64,000 nucleotides of DNA, taken from positions 65,277 through 129,276 of the forward strand of contig JANBVJ010000001.1 of the NCBI GenBank assembly GCA_024239055.1, read 5' to 3'. Position 1 is the first letter of the stretch, and each line of letters opens with the position of its first letter. Below the pieces are notes generated by a model. That model did no database searches. It was not told the origin of the DNA and worked only from the letters and a program-made list of their open reading frames with translations. A program made the position numbers and the translations under genes. This stretch comes from Patescibacteria group bacterium (GTDB lineage Bacteria; Patescibacteriota; Minisyncoccia; Minisyncoccales; UBA10102). Of this stretch, positions 1-64,000 are shown in pieces.

Positions 1-66
1 ATTGTGCTTGCTGCTATTGCACTCATTGGGTTTGTGTACTTCAGCAGGAAGAAACGCAAACGCTAA
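1..66 (+). CDS. 3' end of a CDS starting upstream of the window (hydrophobic C-terminal anchor plus RKKRKR tail)
   Basis: Frame 1 reads IVLAAIALIGFVYFSRKKRKR then TAA at 64-66. A hydrophobic stretch plus basic tail resembles a C-terminal anchor. Partial. Confidence 0.4.
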   Translation: MVLAAIALIGFVYFSRKKRKR

Positions 67-86
67 CAAGGGTCCTCGGGCTTACA

Positions 87-130
87 AAGGGGTAGACGTT
101 CATTCATTTGAGTGTTTACCCCTTTTTTCT
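87..130 (+). terminator. intrinsic terminator-like hairpin
   Basis: AAGGGGTA (87-94) pairs with TACCCCTT (117-124), followed by a T-run. Confidence 0.55.
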
Positions 131-182
131 TTGGCTGAATATCTTATTGTGGAAAAGTATAGTTTTTATATTTTAATGCAGG

Positions 183-191
183 TGATATAAT
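183..191 (+). promoter_or_regulatory. extended -10 promoter TGaTATAAT, leaderless geometry
   Basis: TG 183-184, TATAAT 186-191, exactly 6 nt before the ATG at 198. Confidence 0.5.
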
Positions 192-197
192 ATTTTT

Positions 198-821
198 ATG
201 AATACTGAGCTATATGCTTTCGTAAAGGAAGCTCTAGATAAAAAGTTAGACCGTGCTTCTATACGGGATGTTTTGGTTCAAGCTGGGTGGAATATAAAGG
301 AAGTGGAAAAGGTGCTCTCTGCTTTTGCTGAGGTGGACTTTGCCATTCCTGTTCCACGGCCAAAACCATATCTTCAGGCAAGAGAGGCCTTTTTATACCT
401 TATCTCTTTTATTACTTTGTATATTACCGCCTTTTCCTTTGGAGCCTTGGTATTCGGGTTTATTGACAAGTTTTTCCCAGATCCTCTTTCCTATGCTCCC
501 GCACTGCGTTCTCTAAATACTGCATTAGCTTCTATTATTATTGCCTTTCCCGTGTATCTTTTTGTAACGTGGCGTCTTTCTCTTGCGACTCTAAAGAATC
601 CTGAGAGGAAAGACTCAAAGGTTAGAAAGTGGTTAACCTATTTGACTTTGGTAGTGGCGGCTGCCGTCATTATTGGCGACTTAATTGCTATTGTTTCAGG
701 TCTCCTTGGAGGGGATATTACCATACGATTTTTGTTAAGGGCAGTGACCATATTTGCAATTACGGCAAGTATATTTGGATATTATCTTTTGGATCTTCAA
801 AAAGAAGAAAAAGAGGAATAG
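198..821 (+). CDS. multi-pass membrane protein with soluble N-terminal helical domain (DUF5671-like)
   Basis: 207-aa ORF. The N-terminal ~50 aa are hydrophilic, followed by about 4 hydrophobic spans. The family call rests on architecture only. Confidence 0.55.
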   Translation: MNTELYAFVKEALDKKLDRASIRDVLVQAGWNIKEVEKVLSAFAEVDFAIPVPRPKPYLQAREAFLYLISFITLYITAFSFGALVFGFIDKFFPDPLSYAPALRSLNTALASIIIAFPVYLFVTWRLSLATLKNPERKDSKVRKWLTYLTLVVAAAVIIGDLIAIVSGLLGGDITIRFLLRAVTIFAITASIFGYYLLDLQKEEKEE

Positions 822-822
822 T

Positions 823-1242
823 ATGAGAAAGATATTTATTATCACAGTCATATCTCTTATTGTTGTTGCTGTTTTATATGGGCTGTATCTTACTGGAACC
901 CCGGGATTTCAAAGACAGGTTAGGTTTGATGAAAGGCGGATTGCAGACTTACAGCAGATATCTCGCGCAGTATCCTCTTATCATTCCAAATCAGGCAGAT
1001 TGCCAGAGACCTTGGAAGCTTTGGAATCTCTTGATTTCTTTGTTCCTTCTCTCTCTGACCCAAAGACAGGAGAGAGATATGAGTATCGTGTAGTAACTGA
1101 GGTTACATATGAGCTGTGTGCAGTGTTTGAATCTGATTCTTCTATTGCTGTTAAACCTCGTTTTCCCGGTCTTGAGAGTTGGGAGTATAAAGAAGGAAGA
1201 CAGTGTTTTGAAAGAGAGGTACTTGTAAAGGTACAAGGGTAA
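823..1242 (+). CDS. small N-terminally anchored protein (pseudopilin-like?)
   Basis: ATG at 823 lies 1 nt after the upstream stop, with AAGAGGAA as SD. MRKIFIITVISLIVVAVLYGLYL is a TM helix. RIADLQQISRAVSSYHSKSGRLPETL resembles type II secretion/pilin-like domains. The ORF-track start at 754 was rejected. Confidence 0.5.
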   Translation: MRKIFIITVISLIVVAVLYGLYLTGTPGFQRQVRFDERRIADLQQISRAVSSYHSKSGRLPETLEALESLDFFVPSLSDPKTGERYEYRVVTEVTYELCAVFESDSSIAVKPRFPGLESWEYKEGRQCFEREVLVKVQG

Positions 1243-1279
1243 GGGCATAATACATTATTAATTCATTATAATTATACTT

Positions 1280-2944
1280 ATGAGATATATTCTTTTTTCT
1301 TTTCTTATTCTAGGTCTTATGCTCGGAGGGAGCGTTGTCGCACAAGAAGATGATGTTGCCACTGACATTACAGAAGAAATAACTGTTGCGGACCTTGGAG
1401 AGTCAAACTCAATTATTCTTCCAACCTCTAACTTTTACTTTTTTAAGGAATGGGGCAGAGGCATACAACGTGTTTTTACATTTGGTTCAGTTAAGAAGGC
1501 AGAGCTTGAGTTGAAGTTTACAAACCAAAAGGCAGCCGAGTTAAAACAGGTAGAAGAGTTTCAGGCAGACAAACCAGATGCAATTACAAAAGCAGCAGAT
1601 AATTATCAGAATGCTGTGAAACGGCTCAAGATAAGGTTAGAGCTTATAGATGATACCTCAGAGAACCCAAACGTGGATCGCCTCCTAGACAGCCTTACTG
1701 ACAAGACCATGCGTCATCACCAGCTCTTTGAGGAGTTAAAAGAAAAGCATGAGGATGTGAAAGTGAAATTTGAGCTGGTGCAGAATGATATTGACGAAAC
1801 AATACGTCCAATACCGGAAAAGTTTGATAACCCAGAGAAGTTCAAGGAACGATTAGAAAAGGCTACAGATGGCCAGAAAGAGACGTTCTTAAAGCCCTTA
1901 AAGATGATTAAGACTATTAACCGATGGAAGGAGATTCTAGTATCAGATGAAATTAGAGAAAAGCTCATTGAGATTAATGATGATCTTGTAGTGAAGTTTG
2001 AAGGAAGGGTTAAGGCACACAATGTTTCCTCTGCTGAACTTTCAGATATATTTGAGAGATTAGAAGGGGATGAGTTTGTGAAGTTTGAGATATTTCAAGA
2101 TGTAAAAGAGCGTGCAGTAGATTTTCAGTTTAAGACATCTTTAAATACACTGAGTCCTCACTTTGTTGAGGGGGTAGAATCATCGGATAAGCTTGATCCA
2201 GAATCAATAGCCCGCTTAATTACAAAAGTTGGAGATATGATTCAGGGATTTGAAGAGAAAGCAAGAGGAGATGATGTAGTCTTTGGAAGTGCAGCTCAAC
2301 AGCTTCTTATTGAATCTAAAGCCAAGTTGGCTGAAGCAAAACAGCTTCATTCACAAGAACGCTACGGAGCGGCCTTTGGGCAGGCTAACGCAGCTCGTGT
2401 ATTGGCTGAGAATGCCATGAGAAAGATATATAGACGGGATACGGATTTTTCAGATAGTGCAGATGCTTTAAAACAACATCTTATGGCGCTAGAGGAGCTT
2501 ATGCAAAAGCAGGGATTTAAGAAGGAGGATTATCCAAAGATGTATGCTTTGATTGAGAAAGCAGGGCAGGCTATTGGTAATGTATCCTCAGAGGAAGATG
2601 TAATAGCAATAAAGAGGTTGTTGTATGAGTTGGAAGCATTGATTAACCGAGACTCAAATACAGTTTCTCTCCCTACATCTATACGTCCAATACCGCCAGA
2701 GGATCGTCTGACAGCGTGTACATTAGAGTTTGCTCCTGTATGTGGCAGTGATGGAAAGACATATTCTAATAAATGTATGGCAAAGGTAGCTGGAGTAGGC
2801 GTTGTTTCTGAAGGTAAATGCGGAGAGACGGGAACAAATGATAATAATGAGGATACTTCTGTTTTTCCAACAACAAATATTCTAGATTTTGGCTCTCAAC
2901 TGCTAAAGCCCTTACGACTTGAAGTAAAAGAGGTGACTCAATAG
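1280..2944 (+). CDS. secreted coiled-coil protein (DUF5667-like N-terminus) with C-terminal Kazal-like domain
   Basis: Signal peptide MRYILFSFLILGLMLGGSVVAQE. C-terminal CTLEFAPVCGSDGKTYSNKCMAKVAGVGVVSEGKC carries the Kazal core PVCG-x-DG-x-TY-x-N-x-C. Confidence 0.7.
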   Translation: MRYILFSFLILGLMLGGSVVAQEDDVATDITEEITVADLGESNSIILPTSNFYFFKEWGRGIQRVFTFGSVKKAELELKFTNQKAAELKQVEEFQADKPDAITKAADNYQNAVKRLKIRLELIDDTSENPNVDRLLDSLTDKTMRHHQLFEELKEKHEDVKVKFELVQNDIDETIRPIPEKFDNPEKFKERLEKATDGQKETFLKPLKMIKTINRWKEILVSDEIREKLIEINDDLVVKFEGRVKAHNVSSAELSDIFERLEGDEFVKFEIFQDVKERAVDFQFKTSLNTLSPHFVEGVESSDKLDPESIARLITKVGDMIQGFEEKARGDDVVFGSAAQQLLIESKAKLAEAKQLHSQERYGAAFGQANAARVLAENAMRKIYRRDTDFSDSADALKQHLMALEELMQKQGFKKEDYPKMYALIEKAGQAIGNVSSEEDVIAIKRLLYELEALINRDSNTVSLPTSIRPIPPEDRLTACTLEFAPVCGSDGKTYSNKCMAKVAGVGVVSEGKCGETGTNDNNEDTSVFPTTNILDFGSQLLKPLRLEVKEVTQ

Positions 2945-3214
2945 AACACAGCCATATTTTTCCACAGTTTTTGTGTGCGTTTGAGTTTCTCATGGTAATA
3001 TTAAAGGTAGTACTAAGCAGTACTCCGTATCTAATATACGGAAACTTAAAGTAGAGAGGGAAGGTGTTCTTGCTGACTGTGAAAAAAGGAGAGCTCAATT
3101 CAAAGGGGGTGATCCTTCCTCCCGGGCTTGTGTTTCGTTCTCGCGTTCGAACACAGCGCCAATCTCAATTTCGTCGGTTAATTAGTAGGGGTTCACGCTG
3201 ATAACCAAATGTAA

Positions 3215-3250
3215 TTCCGTGGTGGGTATTATGCCCTCCACGGAAGTTTG
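3215..3250 (+). terminator. strong hairpin plus T-rich tail in a 320-nt non-coding gap
   Basis: TTCCGTGG (3215-3222) pairs with CCACGGAA (3238-3245), with inner GGG/CCC pairs, followed by GTTTGTTTT. Confidence 0.45.
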
Positions 3251-3255
3251 TTTTA

Positions 3256-3264
3256 TGATATACT
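3256..3264 (+). promoter_or_regulatory. extended -10 promoter TGaTATACT, leaderless geometry
   Basis: TATACT 3259-3264, 6 nt before the ATG at 3271. Confidence 0.5.
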
Positions 3265-3270
3265 GTGAAC

Positions 3271-3459
3271 ATGGAAATCTTACTTTTGTTTATTATTCTT
3301 CTCTGGGTACTTCCCTGGAAAGGAGTTGCTTTGTGGAGGGCGGCGAGTAGAGGAGAGAAAAAGTGGTTTATTGCTATGTTAATTTTAAATACATTTGCCA
3401 TTCTTGAGATCTTGTATATCTTTGTATTTTCTAAAGATAAAGATTCAAAAAAGCAGTAA
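3271..3459 (+). CDS. small two-TM membrane protein (DUF5652-like)
   Basis: MEILLLFIILLWVLPWKGVALWRAASRGEKKWFIAMLILNTFAILEILYIFVF gives two hydrophobic helices. ATG 3271 is preferred over GTG 3265. Confidence 0.5.
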   Translation: MEILLLFIILLWVLPWKGVALWRAASRGEKKWFIAMLILNTFAILEILYIFVFSKDKDSKKQ

Positions 3460-3465
3460 GAATTT

Positions 3466-4113
3466 ATGGAGAGAAAAAAGCGGACTCAAATGATTGTAAG
3501 AGAACTCAAGAAGCTTTTTCCTGAGGTTCATACTACTCTTGTTTATAGTAATAATTGGGAACTGCTTGTTTCGGTTATGTTATCTGCTCAATGCACAGAT
3601 AAGAAAGTTAATGAAGTGACTAAGACTCTCTTTGTAAAATATCCAAGTTTTGATGATTACATACAGGCAGAGTTGCGAGAATTTGAGCAAGATATTCGGC
3701 AAACCGGATTTTATAGAAATAAAGCAGCAAACATATTAAAAACAGCTGCGATACTGAAGGAGAAGTTTGAAGGGAAGGTTCCAAGGACTATGGATGAGAT
3801 TCTTTTACTGCCTGGAGTCGCACGTAAGACCGCAAATGTAGTGTTGGCAGCGGCATTTGGTGTTATAGAGGGGATTGCCGTGGATACGCACGTGAAGCGC
3901 TTTGTTCAAAAATTAAGACTTGTGGATTCTCAAAATCCAGAGAAGATAGAAAGAGAACTTATGGAACTGTTACCGCGAAAAGAGTGGTCTGGCTTTACAC
4001 ATCGTATGATTGCGTATGGAAGAGAGATATGCATTGCAAGGAAGCATGAATGCCGAGAGCACCCTTTAACACGTATTTATCCTCAGGGCGCAGGCATCTG
4101 GCCTTTATCTTAA
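3466..4113 (+). CDS. nth: endonuclease III (HhH-GPD DNA glycosylase)
   Basis: WELLVSVMLSAQCTDKKVN and LPGVARKTANVVL (HhH) plus the catalytic region are present. Only 2 of the 4 usual C-terminal Fe-S cysteines are seen. Confidence 0.85.
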   Translation: MERKKRTQMIVRELKKLFPEVHTTLVYSNNWELLVSVMLSAQCTDKKVNEVTKTLFVKYPSFDDYIQAELREFEQDIRQTGFYRNKAANILKTAAILKEKFEGKVPRTMDEILLLPGVARKTANVVLAAAFGVIEGIAVDTHVKRFVQKLRLVDSQNPEKIERELMELLPRKEWSGFTHRMIAYGREICIARKHECREHPLTRIYPQGAGIWPLS

Positions 4114-4116
4114 GAT

Positions 4117-4365
4117 ATGACACAAAAAGATTTACAATGGGAAGTTATTAGAGACAGAAAGATTAGAAAAACCTTCTATTTTAAGGATTTTAAGGCTGCT
4201 CTTATATTTGTGAATAGAGTGGCTGCACTAGCAGAAAAAGAAGGGCATCATCCAGACATTCATATTGTTAAGTATAACTCTGTTATCATTGAGTTGAGTA
4301 CCCATGAGACAGGAGGATTATCTGAAAAAGATTACGCGTTGGCGAGGAAGATTGAATTTATATAG
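4117..4365 (+). CDS. pterin-4-alpha-carbinolamine dehydratase (PCD/DCoH family)
   Basis: 82 aa. EGHHPDIHIVKYNSVIIELSTHETGGLSEKDYALA matches the PCD signature. Confidence 0.8.
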   Translation: MTQKDLQWEVIRDRKIRKTFYFKDFKAALIFVNRVAALAEKEGHHPDIHIVKYNSVIIELSTHETGGLSEKDYALARKIEFI

Positions 4366-4397
4366 TAACTAAGGGATAGACATATTATAATAGATGT

Positions 4398-4820
4398 ATG
4401 AAAGTAATTCTTAAAGATAACAATACATACATTCTTTCTTGCGCAAGGGATGAGGAAATAATGTCAGAACTCAAGAAGTTTGCAGAAAAAAACAATATTA
4501 AAGCTGCATCCTTTTCTATTATTGGGGCGTCCAAAGAGGTAGAGCTCGCCTGGTATGATGTTGATATAAAAGAGTACACTACCAAGGTATTTAAAGAGAA
4601 ACTTGAAATTTTAAGTATGCTGGGAAGCATAGGTATAATGAATGGAGATATAATTGTTCATAGTCATGGAGTCTTCTCTAACAAGAAGATGCAGACAATG
4701 GGAGGACACGTTAATAAAGTTGTGGTGGCTGCAGCTTGCGAGATTATCCTGCAAAAACTTAAAGGAACAATTAAAAGAGAATATTCCAAAGAGATTGGAC
4801 TGAATCTTATGGAAGAATGA
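4398..4820 (+). CDS. PPC (DUF296) domain protein
   Basis: 140 aa. The pattern L..G.E....L..F......I.AA.F..IGA...V.L resembles PPC/DUF296 proteins. Confidence 0.6.
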   Translation: MKVILKDNNTYILSCARDEEIMSELKKFAEKNNIKAASFSIIGASKEVELAWYDVDIKEYTTKVFKEKLEILSMLGSIGIMNGDIIVHSHGVFSNKKMQTMGGHVNKVVVAAACEIILQKLKGTIKREYSKEIGLNLMEE

Positions 4821-5881
4821 AGTATATCCTTCCTGTAACGCTTGTTATAGCGGTTGTTTTAGTAGGCGCTGTTTTATTTTTTATTCAGATTGAACCTGAA
4901 GCTCAGGAAGAAAAAGAGATTTTATCTCTCAAAGATGCGTTAGGTCAGATGCTCATTATTGGCTTTGACGGAACTGAGGTAACGCCTGATTTGGAAAGAC
5001 TTATAAAAGACATTCATCCGGGAGGCGTGCTTTTACTATCGCGTAACCTTGAGAATGCAGAGCAGACAAAAGTTTTAGTTGAAGATTTACAGAAGTTAAG
5101 CTTAAAAGAGACGGGAGTTTCTCTGTTCGTTGCAGCTGACCAAGAGGGAGGTATGGTTTCTACGGTGTACTGGGCAGAGGAGACTGCGCAGTATGATCTT
5201 GAGAATATGGAGGAGGCATCGCAGGTTGGGGAGAGGAGAGCTAAAGAGTTGATTGATGTTGGAATTAATATGAATTTGGCTCCGGTACTCGATAGCAGGG
5301 AGAGGGGTGATTTTCTATTTCCTCGTTCCTTTCAGAAAAGAGATGAGCAGGCATTTATTTTGGCACAAGCCTTAATAGAAAGTCATGAGGCGGAAGGAGT
5401 GTTTGCCGTACCAAAGCATTTTCCAGGATATGACGGTATTACACAGAATCCAGAGCAGGGAAGTATTCCTTATGTAGAGAATGTTCCAGATACGCTTTTA
5501 TTTGAATATGTGCTTGATGTTATTAAACCTGGTATTGTCATGCTCTCACATGTTGTGTATGAGGAGTTAGATGCCAATCCCTTACCTTTATCATTGAAGG
5601 GCATTGAATTTGCCAGAGAAAAACTCGGCAATAATGTTTTACTTATGTCAGATGATTTATTGAGTGAGTCTTTTGTCAAAGCGTATGAAACTTCTGATAT
5701 CTTAAGCAAGGCTTTAGTAGCTGGAGTAGACATTCTCTTGGTCGCCGGATATCCAGATACCGATGTTATAGGAGAGGCATATGGCAGTCTTCTTAAAAAA
5801 GTGGAGGCGGATGAAGTATTGCAGGAAAGAGTACGTGACGTGGCTCAAAGAGTGATTGAGATAAAACAGAAACTAAGGTAA
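4817..5881 (+). CDS. glycoside hydrolase family 3 (NagZ-like beta-N-acetylhexosaminidase), membrane-anchored
   Basis: N-terminal TM helix. Motifs LGQMLIIGFDGTEV, IHPGGVLLLSRNL, ADQEGG, NMNLAPVLD and KHFPGYD. Confidence 0.75.
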   Translation: MKYILPVTLVIAVVLVGAVLFFIQIEPEAQEEKEILSLKDALGQMLIIGFDGTEVTPDLERLIKDIHPGGVLLLSRNLENAEQTKVLVEDLQKLSLKETGVSLFVAADQEGGMVSTVYWAEETAQYDLENMEEASQVGERRAKELIDVGINMNLAPVLDSRERGDFLFPRSFQKRDEQAFILAQALIESHEAEGVFAVPKHFPGYDGITQNPEQGSIPYVENVPDTLLFEYVLDVIKPGIVMLSHVVYEELDANPLPLSLKGIEFAREKLGNNVLLMSDDLLSESFVKAYETSDILSKALVAGVDILLVAGYPDTDVIGEAYGSLLKKVEADEVLQERVRDVAQRVIEIKQKLR

Positions 5882-5890
5882 AATATTGAT

Positions 5891-6643
5891 ATGTCACAAT
5901 ACTATTCAGGGAAAAGAACAAGGAATATCTTTGATTCCAAGTCAAAAGAACCATTTCGTTTGAGCAGGTCACGCGTGGATAACTTTTTAAGATGTCAAAA
6001 GTGTTTTTATTTAGATAGAAGATTAGGGGTGGATCAGCCACCAGGGTATCCTTTTACATTAAATAACGCGGTGGATAAATTATTGAAAAAGGAGTTTGAT
6101 ATTCACAGGAAAGCGAAAACCATCCATCCTTTAATGGAGCACTACGGAATTGATGCCATCCCCTTTCAGCATGAGAAGCTGGATGAGTGGAGAGAAAACT
6201 TTAAGGGAGTTCAGTATTTACATGAACCATCAAACTTTCTGGTGACGGGGGCTGTTGATGATGTTTGGATAAATCCAGAAGGGGAGCTTATTGTGGTGGA
6301 CTACAAAGCTACCTCAAAGGATGGTGAGGTGTCTTTGGATGCGGAGTGGCAGGATGGATATAAACGTCAGCTGGAGTTCTATCAGTGGCTGCTGCGTCAG
6401 AATGGATTTAAGGTTTCAGATACAGGATACTTTGTATATGTAAATGGAAAGACTGATTTGGAGGCATTTGATTCAAAGCTGGAGTTTGATATGAAGATTC
6501 TTCCTTATACAGGGTCGGACGAATGGGTTGAGGATGCTTTAATAGGTGCAAAGAAGTGTCTTTCTGCCAATACTATTCCAGAAGCCCACGATGACTGTGA
6601 CTATTGCCTGTATAGGAAATCTGCGAGAGATGTGCAATCATAG
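5891..6643 (+). CDS. PD-(D/E)XK nuclease family protein (Cas4/RecB-like) with 4 Cys
   Basis: IVVDYKATSK core. The cysteine pairs CQKC (N-terminal) and CDYC (C-terminal) are arranged as in Cas4-type nucleases. Confidence 0.6.
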   Translation: MSQYYSGKRTRNIFDSKSKEPFRLSRSRVDNFLRCQKCFYLDRRLGVDQPPGYPFTLNNAVDKLLKKEFDIHRKAKTIHPLMEHYGIDAIPFQHEKLDEWRENFKGVQYLHEPSNFLVTGAVDDVWINPEGELIVVDYKATSKDGEVSLDAEWQDGYKRQLEFYQWLLRQNGFKVSDTGYFVYVNGKTDLEAFDSKLEFDMKILPYTGSDEWVEDALIGAKKCLSANTIPEAHDDCDYCLYRKSARDVQS

Positions 6644-6648
6644 TATTT

Positions 6649-7170
6649 ATGGAACTTATTCAAAACTTCTTAACAATTGATATAGTAGCGTCTTACGGCA
6701 AAGACATATTATTTATTGTACTCTTACTTATCTTTGGAAAGTTACTACTGCGCAAGCTAGTAAGAAGGTTAGTAGAAACAACAGAAGATGATGGCAATAT
6801 TGTTCATCAGAGAGCAGAAACATTAGGCAAGGTTGTTGTATCTATTGGGAATGCAGTGATTTACAGCATAGTTTTACTAATGATTTTAGATTTGTTTGGA
6901 ATTGATATTCGTCCAATACTGGCGGGAGCCGGAGTTATTGGTTTAGCTATTGGGTTTGGAGCACAATCTTTAGTGAAGGAATTTGTAGCAGGTCTGTTTA
7001 TTCTCATGGAAGGCCAGTATGGTGTGGGGGATAAGGTAAAGATTGGTTCTGCTGAAGGAGAGGTTATTATGATTACAATGCGCTCTACGGTATTAAAGAA
7101 TCCAAAAGGAGGAAAGATTTATTTGTCTAATGGTTCTGTAAATAATGTAATTAATTATTCTCAGAAGTAG
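6649..7170 (+). CDS. small mechanosensitive channel (MscS family)
   Basis: GAGVIGLAIGFGAQSLVKEFVAGLFILMEGQYGVGDKVKIG matches the MscS pore/beta-domain junction. Confidence 0.75.
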   Translation: MELIQNFLTIDIVASYGKDILFIVLLLIFGKLLLRKLVRRLVETTEDDGNIVHQRAETLGKVVVSIGNAVIYSIVLLMILDLFGIDIRPILAGAGVIGLAIGFGAQSLVKEFVAGLFILMEGQYGVGDKVKIGSAEGEVIMITMRSTVLKNPKGGKIYLSNGSVNNVINYSQK

Positions 7171-7173
7171 ATA

Positions 7174-7210
7174 GTGAAAATCGCCAAGCAGGCGGTTTTT
7201 TTGATACAAA
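7174..7210 (+). promoter_or_regulatory. copy of recurrent promoter-like motif (AAAATCGCCA-N18-TACAAA with T-tract and TGn)
   Basis: TCGCCA 7181-7186, T7 tract, TGaTACAAA ending at 7210. The spacer can also fold as a weak CGCC/GGCG hairpin plus T-run. Confidence 0.4.
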
Positions 7211-7304
7211 AGTATTAGATTTCTTGAAATTTGTAAGATTTTAATCTATAGTTGATTTGACACTGTTTTTCGTTGTTCTTTTTTTATTCCCATAGGAGGG
7301 GATT

Positions 7305-7979
7305 ATGAATTCACGTTTGTGGATCGTCCTCTCCGGAGTGACGATTATAGTACCGTTTGTCGTAGTTCCCTTTGCGCTCTACTTCGTGAAGGATGGGCTG
7401 CCTATCTTGAATGGGTTCTACGGATATCTCACTATTGCAATTATTGGAGTTGTTACAAACGCTACTTTTATCATTCCAACTCCTACGATGATGCCCGTGG
7501 TTGTAGAGATTGCAGATCGCAATTCTCTTTTCTTGATTGCAGGCACATATGCTTTCTTCGCCGCATTTGGTGAGAGTACTGGTTATTTTGCCGGCGATTT
7601 TATCAATAAGATTTCCGCGATACGGGATTCCAGGATACATCAGTTCCTTGAGGAGAAGATGAAGGGTGGAAAGAAGACTGGAGTCATTCTCTTTATTCTC
7701 GCTGTCTTTCCGGTTTCTCCGTTCGATATCGGGGGAGCTATTGCAGGAAATGCCGGATATCCTTGGCGATGGTTCTGGGTAGTCACATTTATTGGCAGAT
7801 GGCTGAAGTATTGGTACCTCATTCCATTCTGGGAGATTGCTGAGAGATGGATATCCAAAATTCCATGGGTTGGAAACATTGCAGGACTGCTCATGGTCGT
7901 CATCTTTCTGATTGCTATTCTGGTAGCTAACCGCATTATGAACGGCGGGAGAAAGAAAATCGTAGAGGCAGGGTCATAG
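7305..7979 (+). CDS. polytopic membrane protein, unknown function
   Basis: 224 aa with 5-6 hydrophobic spans. AGGAGGGG SD lies 6 nt upstream. Confidence 0.55.
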   Translation: MNSRLWIVLSGVTIIVPFVVVPFALYFVKDGLPILNGFYGYLTIAIIGVVTNATFIIPTPTMMPVVVEIADRNSLFLIAGTYAFFAAFGESTGYFAGDFINKISAIRDSRIHQFLEEKMKGGKKTGVILFILAVFPVSPFDIGGAIAGNAGYPWRWFWVVTFIGRWLKYWYLIPFWEIAERWISKIPWVGNIAGLLMVVIFLIAILVANRIMNGGRKKIVEAGS

Positions 7980-7993
7980 ATTCTGCCTTTTTT
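7966..7993 (+). terminator. intrinsic terminator
   Basis: GGCAG (7967-7971) pairs with CTGCC (7983-7987), followed by TTTTTT. Confidence 0.6.
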
Positions 7994-8031
7994 CTTGCTT
8001 TTGTTTTAGTTTGTGTTCACAATGCAATCAT

Positions 8032-9096
8032 ATGTCATTTTCCGTAGGTATTGTGGGTCTGCCAAATGTAGGGAAGTCCACCCTGTTTGCAGCTCTCACC
8101 AGAAAACAAGTAGATATTGCAAATTACCCTTTCTGCACCATTGAAAAGAATGTAGGGATTGTGCGTGTTCCAGACGAGCGGCTTGAGAAGTTGACTGAGC
8201 TGTTTCATTCAGAAAAAACAATCCCAACTGTTATTGAGTTTGTAGATATTGCCGGTTTAGTCAGAGGGGCGAATAAGGGAGAAGGATTGGGTAATCAGTT
8301 TCTTGCTGAGATAAGAGAAGTGAAGGCAATCCTCCAGGTAGTGAGATGTTTTGAGGATTCAGATATTGCCCATGTGGAGGAGACTATTGATCCTCTTCGT
8401 GATATTGAGATTATTGAAACAGAACTTCTCTTAAAAGATTTGGATACCGTAAAGAAGAGAATCTTTAAGGCTGAAAAAGAGATTAGGTCTGAAGATAAAA
8501 AAGCAAAAGCGCAGTATGAGATACTCTTGCAGTTGCAGTCAGCTTTGAGCAACGGTACAACAGCATTTAAGTTTATGGAGCAGAATGAGGGGAGTGAGAA
8601 GGTTATCTTAGACCTTCAGCTTCTTTCCTCCATACCCGTTTTATATATATTAAACTGTGAGGGAGATAAGGCTCCTAAAGAAGTTGAGGAAAAGATAAAG
8701 AGCATGGGTAGTTTGTTTGTTGCACTGAACGTAAAAGATGAGTTTGAATATGCCGGATTTACCCTAGAGGAGATGGAAGAACTTGGAGCTAAAGAACGAA
8801 GACTTCCTTTATTAATTAAAAAGGCCTATGAAATGCTTAATCTTATAACTTTCCTTACAACAGGGTCTGATGAAACCAGAGCCTGGACTATAGAAAAGGG
8901 TGACTTAGCTCCGGAAGCCGCAGGTGTTATTCATACAGATTTTAAAGACAAGTTTATTAAGGCTGTCGTTATTCAGTGGGATGAGCTTGTTAAGGCTGGA
9001 GGATTGGCAGAAGCCATGGCTCAGGGATTAATACGTACAGAGGGTAAAGATTATGTAGTCAAAGACGGAGATGTTATTGAGATAAAGCACGGTTGA
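8032..9096 (+). CDS. ychF: ribosome-binding ATPase YchF (Obg-like)
   Basis: VGIVGLPNVGKSTLFAALT P-loop, a TGS-like C-terminus and the typical ~355 aa length. ATG 8032 is preferred to the upstream TTG. Confidence 0.9.
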   Translation: MSFSVGIVGLPNVGKSTLFAALTRKQVDIANYPFCTIEKNVGIVRVPDERLEKLTELFHSEKTIPTVIEFVDIAGLVRGANKGEGLGNQFLAEIREVKAILQVVRCFEDSDIAHVEETIDPLRDIEIIETELLLKDLDTVKKRIFKAEKEIRSEDKKAKAQYEILLQLQSALSNGTTAFKFMEQNEGSEKVILDLQLLSSIPVLYILNCEGDKAPKEVEEKIKSMGSLFVALNVKDEFEYAGFTLEEMEELGAKERRLPLLIKKAYEMLNLITFLTTGSDETRAWTIEKGDLAPEAAGVIHTDFKDKFIKAVVIQWDELVKAGGLAEAMAQGLIRTEGKDYVVKDGDVIEIKHG

Positions 9097-9168
9097 TAAA
9101 ATCGATTTACTGTGGTAAGTTCATTTTATCGAACAGTTCGTTAAAACAGCAGCCGAAAGGCCTGATAA

Positions 9169-9666
9169 ATGTTAACTCTACTAGATCGAGAGAGTGTAGA
9201 AGAAGAAATAAGAGAATTAAAGAACATCCCAATGGCTTTCGTGCTAGGGAGTATCTTTCTTAAGTTTGCCAACATGGATGAGGTTTATGCGAGGGATAGA
9301 TTTCATTCTAATGTATCTGCGCCAGGATCTTTTCTTTCTATTTCGCTCTCATGGAGATCTGATTTAGATTACAACAAAGCAGAAGCAAAGCTTATCCTCT
9401 GGAGAGGACATATTGATAAAGATAAGGGAGGGCTTAATCCTTTTTCTTCTGAATTTGTTACGCTTGTTGCCGGTGCAGCTGATGGTGGTATATGGAGAGC
9501 AGATAAGGGCCAAGAGAGAAAATTTCGTATCTTAGTATCAGTCTCAGGTTTTAATTTTCCTGAAACTGATGGAAGATGGCTCATGAATGTGTTTCTACCT
9601 TATTTCAGTTCTATGGCAACAGAGCTCCACCTTGATGTTTCAGAGTATGCATCATTCTGGGAGTAA
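9169..9666 (+). CDS. hypothetical protein
   Basis: 165-aa ORF with no recognisable motif. Confidence 0.4.
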   Translation: MLTLLDRESVEEEIRELKNIPMAFVLGSIFLKFANMDEVYARDRFHSNVSAPGSFLSISLSWRSDLDYNKAEAKLILWRGHIDKDKGGLNPFSSEFVTLVAGAADGGIWRADKGQERKFRILVSVSGFNFPETDGRWLMNVFLPYFSSMATELHLDVSEYASFWE

Positions 9667-9715
9667 TCATTAAGAGTGATTTTCTTCAAGAAAGTCTCGT
9701 TTTTAACGGGACTTT

Positions 9716-10846
9716 TTAATATATAAAGGTATCTACAATCCGCCCATCCTTATCTAAGAGCTTAAGGGTGTCGTGACGATCCCTAGTGAAATCTCTTTCC
9801 ATATAAATATGCCACTCGTTTTTGGTAAAGTCGCTGTCGTTTTTATGCAGGTTATAGCAGGCGCTGTAATTAAAACGGTCTTGAATATATGAAAGGCATT
9901 CAGAATCTGTTGCGACAGCTGGAATATTTGCATGATTAGGTATAGTGCAGGATGAGAAGCTAATGTCTTTTAAGATAAAGTCTTGGCAAGGAATTCGCAA
10001 ATATCTTAGGTCCCGTTCAGTAGGTTTATCAGGACATGAGGATGAGATAGATAAGGGGAATGTGTAGTACTGTTTTAAATATCCCATGCAGATATTTGGA
10101 CGAAAGCTTATGTTTCTTCCAAAGGGGCTTTTTTCAGCTGTCAGATAGACAGCATCTCCTCTGCGCAGATTAATGTTGTTTGTGCCAGTAAAGTTGATTG
10201 CTTGGGGTATTTTTTCAATACCAAGAGGAATTGTAAATCCTCCTAATTCTCCCTCTATTCTCCATCCTGTTATATTTATCTTTTCATCTGATGTGAGATT
10301 TGGACGTAATGTAATAAGAAGTTTTCTGGTTGCACTTTCTTGACGTACGCTTCTGATATCTACCTTCCCATAATATTCAGATGTGTTTATGGTAAATGTG
10401 TAGGAGGCGGGAGTATAGTCTACTTCTCCTTTATATTTTGACCTTACTTTAAAGGTGTACTCATTTGGACCTAATGGTAGTTTTATAGTACGTTTTGCAG
10501 AAGAGGTTGGTTTCCAGTATTTGTCTATTCCAGCAATATATGTTTCATAAGTTATTCTTACATTATCTTCTGGGATGATACTGCCTGAAAACTCAAAGAT
10601 TACGGTGTTAGTATTATTTCCATCTTCGGGTTCCTTTGTTATTTCAGTATCTAATATAAAGCTTACTGTGGATGTTACGGTTGAGCTGGAGCCCGATGGT
10701 GTCTGTACTTCAGGCGTCAGAACTGATCTATCTTGGAGCGTATTAAGAGAGGGCAGACCAAAATCAACACCTTCAAAGATATTTCCTCCTATGCTAAATC
10801 CCGCAATAGCAAGGATTATGAGAAGCGGAATAAGAATGATTGGCAT
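9716..10846 (-). CDS. N-terminally anchored secreted protein with lamin-tail-domain-like region
   Basis: TM helix MPIILIPLLIILAIAGFSIG. The region KINITGWRIEGELGGFTIPLG...LRRGDAVYL resembles an LTD fold pattern. The C-terminal half is Cys-rich. Confidence 0.5.
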   Translation of the reverse strand: MPIILIPLLIILAIAGFSIGGNIFEGVDFGLPSLNTLQDRSVLTPEVQTPSGSSSTVTSTVSFILDTEITKEPEDGNNTNTVIFEFSGSIIPEDNVRITYETYIAGIDKYWKPTSSAKRTIKLPLGPNEYTFKVRSKYKGEVDYTPASYTFTINTSEYYGKVDIRSVRQESATRKLLITLRPNLTSDEKINITGWRIEGELGGFTIPLGIEKIPQAINFTGTNNINLRRGDAVYLTAEKSPFGRNISFRPNICMGYLKQYYTFPLSISSSCPDKPTERDLRYLRIPCQDFILKDISFSSCTIPNHANIPAVATDSECLSYIQDRFNYSACYNLHKNDSDFTKNEWHIYMERDFTRDRHDTLKLLDKDGRIVDTFIY

Positions 10847-10884
10847 TACTGTATTATACTACAATTTGAGTTCAAGTGGGACTC

Positions 10885-10893
10885 TGGTATAAT
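10885..10893 (+). promoter_or_regulatory. extended -10 promoter TGgTATAAT, leaderless geometry
   Basis: TATAAT 10888-10893, 6 nt before the ATG at 10900. Confidence 0.5.
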
Positions 10894-10899
10894 CCTTTT

Positions 10900-11643
10900 A
10901 TGAAGATTACTGCGATAAAGACCCATAAGATTACGGTTAAAGATACGGATTTGTTTTTGGTATTAGATAAGTATCTTCCTAAACTCAAGGAGGGTTCTGT
11001 TGTTGCCATTACTTCAAAGATAATAGCCATATGCGAGGGTAGGGTGGCTGATCCCAAAGATGTAGATAAAGATGAGTTAATAAAGCGGGAAGCTGAGGCT
11101 TACTTACCACGATCTAAAAGCAAATATAATTTATTGGTGACTCTAAAGAATAATATGATTGTTCCTTCTGCTGGAATTGATGAATCAAATGCAGATGGTC
11201 TCTATGTACTATGGCCTGAGGATTCGCAAAAGACAGCAAATAAGGTAAGAGAATATTTAGAAAAGAAGTTTAAAATTAAAAATGTGGGAGTTGTTATTAC
11301 AGATAGCCGAACATCCCCATTGCGATGGGGGGTGACTGGTATTTCATTGGCACACTCTGGGTTTTCTGCTCTGAATAATTATATTGGAAAGAAAGATATC
11401 TTTAAAAGGGTATTAAATATGACTATGACAAATGTAGCTGATGGTTTGGCGGGAGCTGCTGTGCTTTTAATGGGGGAGGGAGCAGAACAAACACCCTTGG
11501 CTATTATTGAGGATGTTAAGTTTGTGAAGTTTCAAGGAAGAAATCCTACAACAAAAGAATTAAAGCAGCTGTGTATTAAGATTGAAGATGACATTTATGG
11601 ACCTATGTTAAAGGGAGTGAAGTGGCGAAAGGGTGGTTCTTGA
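10900..11643 (+). CDS. F420-0:gamma-glutamyl ligase (CofE)-family protein
   Basis: VAITSKIIAICEGR and SAGIDESNA motifs are typical of PF01996. Confidence 0.65.
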   Translation: MKITAIKTHKITVKDTDLFLVLDKYLPKLKEGSVVAITSKIIAICEGRVADPKDVDKDELIKREAEAYLPRSKSKYNLLVTLKNNMIVPSAGIDESNADGLYVLWPEDSQKTANKVREYLEKKFKIKNVGVVITDSRTSPLRWGVTGISLAHSGFSALNNYIGKKDIFKRVLNMTMTNVADGLAGAAVLLMGEGAEQTPLAIIEDVKFVKFQGRNPTTKELKQLCIKIEDDIYGPMLKGVKWRKGGS

Positions 11644-11724
11644 ACTGTGGATAACCATATCTCTTGACAGGGTTTGTTGGGTATGATAACGTTTAAATAC
11701 TTGTATAATCGTTTAAGTATTAAA

Positions 11725-12036
11725 ATGCTTACAACAAAAGAAATTGGAAAATTTAAAAAGAAGTTACAAGGAGGTGAGGATCATCTTGCTTTTATCTTTG
11801 AGGCACTCTCAAACCCTGCGCGTTTAAAGATATTTCGTCTGCTTTCAAAGCAGAAAGATATCTGCGTAACAGATGTTGCAAGGATACTTGGTGTGTCTGT
11901 ACCAGCGGCTTCCTATCAGTTTCGTATTTTAGAGATGGTGGGATTAGTAGAGAAAGAGAGAATGGGAAAGATGATTTGTTACAAACTTAAAAAAGAAAAT
12001 CCTATAGTTCGAAAGATAATAAGGATTGTTGGGTAG
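11725..12036 (+). CDS. ArsR/SmtB family transcriptional regulator
   Basis: ALSNPARLKIFRLL...ICVTDVARILGVSVPAASYQFRILEMVGLV is a winged HTH. Confidence 0.75.
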   Translation: MLTTKEIGKFKKKLQGGEDHLAFIFEALSNPARLKIFRLLSKQKDICVTDVARILGVSVPAASYQFRILEMVGLVEKERMGKMICYKLKKENPIVRKIIRIVG

Positions 12037-12068
12037 GTCGAAGATAAAAAATAAATGAAGAAAATGAA

Positions 12069-12308
12069 ATGGCAAAAGTAATACTATACACTACACCTAC
12101 ATGTGTGTACTGTAAGGCAGCAAAAGAGTTTTTTGAAGAGAACAATGTGGAGTATGAGGAGAAGGATGTCTCAAAAGATGAGGCAGATCTTCAGGAGATG
12201 GTAAAGAAGTCAGGTGGTATGGCGGTTCCCGTCATAGACATTGATGGGGAAATAGTTGTTGGTTTCAATAAGGATCAGGTTGCAGATCTATTAGGAGTAG
12301 GGAAATAA
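12069..12308 (+). CDS. glutaredoxin-like protein (NrdH/YruB type)
   Basis: 79 aa with CVYC redox motif in KVILYTTPTCVYCKAAKEFF. Confidence 0.8.
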   Translation: MAKVILYTTPTCVYCKAAKEFFEENNVEYEEKDVSKDEADLQEMVKKSGGMAVPVIDIDGEIVVGFNKDQVADLLGVGK

Positions 12309-12318
12309 CAGCTGATAT

Positions 12319-13338
12319 ATGCGGCTGTTTTTGCCCATTCTTGTTATAGGAGTTGTTGGACTAGGTATTATTTTTATTCCTAGGCTTTTTCTCTCAGATG
12401 ACTTTAATCTGCCGCAGGGAGAGGCTGTGAGAGAAACTATTATGGTTAAAGATACAGGAACTAAAAAAGAGGTAGAACGTGAGATATTAGTTACTGATGG
12501 AGTAAGGCACTCAGTTCCCTTAGACGAGGTTGTTGGAGGGGGACCGCCAAAAGACGGTATTCCTCCAATAGACAATCCTGAGTTTATTATATCTTCTGAG
12601 GTTGATGATTGGCTGCAGGATGATGAACCTGGTCTTTCAATATCTCAAGGGGCTACGAATCGTTTCTATCCTTATCAGATTTTGGTATGGCATGAGATTG
12701 TAAACGATACGATTGATGGTAAACGCATATTGGTAACCTATTGTCCATTGTGTTTCTCTGGCATTGTTTTTGACCCTGTGGTTCAGGGTGAGCGCGTTGA
12801 GTTTGGAACTTCAGGAAAGCTCTGGCAGTCTAATCTTGTTATGTATGACCGAAAGACAGACAGCCTATGGTCTCAGATTTTAGGAGAGGCTATTGTAGGT
12901 GAGATGACGGGTACTACACTACGCATTCTTTCTTCTGATCAGATGCTCTATGGGGAGTGGAAAAAGAATAATCCTACAGGTCAGGTGCTCGCACGCCCTC
13001 AAGGGGCTGGGAAGTTTTATGGAGTGAATCCTTATGGGAGCTACTACTCGGTTGCAAACTTTTCGCTTAATCTTGTAAATAAGATAGATGATAGACTTTC
13101 CAATGATACTTTTGTCTTTGGGTTAATCTTTGATAGTGTAGCTAAAGCATACAATATAGAATCGGTAAAGCAGAAGGGTGTTGTAAAAGATAAGGTAGGG
13201 GAGACCGATGTTGTATTGCGGTATGATAAGGAACTGGATGTTGTCCGTGTATTCCAGGGAGAGAAGAGAATTAATCCTATTTCCGGGTTCTGGTTTAGTT
13301 GGGTTGCAGCTCATCCAGATACCGAGGTTTATAAGTAA
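12319..13338 (+). CDS. DUF3179 domain protein, membrane-anchored
   Basis: PPKDGIPPIDNPEF, YPYQILVWHEIVND and ILVTYCPLCFSG motifs. Confidence 0.7.
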   Translation: MRLFLPILVIGVVGLGIIFIPRLFLSDDFNLPQGEAVRETIMVKDTGTKKEVEREILVTDGVRHSVPLDEVVGGGPPKDGIPPIDNPEFIISSEVDDWLQDDEPGLSISQGATNRFYPYQILVWHEIVNDTIDGKRILVTYCPLCFSGIVFDPVVQGERVEFGTSGKLWQSNLVMYDRKTDSLWSQILGEAIVGEMTGTTLRILSSDQMLYGEWKKNNPTGQVLARPQGAGKFYGVNPYGSYYSVANFSLNLVNKIDDRLSNDTFVFGLIFDSVAKAYNIESVKQKGVVKDKVGETDVVLRYDKELDVVRVFQGEKRINPISGFWFSWVAAHPDTEVYK

Positions 13339-13347
13339 CAAAATACT

Positions 13348-13854
13348 ATGAAAATTATTGGAATCGGAATTGTTGTCATTGTTTCTATTATAGTAGGAAT
13401 ACTATTTTTAAAAGATAGTCCTTCAGTTCCTATTGGGAATACAAATGATGTTCTAGACCTTACACTGCAAGATTATGAAGGGAATGAGATACTGCTATCT
13501 GATTTTGTCGGCAAACCCATGATTTTAAACTCTTGGGCAGTATGGTGTCCTTTCTGCGTTAAAGAGCTTTCTGCATTTGTAGAGATACAGGATGAGTTTG
13601 GCAAAGATATAATCATTGTTGCCATTAACAGAGCTGAATCTTTGGATACAGCAAAGACTTATACCGATGACCTTGGAGTTACGGCTTCCATGCTATTTCT
13701 ATTAGACCCTTCAGATTCTTTTTATAGGGCAATCAGCGGTTTTTCCATGCCAGAGACCTTATTCATTGATGCTCATGGTGTGACCCAAGTTCATAAGCGA
13801 GGTCCTATGGAGGTTGAAGAGATTAGAGAAAAAGTCCAGGCGTTATTCAATTAA
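13348..13854 (+). CDS. TlpA/ResA-like thiol-disulfide oxidoreductase, membrane-anchored
   Basis: WAVWCPFCVKEL CxxC motif in a thioredoxin fold, with an N-terminal TM helix. Confidence 0.75.
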   Translation: MKIIGIGIVVIVSIIVGILFLKDSPSVPIGNTNDVLDLTLQDYEGNEILLSDFVGKPMILNSWAVWCPFCVKELSAFVEIQDEFGKDIIIVAINRAESLDTAKTYTDDLGVTASMLFLLDPSDSFYRAISGFSMPETLFIDAHGVTQVHKRGPMEVEEIREKVQALFN

Positions 13855-13863
13855 TAATATTTT

Positions 13864-14067
13864 ATGGAACTCATTGGATTTACATTAGATATCATAGGGA
13901 AAGTCATGATCGCGTTTACCGCCCTTATGGTTCATCATAGGTTTTCAAAAGAGCATAAGATTGACGAAAAGGTGTTTTCTGAAATGAAGCGAGAGAAAAT
14001 TGTTGGAATACTTGGTATTCTTTTCATGATTCTTGGATTTCTATTGCAGCTTTCCAGTAAGTTATAG
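13864..14067 (+). CDS. small two-TM membrane protein
   Basis: 67-aa ORF with two hydrophobic helices, tightly packed in the redox cluster. Confidence 0.4.
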   Translation: MELIGFTLDIIGKVMIAFTALMVHHRFSKEHKIDEKVFSEMKREKIVGILGILFMILGFLLQLSSKL

Positions 14068-14070
14068 CTT

Positions 14071-14886
14071 ATGGATATTATTACACTTATCATTCCCGCA
14101 TTCATCGCAGGAATTCTTACATTTTTGGCTCCATGTACTCTGCCTCTGGTGCCAGCCTACCTGAGTTTTATTGGTGGTTCTTCAATTGAAGATTTGAAAG
14201 ATCCAGATAAGGCTAAAAGGGCACGCATGAAGATTTTTCTGAATGGTTTGTTCTATGTTATTGGTTTTAGCGCAGTATTTATATTACTGGGAAGTTTATT
14301 TGGACTCGGTGGGTCAGCTCTCATTCAGTATCGTACTCTTATTGCGAGAGTAGGGGGTGTATTTATTATATTCTTTGCCCTGTTTCTCATAGCTCCGGGT
14401 TTGGCTTCCATTACAAGGAATAAGATTAATCTTATGAGGCTTTCGGTATTTAGATTCTTTCAGGCAGAAGCGAAACTTTCTATAAATAGGCTAACGCGGA
14501 ATCTAAGACCAGGAAATCCAGTGAGCTCTTTGATATTTGGTGCTACATTTGCTTTTGGATGGACTCCATGCGTTGGTCCAATTCTCGGAGTTATTCTTAC
14601 CTTTGCCGCTTCTTCGGCAACCCTTGGAGCTGGAGCTATGTTGCTGCTGGTATTTTCTCTTGGTTTGGCCGTTCCATTTCTTTTGACCGCCCTTGCCATT
14701 GGATGGGCGTCAAAGCACATTTCAAAGCTTTCAAAATATTTGAACGCTATATCATTTATTGGAGGGCTGTTCTTACTTTTACTTGGAGTGTTAATGGTTA
14801 CAGATAATTTTCTTTTCTGGATTCAATTTATATTCCAGTTATTAGAACCCTTAGATTATGAAGAATGGTTATTAGATTACTTATGA
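14071..14886 (+). CDS. ccdA: cytochrome c biogenesis/thiol-disulfide transporter CcdA (DsbD family)
   Basis: LAPCTLPLVPAYLSFI and a second conserved Cys in GWTPCVGPILG. Confidence 0.8.
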   Translation: MDIITLIIPAFIAGILTFLAPCTLPLVPAYLSFIGGSSIEDLKDPDKAKRARMKIFLNGLFYVIGFSAVFILLGSLFGLGGSALIQYRTLIARVGGVFIIFFALFLIAPGLASITRNKINLMRLSVFRFFQAEAKLSINRLTRNLRPGNPVSSLIFGATFAFGWTPCVGPILGVILTFAASSATLGAGAMLLLVFSLGLAVPFLLTALAIGWASKHISKLSKYLNAISFIGGLFLLLLGVLMVTDNFLFWIQFIFQLLEPLDYEEWLLDYL

Positions 14887-14899
14887 TAGAATAAATAAT

Positions 14900-17239
14900 A
14901 TGAGGCGTAGTAATTCTGACAATCTGCTTCCTACTATTATGATTATTCTGGGGGCGACTGGGGACTTGGCTGAAAAGAAGCTTCTTCCTTCGCTTTTTCA
15001 TTTGTATGAAAAGGGCAAGCTCCCATCTATGTTTCAGATTGTTGGATTCTCCCGGAGAGACTGGGGGAATGAGGAGTTTCAGTCATACGTTACTAAGATA
15101 TTAAAGAAGCATACAAAAGAAACTGCCAAGATAAAAAAGTTTGTGCAGTTCATTGTGTACCAGCAGGGATATTTTGAAAAGAGAGGAGGATATAATAAGT
15201 TAGCTGTGACACTTGGATTCAAGGATGAAGAATGGAAGGTATGCTCAAATAAGTTATTTTATCTTGCTGTGCCCCCTAAGTTGTATAAAGGAATTTTTGA
15301 ACATCTTTCAAGTTCAGGTTTAACAGAGCCATGCTCTCCTGAGGAAGGATGGACTAGGGTTATAGTGGAAAAACCCTTTGGCAAAGATTTAAAGACAGCT
15401 CAGGAACTGGATCGCATGTTGGGTGATCTTTTTGAAGAGGAACAGATCTATAGAATTGATCATTATTTGGGCAAGGAGACTGTACAGAACATTCTTGCCT
15501 TTCGTTTTTCAAACTCGTTTTTTGAACCTGCCTGGGATAATAAATCTATTGAGAAAATTGAGGTTAAACTGCTTGAGAGAGATGGCATTGCAAAAAGAGG
15601 AGAATTTTATGATGGTATCGGGGCTTTGCGAGATGTGGGGCAGAACCATCTGCTCCAGATGCTTTCTCTGTTTTTAATGGATAATCCGGGTATGTTTTCT
15701 GCAGACTCAATTCGTGCAAAGCGGGCTGAGGTTCTTGGCGCCATAAAGTCTATGACAGTTAAAGATGTTGGTGAGCTAACGGTGCGCGGGCAGTATGAAG
15801 GTTATAGGAAAGTTGAGGGTGTTGAAAAGAACTCAAAGACCGAGACTTATTTTCGTCTACTCCTTGAGGTAGATACTCTGAGATGGAAAGGGGTTCCCAT
15901 AGTTTTGGAATCAGGAAAAGGCATGAAAGAGGATCTAGTTGAGGTGGTTGTGACTTTTCGTCACCAACAGCCCTGTCTTTGTCCTCCGGGGCAGCACTAT
16001 AAAAACCAGCTGCATTATCATATTCAGCCAACAGAGGGCATTTTTGCTTCTTTTTGGGTGAAGAAACCCGGAAGTGAGATGATTCTAGAACGAAAGGACT
16101 TTTCCTTTGATTACAGAGCAGCCTACAGCGATGAGGAGTTTATTGATGCCTATGAAAAGCTTCTCACAGCGGCAGTCGCAGGGGATCAGACACTCTTTGT
16201 GAGTACTGAGGAGATATTGGCTTCCTGGAAGTTTATTGACCCTATTATCTCTGCTTGGCAGACGAGAAAGGTACCTTTACAATCTTATAAGCTTCACTCA
16301 GAAGATATACGAAAGGAGAAGATTATCAAGAAGGAATCGCTGGAGCGGCTCATTGGGTTTGTAGGTTTAGGTAAGATGGGCAGTGAGATGGTTTCTCGGC
16401 TTTCTGAGCATGGATGGCAGCTTTTGGTATTTGACGAGAATGCAAAAGCAATAAAAGAGGCAGAATCTACTCTCGTTAAAGGAGCAGCAGATATAAAAGA
16501 GATGATACAAGGATTATCTTCTCCTAGAATAATCTGGCTTATGGTTCCGGCAGGAAAACCCGTAGATGATGTTTTAGATACCTTACTGCCTAATCTTTCA
16601 AAAGGAGATATCATTATTGACGGTGGAAATTCGTTCTTTGAGGATTCTGAAAAAAGAGCAGTTAGTTTAAAGAAAAAGGGTATTCATTTTATAGACGCTG
16701 GAGTCTCAGGTGGTCCTGGAGGAGCAAGACAGGGGGCTTCCCTGATGATTGGAGGGGATAAGGAGATATATGAGCTACTTGTGCCTTTATTCTCAGATTT
16801 GTCTACACAGGGAGGATTTGGATATATGGGTAAGGCAGGAGCTGGGCACTTTGTTAAAATGGTTCATAACGGCATTGAGTATGGCATGATGCAGTCGATA
16901 GCTGAGGGTTTTGCTCTCATGAAAAAGGCTCCATTTTCCCTTAATTTAAAAGAGGTTGCCAGGGTGTATAATAGAGGTAGCGTGGTTGAGTCCCGTCTAG
17001 TCGGATGGTTGCTTGAGGCCTATGATATCTTTGGCCAGAATCTCAAGGGGATTTCAGGAAGTGTTTCCCATACCGGGGAGGGTGAATGGACCGTAAAGAC
17101 TGCAAAAAAGTTTAAGGTTAACGTAGAAATTATTGCAAAGTCTCTTGCCTTTCGCATTCGTTCCTCTGTAAAGCCTTCCTACACAGGACAGATTCTTACA
17201 GCCCTTAGAAACCGCTTTGGAGGACATAAAAAAGATTAA
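14900..17239 (+). CDS. zwf-gnd: fusion of glucose-6-phosphate dehydrogenase (N) and 6-phosphogluconate dehydrogenase, short Gnd/YqeC type (C)
   Basis: The N-terminal half has GATGDLAEKKLLPSLF and RIDHYLGKE. From ~16350 come IGFVGLGKMGSEMVSRL, DAGVSGGPGGARQGASLMIGG and GHFVKMVHNGIEYGMMQ. One uninterrupted 779-aa ORF. Confidence 0.85.
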   Translation: MRRSNSDNLLPTIMIILGATGDLAEKKLLPSLFHLYEKGKLPSMFQIVGFSRRDWGNEEFQSYVTKILKKHTKETAKIKKFVQFIVYQQGYFEKRGGYNKLAVTLGFKDEEWKVCSNKLFYLAVPPKLYKGIFEHLSSSGLTEPCSPEEGWTRVIVEKPFGKDLKTAQELDRMLGDLFEEEQIYRIDHYLGKETVQNILAFRFSNSFFEPAWDNKSIEKIEVKLLERDGIAKRGEFYDGIGALRDVGQNHLLQMLSLFLMDNPGMFSADSIRAKRAEVLGAIKSMTVKDVGELTVRGQYEGYRKVEGVEKNSKTETYFRLLLEVDTLRWKGVPIVLESGKGMKEDLVEVVVTFRHQQPCLCPPGQHYKNQLHYHIQPTEGIFASFWVKKPGSEMILERKDFSFDYRAAYSDEEFIDAYEKLLTAAVAGDQTLFVSTEEILASWKFIDPIISAWQTRKVPLQSYKLHSEDIRKEKIIKKESLERLIGFVGLGKMGSEMVSRLSEHGWQLLVFDENAKAIKEAESTLVKGAADIKEMIQGLSSPRIIWLMVPAGKPVDDVLDTLLPNLSKGDIIIDGGNSFFEDSEKRAVSLKKKGIHFIDAGVSGGPGGARQGASLMIGGDKEIYELLVPLFSDLSTQGGFGYMGKAGAGHFVKMVHNGIEYGMMQSIAEGFALMKKAPFSLNLKEVARVYNRGSVVESRLVGWLLEAYDIFGQNLKGISGSVSHTGEGEWTVKTAKKFKVNVEIIAKSLAFRIRSSVKPSYTGQILTALRNRFGGHKKD

Positions 17240-17243
17240 GCGT

Positions 17244-17954
17244 ATGAAGATACAAAGATTTACAGATAAGGAAAAAGCCAGGACTGCAGCCCAGAAAGCT
17301 CTGGTTGCCTTATTTGCAAAACATACAAATACCCCTATTCTCTTTCTTTCTTCTGGAGGTTCGGCTTTGGAATTGTTAGATGGACTTTCTTTTTTAAATA
17401 AAAAGCATCTTGTTACATTAGGCATGTTGGACGAGAGGTATAGTGATAAAGAGGAGTTCAGTAACTTTCTTTCACTTACAAAGACTAAGTTCTTTTTTAA
17501 TATGCTGACATCAGGTGCAATGCTCATTGATACTTCCCTTCAACATAAAGAGTCTCTCCTTGATATGGCAGAGCGGTTTAACGCAAGTTTAAGGGGATGG
17601 CGCACCATACATCCTGATGGCATTGTTATTGCTACTATGGGTATCGGAGAAGATGGGCATACAGCGGGCATTATGTCTGGTATGGCAGAAGAGGAGTTTG
17701 GGGAACTCTTTGAGAACGATAAGGTTTATGTAGTTGGCTATGATACAGAAAAGAAGGGTGAGGATAGAAATCGTGTTACTGTTACCTTTCCTTTTTTGCG
17801 CTTGATTAATCACACGGTAGTCTACGTTATAGGTAGAGAAAAGGAGAAGGCGCTTTCCAGTATTCTTTTAAAGAAAGGGAATCTTTATAATACCCCAGCA
17901 AGGATTATAAGGGAGATGAAGGATGTTTCTATTTTTACAGATATTAATAAGTAA
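17244..17954 (+). CDS. pgl: 6-phosphogluconolactonase
   Basis: LSSGGSALELL and MGIGEDGHTAGI motifs. The start lies 5 nt after the zwf-gnd stop. Confidence 0.75.
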   Translation: MKIQRFTDKEKARTAAQKALVALFAKHTNTPILFLSSGGSALELLDGLSFLNKKHLVTLGMLDERYSDKEEFSNFLSLTKTKFFFNMLTSGAMLIDTSLQHKESLLDMAERFNASLRGWRTIHPDGIVIATMGIGEDGHTAGIMSGMAEEEFGELFENDKVYVVGYDTEKKGEDRNRVTVTFPFLRLINHTVVYVIGREKEKALSSILLKKGNLYNTPARIIREMKDVSIFTDINK

Positions 17955-17959
17955 TGCCC

Positions 17960-17989
17960 TTGCAAGATAAAGGGTTAAGAATATATAAT
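17960..17989 (+). promoter_or_regulatory. promoter TTGCAA-N18-TATAAT, near-leaderless
   Basis: TTGCAA 17960-17965 and TATAAT 17984-17989, 7 nt before the ATG at 17997. Confidence 0.5.
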
Positions 17990-17996
17990 TGAGAAC

Positions 17997-18932
17997 ATGG
18001 AAAAAAAGAATCACTATGATCTTCTTGTCGTGGGTTCGGGAGCTGCAGGACTTTCTGCGGCAATTTATGCAGGAAGGTATAAGATGCGAACCCTTGTCAT
18101 TGGCGCTGAGTTTGGCGGGGAAACCGCAACAGCTGGATTAATTGAGAACTACCCGGGATTTAAGGAGATAGACGGATACGAATTAATGAAGAAGATGAAG
18201 GAACAAGCAGAGGCCACCGGAGCTGAGGTAAGAGAGGGTAGAATTGTCGAGATTAAGAAAGAAAAGGAGTACTTTAAGTTAAAGACCGAGAAAGGAGAGG
18301 AGTTTGAGGCAACAACTGTTATCTTGGCTTTAGGGACAAATAGACGTCATTTAAATATCCCTAATGAAAAGGAGTTGACCGGAAAGGGAGTGCACTACTG
18401 CATTACCTGTGACGGTCCGGTGTACAACGGCAAGACCGTTGCTATGGTTGGAGGAGGGGACTCTTCTGTTAAGGGAGTAAACTTTTTGGCAGATTATGCT
18501 TCCAAAATCTACTTTATTGTTATGGAAAAGGAACTTGGAGCTGAACCTACGAATTTGGAACGTATGAAAAAGCTTGGGGACAAGGTTGAAGTTCTGTATG
18601 AAACTCAGGTAAAGGAGATAAAGGGAAAGGATTTCTTAAAAGAGCTTGTATTGACACATCCGGTGAATGGTTCCAATATCTTAAAGGTAGACGGTCTCTT
18701 TATTGAGATTGGCTTTGACCCTGATGTTAAGTTTGCCAAGGCGCTTGGGGCTAAGATAGACGAGAGCGGATATATGAAGGTAGATTTTATGATGCGAAGT
18801 TCGATTCCCGGTCTATATGGAGCGGGGGATGCGGTAAACATGTTTGGTACCTTTAAACAGGATATTACTGCTGCCGCCACGGGTTCTGTGGCCGCAACCT
18901 CAGCGTATGAGTATTTCAAGGAGAGAGAGTAA
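17997..18932 (+). CDS. trxB: thioredoxin reductase
   Basis: YDLLVVGSGAAGLSAAIYAGR FAD site, CITC redox centre in HYCITCDG, and an NADPH site. Confidence 0.85.
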   Translation: MEKKNHYDLLVVGSGAAGLSAAIYAGRYKMRTLVIGAEFGGETATAGLIENYPGFKEIDGYELMKKMKEQAEATGAEVREGRIVEIKKEKEYFKLKTEKGEEFEATTVILALGTNRRHLNIPNEKELTGKGVHYCITCDGPVYNGKTVAMVGGGDSSVKGVNFLADYASKIYFIVMEKELGAEPTNLERMKKLGDKVEVLYETQVKEIKGKDFLKELVLTHPVNGSNILKVDGLFIEIGFDPDVKFAKALGAKIDESGYMKVDFMMRSSIPGLYGAGDAVNMFGTFKQDITAAATGSVAATSAYEYFKERE

Positions 18933-18951
18933 TTACTAGCTAATATATTTT

Positions 18952-19617
18952 ATGTCTAATCAAACAACATACATTGTTTCAGCCATTGTGCTGGCAGCCA
19001 TTATTATTGCGGGAGCCATTATGTACAGTTCAGACCCTGACATTAAAAGGGGGACTGCCGGTACGGTACCATTGGGTAGCGGTGTAGTCGCCCAAGCAAC
19101 TGAGATTGCTATCACAGACCAGGACCATATAAGGGGGAATGTGAATGCTTCTATTACTATTGTGGAGTACTCAGATTTTGAGTGTCCATACTGCGGTCGT
19201 TTTCATCCAATTATGATTCAGGCTCTCTCAGATTATCCTGAGGACGTCAGATGGGTATATCGACACTTTCCTCTAAGAGGTCATCTGCAGGCACAACCCG
19301 CCGCTGAGGCTTCTGAGTGCGTAGCAGAACAAAAGGGAGATGAAGGATTCTGGAGTTTTGTTGATGCCATGTTTGAGAATCAAGAAAGATTAGGGGAGGA
19401 GTTTTATCGCGAGGTTGCAGGAGAGATTGGAGTAAACCTTGTTCAGTTTGATTCTTGTGTAAGTTCAAGCAAGTATGCCAATAGAGTAAATAGTGACTAT
19501 GAGGAAGGAATACAATTAGGAGTGACAGGAACCCCAGGTTCCTTTGTAAATGGAGTGCCAGTCAAGGGAGCGGTTCCTTACGAACAACTTAAGTCTATTA
19601 TTGAGGCCCAGCTTTAA
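18952..19617 (+). CDS. DsbA-family thiol:disulfide oxidoreductase, membrane-anchored
   Basis: N-terminal TM helix. EYSDFECPYCGRFHP carries the CPYC motif. Confidence 0.75.
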   Translation: MSNQTTYIVSAIVLAAIIIAGAIMYSSDPDIKRGTAGTVPLGSGVVAQATEIAITDQDHIRGNVNASITIVEYSDFECPYCGRFHPIMIQALSDYPEDVRWVYRHFPLRGHLQAQPAAEASECVAEQKGDEGFWSFVDAMFENQERLGEEFYREVAGEIGVNLVQFDSCVSSSKYANRVNSDYEEGIQLGVTGTPGSFVNGVPVKGAVPYEQLKSIIEAQL

Positions 19618-20429
19618 TGCAGATTACAAAGGCATCTGGCAAAGTAGAGGAATTCAGTCGAGTTAAGCTGGAGCGGTCTTTGAGGCGCTCTGGGGCTACG
19701 GCAGATGAGGTAAAGGCAGTAGCTGATGTTGTAGAGCGAAAGATGCGGACTAAGATGCCAACTCATCGTTTGTATAAGCTGGCGTACAGCGAACTTGAGC
19801 GTATTCGTCCAAAGGCTGCAGCTGTCTATAGTCTTAGGGAAGCCATTATGGAGCTGGGACCTGAAGGCTTTTTGTTTGAGCAGTATGTTGGCGCCGTATT
19901 AAAAGAATACGGGTATACAATTAAGAGAGGGCGTATGGTAAAGGGAAAGTGTGTATCCCACGAGATTGATTTAATGGCTGAAAAAGGGAACATAACTTTT
20001 ATTATTGAGTTAAAGTACCACAATAAGCGCGGGATAAGGTCAGACGTGAAGGTTACAATGTATTTGTATGCCAGATTTTTAGATATTCATTTAGGGCATA
20101 CAAAGGAGTCTTCTCACAAGCCGTGGCTTATGACTAATACCAAGTTCACAAAGTCGGCCATAGCCTATGCTGAATGCATGGGAGTGAAGATGACAGGTTG
20201 GAGGTATCCTGCAAAGGAGGGTCTCCAGGACCTGATTGAGAAGAAAGGATTATATCCTGTCACAGTACTCCCATCTGTTAATAGGTTTGTACGGGATGCT
20301 TTGACTGAACATAGTGTTTTCTTTGCAAAAGATTTAAGTGTGCTATCATCCAGAGAGGTTCAGAAGAGGTTTGGGGTAAATGCTGATATTGCAAGAAAAC
20401 TTGTTAAAGAAGCAAATACCCTTGCATAG
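19617..20429 (+). CDS. ATP-cone domain fused to restriction-endonuclease-like (Mrr_cat/PD-(D/E)XK) domain
   Basis: N-terminal MQITKASGKVEEFSRVKLERSLRRSG has the ATP-cone pattern. The middle has FEQYVGAVLKEYGY...HEIDLMAEKGNITFIIELKYH, a D..ExK core. Confidence 0.7.
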   Translation: MQITKASGKVEEFSRVKLERSLRRSGATADEVKAVADVVERKMRTKMPTHRLYKLAYSELERIRPKAAAVYSLREAIMELGPEGFLFEQYVGAVLKEYGYTIKRGRMVKGKCVSHEIDLMAEKGNITFIIELKYHNKRGIRSDVKVTMYLYARFLDIHLGHTKESSHKPWLMTNTKFTKSAIAYAECMGVKMTGWRYPAKEGLQDLIEKKGLYPVTVLPSVNRFVRDALTEHSVFFAKDLSVLSSREVQKRFGVNADIARKLVKEANTLA

Positions 20430-20510
20430 ACTGGTATTCTATGAATAATAAAGCTATACTATGGATATACCATTAAAAGGTCGCTGGAATATTATCTAAT
20501 TTCCACTTTT

Positions 20511-20678
20511 ATGGCAGAAACAGGATATTGTGTAAAGTGTAGAGAGAAGGGTAAGGAAATTACAAACCCACAAGAGGTTGCTATGAAAGGTAAGGGTGGC
20601 GTTTCTCGTCGTGCGCTTACTGGAACATGTGAAACATGTGGTACAAAGATGTTTCGCATCTTGCCTTCAAAAAAGTAA
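20511..20678 (+). CDS. small zinc-ribbon protein (55 aa; below ORF-track cutoff)
   Basis: MAETGYCVKCREKGKEITNPQEVAMKGKGGVSRRALTGTCETCGTKMFRILPSKK contains CxxC...CxxC. Read by hand from the sequence. Confidence 0.5.
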   Translation: MAETGYCVKCREKGKEITNPQEVAMKGKGGVSRRALTGTCETCGTKMFRILPSKK

Positions 20679-20760
20679 TTTACTTGAAATTATTCACAAG
20701 ACGCATCAGTATTTCAATGTTCATTAGTGAACTAAGAGATACTGGTGTGTTTTGTTTTGC

Positions 20761-21570
20761 ATGAAGAATATTCTTCTTAGTATTGGCTTTGGCCTTCTTA
20801 TTCTTGCCAATGCAACTGTGTGGTCTGAAGTTCTGGGTTCTAAAACCTTTGAGGTAAGCTTTTTGGATATAGGACAGGGAGATGCGATATTTCTTGAGAC
20901 TCCTTCTGCACAGCAGATTCTTATTGACGGCGGACCCGATAATACCATATTGGAACGATTGGCTTTAAGAATGCTGCCATGGGATAAAACCATTAATCTT
21001 GTTATTCTCACGCATCCTGATAAAGATCATGTGGCGGGTTTAATTGAGGTATTAAAGTTGTATTCAGTAAAGAAGATTTTGTGGACAGGGGTTCAAAAAG
21101 ACACAGGTGAGTATGAAGAGTGGGTAAGATTGCTAAAAGAGGAGGGAGCTGAAATAACTGTAGCTTTGCCGCCTCAACGGATATACTTGGATTCTGGTTT
21201 TATAGATGTTTTGCATCCAAGAGATATTGAGGGAAGAAGTATAAATGACACCTCTATGGTTTTACGCCTAGTGGTGGGCGATAGCTCCTTTCTATTCACC
21301 GGGGATATTGGAATAAAGGTTGAGCGTGAATTGGTGGAAAGCGGAGTTAATATTAAGGCTGATGTTTTAAAGGTTTCTCATCATGGAAGCAAGACTTCAA
21401 CCTCTTCATTCTTTTTGGAAGCGGTACAGCCCTCTGTAGCTGTCATATCTCTTGGAGAAAATACATTTGGTCATCCACACCCATTAACTCTTGCAAGTTT
21501 GGCACAGTATGGTATTAATGTTATGAGGACAGATGAGGAAGGCGATATTACATTTTCAATTCAACAGTAA
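20761..21570 (+). CDS. MBL-fold hydrolase, ComEC C-terminal-domain-like, secreted/anchored
   Basis: Signal/TM region, then FLDIGQGDAIFLETP, ILIDGG, THPDKDHVAGL and VSHHGSK. Confidence 0.75.
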   Translation: MKNILLSIGFGLLILANATVWSEVLGSKTFEVSFLDIGQGDAIFLETPSAQQILIDGGPDNTILERLALRMLPWDKTINLVILTHPDKDHVAGLIEVLKLYSVKKILWTGVQKDTGEYEEWVRLLKEEGAEITVALPPQRIYLDSGFIDVLHPRDIEGRSINDTSMVLRLVVGDSSFLFTGDIGIKVERELVESGVNIKADVLKVSHHGSKTSTSSFFLEAVQPSVAVISLGENTFGHPHPLTLASLAQYGINVMRTDEEGDITFSIQQ

Positions 21571-21581
21571 TCTTAGATTTT

Positions 21582-22661
21582 ATGGAGAAAAAGCATACTA
21601 TTCCTCTTTTTAAAACAAAAGTAGACAATCTTAATCAAACTTTTCGTCTCACTGACCCAAAAGAACAGAAGGAGTATTTTGAAGCAAAGGCGGGAGAGGA
21701 GATAAAAAAGCTCCAGACCTTTTTGAAGAATGGAAGTTTTATTGTATATCTTTTAGGCAAAAAGAATGCAGGGAAAGGCACGTATGCTAAGATGTTTGCC
21801 GAAGTTGTCGGAAGAGACAAAGTAGACCATATTTCTGTAGGGGATATTGTAAGGGAATTGGATCATCTTTTAGAAACTAAAGAAGGGAAAGAGAAGCTGC
21901 GCAGTTCTTTGGAACCACTTTATCGGGGTTGGATTTCGTTTGACGAGGTATTAGATCGACTGGAAAAAAGGAGCACAAAGAACCTGCTTCCCACTGAATT
22001 TATCTTGGCCCTTATTAAAAGAGAGATTGCAAAGCGAGAGAAGAAAGCCATATTTGTTGATGGTTTCCCCAGAGACCTAGACCAAATCTCTTATTCTTTG
22101 TTCTTTCGGGATCTGATTGGTTATAGGGATGATCCTGATATTTTTGCCGTCATAAATGTTCCTACTGCGGTCATTGACGAAAGAATCAAATTAAGGAGGA
22201 TTTGTCCTATCTGCAAGACCTCCCGCAATCTTAAGCTTCTCCCAACTTCAAAGATTGGATATAGAGAGAAGGAGAAAGAGTTTTTCTTGCAGTGTGACGA
22301 CTCTGATTGTAAAGAGGCTGAGATGGTGGCAAAAGAGGGAGATGAGCTGGGAACTCTTCCTATTCAAGAGCGTCTGAAGACAGACGAAAAGTTAATGAAT
22401 CAGGCTATGTCGCTTTACGGCATCCCCAAGGTTCTCTTGCGCAACACCATTCCTGTTGCGTCTGCAAAAGAATATGTGGACGACTATGAGATTACTCCAG
22501 TGTATAGTTATGAGTGGGATGAGAAAGAACAGAAGGTAAGGGTAATAGAGGAGCCGTGGGTTGTGAATGATGACGAGGGTGTACCTTCTTATAGTTTGCT
22601 GCCTCCTCCTGTTACGGTTTCCTTAATCAAGCAGATGGTAAAGGCTCTTAATCTTGCTTGA
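21582..22661 (+). CDS. long adenylate-kinase-family protein with Zn LID
   Basis: P-loop LGKKNAGKGTYAKMFAE, DGFPRDLDQ, LID with CPICKTS...CDDSDC. 359 aa, with extra N- and C-terminal regions. Confidence 0.6.
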   Translation: MEKKHTIPLFKTKVDNLNQTFRLTDPKEQKEYFEAKAGEEIKKLQTFLKNGSFIVYLLGKKNAGKGTYAKMFAEVVGRDKVDHISVGDIVRELDHLLETKEGKEKLRSSLEPLYRGWISFDEVLDRLEKRSTKNLLPTEFILALIKREIAKREKKAIFVDGFPRDLDQISYSLFFRDLIGYRDDPDIFAVINVPTAVIDERIKLRRICPICKTSRNLKLLPTSKIGYREKEKEFFLQCDDSDCKEAEMVAKEGDELGTLPIQERLKTDEKLMNQAMSLYGIPKVLLRNTIPVASAKEYVDDYEITPVYSYEWDEKEQKVRVIEEPWVVNDDEGVPSYSLLPPPVTVSLIKQMVKALNLA

Positions 22662-22864
22662 CACCATCCTATGCGTCTTGATAAAATTAAACAAGCCCTA
22701 CACATCTATCAAGATTCAGGTTCAAAGTCTATTTATGGGAGTTGATGTGTATGTGAATCTTGGTTCACAGCCTAGACACCCACCTGGTTTTTTTACCGGA
22801 GAAATCTTGGAAGAGAGTAGGGCATCAGAGAACATCATTTGTTATGGTGTTTTTTGATTCTTTT

Positions 22865-23449
22865 ATGTACGATAGACCTATGGATATACTGCGTCACATA
22901 AAGAACAGGTCTTTGGCACATATTGTTCGCTACTCAGCGCATCCCCAGCATTTTGGGGAGTCGGTAGCCGAACACTCTTTTTATACCGCATATATTACAG
23001 CTATCCTATGTCGGCTGTTGAAAGAAGAGGAAGTTGAGATTAATACTGAGAAAGCAATCTCTATGGCTTTAGTTCATGATGCAGAAGAGATGTTTTCTGG
23101 AGATATTTTAGGTCCTTTCAAGCATTATTCAGAAGAGGTGACTTCAGCTATCAGAAAAGTAAACCTTGAGATTATTCAAGATGCCTTTGAGGGATTGCCA
23201 GAGTCTTTGAGTAATCACTTTATTGCTCTATGGACAGAAGAGGGAGAAGGGGAGAGTATTGAGGCTCAGGTAGTAAAGAAGGCAGACCGCCTATCTCTTA
23301 TTGCCAAGTGCGCAGAAGAGGTTCATGCGGGAAACGAGTTTTTCAAAGAAATGTATGAGAATCAATTAGCTCTTTTGAATCGAGATGACAAGCCCTGGTG
23401 GAATAAGATTAAAGCTAAAGTTCTTTCGTCTATGAAAGAAGATGTTTGA
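22865..23449 (+). CDS. HD-domain phosphohydrolase (YfbR-like 5'-nucleotidase)
   Basis: ESVAEHSFYTAYITAIL and LVHDAEEMFSGDI motifs. The internal ATG at 22865 is preferred over the ORF-track start. Confidence 0.7.
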   Translation: MYDRPMDILRHIKNRSLAHIVRYSAHPQHFGESVAEHSFYTAYITAILCRLLKEEEVEINTEKAISMALVHDAEEMFSGDILGPFKHYSEEVTSAIRKVNLEIIQDAFEGLPESLSNHFIALWTEEGEGESIEAQVVKKADRLSLIAKCAEEVHAGNEFFKEMYENQLALLNRDDKPWWNKIKAKVLSSMKEDV

Positions 23450-23726
23450 TTCTTTCAACCTCGTTCTCAACTAAAGCACCGTCATATTCTCCTGAGTGAG
23501 CAGAAGACCCTGAGTAACTGGGTCTTTTTTGATCTAGGTGCAGGTTGCAGGAGGCAGTATCATTATCTGTTTTGCAATAGATGTGAAACTTAGGAAAAGG
23601 GGTTCCTGTGATGCTTTTTGTGAACTTTAAATCTCCGGTTCTTTCATCCTGTCCTTCTGGTTTATAACCTGCATTTCTCATCATAGTGGGGAGGTTATCT
23701 TTTGTTAGTTTGATTGGGAATCTCAT
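23430..23726 (-). CDS. hypothetical protein
   Basis: 98-aa ORF on the minus strand, overlapping the convergent HD-gene end by 20 nt. No motif recognised. Confidence 0.4.
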   Translation of the reverse strand: MRFPIKLTKDNLPTMMRNAGYKPEGQDERTGDLKFTKSITGTPFPKFHIYCKTDNDTASCNLHLDQKRPSYSGSSAHSGEYDGALVENEVERIKHLLS

Positions 23727-23743
23727 ATCATATATTCTATTTA

Positions 23744-23752
23744 TGGTATGAT
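23744..23752 (+). promoter_or_regulatory. extended -10 promoter TGgTATGAT, leaderless geometry
   Basis: TATGAT 23747-23752, 6 nt before the ATG at 23759. Confidence 0.5.
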
Positions 23753-23758
23753 ACCATA

Positions 23759-24712
23759 ATGTATCGTAAGGTCTTAATTAGTATTGTTCTTATTCTTCTT
23801 ATTACTCTAGGAGGTGTATTTGCATATAGTTCGTATTCTGAAGGTAAGTTTTTATCTGAAGCGAACTCCGCCTTTAATAAAGGGAACTATCTAGCTGCTT
23901 TAGCCAGCTACTTTGTATTGAATGAAGATAAGGATGATCTTTCACTTGAGCTTAAACTGCAGCAGGCTAAAGAGTCTTTAATAGTAGAAGAAAACTTTAA
24001 AAGGGCTAAAGCCGCAGCAGAAGAAGGCGATTGGTTAGAAACAAAGTATTTGCTTTCTGAAGTAAAGCCTATTGTTGATTCTGATTTATATGAAAAGGTT
24101 TTAGTATTGTATCAAGAAGCGTCTAAAAAGGTAGAGGCTCTAGAGATAAAGATTGCAGCGGAGATGCAATTGTTAAGAGATGAGGCTGTTCAGGTAAAGT
24201 TGCAGAGAGAACAGGCAGAAAAAGAAACAGCTGAAATAGCAGGGAAATTAAGTGAAGTTGAGAAAGCAAAGGAGTTGGTAGAGCAGGAGGCGGCAGCCGC
24301 ACAACAAGAGGTTGTTATTGAACGTATGCTGAAGTTTAAGAATGAACTTTCTTTATTGATTGATTTACTAGACTCAGGAAGTGACTTGGTTTTAGACGGC
24401 ATTGTTCAGATTGAATCTGATAACGATTCTATAGCCTTAACCTTTTTAAATCAGGCACGTACACTATTTTCTAATGTGCAGGAGCACGGAGAGGACTTAA
24501 AACTTAATCGTACTCCAGAGTCTGCTGTATTTGAAGTAGATGTATTACTTTCTACAACCTTTGTATTAAAAAAGGCTGTATTGAGCTTGGGTTCAGCCAC
24601 TATATTCATTGAGGAGCAGGATGATACCTTTTATCAGTATCTGAATGATGGCAAGGCGTTCTATAACTCTGGTATTGAAGATATTGCACAACTCAAGGGA
24701 TTTGTAGATTAA
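23759..24712 (+). CDS. membrane-anchored coiled-coil protein
   Basis: MYRKVLISIVLILLITLGGVFAY is a TM helix, followed by long E/K/A/Q-rich heptad-like segments. Confidence 0.5.
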   Translation: MYRKVLISIVLILLITLGGVFAYSSYSEGKFLSEANSAFNKGNYLAALASYFVLNEDKDDLSLELKLQQAKESLIVEENFKRAKAAAEEGDWLETKYLLSEVKPIVDSDLYEKVLVLYQEASKKVEALEIKIAAEMQLLRDEAVQVKLQREQAEKETAEIAGKLSEVEKAKELVEQEAAAAQQEVVIERMLKFKNELSLLIDLLDSGSDLVLDGIVQIESDNDSIALTFLNQARTLFSNVQEHGEDLKLNRTPESAVFEVDVLLSTTFVLKKAVLSLGSATIFIEEQDDTFYQYLNDGKAFYNSGIEDIAQLKGFVD

Positions 24713-24744
24713 ACAAAAAACAGCCTCATAGCTGCTTTATTATA

Positions 24745-24957
24745 TTATTTTGAGGTTGCTTTAAGACACTTAGTACAGACTCTAATTCTCTGACCTGGCT
24801 GTAGTCCAAGTTTTTGGGCTAGTTGCGCAGTAGGGTGCAGCCACTGCAAATTAGGGCGCTGTTGGCGCTTGACTGTCGGGTTGTACTTTCCTCTGAGCTT
24901 TTTAAGTCTCCAGACAGGATTTCTTCCCTTGCCGCAAATTGGACATGATTTTGTCAT
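24745..24957 (-). CDS. rpmB: 50S ribosomal protein L28 (divergent form)
   Basis: MTKSCPICGKG...RQQRPNLQW aligns by eye to the L28 N-terminus (C.ITGK...R...NLQ). 70 aa and basic. Confidence 0.6.
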   Translation of the reverse strand: MTKSCPICGKGRNPVWRLKKLRGKYNPTVKRQQRPNLQWLHPTAQLAQKLGLQPGQRIRVCTKCLKATSK

Positions 24958-25005
24958 GAAAATAAGTTTAACAGAATATTTATTCTTTTACAAGTAAAGT
25001 TAGTG

Positions 25006-25014
25006 TGATACACT
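25006..25014 (+). promoter_or_regulatory. extended -10 promoter TGaTACACT, near-leaderless
   Basis: TACACT 25009-25014, 7 nt before the ATG at 25022. Confidence 0.45.
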
Positions 25015-25021
25015 AGATTTT

Positions 25022-25645
25022 ATGGAATTCATTTTCTTAATTGCTATATTAATAATGTCTGTGGTATTGCATGAGGTTTCACACGGTGTCGTGGCAAATG
25101 CCTTGGGTGATCCTACTGCAAAGAACGCAGGAAGACTGACATTAAACCCTATTCCGCACTTAGATCCAATAGGTTCTATTCTTTTGCCAGGAGCCTTAAT
25201 CTTAATGAGCATGGTCACAGGTGGAGGCTTTATCTTTGGCTGGGCAAAGCCGGTCCCTGTTAATGTAATGAACCTGAGGGGGAAGTATGATTCGGCCATG
25301 GTATCTCTGGCGGGACCCGGTTCAAACATTGCTATAGCTGTTGTGTTTGGTTTAGCACTACGGCTACTTCCGTTAGCTGACCTTAATCCAGCTCTAATTA
25401 TGGTATTTGGATATATTGTATATTTGAATCTATTGCTGGCTGTATTTAACCTTCTTCCTATTCCGCCGCTTGATGGCTCACACATTCTCTTTACCTTTTT
25501 GCCTCGGTCTATGGAGAATATGAAGTTTATGCTTTCAAAGTATGGAATGTTTATTCTGTTGTTTATCATATTCTTTTTCTTTGGCATTATAAGAGTAGTT
25601 GTAGGGGGACTATATTCTCTTATTGTAGGAACTCCGCTGTTTTAA
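25022..25645 (+). CDS. site-2 protease family (peptidase M50) membrane metalloprotease
   Basis: HEVSHGVVA HExxH motif in a TM helix, with the LLPIPPLDGSH second motif. Confidence 0.8.
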   Translation: MEFIFLIAILIMSVVLHEVSHGVVANALGDPTAKNAGRLTLNPIPHLDPIGSILLPGALILMSMVTGGGFIFGWAKPVPVNVMNLRGKYDSAMVSLAGPGSNIAIAVVFGLALRLLPLADLNPALIMVFGYIVYLNLLLAVFNLLPIPPLDGSHILFTFLPRSMENMKFMLSKYGMFILLFIIFFFFGIIRVVVGGLYSLIVGTPLF

Positions 25646-25646
25646 G

Positions 25647-25675
25647 TTGACATTTGGCTATTTATCTGATAAATT
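25647..25675 (+). promoter_or_regulatory. promoter TTGACA-N17-TAAATT for the str operon
   Basis: TTGACA 25647-25652 and TAAATT 25670-25675, 44 nt upstream of rpsL. Confidence 0.55.
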
Positions 25676-25719
25676 ATCTGTTGTGAAACTCATTTAATGA
25701 GGTTGAACTATTTTTATAC

Positions 25720-26139
25720 ATGCCTACCATACGACAACTAATGAAAAAAGGGAGAAAGGTAAAAAAGAAGGGCGTAAAAACCCCGGCTTTGGCATTTGGA
25801 TTCAATACCATAAAGAACAGACCAAAGAACTATCCTTCTTCATTTAAAAGAGGGGTATGTATTCGTGTATTTACCACAACTCCAAAGAAGCCAAACTCTG
25901 CTCTCCGTAAGGTAGCAAGAGTTAGATTATCCAATGGTATGGAGGTTACGGCTTACATTCCGGGAGTAGGGCATAACTTGCAAGAGCACTCAGTTGTTTT
26001 ACTGCGCGGCGGAAGAGTGCGTGATCTTCCTGGGGTTAGATATCACATTGTACGGGGAGTATTGGATGCAGGAGGAGTAGAGGGAAGAAAGCAGGAGAGA
26101 TCCAAGTACGGAACAAAGAAACCAGCTCCAGCTAAATAA
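25720..26139 (+). CDS. rpsL: 30S ribosomal protein S12
   Basis: [12 protein letters not shown]...[20 protein letters not shown]. Confidence 0.95.
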
Positions 26140-26140
26140 T

Positions 26141-26608
26141 ATGCCAAGAGGAAAGATACAATTAAGGCAGGTGAATCCTGACCTTATATATAACTCAGTT
26201 GCGGTGTCTAAGTTCATTAATCATATGATGAAAGGGGGAAAGAAATCGGCTTCTGCGAAGATTATGTACAAGGCTCTTGAGATTGTTAAAGAAAAATCTA
26301 AGAAAAATCCTGTTGAGGTATTTGAGACAGCCTTAGTTAACATTACTCCGCAGGTTGAGGTAAAGTCCCGCCGTGTAGGAGGAGCTACCTATCAGGTACC
26401 CATGGAGGTAAAGGGGAATAGAAAGAACTCACTTGGCATGAGATGGCTTTTGACCGCAGCCCGTGCCCATAAAGGAAAGCCCATGGCAGATTCTCTTTCT
26501 GACGAGATTCTCTTGGCGTTTAAGAATGAGGGAGCTGCAATCAAGAAGAAAGAAGATACGCATCGAATGGCGGAAGCCAACAGGGCATTTGCGCACTTTG
26601 CGTGGTAA
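26141..26608 (+). CDS. rpsG: 30S ribosomal protein S7
   Basis: [18 protein letters not shown] and [10 protein letters not shown] at the C-terminus. Confidence 0.95.
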
Positions 26609-26613
26609 TAGTT

Positions 26614-28719
26614 ATGGCAAGAGAATATCCTATTGAAAAAGTTAGAAATATTGGAATTATTGCTCACATTGATGCAGGTAAGACTACGGTTACTGAGCGT
26701 ATTTTATTTTATACTGGTATTTCCCATAAAATAGGTGAGGTTCATGAGGGAGCCGCTGTTATGGACTGGATGGAGCAGGAGCGCGAGCGTGGGATTACCA
26801 TTACGTCAGCAGCAACCACATGTTTTTGGACACCTACTTATCTTGAGAAGAAGAAGGAGAATGAGTATAGAATTAATATTATTGATACCCCAGGCCACAT
26901 TGACTTTACCGCGGAAGTACAGCGTTCTTTGAGGGTTTTGGACGGAGCCGTTGTTGTGTTTGACGGGGTAGCTGGAGTTGAACCCCAGTCAGAAACAGTC
27001 TGGCGTCAGGCTGACAAGTATGAGGTACCTCGTATATGTTTTCTTAATAAGTTAGACCGGACAGGAGCTTCATTTGAAAAGGGATTAGCTTCAATTACAG
27101 ATAAATTAACAAAGGATGCCATAGCCGTTCATATTCCTATGGGAGAGGAGGATAAGCTTTCAGGAGTTATTGATTTGGTTTCAATGAAGGCCTACCGCTT
27201 TGAGGGAGAGCTGGGTTCTCAGGTAAAGGAAGAGGAGATTCCAGATGACTTTGTTGATATGGCAAAAGAGTGGAGAGAGAAGTTTATGGAGAAGCTGGCA
27301 GGAGAGGATGAGGATTTGATGAATGCTTTTTTGGCAGGAGAGGAGATTAAGGTAGAAGATATTAGAAAGGTACTGCGCAAGGCCGTGTTGGCTAGAACCA
27401 TTATACCTGTGTTTATGGGTTCAGCTTTAAAGAATACCGGAGTGCAGTTATTGCTGGATGCTGTTGTAGATTATCTTCCCTCACCCGTGGATGTTGGAGC
27501 TATTGAAGGAGTGGATCCAAAGGATGAGTCAAAGGTATTAAAGAGAGAACCTTCGGATGAGGAACCTTTTGCAGCTTTAGCATTTAAGGTAGCTACCGAT
27601 CCTTTTGTAGGAACACTTACTTACTTTCGAGTTTATTCTGGGACTTTAAAAAAGGGCTCCTATGTTTTAAATACTATTACCGGTGAGAAAGAGCGTATTG
27701 CCCGTATCCTGCGTATGCATGCTGCCGAGCGCGAGGAGATGGATGAACTGTATGCAGGAGACATTGCCGCCACTGTGGGATTAAAGGATACCTCAACAGG
27801 GCATACTCTGGTGGATGAATCCTCACCAATTATTCTAGAGCAGATTTCGTTCCCCGAACCTGTAATCTCAATTAAGATTGAGCCAAAGACAAAGGCTGAC
27901 CAGGAGAAGATGGGTCTGGCTTTAAGAAAGCTTACAGATGAGGATCCTACATTTCGAGTATCTACTGACCAGGATACTGGGGAGACCTTGATTGCTGGTA
28001 TGGGAGAGCTGCACCTTGAGATTATCGTGGACAGAATGAAGAGAGAGTTTAATGTGGAAGCCGGAGTCGGAAGACCTCAGGTAGCTTATAAAGAAACAAT
28101 ACGTATTGAAGCTGAAGCTGAATCAAAGTATGTTCGTCAGTCAGGCGGACGGGGACAGTACGGACACGTGTATCTAAGAGTAAAACCAAAAGAGCAGGGA
28201 GAGGGCTTTACCTTTGTTAACGAAATTAAAGGAGGAAGTATTCCGCGGGAGTATATTCCTGCCGTAGAAAAGGGTGTTAAGGAAGCTATGGCTAGGGGAG
28301 TTGTTGCAGGGTATCCGGTAGTGGACACCGAGGTTATCTTGTTTGACGGTTCTTACCACGAGGTGGACTCTTCTGAGATTGCCTTTAAGATTGCAGCTTC
28401 CATGGCGTTTCAGGATGCGGCTAAAAAGGCTAATCCCATATTGCTTGAACCTATTATGGGTCTTGAGGTTACCGTCCCTGAAAACTTCTTGGGGGATGCC
28501 ATTGGAGACCTATCTTCAAAAAGAGCCCGTATTGAGGAAACTCAGGACAGGTCAGGCATGAAGGTAATTACGGCTAAGGTACCTTTAGCTGAGATGTTTG
28601 GATACGCTACAAATCTTCGTTCCTTGACGGAAGGAAGAGGAACCTTTACAATGGAGTTTGATAATTATGAAGAGGTTCCGCGCAACTTAGCTGAAGAGAT
28701 AAAGGAAGCTCGTACATAA
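26614..28719 (+). CDS. fusA: elongation factor G
   Basis: [29 protein letters not shown] and full five-domain length. ATG 26614 is preferred. Confidence 0.95.
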
Positions 28720-28723
28720 ATCT

Positions 28724-28915
28724 ATGGACTTAAAGGATTTACAAGACTTAATAAAGAAAGAAGGGGGGAAGGTGATTATTGTAGAGAATGGGGAGCCAAT
28801 CTTTGTGATAGTCCCGTATGAGGAGTATAGGTCGAAACACGGCTCTAAAGATACAGTAGAGGAGAATATCCCTGCTGACGAGGATGAGCTGACGATAGAT
28901 GACCTTCCAGTATAA
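28724..28915 (+). CDS. small Phd/YefM-antitoxin-like protein with acidic tail
   Basis: KVIIVENGEPIFVIVPYEEYRS resembles the YefM/Phd N-terminal beta-strand motif. 63 aa, with no toxin gene adjacent. Confidence 0.4.
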   Translation: MDLKDLQDLIKKEGGKVIIVENGEPIFVIVPYEEYRSKHGSKDTVEENIPADEDELTIDDLPV

Positions 28916-28922
28916 AATACCC

Positions 28923-28951
28923 TTGACGTTTTAAGTAAACAAGTGTATACT
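28923..28951 (+). promoter_or_regulatory. promoter TTGACG-N17-TATACT upstream of tuf
   Basis: TTGACG 28923-28928 and TATACT 28946-28951. Confidence 0.55.
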
Positions 28952-28994
28952 CATAATACTAAGTAATCAATAATTAAACATAAACTAAAACATT

Positions 28995-30191
28995 ATGGCA
29001 GCAGAAAAATTTGAAAGAAACAAGCCCCATGTAAATGTCGGAACCATCGGCCATGTTGACCATGGAAAGACTACATTAACGGCAGCTATTCTTCACTCTT
29101 TAAACCTATCTGGCCAGAAGGTGAAGTTAGAGAAGGTAGAAGATATTGACAAGGCTCCAGAGGAAAGGCAGCGTGGTATTACTATTGCCCTTCATCATTC
29201 AGAATATGAGACTGAGAAGCGTCACTATGCTCACATTGACGCTCCAGGACACGCAGACTATATTAAGAACATGATTACAGGGGCAGCCCAAATGGATGCA
29301 GCTATATTAGTAGTTTCCGCTCCAGACGGCCCAATGCCTCAGACACGCGAGCACATTCTTTTGGCCCGCCAGGTTGGACTTCCAAATATTGTTGTTTTTC
29401 TAAACAAGACTGATATGGTGGATGATCCTGAGATGATTGAGTTGGTGGAAGCTGAGATTCGTGAACTATTAACAAAGTATGAGTACCCTGGAGATAAAAC
29501 TCCTATTATTAGAGGGTCAGCTCTAAAGGCTTTGGAGGCTACCTCAGTGGATGACGAGAATGTAAAGGCAATTCTGGAACTTACAAAGACTTTAGACGAG
29601 TACATTCCAGAACCCGTCCGTGATACAGACAAGCCGTTCTTAATGGCTGTAGAAGACGTCTTCTCAATTGAGGGAAGAGGAACTGTAGCTACAGGAAGAA
29701 TTGAGAGAGGAACTGTTCATCCTAATGACGAAGTTGAGATTGTTGGAATCCGTGACACTTCAAAGGCTGTAGTAGTTTCAGTAGAGATGTTTAACAAGAT
29801 GTTAGACGAAGGAAGAGCCGGAGACAACCTTGGAGCTTTGCTTCGTGGATTAAAGAAAGAAGACATTGAGAGAGGACAGGTCTTGGCAAAGCCAGGTTCT
29901 ATTACTCCTCACACAGAGTTTGAGGCTGAGATTTATGTTTTGACTAAAGAGGAAGGTGGAAGGCATACTCCGTTCTTTAACGGATACAAGCCTCAGTTCT
30001 ACTTTCGAACTACTGATGTAACAGGGGATTCAGCGTTGCCTGAAGGAACTGAGATGGTAATGCCTGGAGATACAGTTAATCTTACAATTAAACTTATTGT
30101 TCCAATTGCTATGGAGGAACAGCAAAGGTTTGCTATCAGAGAGGGTGGAAAGACAGTGGGAGCAGGGGTTGTAACTAAGGTTATTAAATAA
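28995..30191 (+). CDS. tuf: elongation factor Tu
   Basis: [37 protein letters not shown]. Confidence 0.97.
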
Positions 30192-30205
30192 GCGTATGTG
30201 AATTT

Positions 30206-30237
30206 GGCGGGGGAGAGGGGACTTCTCCGCCCTTTTC
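30206..30237 (+). terminator. hairpin plus short T-run between tuf and rpsJ (partial terminator/attenuator)
   Basis: GGCGG(GGGAGA)...(TTCT)CCGCC stem 30206-30232, then TTTT. rpsJ starts 11 nt later. Confidence 0.5.
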
Positions 30238-30247
30238 ATAGAATACA

Positions 30248-30586
30248 ATGGCAGCAGCTAAAAAAAAGAAAAAAGAAGAGCAAGTATCACGGGTGAGAAT
30301 AAAGATTTCAGCCTATGACCATAAGGTCATTGATGCCTCTTCAAAGCAGATAATAGATACCTTGTTAAGGCAAGGGGTGGACGCTGTTGGACCTATTCCT
30401 CTTCCTACTGAGAAAAGGAAGTATACTGTAAACCGTTCTTCCTTTGTTCATAAGGATGCACGGGAACAGTTTGAGATGAGAACGCATAAGAGACTTATTG
30501 ATATCTTAAACCCTAACCCAAAGATTATTGATTCCCTTACAAACTTAAATCTACCTGCTGGGGTGGATATAGAATTAAAGATGTAA
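30248..30586 (+). CDS. rpsJ: 30S ribosomal protein S10 (Lys-rich N-terminal extension)
   Basis: [22 protein letters not shown]...[39 protein letters not shown]. Confidence 0.93.
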
Positions 30587-30587
30587 G

Positions 30588-30608
30588 AGCCGCCTGTTGG
30601 CGGTTTTT
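30588..30608 (+). terminator. intrinsic terminator directly after rpsJ
   Basis: AGCCGCC (30588-30594), loop TGTT, GGCGGTT (30599-30605), T-run to 30608. Confidence 0.65.
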
Positions 30609-30648
30609 ATGTAGAGTGATATAGAATATATGATGTGTGACATTTCAG

Positions 30649-30685
30649 CTTAAATATCGCCAAGAATGCATTTTTTTGGTATGAT
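30649..30685 (+). promoter_or_regulatory. copy of recurrent promoter-like motif (AAATATCGCCA-N17-TATGAT) upstream of the island operon
   Basis: TCGCCA 30657-30662, T7 tract, TGgTATGAT with TATGAT 30680-30685. 96 nt upstream of the ATG at 30782. Confidence 0.45.
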
Positions 30686-30781
30686 AAAGATATAAACCAT
30701 CGTTATTGGGAGCATGATCTTTTTGAAATAAATGTTTCAATCAAAAGAATAATTTAATAGGCTTAGGTATATTTCTGAAAT

Positions 30782-31633
30782 ATGATTTCACAAAAAATAA
30801 CATTATTTCTCGTTGATGGTCTTCCAAAAGGAATTAGATCTGCAACTATTGATCAGTGGAATGGTAAAGTGGTGGCAGGGCCAAGAAATAAAATCAATGA
30901 GACAATTGAGCTTTTTGAGAAAACTGGTGGGGGTTCGTGTATTTATTTTCTTATAGGTAAATCCAATGAAGGAGGTCTTCCTTCGGTTTATATTGGTGAA
31001 TCTGACCAGATCGTTTCGAGGATCAAACAACATGATAAAAATAAAGAATGGTGGGAGGATGCTGTAATATTTTTTAGCCCAGATGGCTCATTAACCACTA
31101 CTGGATCTAAGTATCTTGAAGCGATTTGCATTGATGGTTTGCAAACCGCTGGTAGATCGATTCTGCAAAATTCTACCAAACCAACCACGAGACAAATACC
31201 ATATGAAGATCTTAATGGTTTTCAGCATTTTTATGAAAATATTGTCTTACTACTTCCTTTGCTCGGCTATGATATTTTTGTAGGGAAAATTCATGAGAAG
31301 AAGATTAAAGGAAGTATAGTATTGTTTCTAAATAGAAAAAGTGTTAAAGCGGAAGCATTTTTAAGAGAAGATGGTCAGATACAAGTTTTGAAAGGGTCAA
31401 CTGCTGTTTCTAAGATTACTCCATCATTTGAAAAGCATCCGTACAAGTCTCTGCGCGAAGATCTAATTAAAATCGGAAAACTTGTCAGAGAAAAGGAATT
31501 TTATGAGTTTGTAGATGATTACATTTTTAATAGTGCTAGTGCTGCTGGAGCAGTTATATTGGGAAACTCTACTAATGGCACTATTGAATGGAAAAATGAA
31601 AATGGTAAGACATTAAAAGAAATTCTAAGTTAG
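30782..31633 (+). CDS. GIY-YIG nuclease-like N-terminal domain plus DUF4357-like C-terminal domain
   Basis: CIYFLIG-x11-VYIGESDQIVSRIKQH (GIY...YIG...R). The C-terminal NSASAAGAVILGNSTNGTIEWKNENGKTLKEI is typical of DUF4357. Confidence 0.65.
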   Translation: MISQKITLFLVDGLPKGIRSATIDQWNGKVVAGPRNKINETIELFEKTGGGSCIYFLIGKSNEGGLPSVYIGESDQIVSRIKQHDKNKEWWEDAVIFFSPDGSLTTTGSKYLEAICIDGLQTAGRSILQNSTKPTTRQIPYEDLNGFQHFYENIVLLLPLLGYDIFVGKIHEKKIKGSIVLFLNRKSVKAEAFLREDGQIQVLKGSTAVSKITPSFEKHPYKSLREDLIKIGKLVREKEFYEFVDDYIFNSASAAGAVILGNSTNGTIEWKNENGKTLKEILS

Positions 31634-31642
31634 AAATCATAA

Positions 31643-33007
31643 ATGAATAAAAAAAGCAGTATACAAAAAATATCAGTTATTGTTCCGAAAAATCCGTTTG
31701 TACAACCGGAGTTGCAGGGAATAAAACATTGTTTAGCAGCGTTGAATGTAGAAAAATTGATGGAGTGGTGGCCGGGTCAACCACACACTCCACATCGGGA
31801 TCCGAAAAAAGTTCTTGAGATTCAGCGATCTTTAGATTGGAAGCGAGTAGTACAGATTGCATCGTATTTACTTCAAGAAGAGATTATTGATGCTCCCAAC
31901 AAGCTCGATAAATATTTCCGAAAAATATATGAACCAAAGAAATTAGAACCTGGTCGGGAGTGGCCACCAAGAGTACAAAAAGTTGTAGGTTTTGAGAGAA
32001 GCGAATATCCAACATTCTCGAACGTACTCCTACATGTAAATGGAGCTAGTATTGAACCAATTAAGAGTAGAGTTGGCGATACAGCCAAGCTTACTTTTGA
32101 TGAAGAAAATAAAGATCTTCATTTTTCTGTAATTGATGGTCAGCATAGAATAAATGGAGCATATTTAGCAATGAAGATACGTCAGGAAAAGAAGCCACAA
32201 GAAAGATGGGAAATCCCAGCAGAGATATTCCTTGATTTGGATAAAATAAATGAACCACCACGACATCAGGCTCAGATATTTATTGATGTTAATTTTTATC
32301 AAAAAAAGGTAGATCGTTCTCTTGTAGCAGATCTGTTTCCAACTGCTCGTGGTAAAAGAGGTCCGTTAGATGATAAAGAGAGGGCTCAAGATATTGGACG
32401 TAAACTCATGCTTGAGATTGGACCATTAGTTGGTATGATCCAGATTCCTGGCATTAAATTTGGAGTGAAAGATGTCGTAACCTTAGCGACACTTAATTCA
32501 GCTATTGAAGATGTTTTAGAATCTATGACTACAGTAAATATAAATAGCCTCGAAGAACAAACGGAGTTTCTGGCACAATGTTTAGGTGCTTGGTTAGAGG
32601 CTACAGGGCGCAAACACAATATAGATATTTCAGAAAAACTCGATCCAAGTAATGTTGCATATCAAGGACGGGTGCTTGTATCATTCCTTACGCTCTTACC
32701 TGCCTGTATCTGGATATTGAAAAAGGATAATGCGGTTCTTATCTCTGATGAAGCTAAAGAGAAGCTTGTAAAATGGTTGCAAGGTCTGATGAAACGAGCT
32801 GGATTATTAGAAAAGGATAAGTTTATTGCAAAGGAAAGATTTAAGAAAAAAGGTTATCTTGGAAGTGGGGGCATTGGAAGATTTCGAGATACGCTTTGGG
32901 CGACTACTATCGGAATGAAATCAGTGACTAGACTTTCTATAGAAGAAATAAATCAGAGGGCTGAAGTAAATAAATCTAAAGTATATATGCAGTTAACACA
33001 ATCATGA
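31643..33007 (+). CDS. DGQHR domain protein (DndB-like, ParB/Srx fold)
   Basis: Literal DGQHR motif in HFSVIDGQHRINGAYLAM, with flanking QRSLDWKRVVQIASYL and IFIDVNFYQKKVDRSLVADL. Confidence 0.8.
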   Translation: MNKKSSIQKISVIVPKNPFVQPELQGIKHCLAALNVEKLMEWWPGQPHTPHRDPKKVLEIQRSLDWKRVVQIASYLLQEEIIDAPNKLDKYFRKIYEPKKLEPGREWPPRVQKVVGFERSEYPTFSNVLLHVNGASIEPIKSRVGDTAKLTFDEENKDLHFSVIDGQHRINGAYLAMKIRQEKKPQERWEIPAEIFLDLDKINEPPRHQAQIFIDVNFYQKKVDRSLVADLFPTARGKRGPLDDKERAQDIGRKLMLEIGPLVGMIQIPGIKFGVKDVVTLATLNSAIEDVLESMTTVNINSLEEQTEFLAQCLGAWLEATGRKHNIDISEKLDPSNVAYQGRVLVSFLTLLPACIWILKKDNAVLISDEAKEKLVKWLQGLMKRAGLLEKDKFIAKERFKKKGYLGSGGIGRFRDTLWATTIGMKSVTRLSIEEINQRAEVNKSKVYMQLTQS

Positions 33008-33861
33008 ATATCGATGAGCAATTTAAGGATCGATTAACTGCAACCTTTCGACCATTAAATACTGTGCCAGCAAGTCGGACATTTCCTGCTCCAGCAACGC
33101 TAGCAGATTCTTTAAGAAGAATAATTCCTCGAGCTGGTATGCCAACTAGAAGTGTTACTCCACAATTTGCAGCATATTTTGGAACCGCTGCTGTTGAAAT
33201 TTGGCACCGTAGTGTCCATAGCTTTATGATATCGGCATCACTTACCGAGGCGAGTCCTATCTGGGCATCAGTTAGTGGATATTATTCTAGTCACTATTCA
33301 GTGAGAGGTATAGCACATCTGCTTGGTTATTTTTATCTATTCACTCGTAAGATAGTAGCCAAATTGGAATTAGGTGTACGTGGTGGTTATACTTGTTCAT
33401 TTTCGAGAAGACCTCGAGATATTAGTCCTGGGGGAGAGCATCAATTGTATTGGGCTTTAGTCAAAAGAAATCCTGTTTTTATAGCCGATCCAATTTTTAC
33501 AGAAAATAGGTATGAAATAGATGAATCTGATGCTGCTCATCGAAATTTTGCAAATTATACAGATCATATTTGTAGACACCCTATTTTTCATCCATTAGAT
33601 GAACGTTCCATTAAGACACGTGTTGATCAGATTTCAAAAATAATCCTTGATGATGCACCTATTCCAAGGTTAAGTGAATTTCCTGATGTAGAATACGTAC
33701 AGTTAATTGCATACCATAGAATTGTAAGTTTTCGGAAGATTCTTGATAATGTATTGGGTGATGACAATAGATTTTGGAAGGTGCATAGGAATCCTTCGTT
33801 TGCTACGGAATTTATGGATTTTCAACTAATAGAAGGAAGTGGTCTTTCTCAACCAAGTTAA
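33004..33861 (+). CDS. hypothetical protein, translationally coupled to the DGQHR gene
   Basis: 285-aa ORF whose start overlaps the upstream stop (ATGA at 33004-33007). No confident motif. Confidence 0.5.
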   Translation: MNIDEQFKDRLTATFRPLNTVPASRTFPAPATLADSLRRIIPRAGMPTRSVTPQFAAYFGTAAVEIWHRSVHSFMISASLTEASPIWASVSGYYSSHYSVRGIAHLLGYFYLFTRKIVAKLELGVRGGYTCSFSRRPRDISPGGEHQLYWALVKRNPVFIADPIFTENRYEIDESDAAHRNFANYTDHICRHPIFHPLDERSIKTRVDQISKIILDDAPIPRLSEFPDVEYVQLIAYHRIVSFRKILDNVLGDDNRFWKVHRNPSFATEFMDFQLIEGSGLSQPS

Positions 33862-33870
33862 CATATAGAT

Positions 33871-35019
33871 ATGAAATACATGGGATCAAAACGTTATATG
33901 TTGAACAACGGTTTAGGAATGTTGATCAAGAAAAGAATTATTGACTATAATCGATTCGTGGATCTTTTTTGTGGTGCTGGCTATGTTTCTTATTTTGTTG
34001 CAGAAAATTTTTCTCTTCCTGTGCTTGCCTCGGATCTTCAAGTATATGCGACTACATTAACTGGGGCGGTTATAGAAAGAACTAGCGTAGTTAATACAGA
34101 TAAATTAGAATCCGTCTGGATAAATATAGCGGAAGGAGCATTAAAAAAATCAGAACTATATAAACGAGCGAAGCTAGTTGAATCCAGAAATGTTAATAAA
34201 ATAGAGATTCTTGTAAAAAAAAGCAGATTACTTTGTGGCTCAACTAAGAGTAATATAGGACCGATTTGGAAGGCATACGGCGGTCATTATTTTAGCCCTA
34301 CTCAAGCGCTGGCAATTGATTATTTAATTAAAAATATTCCAAGCAAATCTAAAGTAGAAAGAACTCTATGTTTGGCAGCTCTTGTTGACGCCGCTAGTAA
34401 ATGTGTGGCTTCTCCTGGACATACCGCGCAACCATTTCAACCTACTCATGGGGCCAAAAAATTTCTCTATCAATCCTGGCAACTCGATCTTTTTCAAGAA
34501 ACCAAGGAGGCCCTCAAGAAACTTTCTCAATTAAAAGCACAAAGGAGGGGTCGTGTTGTAACATGTGCAGCAGAAGATTTAATTGGGCAACTTAGTTCCC
34601 GCGATTTGATTTTTATTGACCCGCCATACTCTGGTGTTCAATATAGTCGTTTTTACCATGTATTAGAAACTATCGCTCGCAAACAGTGTGGTCTAGTTGA
34701 GGGTGTAGGAAGATATCCCTCCCTTGTAGAAAGACCTCAGTCTGCTTATAGTAACAAAAGTACATCTGGAGAAGTATTAAAAAATCTAATGGAGAAAATT
34801 GCAAGAAAGAAAGCATCTGTTATTTTTACTTTTCCTAATAAGGAGTGTAGTAATGGTTTATCTGGAAAAACAATAAAAGAGATAGTAAAGACTTGGTTCC
34901 ATATTGAAGAAGAGTGTATTCATGGGTATTTTAGCACCTTAGGGGGTAATAATAAAAAGGATAATAGACCATACAGGCAAAAATCAGAAGAGTTATTATT
35001 ATTTTTGAAACCAAGGTAA
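33871..35019 (+). CDS. N6-adenine DNA methyltransferase (D12/Dam-like, motif I before motif IV)
   Basis: MKYMGSKR N-terminus, motif I VDLFCGAGYVS, motif IV LIFIDPPYSG. Confidence 0.7.
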   Translation: MKYMGSKRYMLNNGLGMLIKKRIIDYNRFVDLFCGAGYVSYFVAENFSLPVLASDLQVYATTLTGAVIERTSVVNTDKLESVWINIAEGALKKSELYKRAKLVESRNVNKIEILVKKSRLLCGSTKSNIGPIWKAYGGHYFSPTQALAIDYLIKNIPSKSKVERTLCLAALVDAASKCVASPGHTAQPFQPTHGAKKFLYQSWQLDLFQETKEALKKLSQLKAQRRGRVVTCAAEDLIGQLSSRDLIFIDPPYSGVQYSRFYHVLETIARKQCGLVEGVGRYPSLVERPQSAYSNKSTSGEVLKNLMEKIARKKASVIFTFPNKECSNGLSGKTIKEIVKTWFHIEEECIHGYFSTLGGNNKKDNRPYRQKSEELLLFLKPR

Positions 35020-35038
35020 TATTTATAAGAATAAATCT

Positions 35039-35722
35039 ATGCCTTCTAAAACTCCTAAAAAATTGAAGGATTTTGCAACGAAACGGTTTTCAAGAATCGT
35101 CAAAGAACTTATAGAATTTCATTCAGGAAGAACGACTCTTCCTATCGGAGCGCAAAGTTGGGAAGAGTTGATTTGGGCAACTTTGGCATTCATGTATGGT
35201 CAAGATAAGGTTGACTGGGATCCACAATCTCACGAGAAAAGCGTGGATGTGAGAGTGAAGATTGGCAAACGTACACTTGCTATTTCTGCAAAAGCAGGGG
35301 TTGTCAAAAATGACACTCTCAGTATTTCTTCATATCGTCTTACAACTTTTGATAATTTGAAGGAAAAACTGCAATTTATAGAAAAACAACATAATACTTT
35401 TGACTCTTACCTAATTTGTGCACGAAAAATAACAAAAACTAGTCGTACCTATTCTGTGATAAAAACTACGCCACAAAAAATGGCGCCTCAGTGGCTTGTT
35501 GATCCAAAGAATTGGGTAAAGATGAAAACAGGTTACGAACTTAAATCCAAGTTTGATTTTTCGGCTAAGATTGTATCTAAAATGTCAGAGCAGCTCTGGT
35601 ATTCAATTCCACTAAATTATTTTTCACAAGCAGAGATTCTCGTTACTATCAGTGTACAAAATAAAGACTTAGGTAGAGGGCTACTGGATTTTCTTCAAGA
35701 AAAGTTTTCACAAAATACTTAA
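35039..35722 (+). CDS. putative restriction endonuclease (PD-(D/E)XK-like) partner of the methyltransferase
   Basis: Sits directly downstream of the MTase. Candidate core is WEELIW...SVDVRVKIGKRTLAISAKAG (E...D-x12-SxK). No family recognised. Confidence 0.4.
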   Translation: MPSKTPKKLKDFATKRFSRIVKELIEFHSGRTTLPIGAQSWEELIWATLAFMYGQDKVDWDPQSHEKSVDVRVKIGKRTLAISAKAGVVKNDTLSISSYRLTTFDNLKEKLQFIEKQHNTFDSYLICARKITKTSRTYSVIKTTPQKMAPQWLVDPKNWVKMKTGYELKSKFDFSAKIVSKMSEQLWYSIPLNYFSQAEILVTISVQNKDLGRGLLDFLQEKFSQNT

Positions 35723-35737
35723 CGGAGTAGATAAGTA

Positions 35738-37270
35738 TTAGAATAGGCGCGGTAAGCTTTTTGTCTCCAACAGCCATTTCTTTGCAATCTTGATATAGTC
35801 AGGGTTGAGCTCAAATCCTATATAAGATAGTCCTAGTTCTTTAGCTGCAACACATTCAGATCCTGTACCAACAAAAGGTACAAGAATAACAGCATCTTTT
35901 TTAGGCATTGCCGACTGTATAAGTTTTTTTGATAATTCAAGAGGTTTTTGAGTGGGGTGTTTCATAGTTTCATGGTCTTTATGTAGTTTGAGTTTTTTAG
36001 GTTCTAAAACTTTATTACATGTTTTACATATAAACCATCTTTCGTTTACACCAGCTCCCCCAGCAAGTGCTGGAATTTTAATAACGTCTCTTGGTAGTGC
36101 GCCAGACTCATGAGCTTTATATATGGTTTCTTTACCATTTGTACTAAATCTTCCTGGAGTCCCAACTCTAATTTTACCCGCAGCTCCATTTAGGAATCCT
36201 TCTGTGTAAGGTTCTCTAACGGCATCACGGTTAAAGGTTGGTTTATCTTTCCAGCAACAAATAATTGATTCATGACTTCTTTGCCAGAAATTTAAAGAAG
36301 CAACATTTTTGTTTGTGTAATGCCAAATTAACCATCTTTTATGAATAGGTATTTCAACTGATAAATATGCAAGAGTTTCACTAAATCCATAAATGAACAT
36401 TGTGCCATTTGGTTTCATAACTCGTATACATGCATCAATCCAGTTTTTGCACCATTCTATGTATTCAAAAAGTTCTCTTTTATCGGAATTATTTCCAAAG
36501 TCTTTACCAATATTATATGGTGGATCAACGATTATGATATCGCAACTATTCTTTGGTAGTTTTTTTAACTCTTTAAGTGCATCACATTGGATTATTTTAT
36601 TTAATGGTAGTTTAGTGTATTCTTTTATCTTTTTTTTAAAGATGATTTTTTTGGATGATAATTCCTTTTTATTTTTTATAATTCCAAAAACTATACCTTG
36701 TATAGTAAGATCTTGATCTTTATTAATAATAATTGGCTTCATCCGCTTATTAGCTGGCTGAAGGCGTATTTGTCCTTTTTCTTTATAGAATTTCTTTAGT
36801 GTTACTTCGTAATTATCAATTAAAGCAACTACATTTTGTCCATTTTCAGCCATGTCTTGTTGCTTGATTAAGATTACGTCTCCATCATTAATATTTTCAT
36901 TAACCATACTATTACCAGTTACGCGTAATGCGTAGAATTCACCAGATCTTGGTAATCTATTTTTTGGAACACCAATATACTCTTTATTCTCTATGGCTTC
37001 TATTGGTTCTCCTGCAGCTATAAGTCCGATCATAGGAATACGTACTAAACTAGATTCTTGTGTCTTTCCAGATATTTCTATGCCTCGTGTTTGATAGTCT
37101 AGTTTATTTATATATCCTTTTTCTTTTAGTTCATTAATATGTTCATGAACAGTTGATCTTGAGGATAGCTTAAAGTGTTTTCTAATATCTTCAAGAGAAG
37201 GGGAATACCCTTTTGACTTTATAAATCTTTCTATGTATTCAAGTGTTTCTTTTTGTTTTTTGGTTAGCAT
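35738..37270 (-). CDS. full-length LexA (wHTH + S24 autopeptidase) fused to a beta-class N6/N4 DNA methyltransferase
   Basis: aa 1-200 are collinear with LexA: Ala86-Gly87 in LIAAGEP, Ser121 in GNSM, Lys159 in EVTLKKF. aa ~220-510 have DPPY (249-252), HPTQKPLEL and VLVPFVGTGSECVAA. No stop between the halves. Confidence 0.85.
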   Translation of the reverse strand: MLTKKQKETLEYIERFIKSKGYSPSLEDIRKHFKLSSRSTVHEHINELKEKGYINKLDYQTRGIEISGKTQESSLVRIPMIGLIAAGEPIEAIENKEYIGVPKNRLPRSGEFYALRVTGNSMVNENINDGDVILIKQQDMAENGQNVVALIDNYEVTLKKFYKEKGQIRLQPANKRMKPIIINKDQDLTIQGIVFGIIKNKKELSSKKIIFKKKIKEYTKLPLNKIIQCDALKELKKLPKNSCDIIIVDPPYNIGKDFGNNSDKRELFEYIEWCKNWIDACIRVMKPNGTMFIYGFSETLAYLSVEIPIHKRWLIWHYTNKNVASLNFWQRSHESIICCWKDKPTFNRDAVREPYTEGFLNGAAGKIRVGTPGRFSTNGKETIYKAHESGALPRDVIKIPALAGGAGVNERWFICKTCNKVLEPKKLKLHKDHETMKHPTQKPLELSKKLIQSAMPKKDAVILVPFVGTGSECVAAKELGLSYIGFELNPDYIKIAKKWLLETKSLPRLF

Positions 37271-37292
37271 AATTTGCAGTATATTATTCTAT

Positions 37293-37312
37293 CTGTTATT
37301 ATACCCGTACAG
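37293..37312 (-). promoter_or_regulatory. CTGT-N12-ACAG dyad overlapping the -10 of the lexA-MTase promoter (candidate operator)
   Basis: The minus strand reads CTGTACGGGTATAATAACAG. The arms match E. coli SOS-box half-sites, but the spacing is 12 rather than 8. Confidence 0.3.
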
Positions 37313-37326
37313 AAGCAGGACATCAA
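37298..37326 (-). promoter_or_regulatory. promoter TTGATG-N17-TATAAT for the lexA-MTase gene
   Basis: On the minus strand, TTGATG is the complement of 37321-37326, followed by a 17-nt spacer and TATAAT (complement of 37298-37303). Confidence 0.55.
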
Positions 37327-37378
37327 GGATGCCTGTGGAAAATTAAAGGTCGCTGAAAAATGCTATTTAATTAAATTT

Positions 37379-37519
37379 ATGGCACATCCAAAGACAACAG
37401 GTAAAAAAGCAGCAACTGCAGCAAGTAAAACTTTACGAGATGGAAGAACTTCTCGTACTTCAAAAACTGCTGCAGGGAGTTCTTTGTCTCAGAAGCACGG
37501 AAGAAAGAGCAAGAGATAA
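37379..37519 (+). CDS. possible small basic protein (46 aa)
   Basis: MAHPKTTGKKAATAASKTLRDGRTSRTSKTAAGSSLSQKHGRKSKR. Divergent from lexA-MTase, low complexity, no SD seen. Confidence 0.3.
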   Translation: MAHPKTTGKKAATAASKTLRDGRTSRTSKTAAGSSLSQKHGRKSKR

Positions 37520-37537
37520 TTGAAAAAAGTTTTCCGA

Positions 37538-37587
37538 ATTAGGATAGTGTAACCCATAAGAGGTTAGGAGAGTTACGCTATCCTAAT
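37538..37587. repeat. 16-bp inverted repeat (long hairpin)
   Basis: ATTAGGATAGTGTAAC (37538-37553) pairs with GTTACGCTATCCTAAT (37572-37587) with one G-U equivalent. The loop is 18 nt. Confidence 0.7.
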
Positions 37588-37665
37588 ACAAAGTTAAAGA
37601 ATATGTTAATAAATAATATTCTTAAGCATAGAAAGTCGATATATTAATCAATTAATCTAATTAAT

Positions 37666-37809
37666 ATGGATGGAAGACAAAGAGTAATTCTTAAGGAATT
37701 ATTAGAGAAGTATTTTGTTGGTGGAAATGCATCTAGTGATAATGAAAATAGTATTGCATTAAGTAAGAAGTTAGATGTTATTAGAGATTTTGTAAAAGAG
37801 AATTTCTAG
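37666..37809 (+). CDS. possible 47-aa ORF (below ORF-track cutoff)
   Basis: MDGRQRVILKELLEKYFVGGNASSDNENSIALSKKLDVIRDFVKENF, read by hand. No homolog recognised. Confidence 0.2.
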   Translation: MDGRQRVILKELLEKYFVGGNASSDNENSIALSKKLDVIRDFVKENF

Positions 37810-37857
37810 GGAAATATCAGGGAGTAAGATAAAAATCTGCTTCCTGTTTTCTTTATA

Positions 37858-37886
37858 TTGACACTACTCTTAAATTAGCTTATACT
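37858..37886 (+). promoter_or_regulatory. promoter TTGACA-N17-TATACT re-starting the ribosomal operon at rplC
   Basis: TTGACA 37858-37863 and TATACT 37881-37886. Confidence 0.6.
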
Positions 37887-37944
37887 ATTTGTATGCAGAT
37901 TCTGTCTTTAGATAGATGAGCGTAGGAGAAACTAATCCTGTCTC

Positions 37945-37970
37945 AAGGCGGGTTGGTTGACCCGTTTTTT
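37945..37970 (+). terminator. terminator-like attenuator hairpin in the rplC leader
   Basis: CGGGT (37949-37953) pairs with ACCCG (37960-37964), extendable with G-U/A-U pairs, followed by TTTTTT (37965-37970). Ends 10 nt before the rplC ATG. Confidence 0.5.
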
Positions 37971-37980
37971 GTTGAAAAAC

Positions 37981-38568
37981 ATGAAGATTATACTAGGAAA
38001 AAAGTTAGGAATGAGTCAGGTATTTGATGAAACAGGAAAGGTGATTCCAGTCACCGTTCTTGAAGCAGGTCCGTGTAAGGTCTTGGAAGTCTTAAATAAA
38101 GAAAAGAACGGATATGACTCAATTCAGTTGGGATTTGAAGAAAGAGCAGAAAAGAAAGCTTTGAAGTCAGGAAAGGGAAAGAACTTTACTTACATTAAAG
38201 AGTTTAGAGGAGAAGGAGACTTTAACGTCGGCGATACAGTCGATGTTTCTGTTTTTGAAGAGGGAGATATAGTAAAGGTTTCTGGAGTAACTAAAGGTAA
38301 GGGATTCCAGGGAGGAGTAAAGAGGCATGGAATGAGTGGAAGAAACAGAACTCATGGTGTAAAGCATGATCACCGTACTATAGGTTCTATAGGTTCAGCC
38401 TGGCCCCAGCGTGTTATTAAAGGAAGACATATGCCAGGACGTATGGGAGCTGATAGAGTTTCAGTAAAGAACCTGAAGGTTATTAAAATTGATAAAGAGA
38501 ATAATACAATAGCGGTAAAGGGAGCTATACCAGGACACTATGGCACATTAGTTGAAGTAAGAGGATAA
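37981..38568 (+). CDS. rplC: 50S ribosomal protein L3
   Basis: MKIILGKKLGMSQVFDETGKVIPVTVLEAGPC. The ORF-track TTG start at 37957 was rejected because it lies in the hairpin. Confidence 0.93.
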   Translation: MKIILGKKLGMSQVFDETGKVIPVTVLEAGPCKVLEVLNKEKNGYDSIQLGFEERAEKKALKSGKGKNFTYIKEFRGEGDFNVGDTVDVSVFEEGDIVKVSGVTKGKGFQGGVKRHGMSGRNRTHGVKHDHRTIGSIGSAWPQRVIKGRHMPGRMGADRVSVKNLKVIKIDKENNTIAVKGAIPGHYGTLVEVRG

Positions 38569-38570
38569 AT

Positions 38571-39203
38571 ATGAAAACAGCATTGTACAACCAAGAAGGT
38601 GAAAAGACAGGAGAGGTAACTCTACCAACTCCTGTATTTGACGTTCCTCTAAATGAGAACTTGGTTCATCAGGTACTTGTTGTACAAGCAGCTAGAAGAA
38701 GGCAAGGGTCTGCGCATACTAAAGACAGAAGTGAGGTATCTGGAGGTGGAAGAAAGCCCTGGCGTCAGAAGGGGACTGGAAGAGCTAGAGCTGGATCTAA
38801 CCGCTCACCAATCTGGAGAGGAGGAGGTGTAACCTTTGGTCCTACTAAGGATAGAAACTATGGGGGTAGGTTGAATGATAAGATGCGGCAAAAGGCCTTG
38901 CTTATGATTTTATCTGAAAAGGCAAGAAATAATCAGATTTTAATGGTGGATGGTTTAAATATTGAAGCACCAAAGACTAAGGCAATGGCGGGACTCTTTA
39001 CCAAACTTCCTTCACATACAAAGTCTACGTTGTTTGTACTTCCTTCTATGGATAAGAACATGCTTCTTTCAGCTCGTAATATAGCTAGAGTAAAGACTAT
39101 GCAGGCAACAGACTTAAATGCGCTGGACGCGGCATCGGCTGCATTCTTGGTAATACCAAAGACTGCTGTAGAAGTAATAGAAAAGACATTTGTAAAGAAG
39201 TAA
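38571..39203 (+). CDS. rplD: 50S ribosomal protein L4
   Basis: GGGRKPWRQKGTGRARAGSNRSPIWRGGGVTFGP. Confidence 0.93.
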   Translation: MKTALYNQEGEKTGEVTLPTPVFDVPLNENLVHQVLVVQAARRRQGSAHTKDRSEVSGGGRKPWRQKGTGRARAGSNRSPIWRGGGVTFGPTKDRNYGGRLNDKMRQKALLMILSEKARNNQILMVDGLNIEAPKTKAMAGLFTKLPSHTKSTLFVLPSMDKNMLLSARNIARVKTMQATDLNALDAASAAFLVIPKTAVEVIEKTFVKK

Positions 39204-39204
39204 T

Positions 39205-39600
39205 ATGGCAGCATTCCCATTTTTTAAAAAGAAAGAAGAGCCAAAGCCAAAAAAGAAGGCTCCTTCAGTAGAAAAGACTGAGGTTAAGAAACCAGCTCCA
39301 AAGAAGATAACTCGCAAGGGTGCTTATATCGGTTCCTTAACTAGTCCTCATGTAACTGAGAAGGCTACTGTGTTAGCTGGAAAGAACCAGTATGTATTTC
39401 GAGTTCAGCCAAACTCTACTAAGTTAACGGTAAAGCAAGCTGTAGAAATGCAGTATGGAGTAGATGTAGATAAAGTTAGAATGATTACTGTCCCTTCAAA
39501 GAAAAAGAGATTAGGAAAGATAATGGGAGTAAAGAAAGGATATAGAAAGGCCATAGTAAAGGTTCGTGAAGGCCAGTCAATTCAGATACTGCCACGATAA
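39205..39600 (+). CDS. rplW: 50S ribosomal protein L23 (Lys-rich N-terminal extension)
   Basis: PHVTEKATVLAGKNQYVFRVQPNSTKLTVKQAVE, with an extra ~35 aa KKP-rich N-terminus. Confidence 0.9.
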   Translation: MAAFPFFKKKEEPKPKKKAPSVEKTEVKKPAPKKITRKGAYIGSLTSPHVTEKATVLAGKNQYVFRVQPNSTKLTVKQAVEMQYGVDVDKVRMITVPSKKKRLGKIMGVKKGYRKAIVKVREGQSIQILPR

Positions 39601-39601
39601 T

Positions 39602-40378
39602 ATGCGTAATAAAGTAATTACAAAGACAAAACCAGAGAAGTCTCTCATTGTTCACTTAAAGCGAACAGGAGGAAGAAACTCTCAAGGTAAGATAACCGTC
39701 CGTCATCGCGGAGGAGGCTTTAAGCGTCAGTACCGTTTAGTTGACTTTGGACAGCAGCATATTAATGACAAAGGAACGGTTACCGCCATTGAGTACGATC
39801 CAAACAGGAACGCCTTTATTGCTTTAATGGAGTATTCAGAGGGAAACAAGGGTTATTTAATAGCTCCTCATTTGCTTAAGGTAGGAGATACTATTGAGTG
39901 CGCAGAAAAGGCGGAAATTACAACAGGCAACAGAATGAGATTGATTAACATTCCCGTAGGAACACAGGTTTATAATATTGAATTAATGCCAGGACAGGGA
40001 GGCAAGATTGTAAGGGGGGCTGGAACCACAGCTAAAATCTTAGCTCATGATGCCGGCTACACCCAGCTTACCCTCCCGTCTTCTGAAATAAGAAGGATTG
40101 GAGACCAGTGCTTTGCCTCAATCGGCGAGGTATCAAACCCAGAGCATAGATATCAGAAGATGACTAAAGCCGGAACAAACAGATTACGGGGCAGAAGGCC
40201 TCATGTTAGGGGTTCAGCTATGAACCCTGTGGATCACCCGCATGGAGGAGGTGAGGGAAGAACAGGAATTGGATTAAAGCATCCAAAGACCCCATGGGGA
40301 AAGCCGGCCCTGGGAGTGAAGACCAGAAAGAAGAAATGGACTGACAAGCTTATTATTCAAAGAAGAAAGAAGAAATAA
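39602..40378 (+). CDS. rplB: 50S ribosomal protein L2
   Basis: [26 protein letters not shown] and [14 protein letters not shown]. Confidence 0.95.
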
Positions 40379-40379
40379 T

Positions 40380-40676
40380 ATGGCACGTTCACTTAAAAAA
40401 GGACCATATATTGACGAGAAGTTGCAGAAAAAGGTTTTAGCATTAAAGCAGGGAGATAAGACTGTTATTAAGACCTGGGCTAGGGCCGCAACCATTACGC
40501 CTGAGATGATTGGATTTTCCTTTGGAGTGCATAATGGAAAAGACCATGTTGAGGTCTTAGTTTCAGAAGATATGGTAGGACACAGATTAGGAGAGTTTTC
40601 ACCTACCACCAAGTTTACACGTCACGGTGGCAGAATGCAGAGAGAAGAGGAACAGCAAAAACCAAGAACTCCATAA
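40380..40676 (+). CDS. rpsS: 30S ribosomal protein S19
   Basis: [15 protein letters not shown]...[12 protein letters not shown]...[10 protein letters not shown]. Confidence 0.95.
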
Positions 40677-40678
40677 TT

Positions 40679-41218
40679 ATGACAGCTTCAGCTAAATTAC
40701 GATATTTGAGAATAGCCCCAAGAAAGGTGAGACTTATAGTCAACCTTATTCGGGGAAAGAAGGTCACAGACGCCCAGACCATTCTTCGCTTTACCCATAA
40801 AAGGGGAGCAGACCCTGTATTAAAGACCTTAAACTCAGCGGTAGCTGCAGCCAAGGATAACAAGCAGTTAGACGAGTCAGGATTGTATATATCAAAGATT
40901 ACCGTAGACGAGGGTCCAAAGCTAAAGAGATGGATTCCAAGAGCCAGAGGAGTGGCCTCCCCAATACAAAAAAAGGTATCACACATTACTATTGAATTAG
41001 ACGCGCTTAAAGGGGCAAAGAAGATAAAGGTAGAAAAGCCGGTCCCTGCAAAGAAAACTCCTGTACAGGTAGCTGAAGAAAAGAAAGCTCCGGAAGTTGA
41101 AACACCTTCAGAGGAGAAGGTAGTAGAACGTCCAAAGTTCAGGCCAGAGAAGGAGGCTCCAAAGCCTTCTGCCAAGCCAGGAGGACTTTCAAGATTCTTT
41201 AGAAGAAAAGTAATTTAA
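40679..41218 (+). CDS. rplV: 50S ribosomal protein L22 (long K/E/P-rich C-terminal extension)
   Basis: AKLRYLRIAPRKVRLIVNLIRGKKV. About 60 extra C-terminal residues. Confidence 0.92.
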   Translation: MTASAKLRYLRIAPRKVRLIVNLIRGKKVTDAQTILRFTHKRGADPVLKTLNSAVAAAKDNKQLDESGLYISKITVDEGPKLKRWIPRARGVASPIQKKVSHITIELDALKGAKKIKVEKPVPAKKTPVQVAEEKKAPEVETPSEEKVVERPKFRPEKEAPKPSAKPGGLSRFFRRKVI

Positions 41219-41219
41219 T

Positions 41220-41888
41220 ATGTCACATAAAGTTCACCCAAAAGCATTTAGAATAGATAGAGTTGGAGATTGGCTCTCTCGCTGGATTGACCGCAAGAGT
41301 TATGCTAAATCTTTAAAGGAAGATTATATGATTCGAACCTATCTTGAAGAGAAACTCACAGAACACGGAGTTGAGTCTATTGAGATTGAGAGATTTGCAG
41401 GAAAGACCACTGTTTTCATTAACTCATCCCGTCCGGGATTGATTATTGGAAGAGGTGGCTCGGGTATTGAGGTAATTAGAAAGGCCTTGGTTGCTCAGAT
41501 TCAAAAGAAGTTTCCTGATAAAGAAAAGAGTGAACTGCGCCTTGAGATAAGAGAGATACGAAACCCTTGGGAGTCAGCTACTCTTACCGCTCAGTACGTA
41601 GCTCAGGGATTAGAAAAGAGAATGCCATTCCGCTCTGTAATGCGGCAAACACTGGGCAAGGTTGAAATGAACAAAGGAGTTCAGGGCGTGAAGATTCAGG
41701 TTTCGGGACGCTTAGGGGGAGCTGATATTGCGCGATCGGAAAAGACAAGCTCTGGACGCCTGCCTTTGCAGACCATAAAAGCAAATATTGATTACGGTAC
41801 CGCAGAAGCCAAAACCACCTACGGCATCGTAGGAGTAAAGGTATGGATTTACAAAGGAGATGATGACGAAGAAGACAAAGAGAAATAA
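41220..41888 (+). CDS. rpsC: 30S ribosomal protein S3
   Basis: MSHKVHPKAFRIDRVGDWLSRW, with KH and C-terminal domains. Confidence 0.95.
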   Translation: MSHKVHPKAFRIDRVGDWLSRWIDRKSYAKSLKEDYMIRTYLEEKLTEHGVESIEIERFAGKTTVFINSSRPGLIIGRGGSGIEVIRKALVAQIQKKFPDKEKSELRLEIREIRNPWESATLTAQYVAQGLEKRMPFRSVMRQTLGKVEMNKGVQGVKIQVSGRLGGADIARSEKTSSGRLPLQTIKANIDYGTAEAKTTYGIVGVKVWIYKGDDDEEDKEK

Positions 41889-41890
41889 CC

Positions 41891-42295
41891 ATGTTAATGC
41901 CTAAAAAGACAAAGCACAGAAAATGGCACAAGGGACGAAACAAAAAGGCCTCATTTAGAGGAACTAATGTTGTCTTTGGCTCATATGGTTTAAAGGCTCT
42001 GGGTTCAAAGTGGATTTCTTCCCGTGAGATTGAGGCTGGAAGAAGAACTATTATTAGATACTTAAGAAAGGGAGGCAAGATGTGGATTCGCATCTTTCCA
42101 AACAGACCAGTTACCAAGAAGGGGGATGAAACTCCTATGGGAGGGGGGACTGGTTCTGTTGACCACTACGCGTTTGCCGTGGATGCCGGCAGGATTATTT
42201 ATGAAATTGACGGGATTGAGGAATCATTGGCAAAAGAAGCCTTAAAAAAGGCCGGAGGAAAGTTATCTGTAAGAACAAGGGTAGTTGAACGATAA
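41891..42295 (+). CDS. rplP: 50S ribosomal protein L16
   Basis: MLMPKKTKHRKWHKGR...GSKWISSREIEAGRR. Confidence 0.95.
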   Translation: MLMPKKTKHRKWHKGRNKKASFRGTNVVFGSYGLKALGSKWISSREIEAGRRTIIRYLRKGGKMWIRIFPNRPVTKKGDETPMGGGTGSVDHYAFAVDAGRIIYEIDGIEESLAKEALKKAGGKLSVRTRVVER

Positions 42296-42296
42296 T

Positions 42297-42479
42297 ATGA
42301 AAGCAGTAGAACTAAGAAAAAAGACAAAGGTTGATCTCAGACGACAGCTTACAACAGACAAGGAAAAACTCCAGTCTCTGCGCTTTGACATTGTGGCTGG
42401 AAAGGTAAAGAATGTTAAGGAGATCAGAGCTAGAAGAAAGGAGATTGCTACCATAATGACTATATTGTCAGAAAAATAA
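42297..42479 (+). CDS. rpmC: 50S ribosomal protein L29
   Basis: MKAVELRKKTKVDLRRQL...LRFDIVAGKVKNVKEIR. Confidence 0.9.
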   Translation: MKAVELRKKTKVDLRRQLTTDKEKLQSLRFDIVAGKVKNVKEIRARRKEIATIMTILSEK

Positions 42480-42480
42480 T

Positions 42481-42723
42481 ATGCCTAAACGAGAATTAAC
42501 AGGAATTATAGTATCGGACGCAGCAGACAAAACTGTTGTAGTTCAGATTGAATCCTTAAAGCAGCATCCAAAGTATTTAAGACGGTACCGTTCCCATAAG
42601 AAATATAAGGCGCATGATGAAAAGAACGAGTATAAGAAAGGGGACTTAGTTGTGATTTTAGAATCCCGCCCAATATCAAAAGATAAGAGGTGGAGAGTAG
42701 TAAGAAAGGTAACACACGCATGA
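42481..42723 (+). CDS. rpsQ: 30S ribosomal protein S17
   Basis: [19 protein letters not shown]...[18 protein letters not shown]. Confidence 0.93.
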
Positions 42724-43088
42724 TACAGCCAGAATCAAAATTAACGGTAGCTGACAACTCGGGAGCCAAAATGATTCAGTGCTTCCGTGTTCTTGGGGGT
42801 ACAAGAAAAAGGTATGCTCAGATTGGAGATGTAATAGTGGCAGCGGTAAAGGTTGCAGAACCCCGAAGACCTGTGAAGAAGCACGAGATTGTTAGAGCCG
42901 TTATTGTAAGAACAAAAAAGCCATATCGCAGAAAGGATGGTTCCTACATTAAATTTGACGACAACGCAGCTGTAATCTTGGAAAAGGAAAAAGAGCCAAA
43001 AGGCGGTCGTATCTTCGGCCCCATACCCCGCGAGCTCAGAGACAAGGGATTCACAAAGATAACTACATTAGCTACTGAAGTAATCTAA
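42720..43088 (+). CDS. rplN: 50S ribosomal protein L14
   Basis: [27 protein letters not shown]. The ATGA overlaps the rpsQ stop. Confidence 0.95.
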
Positions 43089-43089
43089 C

Positions 43090-43398
43090 ATGAAAATTAA
43101 GAAAGGAGACAACGTTATTATAATTGCAGGAAAAGACAAGGGACGTCGAGGAAACGTACTCAGTGTTTTGCCTTTAAAAGACAAGGTTCAGGTTGAGGGC
43201 ATTAACATCGTGAAAAAGCATGTAAGACCAAAGAAGCAGGGAGAAAAGGGTCAGGTTATTGAGCTGCCATTTCCAATGCAGGCATCAAACATGCAGATAT
43301 TTTGCGCAAAATGCAAGAAAGGTTCCCGTATTGGTTATAAGATTGAGGCAAAGGAGAAAATAAGAATATGTAAGCGCTGTTTAACTCCCTTAAAGTAA
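43090..43398 (+). CDS. rplX: 50S ribosomal protein L24
   Basis: MKIKKGDNVIIIAGKDKGRRGNVL is a KOW motif. Confidence 0.93.
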   Translation: MKIKKGDNVIIIAGKDKGRRGNVLSVLPLKDKVQVEGINIVKKHVRPKKQGEKGQVIELPFPMQASNMQIFCAKCKKGSRIGYKIEAKEKIRICKRCLTPLK

Positions 43399-43402
43399 TA
43401 TT

Positions 43403-43981
43403 ATGTCAATTGTAAAAGATACATATAATAAGAAAGCGGTTCCCGCCTTAATGGAGAAGTTCGCCTACAAGAGTTCTATGGCAGTTCCAAAGATTGAGAA
43501 GGTTATTATTAACACCGGACTTGGGCGTTTGATGGCTTCAAAAGGCCCTACTGAACAGGCAAAGTTTATGAATGATGTCATTTCCAAGGATTTGGCTATG
43601 ATTACAGGGCAAAAGCCGGCCCCCACTAAAGCCAGAAAGTCTATTGCAGGTTTTAAGCTTCGTCAAGGCACAATTACGGGAGCTAAAACCACACTGCGCG
43701 GAGGGCGCATGTATGACTTTATTGACAGATTAATTAACGTAGTTCTGCCGCGTTCCCGTGACTTTCGGGGCTTGGGTATAAACTCAGTGGACGAGAACGG
43801 CAACTTGACAATAGGCATAAAAGAGCATATATTTTTCCCTGAGATATCTATTGAGCAGATAAAGCAGGCATTTGGCTTGGAGATAACGATTGTGACTACA
43901 GCTAATACAAAAGAAGAGGGAATAGAACTGTTTTCTCAGTTAGGATTCCCGTTTCAAAAACAAGATGGCCAAGAAATCTAA
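43403..43981 (+). CDS. rplE: 50S ribosomal protein L5
   Basis: [14 protein letters not shown]...RDFRGL...[11 protein letters not shown]. Confidence 0.95.
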
Positions 43982-44150
43982 AATAGCAAAAGCAGCAAAG
44001 ACGCCCAAGTACTCCTCAAGAAAGGAGAACAGGTGCTTTAGATGCGGAAGAAAAAGAGCGTATATGCGGGATTTTGATTTATGTAGAATTTGTTTTCGAG
44101 AGATGGCAAATAAAGGTTTAATACCCGGTATTAAGAAATCGTCTTGGTAA
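43965..44150 (+). CDS. rpsN: 30S ribosomal protein S14, type Z (zinc form)
   Basis: 61 aa with [23 protein letters not shown] (CxxC...CxxC). Confidence 0.93.
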
Positions 44151-44151
44151 T

Positions 44152-44544
44152 ATGCATTCAGATCCAATAGCTGACATGTTAAATAGAATGACTACGGCTG
44201 CCGCTGTTAAAAAGGAGACAGTTGAAGTTCCCTTTTCTAACGTAAAGTACGGGGTAGCTAAAGTTTTGGAAAGAGTAGGATTTATTAAATCTGTGCGTCT
44301 TCAAAAGCGTAAAGGGAGAAACGTTATTGAGATTCAGTTAAGATATAAGGATTCGTTTCCGATATTTACTTCTTTTAAGCGTGTGTCAAAGCCGGGACAG
44401 AGAATGTATGCTTCTACAAAGAAGATAAAAGGAATAAGAGGAGGATTTGGTATTGGTATTGTCTCAACCTCAAAAGGGTTGATGACAAATCAAGAGGCTA
44501 GAAAAGAAGGAATTGGAGGAGAATTAATATGCGAACTTTGGTAA
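44152..44544 (+). CDS. rpsH: 30S ribosomal protein S8
   Basis: DPIADMLNRMTTAAAVKKETVEVPFSNVK. Confidence 0.95.
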   Translation: MHSDPIADMLNRMTTAAAVKKETVEVPFSNVKYGVAKVLERVGFIKSVRLQKRKGRNVIEIQLRYKDSFPIFTSFKRVSKPGQRMYASTKKIKGIRGGFGIGIVSTSKGLMTNQEARKEGIGGELICELW

Positions 44545-44545
44545 T

Positions 44546-45103
44546 ATGTCACGCGTAGGAAGACAATCAATTGAAATACCTCAGGGAGTGGAGGTTAAGA
44601 TAGAAGGAAACCATGTTTCTGTAAAAGGACCAAAGGGGAGTTTGGAGCGCGATATCAGACCTGAGATTGAGGCCAAGGTTGAGGGTAATAAAGTTGAAGT
44701 AACTCCAAAGGAGGGAGCAAAGAAGCCAGAAGCCATGTGGGGTCTTACTCGCTCACTCATAGCTAATATGGTCCAGGGGGTAGCGGAAGGATATGAAAAG
44801 AAGCTTGAGATTGAGGGTGTTGGATACAGGGCAGAAGCCACAGGAGACTCTATAACTTTAAATATGGGGTTTTCTCATACAATTGTATTAAAAGCACCAG
44901 AAAATGTAGCGTTCTCTGTTGATAAGAATGTTATTACCATTTCAGGCGCCGACAAAGAAAAAGTAGGGCAGTTTGCTTCTTCTATTAAAAAAGTAAGACC
45001 AGTAGAACCCTATAAAGGGAAGGGTATTAAATATGAGGGAGAACATGTAAGAAGAAAGCTTGGAAAGAGGGCAGCGGGTGAGGGAACTGAAGGAGCCGCA
45101 TAA
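44546..45103 (+). CDS. rplF: 50S ribosomal protein L6
   Basis: [33 protein letters not shown]. Confidence 0.95.
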
Positions 45104-45107
45104 TATT

Positions 45108-45461
45108 ATGAAATTAACGAAACTAGAACAACGACAAAGAAGACATCGCCGTGTGACTGCGCGAGTGTCAGGGACTAAGGTAAAGCCACGCTTGGTTGTC
45201 TTTCGTTCAAACAAACATATGTATGCCCAACTAATAGACGACGCAAAAGGTTTGACGTTGGCTGCGGTTTCAGACGAAAGTGTGAAGGCAGAAAAAGGAA
45301 AGAAACCGTTGGAGGTATCAAAAGAAATTGGAAAGCTTATTGCTACTATTGCAACAGAAAAGAAGATAAAGTCAGTTGTCTTTGATAGAGGAGGATATAA
45401 GTATCATGGAAACGTAAAGGCGATAGCTGAGGGAGCAAGAGAAGGAGGGCTTAAAATATAA
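45108..45461 (+). CDS. rplR: 50S ribosomal protein L18
   Basis: [37 protein letters not shown] 45108 is preferred. Confidence 0.93.
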
Positions 45462-45463
45462 TT

Positions 45464-46105
45464 ATGGCAGAACAAACATCAACAACACAAAATACTCAGA
45501 GAAGGGGAGCTGGAAACCAAAGAGGTAATCATTCGCAGCGAGGCGGCTTTGGAGGTGGCAGAGGCAGAGGTGGAGACCGTAGAAGACAGGGAGGCAGAAG
45601 GAAGGAATCTAATGACGGTTTTGATTCACAACTCCTAGATCTAACTCGTGTAGCCAGAGTGGCTAAAGGAGGAAGAACATTTCGATTCCGTGCAACTATG
45701 ATTACCGGAGACGGTAAAGGAAAGGTTGGTATTGGTGTTGCAAAGAGTTTGGATGTAGCTTCCGCCATTGAAAAGGCTACAAAAAGAGCAAAGAAAGATC
45801 TTATTGAAGTTTTCATGCATAATGAAACCATTCCTCATGAAGTTCAGGCTAAGTTTGGAGCTTCAAAGGTTATACTGCGCCCACAAGCCCAGGGAAGAGG
45901 GTTGGTTGCAGGGGGAGCTGTACGTGTTATTTGTGAAAAGGCAGGTATTAAGAATATTTCAGCTAAGTTTATCTCACGATCCGGAAACAAGTTAAATAAC
46001 GCTAAAGCCACCCTAAAGGCTTTGCAGATGTTAAAGAAGCCTCTTGAAACTAAGAAGAAGGAAGAGAAAAAGATTATTGTAAAGGATACTAAAAACAAGG
46101 AATAG
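45464..46105 (+). CDS. rpsE: 30S ribosomal protein S5 (RGG-rich N-terminal and K-rich C-terminal extensions)
   Basis: RVARVAKGGRTFRFRATMITGDGKGKVGIGVAKS core, with a QRGGFGGGRGRGGDRRRQGGRRKE N-terminal extension. Confidence 0.93.
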   Translation: MAEQTSTTQNTQRRGAGNQRGNHSQRGGFGGGRGRGGDRRRQGGRRKESNDGFDSQLLDLTRVARVAKGGRTFRFRATMITGDGKGKVGIGVAKSLDVASAIEKATKRAKKDLIEVFMHNETIPHEVQAKFGASKVILRPQAQGRGLVAGGAVRVICEKAGIKNISAKFISRSGNKLNNAKATLKALQMLKKPLETKKKEEKKIIVKDTKNKE

Positions 46106-46107
46106 AT

Positions 46108-46548
46108 ATGCAGTTACACACAATAAAATCATCTCGTACAACAGCTTCCAGAAAGCGTATTGGAAGAGGAGGCAAGAGAGGTACATATTCTGGCCGCGGA
46201 ATGAAGGGACAGAAGTCCAGAGCCGGAGCGAAGTACGAACCTCTTATTAGGCAGATGGTAAAGCGGTATCCAAAGCTCAGAGGATATCGTGCTCAGACAA
46301 GATCTTATCTTCAGCAGATAGTTTCACTATCTTCTCTTGAGAAATATTTGGATGATAATGCTGTTATTACGCCAAAGCTTTTGCTTGAAAAGAATATTAT
46401 TAGTACAATGAAAGGCAGGATGCCCAAGGTAAAGATTTTGGGAACGGGTGAAGTAAAGAAAGCCTTTACTATTAAGGGGTGTGAAGTTTCAGAGTCGGCT
46501 AAGGCAAAGATAATTGCAGCGGGTGGCAGCGTTGAAGAAAACAAATGA
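46108..46548 (+). CDS. rplO: 50S ribosomal protein L15
   Basis: RKRIGRGGKRGTYSGRGMKGQKSRAG. The start is 2 nt after the rpsE stop, so no rpmD lies in between. Confidence 0.93.
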   Translation: MQLHTIKSSRTTASRKRIGRGGKRGTYSGRGMKGQKSRAGAKYEPLIRQMVKRYPKLRGYRAQTRSYLQQIVSLSSLEKYLDDNAVITPKLLLEKNIISTMKGRMPKVKILGTGEVKKAFTIKGCEVSESAKAKIIAAGGSVEENK

Positions 46549-47825
46549 ATTTAATTTTTAGATTTTTACAGATATTTAAGATTCCCGATTTGAGGAATAA
46601 ACTCATATTCGTATTTGGAATTTTTGTTATATTTCGTTTAATGGCAAACATTCCCATCCCAGTTATTGATGCGATTTCGCTACAGCAGTTTTTTGAAGGG
46701 AATCAGCTATTTGGACTCTTAAACCTATTTACCGGAGGCGCCCTAGATAACTTGTCTTTAGTCATGCTAGGACTTGGTCCTTATATTACAGCTGTTATTG
46801 TTATGCAGTTAATGACCATGATATTTCCTGCATTGGAGAGAATGTATAAAGAAGAAGGGGAGCAGGGACGCCAGAAGTTTAATCAGTATGGACGACTCTT
46901 AACTATTCCTTTTGCCTTACTTCAGGGGTATGCCTTTCTTACACTGTTAACGCGTCAGGGGGTAATTGAGCCTTTGTCACCCTTGGGATATATTATGGCT
47001 TTGGTAACTATAATGGCAGGTACCTTAATCTTAATGTGGATGGGAGAACTTATTACAGAAAAGGGGATTGGGAACGGGGTATCTCTCTTGATTTTTGCGG
47101 GTATTGTGGCTGACTTTCCAAACTCACTAAGACAGATGTTTGTTGTCTTTGACATGTCCCAGCTCATGGCTTACATATCCTTCTTTGTCATGGCTTTGGC
47201 TATTATTGCAGGGGTTGTCTTAATTACAGAAGCCAGAAGAAATATACCTATTTCATATGCAAAAAGAATCAGGGGGAACAAGATGTATGGGGGAGTATCA
47301 ACCTATCTGCCTCTGAGTGTGAATCCAGCTGGTGTTATTCCAATTATCTTTGCTTTATCTATTATGCTGTTTCCGGGAATGGTAGCCTCGTTCTTTGCTG
47401 ATGCAGGAGGAATAATCGGGGGTATTGCCCTTACCGTGCAAAGACTCTTTGAAAGCGCATGGACATACGGTATTTCCTACTTTATATTAGTAGGGCTGTT
47501 TACATATTTTTACACAGCAGTTACCTTTGATCCTAAAGCCATTGCGACAAACTTACAGAAGATGGGAGGGTTTATTCCTGGGGTCAGGCCCGGAGAATCT
47601 ACCTCTGACTTTCTCTATTTTGTATTAAACAGATTGCTTTTGGTTGGAGCTGTATTCTTGGGGACTATTGCCGTACTTCCTTCTATTGTTCAGGGAATGA
47701 CGGGTGTTACGGGATTCTCTTTCCTTATTGGCGGAACTTCACTTTTGATTATGGTGTCTGTGGTTCTAGAAACCTTAAAGCAGATACGCTCTCAACTTCA
47801 GATGAGAGAATATGAAACCTTCTAA
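46545..47825 (+). CDS. secY: preprotein translocase subunit SecY
   Basis: 426 aa with 10 TM helices. Motifs LGLGPYITAVIVMQL and GELITEKGIGNGVSLLIFAGI. Confidence 0.95.
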   Translation: MNLIFRFLQIFKIPDLRNKLIFVFGIFVIFRLMANIPIPVIDAISLQQFFEGNQLFGLLNLFTGGALDNLSLVMLGLGPYITAVIVMQLMTMIFPALERMYKEEGEQGRQKFNQYGRLLTIPFALLQGYAFLTLLTRQGVIEPLSPLGYIMALVTIMAGTLILMWMGELITEKGIGNGVSLLIFAGIVADFPNSLRQMFVVFDMSQLMAYISFFVMALAIIAGVVLITEARRNIPISYAKRIRGNKMYGGVSTYLPLSVNPAGVIPIIFALSIMLFPGMVASFFADAGGIIGGIALTVQRLFESAWTYGISYFILVGLFTYFYTAVTFDPKAIATNLQKMGGFIPGVRPGESTSDFLYFVLNRLLLVGAVFLGTIAVLPSIVQGMTGVTGFSFLIGGTSLLIMVSVVLETLKQIRSQLQMREYETF

Positions 47826-47828
47826 GAC

Positions 47829-48398
47829 ATGAAAGATACTCTTGTCTTATCAGTATTGGGAAGACCAGGAAGCGGGAAGGGCACACAGGCTGAATATTTA
47901 AAGCGTGATTTCGGTTTTGCATCATTTAGTACTGGCGCCTTGCTCCGTAAACGAGCAAAAAATAGAGATTACACAGGCAGGAGAATAGGTTCATTTATAG
48001 AGAATGGAGATATTGTTCCTTCTCCGATTACCTTTTTTATGTGGATGCCAGAGCTTGAATCTTTCAAGCAGAAAAATGTTTCTCGAATTATTATAGATGG
48101 AACTCCAAGAAAGATTCTGGAAGCTTATATTCTTGATGATGTTGTTGAGTGGTATGACTGGAAGAACATGAAGGTGCTGAACATTAAAATCTCAGAAAAG
48201 GAGGCTATAAAACGTTTAGTAAAGCGTGGAAGATCTGATGACGAGTTATCAGACATTAAAAACAGACTGCAGTGGTTTAAAAAAGATGTAGAGCCGGTAT
48301 TACGATACTATAAAAAGAAAGGCATGCTCCTAGATATTAATGGTGAGCAGTCACGAGAATATGTCTACAAAGAGATCAAGGCAAAGCTTAAACTATGA
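47829..48398 (+). CDS. adk: adenylate kinase (short form, no Zn LID)
   Basis: LGRPGSGKGTQAEYLKRDFGF and DGTPRKILEA, at the operon position between secY and map. Confidence 0.85.
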   Translation: MKDTLVLSVLGRPGSGKGTQAEYLKRDFGFASFSTGALLRKRAKNRDYTGRRIGSFIENGDIVPSPITFFMWMPELESFKQKNVSRIIIDGTPRKILEAYILDDVVEWYDWKNMKVLNIKISEKEAIKRLVKRGRSDDELSDIKNRLQWFKKDVEPVLRYYKKKGMLLDINGEQSREYVYKEIKAKLKL

Positions 48399-49141
48399 TA
48401 ACTATTAAGACTGAAGAGGAGATTCAGGTAATGAGGGAAGGAGGAAAGATGTTAGCTCACATATTAGAAGACATTGCAAAAGATATAGCACCTGGAGTAA
48501 CAACAAAACAATTAGATACCAAGGCTGAAAAACTTATTAAAGAGGCGGGAGCTAAACCCGCCTTTAAAGGTTATGAAGGTTTTCCTGGGATTGTTTGTAC
48601 AGCGGTTAATGAAGAGATGGTGCATACTGTTCCATCAGACAAACCATTAGAGGAAGGAGATATTCTTAGCTTAGACATTGGCCTTATTTATAAGGGTATG
48701 TATTTGGATATGGCAAGAACTTATCCTGTAGGCGAGATAAGTTTGGAAGCCTCACATTTGATAAAAACAACAAAGAAATCACTCAGGATTGGCATTAAGA
48801 AAGCGAGACCTGGAAATACCGTAGGGGATATTGGAAACACTATACAGCGCTTTGTAGAGGGCCAGGGGTATGGTGTAGTAAGAATCCTGTGTGGACACGG
48901 TATTGGAAAGGAGCTTCATGAAGACCCAAAGATTGCCAACTTTGGAAAGCGTGGAGATGGAGAAGAACTGAAACAAGGCATGGTTATATGTATTGAACCT
49001 ATGGTTACAGCAGGGAAGTATGATTTAAAAAAAGCAGATGATGGGCATGGATATATTACAAAAGACGGCTCTTTATCCGCACATTTTGAGGATACAGTAG
49101 CTATTACACAAGACGGGGCTGAGGTGCTAACTAAGATATAG
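48395..49141 (+). CDS. map: methionine aminopeptidase type I
   Basis: IKTEEEIQVMREGGKML, HGIGKELHEDP and EPMV metal ligand motifs. Confidence 0.93.
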   Translation: MITIKTEEEIQVMREGGKMLAHILEDIAKDIAPGVTTKQLDTKAEKLIKEAGAKPAFKGYEGFPGIVCTAVNEEMVHTVPSDKPLEEGDILSLDIGLIYKGMYLDMARTYPVGEISLEASHLIKTTKKSLRIGIKKARPGNTVGDIGNTIQRFVEGQGYGVVRILCGHGIGKELHEDPKIANFGKRGDGEELKQGMVICIEPMVTAGKYDLKKADDGHGYITKDGSLSAHFEDTVAITQDGAEVLTKI

Positions 49142-49160
49142 AGTCTAGTGATATAGTAGA

Positions 49161-49200
49161 GGTACTCAAAGTCGCCAGAGAGGTGATTTTTTGATAGAGT
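49161..49200 (+). promoter_or_regulatory. copy of recurrent promoter-like motif (GGTACTCAAAGTCGCCA-N17-TAGAGT), leaderless geometry
   Basis: TCGCCA 49172-49177, T6 tract, TGaTAGAGT with TAGAGT 49195-49200, 6 nt before the ATG at 49207. Confidence 0.45.
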
Positions 49201-49206
49201 AAGTTA

Positions 49207-49566
49207 ATGAAACTCATATATTGTGCCACACCATCTCGTTTAAAAGATAAACAGGAAAAGATTAAAGACTTTGTTGAAGAGCGGGGAAATGCGCCTTTCC
49301 ATCCTTTTCAGGCATTTGAATATGAAAGATTTGAAGGAGGAGCACCTGGTAGAAAACAGACAATGGAATTTTGCTGTAGAGCCATAGATATCTCTGATGA
49401 ATTCTGGATGTTTGGAATATCAGAGGGTACTCTTACTGAATTGTCTTATGCATTAGAAAAAAACAAAGAGATTAAGCTATTCTTAGATAATTTTGATAAA
49501 GATTGGGAAAAAGAATATATGAAACTTAAAGATAGGTTTAATGATCCATTAAAGCATATCTTATAA
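49207..49566 (+). CDS. hypothetical protein
   Basis: 119-aa ORF. The weak Rossmann-like pattern (MKLIYCATP...DEFWMFG.SEG) is not assignable to a family. Confidence 0.4.
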   Translation: MKLIYCATPSRLKDKQEKIKDFVEERGNAPFHPFQAFEYERFEGGAPGRKQTMEFCCRAIDISDEFWMFGISEGTLTELSYALEKNKEIKLFLDNFDKDWEKEYMKLKDRFNDPLKHIL

Positions 49567-49593
49567 AATTAAAGACGCATATTATATGATCGT

Positions 49594-49632
49594 GGACTCA
49601 AAGTCGCCAAATGAGCTATTTTTTGTTAAACT
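49594..49632 (+). promoter_or_regulatory. copy of recurrent promoter-like motif (GGACTCAAAGTCGCCA-N17-TAAACT)
   Basis: TCGCCA 49604-49609, T6 tract, TGtTAAACT with TAAACT 49627-49632, 8 nt before the ATG at 49641. Confidence 0.45.
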
Positions 49633-49640
49633 TAAAGCAT

Positions 49641-50270
49641 ATGAAACTATATTTAGTCAGACACGGAGAAAGTATCTCTAATGTAAAAGGTAGTATTGTT
49701 CAGCCATTAGGGAGTGAGTTATCAGAAAAAGGAAAAGAACAGGCAGAGATTCTTGCTAAGAGATTTAAAGATATTCCAGTAGATATTATTCTTTCCAGTC
49801 CACTGATAAGGGCTAAGCAGACTGCTGAAATTATTCAAGGAGTAATAGGGAAAGAGGTTGTTTATACAGACCTTCTTTCAGAGCGCAGGAATCCATCAGG
49901 ATTTATTGGTAAGGATACAGAGGATCCTGAATTTAAGAAGATAAATAAGCTGTTGAGAGATTCTACAGATCCTTCCTTCCATCATTCAGATGAAGAGAAT
50001 CTTTTTGATGTAAAAGAAAGAGCAGAGCGCTTACTTGAGTTTGTATCTAGTCGGAAAGAAGAACATATTCTTTGCGTTACTCATGGAGTATTCTTAAAAA
50101 TTGTGATTGGCTCTATGGAATTTGGAGAGCATCTTACATCAAAGACTATTTGTGCTCTGCAGGATTTCTTAAGAACGAATAATACTGGTATTACAGTTTG
50201 CGGGAAAGATGATAAAAGGGGATGGTCTATGTATACCTGGAATGACCATGCACACCTAGGAGAGCTTTAG
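49641..50270 (+). CDS. histidine phosphatase family (phosphoglycerate-mutase-like) protein
   Basis: MKLYLVRHGES catalytic RHG motif at the N-terminus, with a second His in VTHGVFL. The ORF-track start at 49611 lies in the promoter-like spacer. Confidence 0.75.
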   Translation: MKLYLVRHGESISNVKGSIVQPLGSELSEKGKEQAEILAKRFKDIPVDIILSSPLIRAKQTAEIIQGVIGKEVVYTDLLSERRNPSGFIGKDTEDPEFKKINKLLRDSTDPSFHHSDEENLFDVKERAERLLEFVSSRKEEHILCVTHGVFLKIVIGSMEFGEHLTSKTICALQDFLRTNNTGITVCGKDDKRGWSMYTWNDHAHLGEL

Positions 50271-50289
50271 TTTAATAATATATTAAGCT

Positions 50290-50328
50290 GAGTTTAGAGT
50301 TGCCAATCAAGCGATTTTTTGATAGATT
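50290..50328 (+). promoter_or_regulatory. copy of recurrent promoter-like motif (GAGTTTAGAGTTGCCA-N17-TAGATT)
   Basis: TTGCCA 50300-50305, T6 tract, TGaTAGATT with TAGATT 50323-50328. A GAGGAG SD precedes the ATG at 50347. Confidence 0.45.
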
Positions 50329-50346
50329 AATAATGAGGAGTGATAA

Positions 50347-50697
50347 ATGCATATCGTCATTGTTCTTTTTGGAGCTATTTTCATTGGGTTCATAGAAGCG
50401 AGTTGGGGTGCCCGTAAAGATACACGATTAGGAGAGTCATTCTCTATTCGTAAGTTTTTTAAAAGCCCAATTCTTTTCTTTCTTATATCTGCAATATTGT
50501 TGGTATTTGCTTATGATGCACATCCAATCTTTATTATTTTTGCTTCTCCGGCAATAGCAAGAATTCTTGTGGAGTTTCTTAAACTTATTTCAGGAAAGCC
50601 GCCAGGTAAGTTTATTAATCCACAACGTGACACAAGATGGTTGCGGATATGGATTTCAGAATTGGTAGCCCAATTAAAATCTCAACGAGTGAGGTAA
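50347..50697 (+). CDS. small membrane protein, unknown function
   Basis: 116 aa with three hydrophobic spans and a GAGGAG SD. Confidence 0.45.
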   Translation: MHIVIVLFGAIFIGFIEASWGARKDTRLGESFSIRKFFKSPILFFLISAILLVFAYDAHPIFIIFASPAIARILVEFLKLISGKPPGKFINPQRDTRWLRIWISELVAQLKSQRVR

Positions 50698-50727
50698 GGT
50701 GTCGTTACTAAAATACGGCATCTTTTT
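50698..50727 (+). terminator. intrinsic terminator
   Basis: GGTGTCGT (50698-50705) pairs with ACGGCATC (50715-50722) including G-U pairs, followed by TTTTT. Confidence 0.55.
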
Positions 50728-50739
50728 ATAAATGAAGCT

Positions 50740-50772
50740 GGACTCAAAGTCGTCAAGTAGCTAATTTTATTG
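50740..50772 (+). promoter_or_regulatory. degenerate copy of recurrent motif (GGACTCAAAGTCGTCA...)
   Basis: The 5' half is shared with the copies at 49161 and 49594. The -10 part is not conserved, and the adjacent TTGACT-N17-TATCTT takes over. Confidence 0.35.
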
Positions 50773-50798
50773 ACTTTTTTCGTTTTTTTATGTATCTT
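50770..50798 (+). promoter_or_regulatory. promoter TTGACT-N17-TATCTT
   Basis: TTGACT 50770-50775 and TATCTT 50793-50798, upstream of the 50841 ORF, which has a GGTGGGG SD. Confidence 0.45.
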
Positions 50799-50840
50799 AA
50801 CAATAGAATCTATGGACAGTATTGACTGGGTGGGGAAAAA

Positions 50841-51047
50841 ATGAAAGATGAAAAAGACGAAGCCACGGTGACATTTGTCGAAGAAATACTTGAAGATGGC
50901 AGACAGAGTGATCAACAGGTACGGGCAATGTTTTACGATGTTACAAAGGGTATGAACCAGGCGACGCAGAAGGCAGCTATGGATTTACTCAGTAAGCATC
51001 GTCCTCTTGTGGCAAGACAAATCGAAAGAGAACTACAAAGCGTGTAG
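50841..51047 (+). CDS. small hypothetical protein (68 aa)
   Basis: ORF with an SD (GGTGGGGAAAAA-ATG) and an acidic, helical-looking sequence. Confidence 0.4.
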   Translation: MKDEKDEATVTFVEEILEDGRQSDQQVRAMFYDVTKGMNQATQKAAMDLLSKHRPLVARQIERELQSV

Positions 51048-51082
51048 TTCTTTTATTTTTTGATGGATAAATCATATATAGC

Positions 51083-51110
51083 TTGACAATCTCATCATCA
51101 ATGCTATAAT
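51083..51110 (+). promoter_or_regulatory. promoter TTGACA-N16-TGcTATAAT
   Basis: TTGACA 51083-51088 and TATAAT 51105-51110, with TG at -15/-14. Confidence 0.55.
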
Positions 51111-51170
51111 GTATATAGCAATTTAACGCATGACTTTTCTTAAGTCATTAGACGTCAAGGATTTAAAACA

Positions 51171-51497
51171 GTGATTTCTACAAAAGAATTGGTTAAAGCA
51201 GTAGAAGGAACAACTGCATCAATCATCACTTCTGAGTTTTCTGAGATAAGTATCTCAGACATCAAGGATCCAGATTGGGAGGTAGTAAAAGTTGAAACCC
51301 AGTCTGGAAATATCTATCATTTCCGAATGGTAGAGGATGATGGATTGTTCGAGGTAGAACATCCTACATCCAGAGAGTTCATTAAGGTGACTCTCATTGG
51401 ATCGATGAAGGTTGGTGAGCGCATCGAGACGAATCATTTCATGACAAGTCCCGTTAAGAGCATTTCTAAAATCTTTGTCAGGATGCTAGGCAGTTAA
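51171..51497 (+). CDS. hypothetical protein (GTG start)
   Basis: 108-aa ORF with no ATG alternative. It is preceded by a 14-codon uORF whose TGA overlaps the GTG. Confidence 0.35.
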   Translation: MISTKELVKAVEGTTASIITSEFSEISISDIKDPDWEVVKVETQSGNIYHFRMVEDDGLFEVEHPTSREFIKVTLIGSMKVGERIETNHFMTSPVKSISKIFVRMLGS

Positions 51498-51588
51498 TTT
51501 CTAGCACAAGTGGCGGCATTCCTCTTTTGGGGAAATTGCCGTCATAGATCTTAAGGAAGTGTCATAAGAGATTTCTTTAAGACAACAA

Positions 51589-51612
51589 ATCAGCCTAAAG
51601 GCTGGTTTTTTG
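51589..51612 (+). terminator. intrinsic terminator
   Basis: CAGCC (51591-51595), loop TAAA, GGCTG (51600-51604), then GTTTTTTG. Confidence 0.7.
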
Positions 51613-51673
51613 TTATATTTAAAGCAATAAAGAAAATACATGATGTATATTTATAGGATTTTGTCCTGCTTTT

Positions 51674-51682
51674 TGATATACT
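51674..51682 (+). promoter_or_regulatory. extended -10 promoter TGaTATACT, leaderless geometry
   Basis: TATACT 51677-51682, 6 nt before the ATG at 51689. Confidence 0.5.
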
Positions 51683-51688
51683 ATTGTA

Positions 51689-52405
51689 ATGATTAAGTTA
51701 TCTGTTGTTATCCCAGCTTACAACGAAGAGAAGCGACTGCCTAAAACACTGAAGGCGGTTGATTCATATTTAAAGAAGCAGAAGTACTCGTATGAGATTA
51801 TTGTGGTATCTGATGGTTCCAAAGACAAAACTGTTCAAGTGGTACAAGGCCTGTCTATTAAAAATCTAAGAGTTATAGATAATAAACAGAACCATGGAAA
51901 GGGATATGTAGTTCGTCAGGGGATGCTTAAGGCTAAAGGGGAGTATAGATTGTTTATGGATGCAGATAACGCCACGACCATAAACCATGTTGAGGGTATG
52001 TGGCCTGAGTTTGAGAAGGGGAATGAGATTGTAATCTGCTCAAGAGATATAAAGGGTTCCGTGATTGCAGTACCCCAACCCCTATGGCGCAGGAAATTAG
52101 GAGATGTATTTAACCTCATTGTGCAGGTTTTGTCTGGCCTATGGGGGATATGGGACACGCAGTGTGGCTTTAAGGGGTTTTCTAAAAAGGCAGTTCAAGA
52201 TATCTTTCCCAAAGCCGTTATTGATCGCTGGGCCTTTGATGTTGAATTGTTGGTCATCGCAAAAAAACAAGGGTACAATATAATTGAGATACCGGTGACC
52301 TGGATAAATGATGCAGAAAGCAAGGTAAGTTTTAAGGGTATGGTAAAAATGCTCCTTGAGGTAATAGATATTCGCTTTAATATGTTAAAGAAGATATATG
52401 GCTAA
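51689..52405 (+). CDS. family 2 glycosyltransferase (dolichyl/polyprenyl-phosphate glycosyltransferase-like)
   Basis: LSVVIPAYNEEKRLPKTL, VSDGSKDKT and FMDADN (DxD). Confidence 0.8.
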   Translation: MIKLSVVIPAYNEEKRLPKTLKAVDSYLKKQKYSYEIIVVSDGSKDKTVQVVQGLSIKNLRVIDNKQNHGKGYVVRQGMLKAKGEYRLFMDADNATTINHVEGMWPEFEKGNEIVICSRDIKGSVIAVPQPLWRRKLGDVFNLIVQVLSGLWGIWDTQCGFKGFSKKAVQDIFPKAVIDRWAFDVELLVIAKKQGYNIIEIPVTWINDAESKVSFKGMVKMLLEVIDIRFNMLKKIYG

Positions 52406-53420
52406 AAGATTTCCATCAGAACTGCGCTTTGACCTAGTTTCCAAGGACTGGGTTATTATTGCAACAGGAAGGGCAAGGAAACCAACAACCTTTCAGAAGA
52501 ATCATAAGCTTCACTTGGAATTAAAACAAAAGGAGTGTCCTTTTGATACGTTAAAGGAACAAGAAGAAACAACGAGTGCATTTTTAAACGGTGAGCGAAT
52601 TTCCATTCCACGCAATACTTATTTAAAGGATTGGACAACAGTATCTATATTAAACAAGTATCCTGCCTTTTCTCACGGTACATCCATTAAAACGAGACAC
52701 GTAGGACCATATGAAGTAATGGATGGAGTGGGGCACCATGAGGTTATTGTTACAAGGGACCATAAAAAAGATATCCCTGACTTTTCTATAGAGAAGGTAA
52801 GAGAGTTAATTGAGGTGTATCACCAGAGATTTTTGGAGTTGATGCAAGATAAGTTGGTTAACTATATTACAATTTTCAAAAATAAGGGAGCTACAGCTGG
52901 GGCTTCCGTTGCACACCCTCATTCGCAGATGCTTGCCATTCCCGTAACCGACCCTGATCTTCAGCGTAGTATGCGGGGTTCTTTGCAGTATCAACAAGAA
53001 CGTAATAGATGTGTTCACTGTGCGATGCTTAATTGGGATAGAGAGGAGAAGACGCGTATCATCTTTGAAAACAAAGGATTTGTTGCTGTCTGCCCATTTG
53101 CATCTAGAGTTGCCTTTGAGATACGCATTTATCCAACAAAGCACTCAGCTTACTTTGAGAAGATTGATGATAAACAAAAGGATTTATTTGCACAAGCTCT
53201 TCAGGTTACTTTAAAGAAACTTAAAAAGGCATTAAAAGACCCTGATTACAACTATTTTATACATACGTCCCCTGTGGATGGAGAAAATCATGACCATTAC
53301 CATTGGCATTTGGAGATATTGCCAAAGACCTCAACATGGGCAGGATTTGAGTTGGGGACTGGTATTGAGATATCTACTATTGAACCGGAAAAGGCAGCAG
53401 AGTTTCTGAGAAAGAATTAA
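52398..53420 (+). CDS. galT: galactose-1-phosphate uridylyltransferase family (HIT-like nucleotidyltransferase)
   Basis: ASVAHPHSQMLAIP is the HxHxQ active site. CPFD and CVHC Zn ligand-like motifs are present, and the protein is two-domain length. Confidence 0.75.
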   Translation: MAKRFPSELRFDLVSKDWVIIATGRARKPTTFQKNHKLHLELKQKECPFDTLKEQEETTSAFLNGERISIPRNTYLKDWTTVSILNKYPAFSHGTSIKTRHVGPYEVMDGVGHHEVIVTRDHKKDIPDFSIEKVRELIEVYHQRFLELMQDKLVNYITIFKNKGATAGASVAHPHSQMLAIPVTDPDLQRSMRGSLQYQQERNRCVHCAMLNWDREEKTRIIFENKGFVAVCPFASRVAFEIRIYPTKHSAYFEKIDDKQKDLFAQALQVTLKKLKKALKDPDYNYFIHTSPVDGENHDHYHWHLEILPKTSTWAGFELGTGIEISTIEPEKAAEFLRKN

Positions 53421-53421
53421 C

Positions 53422-53874
53422 ATGGCAGAACTCACAATATTCCTTATTGCAATGTCTCCTATTGTAGAGTTGAGAGGAGCTATTCCCGTAGCTTTGGGAA
53501 TATATAATCTTCCTGTGTGGTCAGCTTTCTTATTTGCGGTATTAGGCAACCTTGTTCCAATACTATTTATTCCGTTTTTTGGAAAGATAAGTTCGTTCCT
53601 ATCTTCTCGTTTTAAGATATGTGACCGTTTTTTCACTTGGTTGTTTGAGAGAACCAGACGGCGTCACGGTAAAGCTTTTGAGACATTCAAGTCATTGGCT
53701 TTGATTATTTTAGTTGCCATACCCCTGCCATTTACCGGAGCCTGGACCGGAAGTATAGCTGCCTTTGTTTTTGGCGTTCCATTTAAGAAAGCATTTCTTT
53801 TAATTACTGCGGGAGTTATAATAGCAGCAATAATAGTTACATTATTGAGTCTGGGAATCCTGAGTATTTTATGA
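53422..53874 (+). CDS. small membrane protein (COG2426 / putative small multidrug export family)
   Basis: SPIVELRGAIPVALG motif and four TM helices. Confidence 0.55.
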   Translation: MAELTIFLIAMSPIVELRGAIPVALGIYNLPVWSAFLFAVLGNLVPILFIPFFGKISSFLSSRFKICDRFFTWLFERTRRRHGKAFETFKSLALIILVAIPLPFTGAWTGSIAAFVFGVPFKKAFLLITAGVIIAAIIVTLLSLGILSIL

Positions 53875-54611
53875 AGAAACCAATTATAATTGCAAACTGG
53901 AAGATGAATCCTGAATCCGCTTCTGACGCAAGGAAGTTAGCTGGGGATGTAGCAAAAGGAGTGAAAGGAGTGAAGGCCGAGGTTGTACTCTGCCCTCCCC
54001 ATGTGTTTATTCAGGGAGTAAAAAGACCTGGTATTCAGGTTGGAGCACAGAACTGTTTTTGGAAGAACAAAGGGGCCTATACCGGAGAGATATCACCCTC
54101 AACATTAAAAAAGATGGGTTGCTCTTATGTTATTCTTGGGCATTCAGAAAGAAAAAAGTATTTGGATGAGACAATAGAGCAGATACAGAAAAAGACAAAA
54201 GCTGCCTTCGTTGCAAAACTTAAAGTAGTGATGTGTGTGGGAGAGAAGAAAAAGACGGAGAAGTCCCGCGACATTATGGAGGAGCTTCATGCGCTATTAA
54301 AGGATATGAAAACAATTAATGCCAGAAAGCTGGTTATTGTGTATGAGCCCATCTGGGCAATTAGTTCAGAATCCGGAAGTGTAGCTCTGCCAACATTGGT
54401 GCGTGACAGGGCAGCTGCTATCAGACGTATACTTGCCTGGAAGTTTGGAAAGAAAGCAGATGCAATTCCCATTCTCTATGGAGGAAGTGTAGATGCAAAG
54501 AATATAAAGCCACTAATGCGAGATGGAAACGTTCAGGGAGCCTTAGTAGGAGCGGCTTCCTTGAATGCGAAGGAATTTGTGCGTCTTGTAAAAAACTCTG
54601 TCCTAAGGTAG
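53871..54611 (+). CDS. tpiA: triosephosphate isomerase
   Basis: IIANWKMN, ILGHSERK, YEPIWAI, ILYGGSV. Confidence 0.9.
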   Translation: MKKPIIIANWKMNPESASDARKLAGDVAKGVKGVKAEVVLCPPHVFIQGVKRPGIQVGAQNCFWKNKGAYTGEISPSTLKKMGCSYVILGHSERKKYLDETIEQIQKKTKAAFVAKLKVVMCVGEKKKTEKSRDIMEELHALLKDMKTINARKLVIVYEPIWAISSESGSVALPTLVRDRAAAIRRILAWKFGKKADAIPILYGGSVDAKNIKPLMRDGNVQGALVGAASLNAKEFVRLVKNSVLR

Positions 54612-54622
54612 TATTGGGGATT

Positions 54623-55132
54623 ATGGGAGACCCAATTCAAGGACAATTTTTCAACCCAACAAAAGGCAGTCTCACCTTAGACAAGGTTATGGGTGAGATA
54701 ATTTTATATATGAAAGAACAGAATCAGAGCTTGTATGAGATTATTGTTGGCTGTGATTCTTCTGCAGTTTTGGAGCCAACCTTTCCTTTGGTTATTGTGG
54801 CACTGAGAAAACATGCGGGAGGAAGATTCTTTATGCAGCGAATAAAGTATCCTAACCGTAAGTTTCATAATCTTCATGACAGGATATTGCAGGAAGTTCT
54901 TCTTTCTTGCGAACTTGCTTTGCATCTAAGGTCTAATTTTAAAGAAATGGTACAGAAGGAAGCTCCTGAAATAAAGTATGACTTTCAATACATTCATGCC
55001 GATGTTGGCCAGAAGGGTCCTACAAAAGACATGATACGAGAAGTAACAGGACTTATACGAGGAAACGGCTTTGAGCCAAAGATTAAACCAGAATCCTTTG
55101 CCTCATCCTCCGTAGCTGACAGGTTTGCCTAA
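54623..55132 (+). CDS. DUF458 / YkuK-like RNase H-fold protein
   Basis: EIIVGCDSS matches the YkuK-family core (..vG.DSq). ATG 54623 is preferred to TTG 54614. Confidence 0.5.
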   Translation: MGDPIQGQFFNPTKGSLTLDKVMGEIILYMKEQNQSLYEIIVGCDSSAVLEPTFPLVIVALRKHAGGRFFMQRIKYPNRKFHNLHDRILQEVLLSCELALHLRSNFKEMVQKEAPEIKYDFQYIHADVGQKGPTKDMIREVTGLIRGNGFEPKIKPESFASSSVADRFA

Positions 55133-55179
55133 AGGCCGCGCATACAATGCGGCTTTTAGCTTGAGAATACGATCTTTTG

Positions 55180-55188
55180 TGGTATAAT
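55180..55188 (+). promoter_or_regulatory. extended -10 promoter TGgTATAAT, very short leader
   Basis: TATAAT 55183-55188, 9 nt before the ATG at 55198. Confidence 0.5.
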
Positions 55189-55197
55189 GGGGAAATT

Positions 55198-56220
55198 ATG
55201 AAGCAAAAGAAAGTAATCGTTGCGCTTTCAGGAGGAGTAGATTCTTCTGTATCAGCCGCTCTCTTAAAGAGGGATGGTTTTGATGTTGTTGGAGTATTTA
55301 TGAAGTGCTGGGTAGAAGGCAAAAAGTGCACATCTGGCGAAGACGAAAAGATGGCCAGAATGTCTGCCGTAAAGATAGGTATTCCCTTCTATTCTTTAGA
55401 TTTAATAAAGGACTACAGAAAAAGAGTTGTGGACTATATGCTTAAGGGATATGAGAAGGGTATTACTCCAAATCCAGATGTTATGTGTAATAAAGAGATT
55501 AAGTTTGGTTTGTTTTATGAAAAAGCTCTTTTAATGGGAGCAGATTATGTAGCAACTGGACATTATGCTCAAGTGGAGGATGGTAAAATATTAGTAGGAA
55601 AAGATTCTAATAAAGACCAGTCTTACTTTCTTTCAATGATTGATGCCTCCGTACTTTCAAAGGTGCTCTTTCCAATAGGAAAGTACACAAAGCCAGAAGT
55701 AAGAGTAATGGCAAAGAAGTTTGGTCTTCCTGCTGCAGAACGTCCAGATTCCCAGGGTTTGTGCTTTATTGGTAATGTAGATTTTAAAGACTTTTTGAGT
55801 GACTTTATTCCAGAATCTAAGGGTAAGATTGTAGATATGGAAGGTAGGGTTGTTGGTTCGCATCCCGGTGTCTGGTTTTATACTATAGGACAGAGAAAGG
55901 GGATTGGATTGTCAGGAGGTCCTTTCTTTGTGGTAGAGAAGAATAGGAAGGATAATACCTTAATTGTAAGCAGGAATGAAAAGGACTTATATAAAAAAGA
56001 ACTTCGAGTAAGAAATCTTAACTGGTTTGAGAAAGATATACCAGAAAGGATATCAGCTCGTATACGTTATCGTCAGAAGCCGGCTTCCTGTAAGGTAATA
56101 AAAGAAAAGGATGGTTCATTACGTCTTGTATTTGTAACCCCACAGCGCGCCATAGCTCCAGGGCAGGCTGCTGTACTGTATAATGGTTCTGAAATGTTAG
56201 GTGGAGGAATAATTGCGTAA
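55198..56220 (+). CDS. mnmA: tRNA-specific 2-thiouridylase MnmA
   Basis: KVIVALSGGVDSSVSAALL PP-loop. The CNKEIKF and GLCFIG catalytic Cys motifs are present. Confidence 0.9.
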   Translation: MKQKKVIVALSGGVDSSVSAALLKRDGFDVVGVFMKCWVEGKKCTSGEDEKMARMSAVKIGIPFYSLDLIKDYRKRVVDYMLKGYEKGITPNPDVMCNKEIKFGLFYEKALLMGADYVATGHYAQVEDGKILVGKDSNKDQSYFLSMIDASVLSKVLFPIGKYTKPEVRVMAKKFGLPAAERPDSQGLCFIGNVDFKDFLSDFIPESKGKIVDMEGRVVGSHPGVWFYTIGQRKGIGLSGGPFFVVEKNRKDNTLIVSRNEKDLYKKELRVRNLNWFEKDIPERISARIRYRQKPASCKVIKEKDGSLRLVFVTPQRAIAPGQAAVLYNGSEMLGGGIIA

Positions 56221-56223
56221 TAC

Positions 56224-57960
56224 ATGACTTCTTTTGAACTAAGAAAACAATTTCTTTCATTCTTTAAAAAGAACAATCATATTGTTGTTCCATCTTCCTC
56301 TCTTATTCCAGATGATCCGTCTGTTCTGTTAACTTCAGCTGGCATGCAGCAGTTTAAGTCATATTATACGGGAGCTGCCGATCCCATGGTTTCGCCTCAC
56401 TTATCTTTGAAAGGAAAGCCAATTGGAGGAGTTAATGTTGTTTCTATTCAAAAGTCCTTTCGTACCTCAGATATTGACGAAGTAGGGGATGAATCCCACC
56501 TGACATTCTTTGAGATGATGGGGAACTTTTCCTTCGGGGGATATTTTAAAGAGGAAGCCATAAAATACGCAAAGGAGTTTTTAGATTCTATTGATATTAC
56601 AATAGATTATGTGACTGTCTTTAAGGGCGATAAAGATGTACCAAAAGATGAGGAATCTATAAAGATTTGGAATGAACTTGGCTTCTCACAAGAAAAAGGT
56701 AATTTAAAACTTGAGAACAAAGAAGAGAACTTCTGGGGTCCGACTGGGAGCGAAGGTCCATGCGGTCCTACTACTGAGATTTTTGTTAATGGAGTTGAGG
56801 TATGGAATATAGTATTTAATGAATATTATTGCGGCGCTGATGGAAAGCTCACAAAACTTAAAAAGTCTGGAATTGATACTGGTATGGGACTTGAGCGTCT
56901 GTCTATGGTTTCCCAAGAAAAGAAGATTATATTTGAGACAGATTTGTTCAAACCCATTGCAGATGCAGTACCCTCGTCTTTGGATGAGCGAGTAAAAAGG
57001 GTATGCGCTGATCACGCAAGATCCATTGTGTTTTTAGTGGGAGATGGAATAAGACCTTCAAACAAGGAGGCTGGATATATTCTAAGACGTTTGATGCGCC
57101 GGGTTTTAGTGTATGAAAATCTTTATAAGGATGATGGATATGATACCCTGCCTCTTTTAAAAAAGGCAGTTGAAATGTTTTCTGAGTTTTATTCAGAGAT
57201 AAAGGAAGACGATATTATCTCTGTATTTTCGCAAGAGAAGACAAAATTCCAAACAACGCTGGCTAAGGGATTAAAAGAACTAGAGCGAGTAGATAGTCTT
57301 GATGCAAAATCTGCGTTTAGACTTTATGAGAGTTTTGGTCTTCCATATGAGATAATAAAGGAATTAGGAGGAAAAAAGGCAGAATCCTTGGTGCAAGAGG
57401 ATTTTGATGAACAACTAGATAAACACAGAGAGATCTCAAGAGCCGGGCAGGAGCGTAAGTTTGGAGGGCATGGCTTGTTATTAGATACAGGAGAGCTAAA
57501 AGCGGCTGACGAGGAAGAGCTAAATATTGTCACGCGTCTGCATACGGCCACCCATCTTTTGCAGGCAGCTCTTCGTGAGGTTCTGGGAAATGAAGTTGAG
57601 CAGGCGGGTTCTGACATTACAGCTGATCGTACAAGGTTTGACTTTACCTTTGAGCGAAAGTTAAATGATAAGGAAGTAAAAGCAGTGGAAGATTTAGTTA
57701 ATAAGGCTATTAAGGACAATTTGAAGGTTGAGGAAAAAGAGATGTCTTATCAAGATGCAATTAAAACACAGGCTCTCCACTTTGCAAAAGAGAAATATCC
57801 AGCTACGGTAAAGGTATACTCTATGGGAACATTTTCAAAAGAGCTATGTGGGGGTCCACACGTATCTCAAACCAAAGAGATTGGTAAGTTTAAGATTGCA
57901 AAGCAGGAATCGGTGGCTGCTGGAGTACGCAGAATAAGAGGAATTATTGAGGAAGCATAA
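56224..57960 (+). CDS. alaS: alanine--tRNA ligase, short form (578 aa, no C-Ala domain)
   Basis: FLSFFKKNNHIVVPSSSLIP...LLTSAGMQQFK, and editing-domain motifs HTATHLLQAAL and CGGPHV. The ORF ends ~30 aa after CGGPHV. Confidence 0.85.
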   Translation: MTSFELRKQFLSFFKKNNHIVVPSSSLIPDDPSVLLTSAGMQQFKSYYTGAADPMVSPHLSLKGKPIGGVNVVSIQKSFRTSDIDEVGDESHLTFFEMMGNFSFGGYFKEEAIKYAKEFLDSIDITIDYVTVFKGDKDVPKDEESIKIWNELGFSQEKGNLKLENKEENFWGPTGSEGPCGPTTEIFVNGVEVWNIVFNEYYCGADGKLTKLKKSGIDTGMGLERLSMVSQEKKIIFETDLFKPIADAVPSSLDERVKRVCADHARSIVFLVGDGIRPSNKEAGYILRRLMRRVLVYENLYKDDGYDTLPLLKKAVEMFSEFYSEIKEDDIISVFSQEKTKFQTTLAKGLKELERVDSLDAKSAFRLYESFGLPYEIIKELGGKKAESLVQEDFDEQLDKHREISRAGQERKFGGHGLLLDTGELKAADEEELNIVTRLHTATHLLQAALREVLGNEVEQAGSDITADRTRFDFTFERKLNDKEVKAVEDLVNKAIKDNLKVEEKEMSYQDAIKTQALHFAKEKYPATVKVYSMGTFSKELCGGPHVSQTKEIGKFKIAKQESVAAGVRRIRGIIEEA

Positions 57961-58865
57961 TGAAGATACCGTTTTTCAAACCTAAAGAAAAACCTGAGAG
58001 CAGATGGTTGGTTTTAGATGTTGAGGATTCAATGATTCAGTATGGCATTGGGGTTCAGAGAGAAGGGAGTTCCCATGTTACGCATTGCGGGGAGGAAGAG
58101 ATAAAAGATAACTGGGAATCTGGACTTGAGACATTTCTTGATTCATTTAAAAAGGTTCATATCTCACCTTCTCGTGCGATTGTTAGTCTGCCATCATCCG
58201 TGTCAAAAGCTTGTATCTTTAAGCAGAGGGTATTACGTGGAGAGGGGAGTGGTGTTATTAAGAAAGCTGAAGCTAGTGAAATAGCAAATAGAGTTATTGA
58301 AATTGCAGGAAAGAAAATGGCTTTTCAGGTGGCAGAAGAAACTGGTATTCCTCCAGTTGAATGGATGTTCCTGCGTCTCGCTATTATTGGAATGTCACTT
58401 GACGGATATGATACAGGGGAGTTGAAGGGGAATAATACTCACGATATGGAGTTTACGGTATTGGGAACTCTTTGTTTGAAGTCCGCATTTACCTCACTTG
58501 AGAATCTTTTTAGTAAGACGAATATAACCGTAGAGCGTGTTGTTGACGAGATAGAAGGAATTGATTCTTTTGGGCAAGACGGTGTGTATATGAATGCAGG
58601 GGAATCAGGCGCACGCCTAGTGCTTCTGCAAGGTGGTTCTGTAAAGGATATGGTGCATATAAATAGTTCAGATATTACGCAACAGGTTAACCAGGCAACA
58701 TTAGCATGGCAGCAGCCCGCATCTGTCTTTGCCTATGGCAGAGGTCTATCTGATTTTAGGCATACCTCTCTTTTTCCAGAGCATATTCTTACCATATTTC
58801 CTTCTGAAATGGCACAACAGACACAATATACACCATTAGCTTTTCTTTGTTATGCCGCATCCTAA
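57960..58865 (+). CDS. hypothetical protein
   Basis: 301-aa ORF, contiguous with alaS (start follows the alaS TAA stop with no gap). No motif recognised. Confidence 0.4.
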   Translation: MKIPFFKPKEKPESRWLVLDVEDSMIQYGIGVQREGSSHVTHCGEEEIKDNWESGLETFLDSFKKVHISPSRAIVSLPSSVSKACIFKQRVLRGEGSGVIKKAEASEIANRVIEIAGKKMAFQVAEETGIPPVEWMFLRLAIIGMSLDGYDTGELKGNNTHDMEFTVLGTLCLKSAFTSLENLFSKTNITVERVVDEIEGIDSFGQDGVYMNAGESGARLVLLQGGSVKDMVHINSSDITQQVNQATLAWQQPASVFAYGRGLSDFRHTSLFPEHILTIFPSEMAQQTQYTPLAFLCYAAS

Positions 58866-60096
58866 AAAAATATTAGATATTATACCGCCAAAGGATTTTG
58901 GCGATAAGATTCGCGCAATTACGCCAAAGATAGAGCAAAAACCTAAAAGAAAGCCTATAAAGATACCTGTTCTTAAACTAAGCATTGTATTTATTATTCT
59001 GCTTTTAGTTGGAGGAGTTCTTACGATTCACTTTGTATTTCAAAAAGCCACCATAACCGTATGGCCAGAAACTAAAGAGGTAAGTATAACTCAGAGGATT
59101 GTCGTTGCAACAGAAATAGAAGAGATTGATATAGAGGAGCCTCAAATTCCCGGAGTTACCCTTTCTATTGAGAAGGAAGCTACTCAGCTCTTTGACGCCA
59201 CTGGCTTTAAAGCTAGCGCAATAAAGTCTAATGGGTCAATCAGAGTCTTTAACGAACGTTCTGTTACTCAGATTTTGATTGTAAATACAAGATTTACATC
59301 AGAAGATGGATTTGTGTTTCTTACTACAAAACGTATTGTAATTCCTGCGCAAAAGGGATCAACCCCTGGGTTCTTAGATGTTGCGGTAGTGGCGGCAGAA
59401 CCAGGACCTGATTACAATATTGCGGCCTCCAGCTTCTCAGTCCCTGGTTTGGCAGGCTCAACCATTTATACAATGGTATATGGTGAGTCAGAGCAAGCTA
59501 TGCAAGGTGGTTCCGTGGGTGATACAAGAGTGGTTACTCAGGAAGATATTGATAAAGCTGAGGAATCTTTGATTGCAATTGTTACATCGCGGGCAAAAAG
59601 AGGTTTGAGAGCACAGATTCCTCAAGGATTTGTCTTGGCAGACGAAGCATTTTTTGTGGATGTTCTAGAATCTTCTTCAGCTATAAAGTCGGGAGCGGCT
59701 TTAACGCAGTTTAACTACTCTGTAACTTTGTTAGTGAAAGCAATTGCATTTAAAACTTCTGATTTGGAAGAACTTTCTCGTTCTCTTCTTGCTGATGCTG
59801 CGGAAGAGGGGAAGAGTTTAAATAGCAAAACCTTTTATATGATATATAAGGTGAAAGACTTAAATGTGGATGATGGATGGCTTGATATGGATGTTACATC
59901 TTCAGCTGATTCTTATGTGCTAATTGATACTAATGGGTTTATTGAACTCGTGGCGGGTACAACTCCGTTTACCGCAGAAGCTCTATTGAATGGAGAAGAT
60001 GGTGTTTTTAAAACCCAGGTTAATTTGTCGCCATTCTGGCTTACGAAGATTCCTGCAGCTTCAGAAAAGACTGAGATTACGGTATATGTTGACTAA
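58852..60096 (+). CDS. N-terminally anchored hypothetical protein
   Basis: 414 aa. KILDIIPPK N-terminus followed by the TM helix LSIVFIILLLVGGVLTIHFVF. Overlaps the upstream gene by 14 nt. Confidence 0.45.
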   Translation: MPHPKKILDIIPPKDFGDKIRAITPKIEQKPKRKPIKIPVLKLSIVFIILLLVGGVLTIHFVFQKATITVWPETKEVSITQRIVVATEIEEIDIEEPQIPGVTLSIEKEATQLFDATGFKASAIKSNGSIRVFNERSVTQILIVNTRFTSEDGFVFLTTKRIVIPAQKGSTPGFLDVAVVAAEPGPDYNIAASSFSVPGLAGSTIYTMVYGESEQAMQGGSVGDTRVVTQEDIDKAEESLIAIVTSRAKRGLRAQIPQGFVLADEAFFVDVLESSSAIKSGAALTQFNYSVTLLVKAIAFKTSDLEELSRSLLADAAEEGKSLNSKTFYMIYKVKDLNVDDGWLDMDVTSSADSYVLIDTNGFIELVAGTTPFTAEALLNGEDGVFKTQVNLSPFWLTKIPAASEKTEITVYVD

Positions 60097-60117
60097 TCTT
60101 CTATTTTTTGGTATTCT
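60089..60117 (+). promoter_or_regulatory. promoter TTGACT-N17-TGgTATTCT upstream of infA
   Basis: TTGACT 60089-60094 and TATTCT 60112-60117, with a T-tract in the spacer. Confidence 0.55.
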
Positions 60118-60132
60118 ATCTGTTGTATAAGA

Positions 60133-60372
60133 ATGAGCAACTCAGCTCAACAACCTATTGTTCGTAAGGGTGAGGTTATTGAAGCCTTACCAAGCTTACA
60201 TTTTCGTATCCGTATGGAAGATGACGAAAAAGAAATCATTGGGTATTTGGCTGGAAAACTCAGAATGCACCGTATTCGCATTCTTCCTGGAGATACAGTA
60301 CAAGTTGAGATGAACTCGTATGATGATACAAAGGGTAGGATTGTGTATAGAGGTGAAAAGAGAAATACATGA
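60133..60372 (+). CDS. infA: translation initiation factor IF-1
   Basis: [46 protein letters not shown]. Confidence 0.93.
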
Positions 60373-60482
60373 AGGTAAGATCATCAGTAAAAAAAATATG
60401 CAAGGACTGCAAGACAGTGAAAAGAAAGAGACGATTATATGTTATTTGTATAAATCCCAAGCATAAACAGCGACAGGGATAA
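60369..60482 (+). CDS. rpmJ: 50S ribosomal protein L36 (37 aa; below ORF-track cutoff)
   Basis: [37 protein letters not shown], read by hand. The ATGA overlaps the infA stop. Confidence 0.85.
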
Positions 60483-60501
60483 TTTTTATATTTACGATAT
60501 C

Positions 60502-60891
60502 ATGCCAAGAATTTTAGGAGTAAACATTCCAGACAACAAAAGAATCGTTATAGCATTAACCTATGTTCATGGTGTTGGGCCTGCCTTAAGCAGAAAACTC
60601 TTGAAGGCAGCAAAGATTGACGAGAATAAAAAGGCGTCTTCTTTAACTCCAGAAGAGTTGAATAAGATAAGGGCAATTGCAGAAAAAGATTACAAGACAG
60701 AGGGCGAGTTGAGACGAGAAACATTAACAAGCATTCGAAGATTACGGGATATTGGTTCCTGGCGTGGGATGAGGCATTCAAAGCGTCTGCCTGTTCGAGG
60801 CCAGAGAACGAAGACCAATAATAGAACTGTGAGGGGTAATGTAAGAAAAACAGTGGGTTCAGGTAAAAGACCTGCAGCCACACCTACTTAA
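60502..60891 (+). CDS. rpsM: 30S ribosomal protein S13
   Basis: MPRILGVNIPDNKRIVIALTYVHGVG. Confidence 0.95.
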   Translation: MPRILGVNIPDNKRIVIALTYVHGVGPALSRKLLKAAKIDENKKASSLTPEELNKIRAIAEKDYKTEGELRRETLTSIRRLRDIGSWRGMRHSKRLPVRGQRTKTNNRTVRGNVRKTVGSGKRPAATPT

Positions 60892-60896
60892 TATTT

Positions 60897-61337
60897 ATGG
60901 GAAAGAAACGAGTTATTAAAAAAACAGGAGGTCAGGGAGGCCAGGATACCCTTGCCACGATTGTTAGAAAGGCTGCTGCTACAAAGAAGAAGTTTACAGA
61001 TGCAAGGATTTACATCTCCTCCTCCTATAACAATACCTTAATGACGTTAACCGATGAAAAAGGTAATGCTGCTTTTTCTATGTCGGCGGGACGTTTGGGA
61101 TTTCGTGGAACTAGAAAATCTACTCCGTTTGCCGCCGCCAAAGTGGCTGACGCATTAACCGAGGCTGCTCGTACTATGGGAGTAAAAAACATTGCAATTT
61201 ATGTAAAAGGCATAGGTTCTGGACGAGATTCAGCTTTACGTTCCTTTGCCGGAAAAGATTTTGATATTGTAAAGATTGAAGACGTAACTCCAATTCCGCA
61301 TAACGGTCCAAGAGCCAAGAAACCAAGAAGAGTATAA
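60897..61337 (+). CDS. rpsK: 30S ribosomal protein S11
   Basis: ARIYISSSYNNTLMTLTDEKGN...DVTPIPHNGPRAKKPRRV. Confidence 0.95.
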   Translation: MGKKRVIKKTGGQGGQDTLATIVRKAAATKKKFTDARIYISSSYNNTLMTLTDEKGNAAFSMSAGRLGFRGTRKSTPFAAAKVADALTEAARTMGVKNIAIYVKGIGSGRDSALRSFAGKDFDIVKIEDVTPIPHNGPRAKKPRRV

Positions 61338-61342
61338 GTATC

Positions 61343-61867
61343 ATGCAAACAGGAGTTGTAAGAAAAAGAAGAATGAGGCAGGTTTCTGAGTACGGACGCC
61401 AACTGCAAGAAAAACAGGAGTTAAAGCGCCAGTATAATTTGCGTGAGCGCCAGTTTAAAAATTATATAACAGGAGTTTTGCAAAAGACTGGAAAGGAGAA
61501 CGCAGCTGAACTTTTAATGCGCTCTTTGGAATCCAGACTGGATAGTACCGTCTTTCGTATGGGAATAGCAGAAACCAGAAGGGGAGCAAAGCAGATGGTT
61601 TCGCATGGTCACTTTTTAGTGAACAAAAAAAGGGTAGATATTCCTTCCCTTAAGTTAAAAAAAGGAGATGTTATTACACTCCGTCCAGCTTCCCTTGGGA
61701 AACCTTTATTCAAGCAGTCACAGATGAAATTAAAAAAGCATGAGGCGCCAAGCTGGTTAAAATTAGATAAAGAGAAAATTGAGGCTGAGGTATTAGGAGA
61801 GGCAAAGTTGGATGAAGTCGCTCCGACTGTTGAGATTCCTCTTATATTTGAATTCTATTCAAGATAA
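61343..61867 (+). CDS. rpsD: 30S ribosomal protein S4, N-terminally short (174 aa)
   Basis: SEYGRQLQEKQELKRQYNLRERQFKNY and an S4 RNA-binding domain. About 35 N-terminal residues of typical S4 are absent. Confidence 0.9.
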   Translation: MQTGVVRKRRMRQVSEYGRQLQEKQELKRQYNLRERQFKNYITGVLQKTGKENAAELLMRSLESRLDSTVFRMGIAETRRGAKQMVSHGHFLVNKKRVDIPSLKLKKGDVITLRPASLGKPLFKQSQMKLKKHEAPSWLKLDKEKIEAEVLGEAKLDEVAPTVEIPLIFEFYSR

Positions 61868-61887
61868 TAGTATAAATACTAACCATT

Positions 61888-62679
61888 ATGATTTCATTAT
61901 CAAAAGCAACAAAAGTAATAGAAAAGTCCGCAACACACGGAATCTTTGAGATTGAGGGTTTGTACCCGGGATACGGTGTAACAGTAGGAAACAGTCTGAG
62001 ACGTGTACTATTATCCTCTTTGGAGGGAGCTGCTGTCACACAGGTAAAGATAAAAGGAGCAAGTCATGAGTTTTCAACCATTCCAGGTGTGGCAGAAGAT
62101 GTGCTGACTATTCTTCTAAACTTAAAGCAGTTACGATTTATTACAGTAGGTTCTGACCCCCAAACAGCTAGCTTAAAGGTTAAGGGAGAGAAAAAGATAA
62201 AAGCCTCGGACTTTAAACTTCCAACTCAGATTCAGTTGGCAAACAAGGATTTACATATTGCTACGGTAACTGATAAAAAGACCGAGTTTGATCTTGAGAT
62301 TGTTATTGAAAAAGGAGTGGGATATGTTTCCTCTGAAGCGAGACAAAAGGGAAAGCAGGAAATTGGAACGATGTCCCTGGATGCTATCTTTACTCCGGTT
62401 AAGAGAGTTAGTTACAGTGTAAAGAATATGCGGGTTGGGGAGAGGACTGACTTTGATCGCCTGACTCTAGATATTGAGACAGATGGAACTATTGACCCTG
62501 AAGCTGCCCTAGCGCAAGCGTCAGATATATTAGTTGAGCAGTTTCAAATCGTAGGAGAAGGATTGGTCAAAGAAGAGCTAAAGGCGCCTGCAAAGAAAGC
62601 CCCGGCTAAAAAGAAGACGGTAAAAAAGACCGTTTCAAAAAAGGCCTCAGCTAAAAAGACCACAAAAAAGAAGAAGTAA
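61888..62679 (+). CDS. rpoA: RNA polymerase alpha subunit, N-terminal domain only plus Lys-rich tail
   Basis: GYGVTVGNSLRRVLLSSLEGAAVT identifies the alpha NTD. The protein ends KAPAKKAPAKKKTVKKTVSKKASAKKTTKKKK at aa 263, and no alpha-CTD sequence follows. Confidence 0.9.
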   Translation: MISLSKATKVIEKSATHGIFEIEGLYPGYGVTVGNSLRRVLLSSLEGAAVTQVKIKGASHEFSTIPGVAEDVLTILLNLKQLRFITVGSDPQTASLKVKGEKKIKASDFKLPTQIQLANKDLHIATVTDKKTEFDLEIVIEKGVGYVSSEARQKGKQEIGTMSLDAIFTPVKRVSYSVKNMRVGERTDFDRLTLDIETDGTIDPEAALAQASDILVEQFQIVGEGLVKEELKAPAKKAPAKKKTVKKTVSKKASAKKTTKKKK

Positions 62680-62681
62680 AC

Positions 62682-63032
62682 ATGAGAAAGCGCATTCAGA
62701 TAACTAAATTTGGCAGACAAGCTGCACCAAGAAAAGCATTACTCTCAAGTATTGCACGCGCTTTGTTTATAAAAGGAAAGATTACTACTACAGAAGCCAA
62801 AGCCAAAGCTATTTCGTCTTTGGCTGAACGTATTATTACCAAAAGCAGGAAAGGGGATCTTACAGCTACTAGATTCCTGTCTACTTATTTTGACAAGCCA
62901 ACAGTGAAGAAGATTATAGAAGAGATAGTTCCAAAGTATAAAGAGAGAGCAGGCGGGTATACCAGAGTTATTAAACTCGGTCCTAGAAAGTCAGACGGAG
63001 CTCGCATGGCAGTTATTGAATTTATTGAATAA
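62682..63032 (+). CDS. rplQ: 50S ribosomal protein L17
   Basis: KFGRQAAPRKALLSSIARALFIKGKITTTEAKAK...GGYTRVIKLGPRKSDGA. Confidence 0.93.
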   Translation: MRKRIQITKFGRQAAPRKALLSSIARALFIKGKITTTEAKAKAISSLAERIITKSRKGDLTATRFLSTYFDKPTVKKIIEEIVPKYKERAGGYTRVIKLGPRKSDGARMAVIEFIE

Positions 63033-63039
63033 TGTAATC

Positions 63040-63387
63040 ATGGAAAGAGAAACTCATACAATTGATGCTAAGAACCAGAGCGTAGGACGCCTGGCAGTCA
63101 AGGTTGGTATACTTTTGCGAGGCAAACACAAGCCAGATTACGCACCTCATAAAGATGATGGGGACTTTGTGATTGTACAGAATGTGAAGGATATGCGGAT
63201 TTCCGGAAATAAGCTGGAGCAAAAGACATTCAAGCGCCACTCAGGATACCTTGGTTCCCTGAAAGAAACTCCTTTAAAAGAGTTAATTAAGAAGAATCCT
63301 TTAGAGGTTTTAAGAAAGGCAGTATGGGGTATGATGCCAAAGAATAAATTACGTGCCAATCAGATTAAACGCTTAAAGTCCGAATAG
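63040..63387 (+). CDS. rplM: 50S ribosomal protein L13
   Basis: IDAKNQSVGRLAVKVGILLRGKHKPDYAPH...MMPKNKL. Confidence 0.93.
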   Translation: MERETHTIDAKNQSVGRLAVKVGILLRGKHKPDYAPHKDDGDFVIVQNVKDMRISGNKLEQKTFKRHSGYLGSLKETPLKELIKKNPLEVLRKAVWGMMPKNKLRANQIKRLKSE

Positions 63388-63391
63388 ATTT

Positions 63392-63859
63392 ATGCCAAAA
63401 ACATCTACGACAAAAAAGAAAACTACTAGGAAAAAGGCTCCTGTAAAAAAGACAGTTGCCAAAAAGCCAGAGCGTTTTATAGAAGCAGTGGGAAGGAGAA
63501 AGACTGCGGTAGCCAGAGTGAGAATTACTCCTCAGAAGACCCGGTCCTTTATTGTGAACGCAAAGGGATATCAAGAGTACTTTCAGTCGCAACAGCTTCA
63601 GAACGTTGTAATGGAAGCCTTGGATAAAGCTCATCTTTCCCAAGAGTTTGCGGTTTCTGTTATTACAAAGGGTGGGGGAATGCAGGGGCAAGCTGAAGCC
63701 ACACGTCATGGGATATCACGCGCGTTAATAAAGTTTCAGGAGGATTTGAAAGCTCCATTGAAAGAACTTGGGTTTTTAACACGAGATCCTCGTATGCGAG
63801 AGCGAAAGAAGTTTGGATTAAAGCGTGCACGTCGCGCACGTCAGTGGAGAAAGAGATAG
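63392..63859 (+). CDS. rpsI: 30S ribosomal protein S9 (Lys-rich N-terminal extension)
   Basis: AVGRRKTAVARVRI...GGGMQGQAEATRHGISRAL...RDPRMRERKKFGLKRARRARQWRKR. Confidence 0.93.
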   Translation: MPKTSTTKKKTTRKKAPVKKTVAKKPERFIEAVGRRKTAVARVRITPQKTRSFIVNAKGYQEYFQSQQLQNVVMEALDKAHLSQEFAVSVITKGGGMQGQAEATRHGISRALIKFQEDLKAPLKELGFLTRDPRMRERKKFGLKRARRARQWRKR

Positions 63860-64000
63860 TTTGTTACCTTACCAGGCGTTCGGAAGCTGAAAGCGTGCCT
63901 TTTGATAGTACATAGAGGATGCTTCTTGCTTGCTGGACAAAGAGCTGAGGATTATTAAACTCTCCTAATATAGTTGTATTAACACTGCCCCGGTTGTCTA

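Follow-up and report, generated by a model that had tools for sequence, protein, structure and literature searches.

The window, as the whole 64-kb stretch of DNA analysed is called here, contains six copies of an intergenic motif that the first-pass annotation had described as a repeat of ~40 nt. The repeat is real, with 6/6 sites found at the coordinates given by that annotation; its length was underestimated, the conserved unit being ~65 nt and extending from the stop codon of one gene to the ATG of the next. The pattern TYGCCA-N9-TTTTTT, picked post hoc with the data already seen, matched five times versus 0.12 expected from 100 dinucleotide shuffles, none of which reached five. All five matches in the window (hexamer starts 7181, 30657, 49172, 49604 and 50300) are on the + strand and intergenic. 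The sixth copy (50740) is degenerate and has a GGACTCAAAGTCG block in common with the other copies. The sequence ACTCAAAGTCGCCA recurs unchanged at 49164 and 49596 and with a single mismatch at 50742, and the copy at 49161 carries a 1-nt insertion (GGTACTC). The four copies downstream of map also have an upstream box of 20-24 nt (ATATATGA-N4-GGACTCAAAG), which over the family is present in 1-3 copies ~20 nt apart and ends at -36 (2-3 in tandem in relatives). The copies and related features are as follows.

7177 to 7210, + strand: box-less generic member directly after an MscS-like gene (stop 7170); HMM 19.4 bits, hairpin -10.1 kcal/mol
30657 to 30685, + strand: box-less generic member upstream of island gene 30782; HMM 14.6 bits, hairpin 0 kcal/mol
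49142 to 51669, + strand: hypervariable zone from map to the GT2 gene, with four window copies and 5 small genes inside
49142 to 49206, + strand: IG1, between map and ORF 49207; HMM 40.5 bits, hairpin -8.8 kcal/mol
49567 to 49640, + strand: IG2, upstream of the His_Phos_1 gene (true start 49641); HMM 47.6 bits, hairpin -1.0
50271 to 50346, + strand: IG3, downstream of the His_Phos_1 gene; HMM 36.7 bits, hairpin -4.6
50715 to 50798, + strand: IG4, truncated copy; HMM 40.3 bits (model positions 5-48), no hairpin
51587 to 51619, + strand: same architecture with an unrelated stem, AAATCAGCC-TAAA-GGCTGGTTT, T6, GT, TATATT
51670 to 51691, + strand: right-hand unit alone at the GT2 glycosyltransferase gene, TTTTT-GA-TATACT-ATTGTA-ATG
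60089 to 60117, + strand: infA promoter of like geometry, with a canonical -35 but lacking a hairpin, TTGACT-N9-T6-GG-TATTCT

With an HMM of boxed copies, the four copies downstream of map scored 37-48 bits whereas those at 7181 and 30657 scored only 19 and 15 bits, with matches confined to the right half of the model. IG1 contains a degenerate box (49150-49171), the hexamer TCGCCA (49172-49177), a 3' arm GGTGA (49182-49186), T6 (49187-49192), and TGA followed by the -10 TAGAGT (49195-49200) located 6 nt from the ATG at 49207. IG2 contains a box (49579-49603), the hexamer (49604-49609), a decayed 3' arm (AGCTA), T6 (49619-49624) and the -10 TAAACT (49627-49632), 8 nt from the ATG. IG3 has a diverged box (50276-50299), the hexamer TTGCCA (50300-50305), T6 (50315-50320), the -10 TAGATT (50323-50328) and an 18-nt leader containing GAGGAG ahead of the ATG at 50347. 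IG4 retains the box (50728-50749) and the hexamer TCGTCA (50750-50755), the hairpin 3' arm and -10 being gone; ORF 50841 is served by a separate, better promoter, TTGACT(50770)-17-TATCTT(50798). These copies do lie ahead of the ORFs originally called orphan, two of which gave family matches: the 49641-50270 product matches His_Phos_1 and that of 49207-49566 weakly matches DUF7768.

Dense runs of the unit were found between consecutive genes in metagenome contigs of relatives (L040, L037/L047, L033, L059 and L061), where the order read directly from the sequences is stop codon, 1-3 boxes, the hairpin TCGCC-N5-GGCGR, T6, G-N-TAnnAT, 6-8 nt and ATG, with no Shine-Dalgarno sequence between -10 and ATG. 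The generic half comprising hairpin, T tract and -10 is also present upstream of unrelated housekeeping genes in relatives, for example mgsA. In a census of 24 non-redundant modules from the window and relatives, the spacer from hexamer to -10 was 17 nt in 23/24 modules and the ATG, in each case a called gene start too close for a Shine-Dalgarno site, was 5-8 nt past the -10 in 17/24 (binomial p ~2e-14). The extended -10, located 6-8 nt ahead of the ATG at 49207, at 49641 and in most copies from relatives, bears out the description of the motif as promoter-like.

The same geometry recurs with other stems (51587) or none (infA). L033 and L032 become homologous to the window again at 51670, and in L033 a full boxed module lies directly 5' of the same TTTTT-GA-TATACT-ATTGTA-ATG sequence, while the GT2 gene of L032 has the geometry with an unrelated stem, GGGGCG...CGGCCCC. 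The window has few Shine-Dalgarno sites, and further first genes have TATAAT 6-7 nt ahead of the ATG (198, 1280, 4398, 14900, 17997, 25022 and 51689). A TAnnnT element 6-8 nt ahead of the start codon with no Shine-Dalgarno sequence appears to be a genome-wide habit, as judged in the window.

The hexamer TCGCCA had been interpreted as a non-canonical -35. It forms the hairpin's 5' arm, although it retains the -35-like positions T1, G3 and A6. A hairpin terminator had been considered to fit only one or two copies, a count approximately correct for the window (two strong, one moderate and three broken); dismissal of the hairpin is not upheld, since the 5-bp stem is fully paired in 14/24 copies of the census. 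Judged from these copies, the hairpin is the ancestral design across the repeat family, which would explain conservation of the "upstream half". In A2, 90.8% of the cells were paired compared with 44-58% when partners were slid, two independent compensatory C-G to U-A changes were identified (L040 5601 and L061 690), and the remaining stem changes are mostly wobble-compatible on + strand RNA. Hairpin energies were -6 to -10.6 kcal/mol for most copies from relatives. Covariation in the stem was not above the shuffle control, so pairing could in part be plain sequence conservation. Furthermore, the core stem is just 5 bp and 3/6 window copies are unable to fold, and termination at those copies may be weak or absent. 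T1 and G3 of the hexamer never vary, and A6, a loop base, is retained in 23/24 modules; over the census the hexamer is under tighter constraint than its pairing partner, and TCGCCA is retained despite loss of the 3' arm at 30657, IG2 and L040 1537.

The two box-less copies differ from each other. The copy at 7181 has the hairpin AAAATCGCC-AAGCA-GGCGGTTTT, T7 (7196-7202) and TACAAA as a weak -10. Its main role is probably that of a terminator, since the likely promoter for 7305 is a better one nearby, TTGAAA(7224)-17-TATAGT(7252). The copy at 30657 consists of TCGCCA, N8, T7, GG and TATGAT with no hairpin, 45 nt beyond a separate terminator (30589-30612) that follows rpsJ, and is probably a promoter only.

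It is fairly likely that the motif forms the central part of an intergenic repeat specific to the lineage, and that this repeat acts as a promoter-coupled intrinsic terminator driving leaderless mRNAs. The GC stem-loop UCGCC-N5-GGCGR, extendable via AAAG/UUUU pairing, together with the U6-7 tract would terminate transcription of the upstream gene, and the same T tract would provide the T-rich spacer and the T of the extended -10 (TGnTAnnAT). RNA polymerase would start 6-8 nt past the -10, at or adjoining the A of the ATG, to yield a leaderless mRNA. TCGCCA would then have a dual role as 5' arm of the stem and as a GC-enriched -35-like element, 17 nt from the -10 and matching TTGACA at T1, G3, C5 and A6. 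Architecture, spacing, distribution and breakpoints between contigs were read directly from the sequences, and termination, initiation and leaderless translation at the repeat are predictions from them. A compact joint of terminator and promoter is expected where Shine-Dalgarno sites are few and each leaderless gene has to have a 5' end of its own. The joint would consist of two units with the T tract as their meeting point; box and hairpin would go with the upstream gene, and T tract, -10 and ATG with the downstream gene. Breakpoints between contigs are at the T tract, and the promoter half of the His_Phos_1 gene is kept in four contigs with a variable upstream half; the T tract, GTTAAAnT and the 8-nt distance to the ATG recur upstream of His_Phos_1 homologues in L059, L061 and L063.

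The conserved upstream box is left unaccounted for by the terminator-promoter model. A role as UP element is unlikely since RpoA has no detectable alpha-CTD. Another reading, possible but unlikely, is that the box is the operator of a DNA-binding regulator co-controlling small scavenging and house-cleaning enzymes, with the terminator-promoter core as chassis. The box is 86-93% conserved between contigs with no other nucleotide similarity, occurs as phased tandem repeats, contains a small palindrome (GACT-N3-AGTC) and is given no RNA structure by RNAalifold. Boxed copies flank genes for His_Phos_1, NTPase_I-T, a MazG/dUTPase-like protein, GDPD, an alpha/beta hydrolase and DUF2268, as well as what we take, from reading of the translations, to be a HAM1-like protein, and these share a loose nucleotide/phosphoester theme. 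However, the genes on either side are a mixed set with orphan ORFs and a glycosyltransferase among them, box number and spacing from the stop codon vary, the box has no linked candidate regulator, and it adjoins the stop codon of the upstream gene and goes with that gene rather than with the downstream gene to be regulated. The small regulon proposed in the first-pass annotation, joining the rpsJ-rplC island and a membrane-protein gene to the orphan ORFs, is not sustained: both window sites outside the map zone are generic and lack the box, and so give no evidence for a link between island and orphan ORFs. An operator could hold on top of a terminator-promoter joint, with which it is compatible. 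Non-orthologous copies in unrelated contigs reach 86-93% identity compared with 68.5% for IG3 and its positional orthologue in L033, which points to a consensus-maintaining process at work on the repeat beyond that of a simple terminator or promoter, be it selection for a binding partner, gene conversion or spread.

The repeat does accompany shuffled single-gene units, as had been suggested: arrays are present in L040 and L037, His_Phos_1 contexts vary, and the map-GT2 interval holds 5 small genes in the window, a single gene in L033 (whose Map is 98% identical) and a single, unrelated one in L032 (Map 81%). That the repeat is itself a gene-cassette junction, either an attC-like recombinase site or shared homology for swapping single leaderless genes between relatives, is nevertheless improbable. 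In the arrays (L040 1188-6776 and L037 3387-7600) the repeat stands between each single gene and the next, a strain whose backbone is 98.1% identical has different cassette content exactly from the map stop codon on (cassette 74.7% identical), and His_Phos_1 homologues occur in five different neighbourhoods. Partial and tandem partial copies (L040 3431 and 5551; L037 3842, 6687 and 7529) and truncated copies at array ends (L040 6725, window 50740) are also consistent with recombination, as is a tyrosine recombinase gene 2 kb past the L040 array. However, judged by its Pfam domains, that recombinase looks like an ordinary XerC/D-type enzyme, and its orientation to the array is convergent instead of divergent. 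A tblastn search of the 64-kb window gave no recombinase, and the precomputed Pfam lists for an extra 20 kb of the same genome, in which the sequence scan covered the motif only, contain no integrase family. The repeat has neither RYYYAAC/GTTRRRY core sites nor an element-spanning imperfect palindrome, the left breakpoint of L033 falls at the map stop codon, a position without a repeat, and truncation points vary from copy to copy, which argues against site-specific cutting. Resemblance to integron arrays extends to single, mostly small, co-oriented genes with a similar 60-90-nt repeat between them and content differing among close strains; the arrays described here differ in having no attC core sites, long imperfect palindrome or adjoining IntI, and in that each gene has its own predicted promoter instead of a common Pc.

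Still less probable is a single function, the copies being either plain sigma-70 promoters with an incidental stem or plain terminators with an incidental -10. The stemless copies at 30657, IG2 and L040 1537 that retain TCGCCA-17-TAnnnT are as expected of promoters, and 7181 with its strong stem, poor -10 and better promoter downstream is as expected of a terminator. Promoters alone leave unaccounted for the conserved GGCGR in the spacer and the two compensatory changes, and terminators alone leave unaccounted for the fixed distance from -10 to ATG and the invariance of T1, G3 and A6. An RNA-level role for the box, as 3'-UTR element or short leader ORF (ATG-AAG-CTG-GAC-TCA-AG...) forming an attenuator with the hairpin or a site for an RNA-binding protein, is highly improbable: the box does directly follow the stop codon ahead of a terminator-type hairpin with U tail, and most boxes have an in-frame ATG with long forms reaching a stop after 7 codons, but variation is mainly at second codon positions, the ATG is absent from IG1 and IG3, peptide length ranges from 7 to >20 residues, no consensus structure takes in the box, the alternative P1 hairpin GACU/AGUC is broken in approximately half of the variants, and Rfam gave no match for the repeat.

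REP/BIME and the Correia elements of Neisseria are intergenic repeat families with transcriptional activity. The repeat resembles these and the promoter-carrying intergenic repeats of halovirus HF2 (PMC8707807) in being short, near-consensus and intergenic with promoter and/or terminator activity (predicted here); it differs from them in having no terminal inverted repeats or target duplication and in being strictly gene-parallel, in fixed register to stop and start codons. The extended -10 promoters of leaderless genes in Actinobacteria and Deinococcus (for example PMC4007540, PMC4633059, PMC6028130) likewise have TAnnnT 6-8 nt from the start codon with no Shine-Dalgarno sequence, but are not known to form a repeat fused to the terminator of the preceding gene. 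Strong spacers in general have a T-rich tract and then a G-rich extended -10 region (PMC12641261).

The closest counterparts of the proposed joint are promoter-coupled terminators, for which experiments in A. baumannii, E. coli and B. subtilis have been described (Fletcher, Forrest, ... Grainger, bioRxiv 10.64898/2026.08.19.745784, Aug 2026). In these the T tract is just 5' of the -10, the stem-loop DNA doubles as -35 and termination and start sites are ~10 bp apart, and they are enriched between tandem genes. The repeat is similar in the overlap of stem-loop and -35, the T tract abutting the -10, predicted termination and start sites ~10-15 nt apart, tandem genes with short intergenic regions, and an A tract 5' of the stem. 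It differs in that its stems are much shorter, its predicted promoters feed leaderless mRNAs, and the host is an uncultured Parcubacterium with an RpoA lacking a detectable alpha-CTD. Moreover, its joints share one conserved stem (TCGCC/GGCGR) and 1-3 conserved upstream boxes, indicating a repeat family and not independent sites. A layout recently described in other bacteria would here be fixed as a sequence-conserved repeat family.

The six copies of a promoter-like motif that the first-pass annotation had placed in the window were all confirmed, and five of them fit the pattern TYGCCA-N9-TTTTTT followed by G-N-TA. The copies are given below together with promoters of canonical type in the same window. 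Four copies downstream of map (IG1 to IG4) carry a box, a conserved element of 20-24 nt upstream of the hexamer (TCGCCA, TTGCCA or, in IG4, TCGTCA), and the two copies outside this zone are box-less.

Copies of the motif and canonical promoters in the window
7174-7210, + strand: box-less copy, designated 7181
30649-30685, + strand: box-less copy, designated 30657, preceding island genes between rpsJ and rplC
49161-49200, + strand: boxed copy in IG1 (49142..49206)
49594-49632, + strand: boxed copy in IG2 (49567..49640)
50290-50328, + strand: boxed copy in IG3 (50271..50346)
50740-50772: degenerate boxed copy in IG4 (50715..50798)
25647, 28922, 37857 and 51083: canonical promoters of TTGACA-17-TATAAT types
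60089-60117: infA promoter, TTGACT-N9-T6-GG-TATTCT, with the exact geometry of the motif and a canonical -35

The pattern TYGCCA-N9-TTTTTT has exactly 5 matches in 64 kb, while dinucleotide shuffles gave a mean of 0.12 and never five; because these same sites served to build the pattern, the enrichment is post hoc, yet its size leaves little doubt. The five sites are all intergenic and all on the + strand, on which nearly all genes of the window lie. Perfect matches to the 14-mer ACTCAAAGTCGCCA are found at 49164 and 49596, and the match at 50742 differs at a single position. The sixth site, at 50740, is degenerate as had been described, with the ACTCAAAGTCGCCA block and hexamer kept and the rest lost, and is followed by a separate promoter (TTGACT-17-TATCTT, 50770-50798). 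On the minus strand, promoter-like sequences TTGGCG-18-TATAAT (49610..49581) and TTGGCA-18-TATATT (50306..50277) make an antisense promoter possible at boxed copies; they are absent from IG1 and from L040_2. No match to Rfam 15 was found at gathering score in the whole window, and a search of region 49100-50900 at relaxed E-value gave only a chance-level snoRNA match (E 0.99). No tRNA genes were found in the window. Parcubacteria lineages are the nearest named relatives.

A metagenome scan for the block followed by the T tract returned mostly single chance matches, together with real homologues. Contig L040 (SDBV01000652.1) holds at least 11 copies between consecutive + strand genes over 6.8 kb, the genes including mgsA and those for a DUF5667 protein, an alpha/beta hydrolase, a truncated methyltransferase, NTPase_I-T, a MazG/dUTPase-like protein and GDPD. 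Contig L037, matching L047 and the species-representative MAG contig L015 (CAJXJI01), holds about 8 copies in 4 kb, and more copies occur in contigs L033, L059 and L061. The aligned unit (alignments A1 and A2) starts at the stop codon of one gene and ends with the ATG of the gene downstream. It opens with the box (TAG)TCTCACAATATATGA-(GTGK or AGCY)-GGACTCAAAG, present once or as two or three tandem repeats spaced by about 20 nt, followed in order by TCGCCA, a 4-nt loop remainder, GGCGR, T6-7, G-N-TAnnAT, 6-8 nt and ATG. Two or three tandem units are present in L037 (3842-3890, 6687-6735, 7500-7580), L059 (1063-1110) and L061 (645-700, 1357-1410), box A ATATATGAAGCYGGACTYAAG preceding box B YRYATAAAGGRGGACTCAAAG by the same interval. 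The two box alleles, GAGTGKGG and GAAGCYGG, are both found in L040 and each recurs in several other contigs.

Since a one-genome-per-species scan for ACTCAAAGTCGYCA-N9-TTTT gave 30 single matches in unrelated taxa, approximately the chance number, of which L017 and L024 lie within coding sequence and only L015, the same sequence as L037, proved real, the boxed repeat is not widespread among species representatives. A scan of viral contigs for the box gave 4 matches, all by chance and in coding-like sequence, and no more copies were found in an additional 20 kb of the genome of the window (L054 1-10000, L056 10469-20468) or in contigs L032 and L062. A census of the window and relatives with a relaxed pattern yielded 24 non-redundant modules. 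All 24 modules are co-directional with the flanking genes. Another sequence is common to window 51553-51618 and L040 7945-8011 (80.6% identity over 67 nt, the contigs being otherwise unrelated), covering a hairpin terminator, AAATCAGCC-TAAA-GGCTGGTTT, and T6-GT-TATATT; it may represent another intergenic repeat family.

The hairpin half of the module has the features of a terminator, in that TCGCC and GGCGR are able to pair around a loop of 5 nt, AAAG being able to pair with the first Us, and the stem-loop of the family, downstream of a co-directional gene, is followed by the T tract. In alignment A2, 90.8% of cells are paired compared to 44-58% with the partners slid, and the full 5-bp stem is present in 14 of the 24 copies. 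Folding energies are -6 to -10.6 kcal/mol for most copies of relatives; those of the window are -10.1 kcal/mol (7181), -8.8 kcal/mol (IG1) and a weak -4.6 kcal/mol (IG3), with no fold obtained for IG2, IG4 and 30657. Two independent double changes from C-G to U-A were identified (TTGCT/AGCGA at L040 5601 and TCGCT/AGCGG at L061 690), and the remaining stem changes are mostly to G-U on + strand RNA. Since covariation in the stem was not significantly different from that of a shuffle control, support for the predicted stem is moderate; it comes from the pairing frequency with its slide control, from the folding energies and from the two compensatory changes. RNAalifold returned the terminator stem only, with no structure for the box. 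An alternative hairpin, P1 (GACU-CAA-AGUC), was rejected as an antiterminator, being weak (-2.4 kcal/mol) and broken in about half of the variants.

The -10 element is located directly 3' of the T tract and the stem DNA coincides with the -35 position. The census pattern itself required T5-7, 1-3 nt and TAnnn[T/C], present in 24/24 by design, but left the distance between hexamer and -10 free from 16 to 19 nt; 23 of 24 modules have a spacer of exactly 17 nt. An ATG is positioned 5-8 nt past the -10 in 17 of 24 modules (binomial tail ~2e-14 given the ATG frequency of the window), and these ATGs coincide with called gene starts or, in the His_Phos_1 family, with the conserved MKLYLVRHGE start. 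The arrangement is that of leaderless-gene promoters, with the -10 located 5-9 nt before the start codon and no Shine-Dalgarno sequence. Where 6 nt separate the -10 from the ATG, transcription would be expected to start on the A of the ATG, producing a leaderless mRNA if standard promoter geometry applies. Shine-Dalgarno-like sequences are few in the window as a whole, and a TATAAT-like hexamer is found 6-7 nt before the ATG of many first genes (for example at 198, 1280, 4398, 14900, 17997, 25022 and 51689), suggesting leaderless mRNAs at these genes. Within ribosomal operons, genes often abut as TAAT-ATG.

The 5' arm of the stem is under stronger constraint than its partner, with T1 and G3 invariant and the loop base A6 kept in 23/24. 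The hexamer persists without the 3' arm at 30657, IG2 and L040 1537, and 30657 has its own terminator 45 nt upstream. TCGCCA has T1, G3, C5 and A6 in common with TTGACA. The simplest reading is that TCGCCA would be a compromise, GC-rich enough for the stem and, with the extended -10, sufficiently like a -35 for sigma. Conservation of the upstream half had been considered greater than sigma-70 contacts could explain; on this reading it would be conserved because it serves at once as a hairpin arm and as a -35-like element.

This architecture has a recent counterpart. Promoter-coupled terminators, reported in a preprint of August 2026, have a T tract that directly precedes the -10 and a stem-loop whose DNA doubles as the -35, with termination and start sites about 10 bp apart and enrichment between tandem genes; Cappable-seq, Term-seq and in vitro transcription confirmed them in A. 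baumannii, E. coli and B. subtilis, and the dual function was tested in vitro on guaB (bioRxiv 10.64898/2026.08.19.745784). Strong spacers across bacteria have a T-rich tract and then a G-rich extended -10 region (2025 study, PMC12641261). Since the core of the motif shows the same layout of T tract, -10 and stem, it probably belongs to this newly described kind. In contrast to the described examples, the joints here are members of one sequence family that shares a fixed stem and conserved tandem boxes, the genes fed are apparently leaderless, and the host is an uncultured Parcubacterium. Overall, the element is probably a fused terminator-promoter joint for leaderless genes that has become fixed as a lineage-specific repeat.

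Comparison of relatives locates the boundary between the two halves. Up to and including the last base of map (49141), the window matches L033 at 98.1% identity; the value is 74.7% over His_Phos_1 and its downstream module, and 86.8% from 51670, the T tract of the GT2 promoter. Homology with L032 (79% backbone) is lost after ~49126, 15 nt before the map stop codon, and is back at 51670. Upstream of the GT2 T tract, L033 has a full boxed module directly on TTTTTTGATATACTATTGTAATG, L032 an unrelated GC stem and the window yet another sequence. The window, L059, L061 and L063 have the promoter half of His_Phos_1 (T6-GT-TAAAnT, 8 nt, ATG) in common but differ in what precedes it. The His_Phos_1 stop codon is followed by box and hairpin in the window, L033 and L061; in L059 all that remains there is the TAGTCT start and a degenerate hairpin lacking the box. 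The breakpoints at the T tract thus assign box and stem to the end of the preceding gene, and T tract, -10 and ATG to the start of the gene that follows.

A hypervariable interval extends from map to the glycosyltransferase gene (window 49142-51669; L033 4773-5466; L032 10733-11108). It contains five small genes in the window, His_Phos_1 alone in the strain with 98% identical flanks (L033), and one unrelated 84-aa ORF in the 81% relative (L032). Identity falls sharply at the map stop codon. The 119-aa ORF at 49207-49566 (+), described as an orphan, has a weak match to DUF7768 (E 0.0013, below cut-off) and, by eye, a possible resemblance to nucleoside 2-deoxyribosyltransferase-like proteins.

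The first-pass annotation had further proposed, as one possibility, a small regulon linking the island to the ORFs downstream of map. The promoter-like character of the motif stands on its spacer and start codon geometry, but the regulon is not supported. Copies 7181 and 30657 score 19 and 15 bits, respectively, against the family HMM, in the right half only, and the box-less form in relatives precedes mgsA, the gene for the DUF5667 protein, that for the hydrolase and others. Since both copies are generic members, they give no evidence of co-regulation of the island with the ORFs downstream of map. Copy 7181 is best read as a putative terminator of an MscS-like gene and 30657 as a candidate promoter. 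The island, between rpsJ (30248-30586) and rplC (37957), encodes DUF4357, DndB-like and D12 methylase proteins; convergent to these genes is a single 510-aa ORF (35738-37270, -) that joins LexA DNA-binding, Peptidase_S24 and N6_N4 DNA methylase domains.

The box and hexamer together are 86-93% identical between non-orthologous copies in contigs with no other nucleotide similarity, whereas IG3 and its positional orthologue in L033 are 62% identical over the same segment and 68.5% identical over 54 nt, a value below the coding identity. Since the non-orthologous copies are more alike than the orthologue, something keeps functional copies near the consensus. A DNA-binding regulator for which the box is the site would suit the several nucleotide/phosphoester enzymes flanked by boxed copies, a loose theme, but it seems unlikely given that the flanking gene set is heterogeneous, that the box goes with the upstream gene, and that the orthologous copy is poorly conserved (68.5% between IG3 and L033). 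Candidate HTH proteins for such a role are an ArsR-type protein (11674-12036) and the LexA-methylase fusion of the window. It is distinctly improbable that box and hairpin constitute the cis element of an undescribed Parcubacteria cassette system, in which terminator-promoter joints would bound single leaderless genes and the boxes would be bound by a regulator or recombination factor.

Very unlikely is a role for the repeat as recombination homology. L040 encodes a 316-aa tyrosine recombinase (8896-9846, -) with domains of XerC/D type (Phage_integrase and SAM-like N-terminal), about 2 kb past the last repeat of the array and convergent with it, whereas IntI would be divergent; tblastn of this protein against the 64-kb window gave nothing, and the Pfam gene lists of L054 and L056, further parts of the same genome, contain no integrase family. 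An integron was rejected on the lack of attC features and of an integrase in the window: inspection of alignments A1-A3 for RYYYAAC/GTTRRRY core sites and an imperfect palindrome revealed the 5-9-bp terminator stem as the only conserved pairing. Terminal inverted repeats or duplications, as in MITE, Correia-like or REP elements, are not visible in the alignments, and orientation is always parallel to the genes. An UP element is doubtful as an explanation of the A/T-rich box because RpoA (61888-62679, +; 263 aa), which matches RNA_pol_L and RNA_pol_A_bac, the same two families listed in L056, has no match to an alpha C-terminal domain family with the E-value cut-off relaxed to 1; a full-text literature search for rpoA, C-terminal domain and Patescibacteria found no paper. 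The substitution pattern and missing ATGs led to rejection of a mini-ORF or leader peptide in the box.

To our knowledge, almost nothing is known of the transcription signals of the Candidate Phyla Radiation, and we know of no member in pure culture with mapped transcript ends. If RpoA is truly without the alpha-CTD, neither UP elements nor class I activation could operate in the usual manner in this organism. The box may be linked to rapid gene turnover; it marks fast-changing neighbourhoods, among them the zone that follows map. Were the cassette system real, many of its genes would be nucleotide/phosphoester scavenging enzymes, and they could be shuffled, passed from lineage to lineage and jointly regulated with no need of operons, Shine-Dalgarno sites or an alpha-CTD. 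The terminator-promoter joint itself offers a testable rule for one Parcubacteria lineage, in which genes would often be separate leaderless units joined by a compact module with a stem that doubles as a -35-like element. Such a rule would improve the calling of gene starts and operons in these genomes, and would widen the concept of the promoter-coupled terminator to include leaderless mRNAs and a distant phylum.
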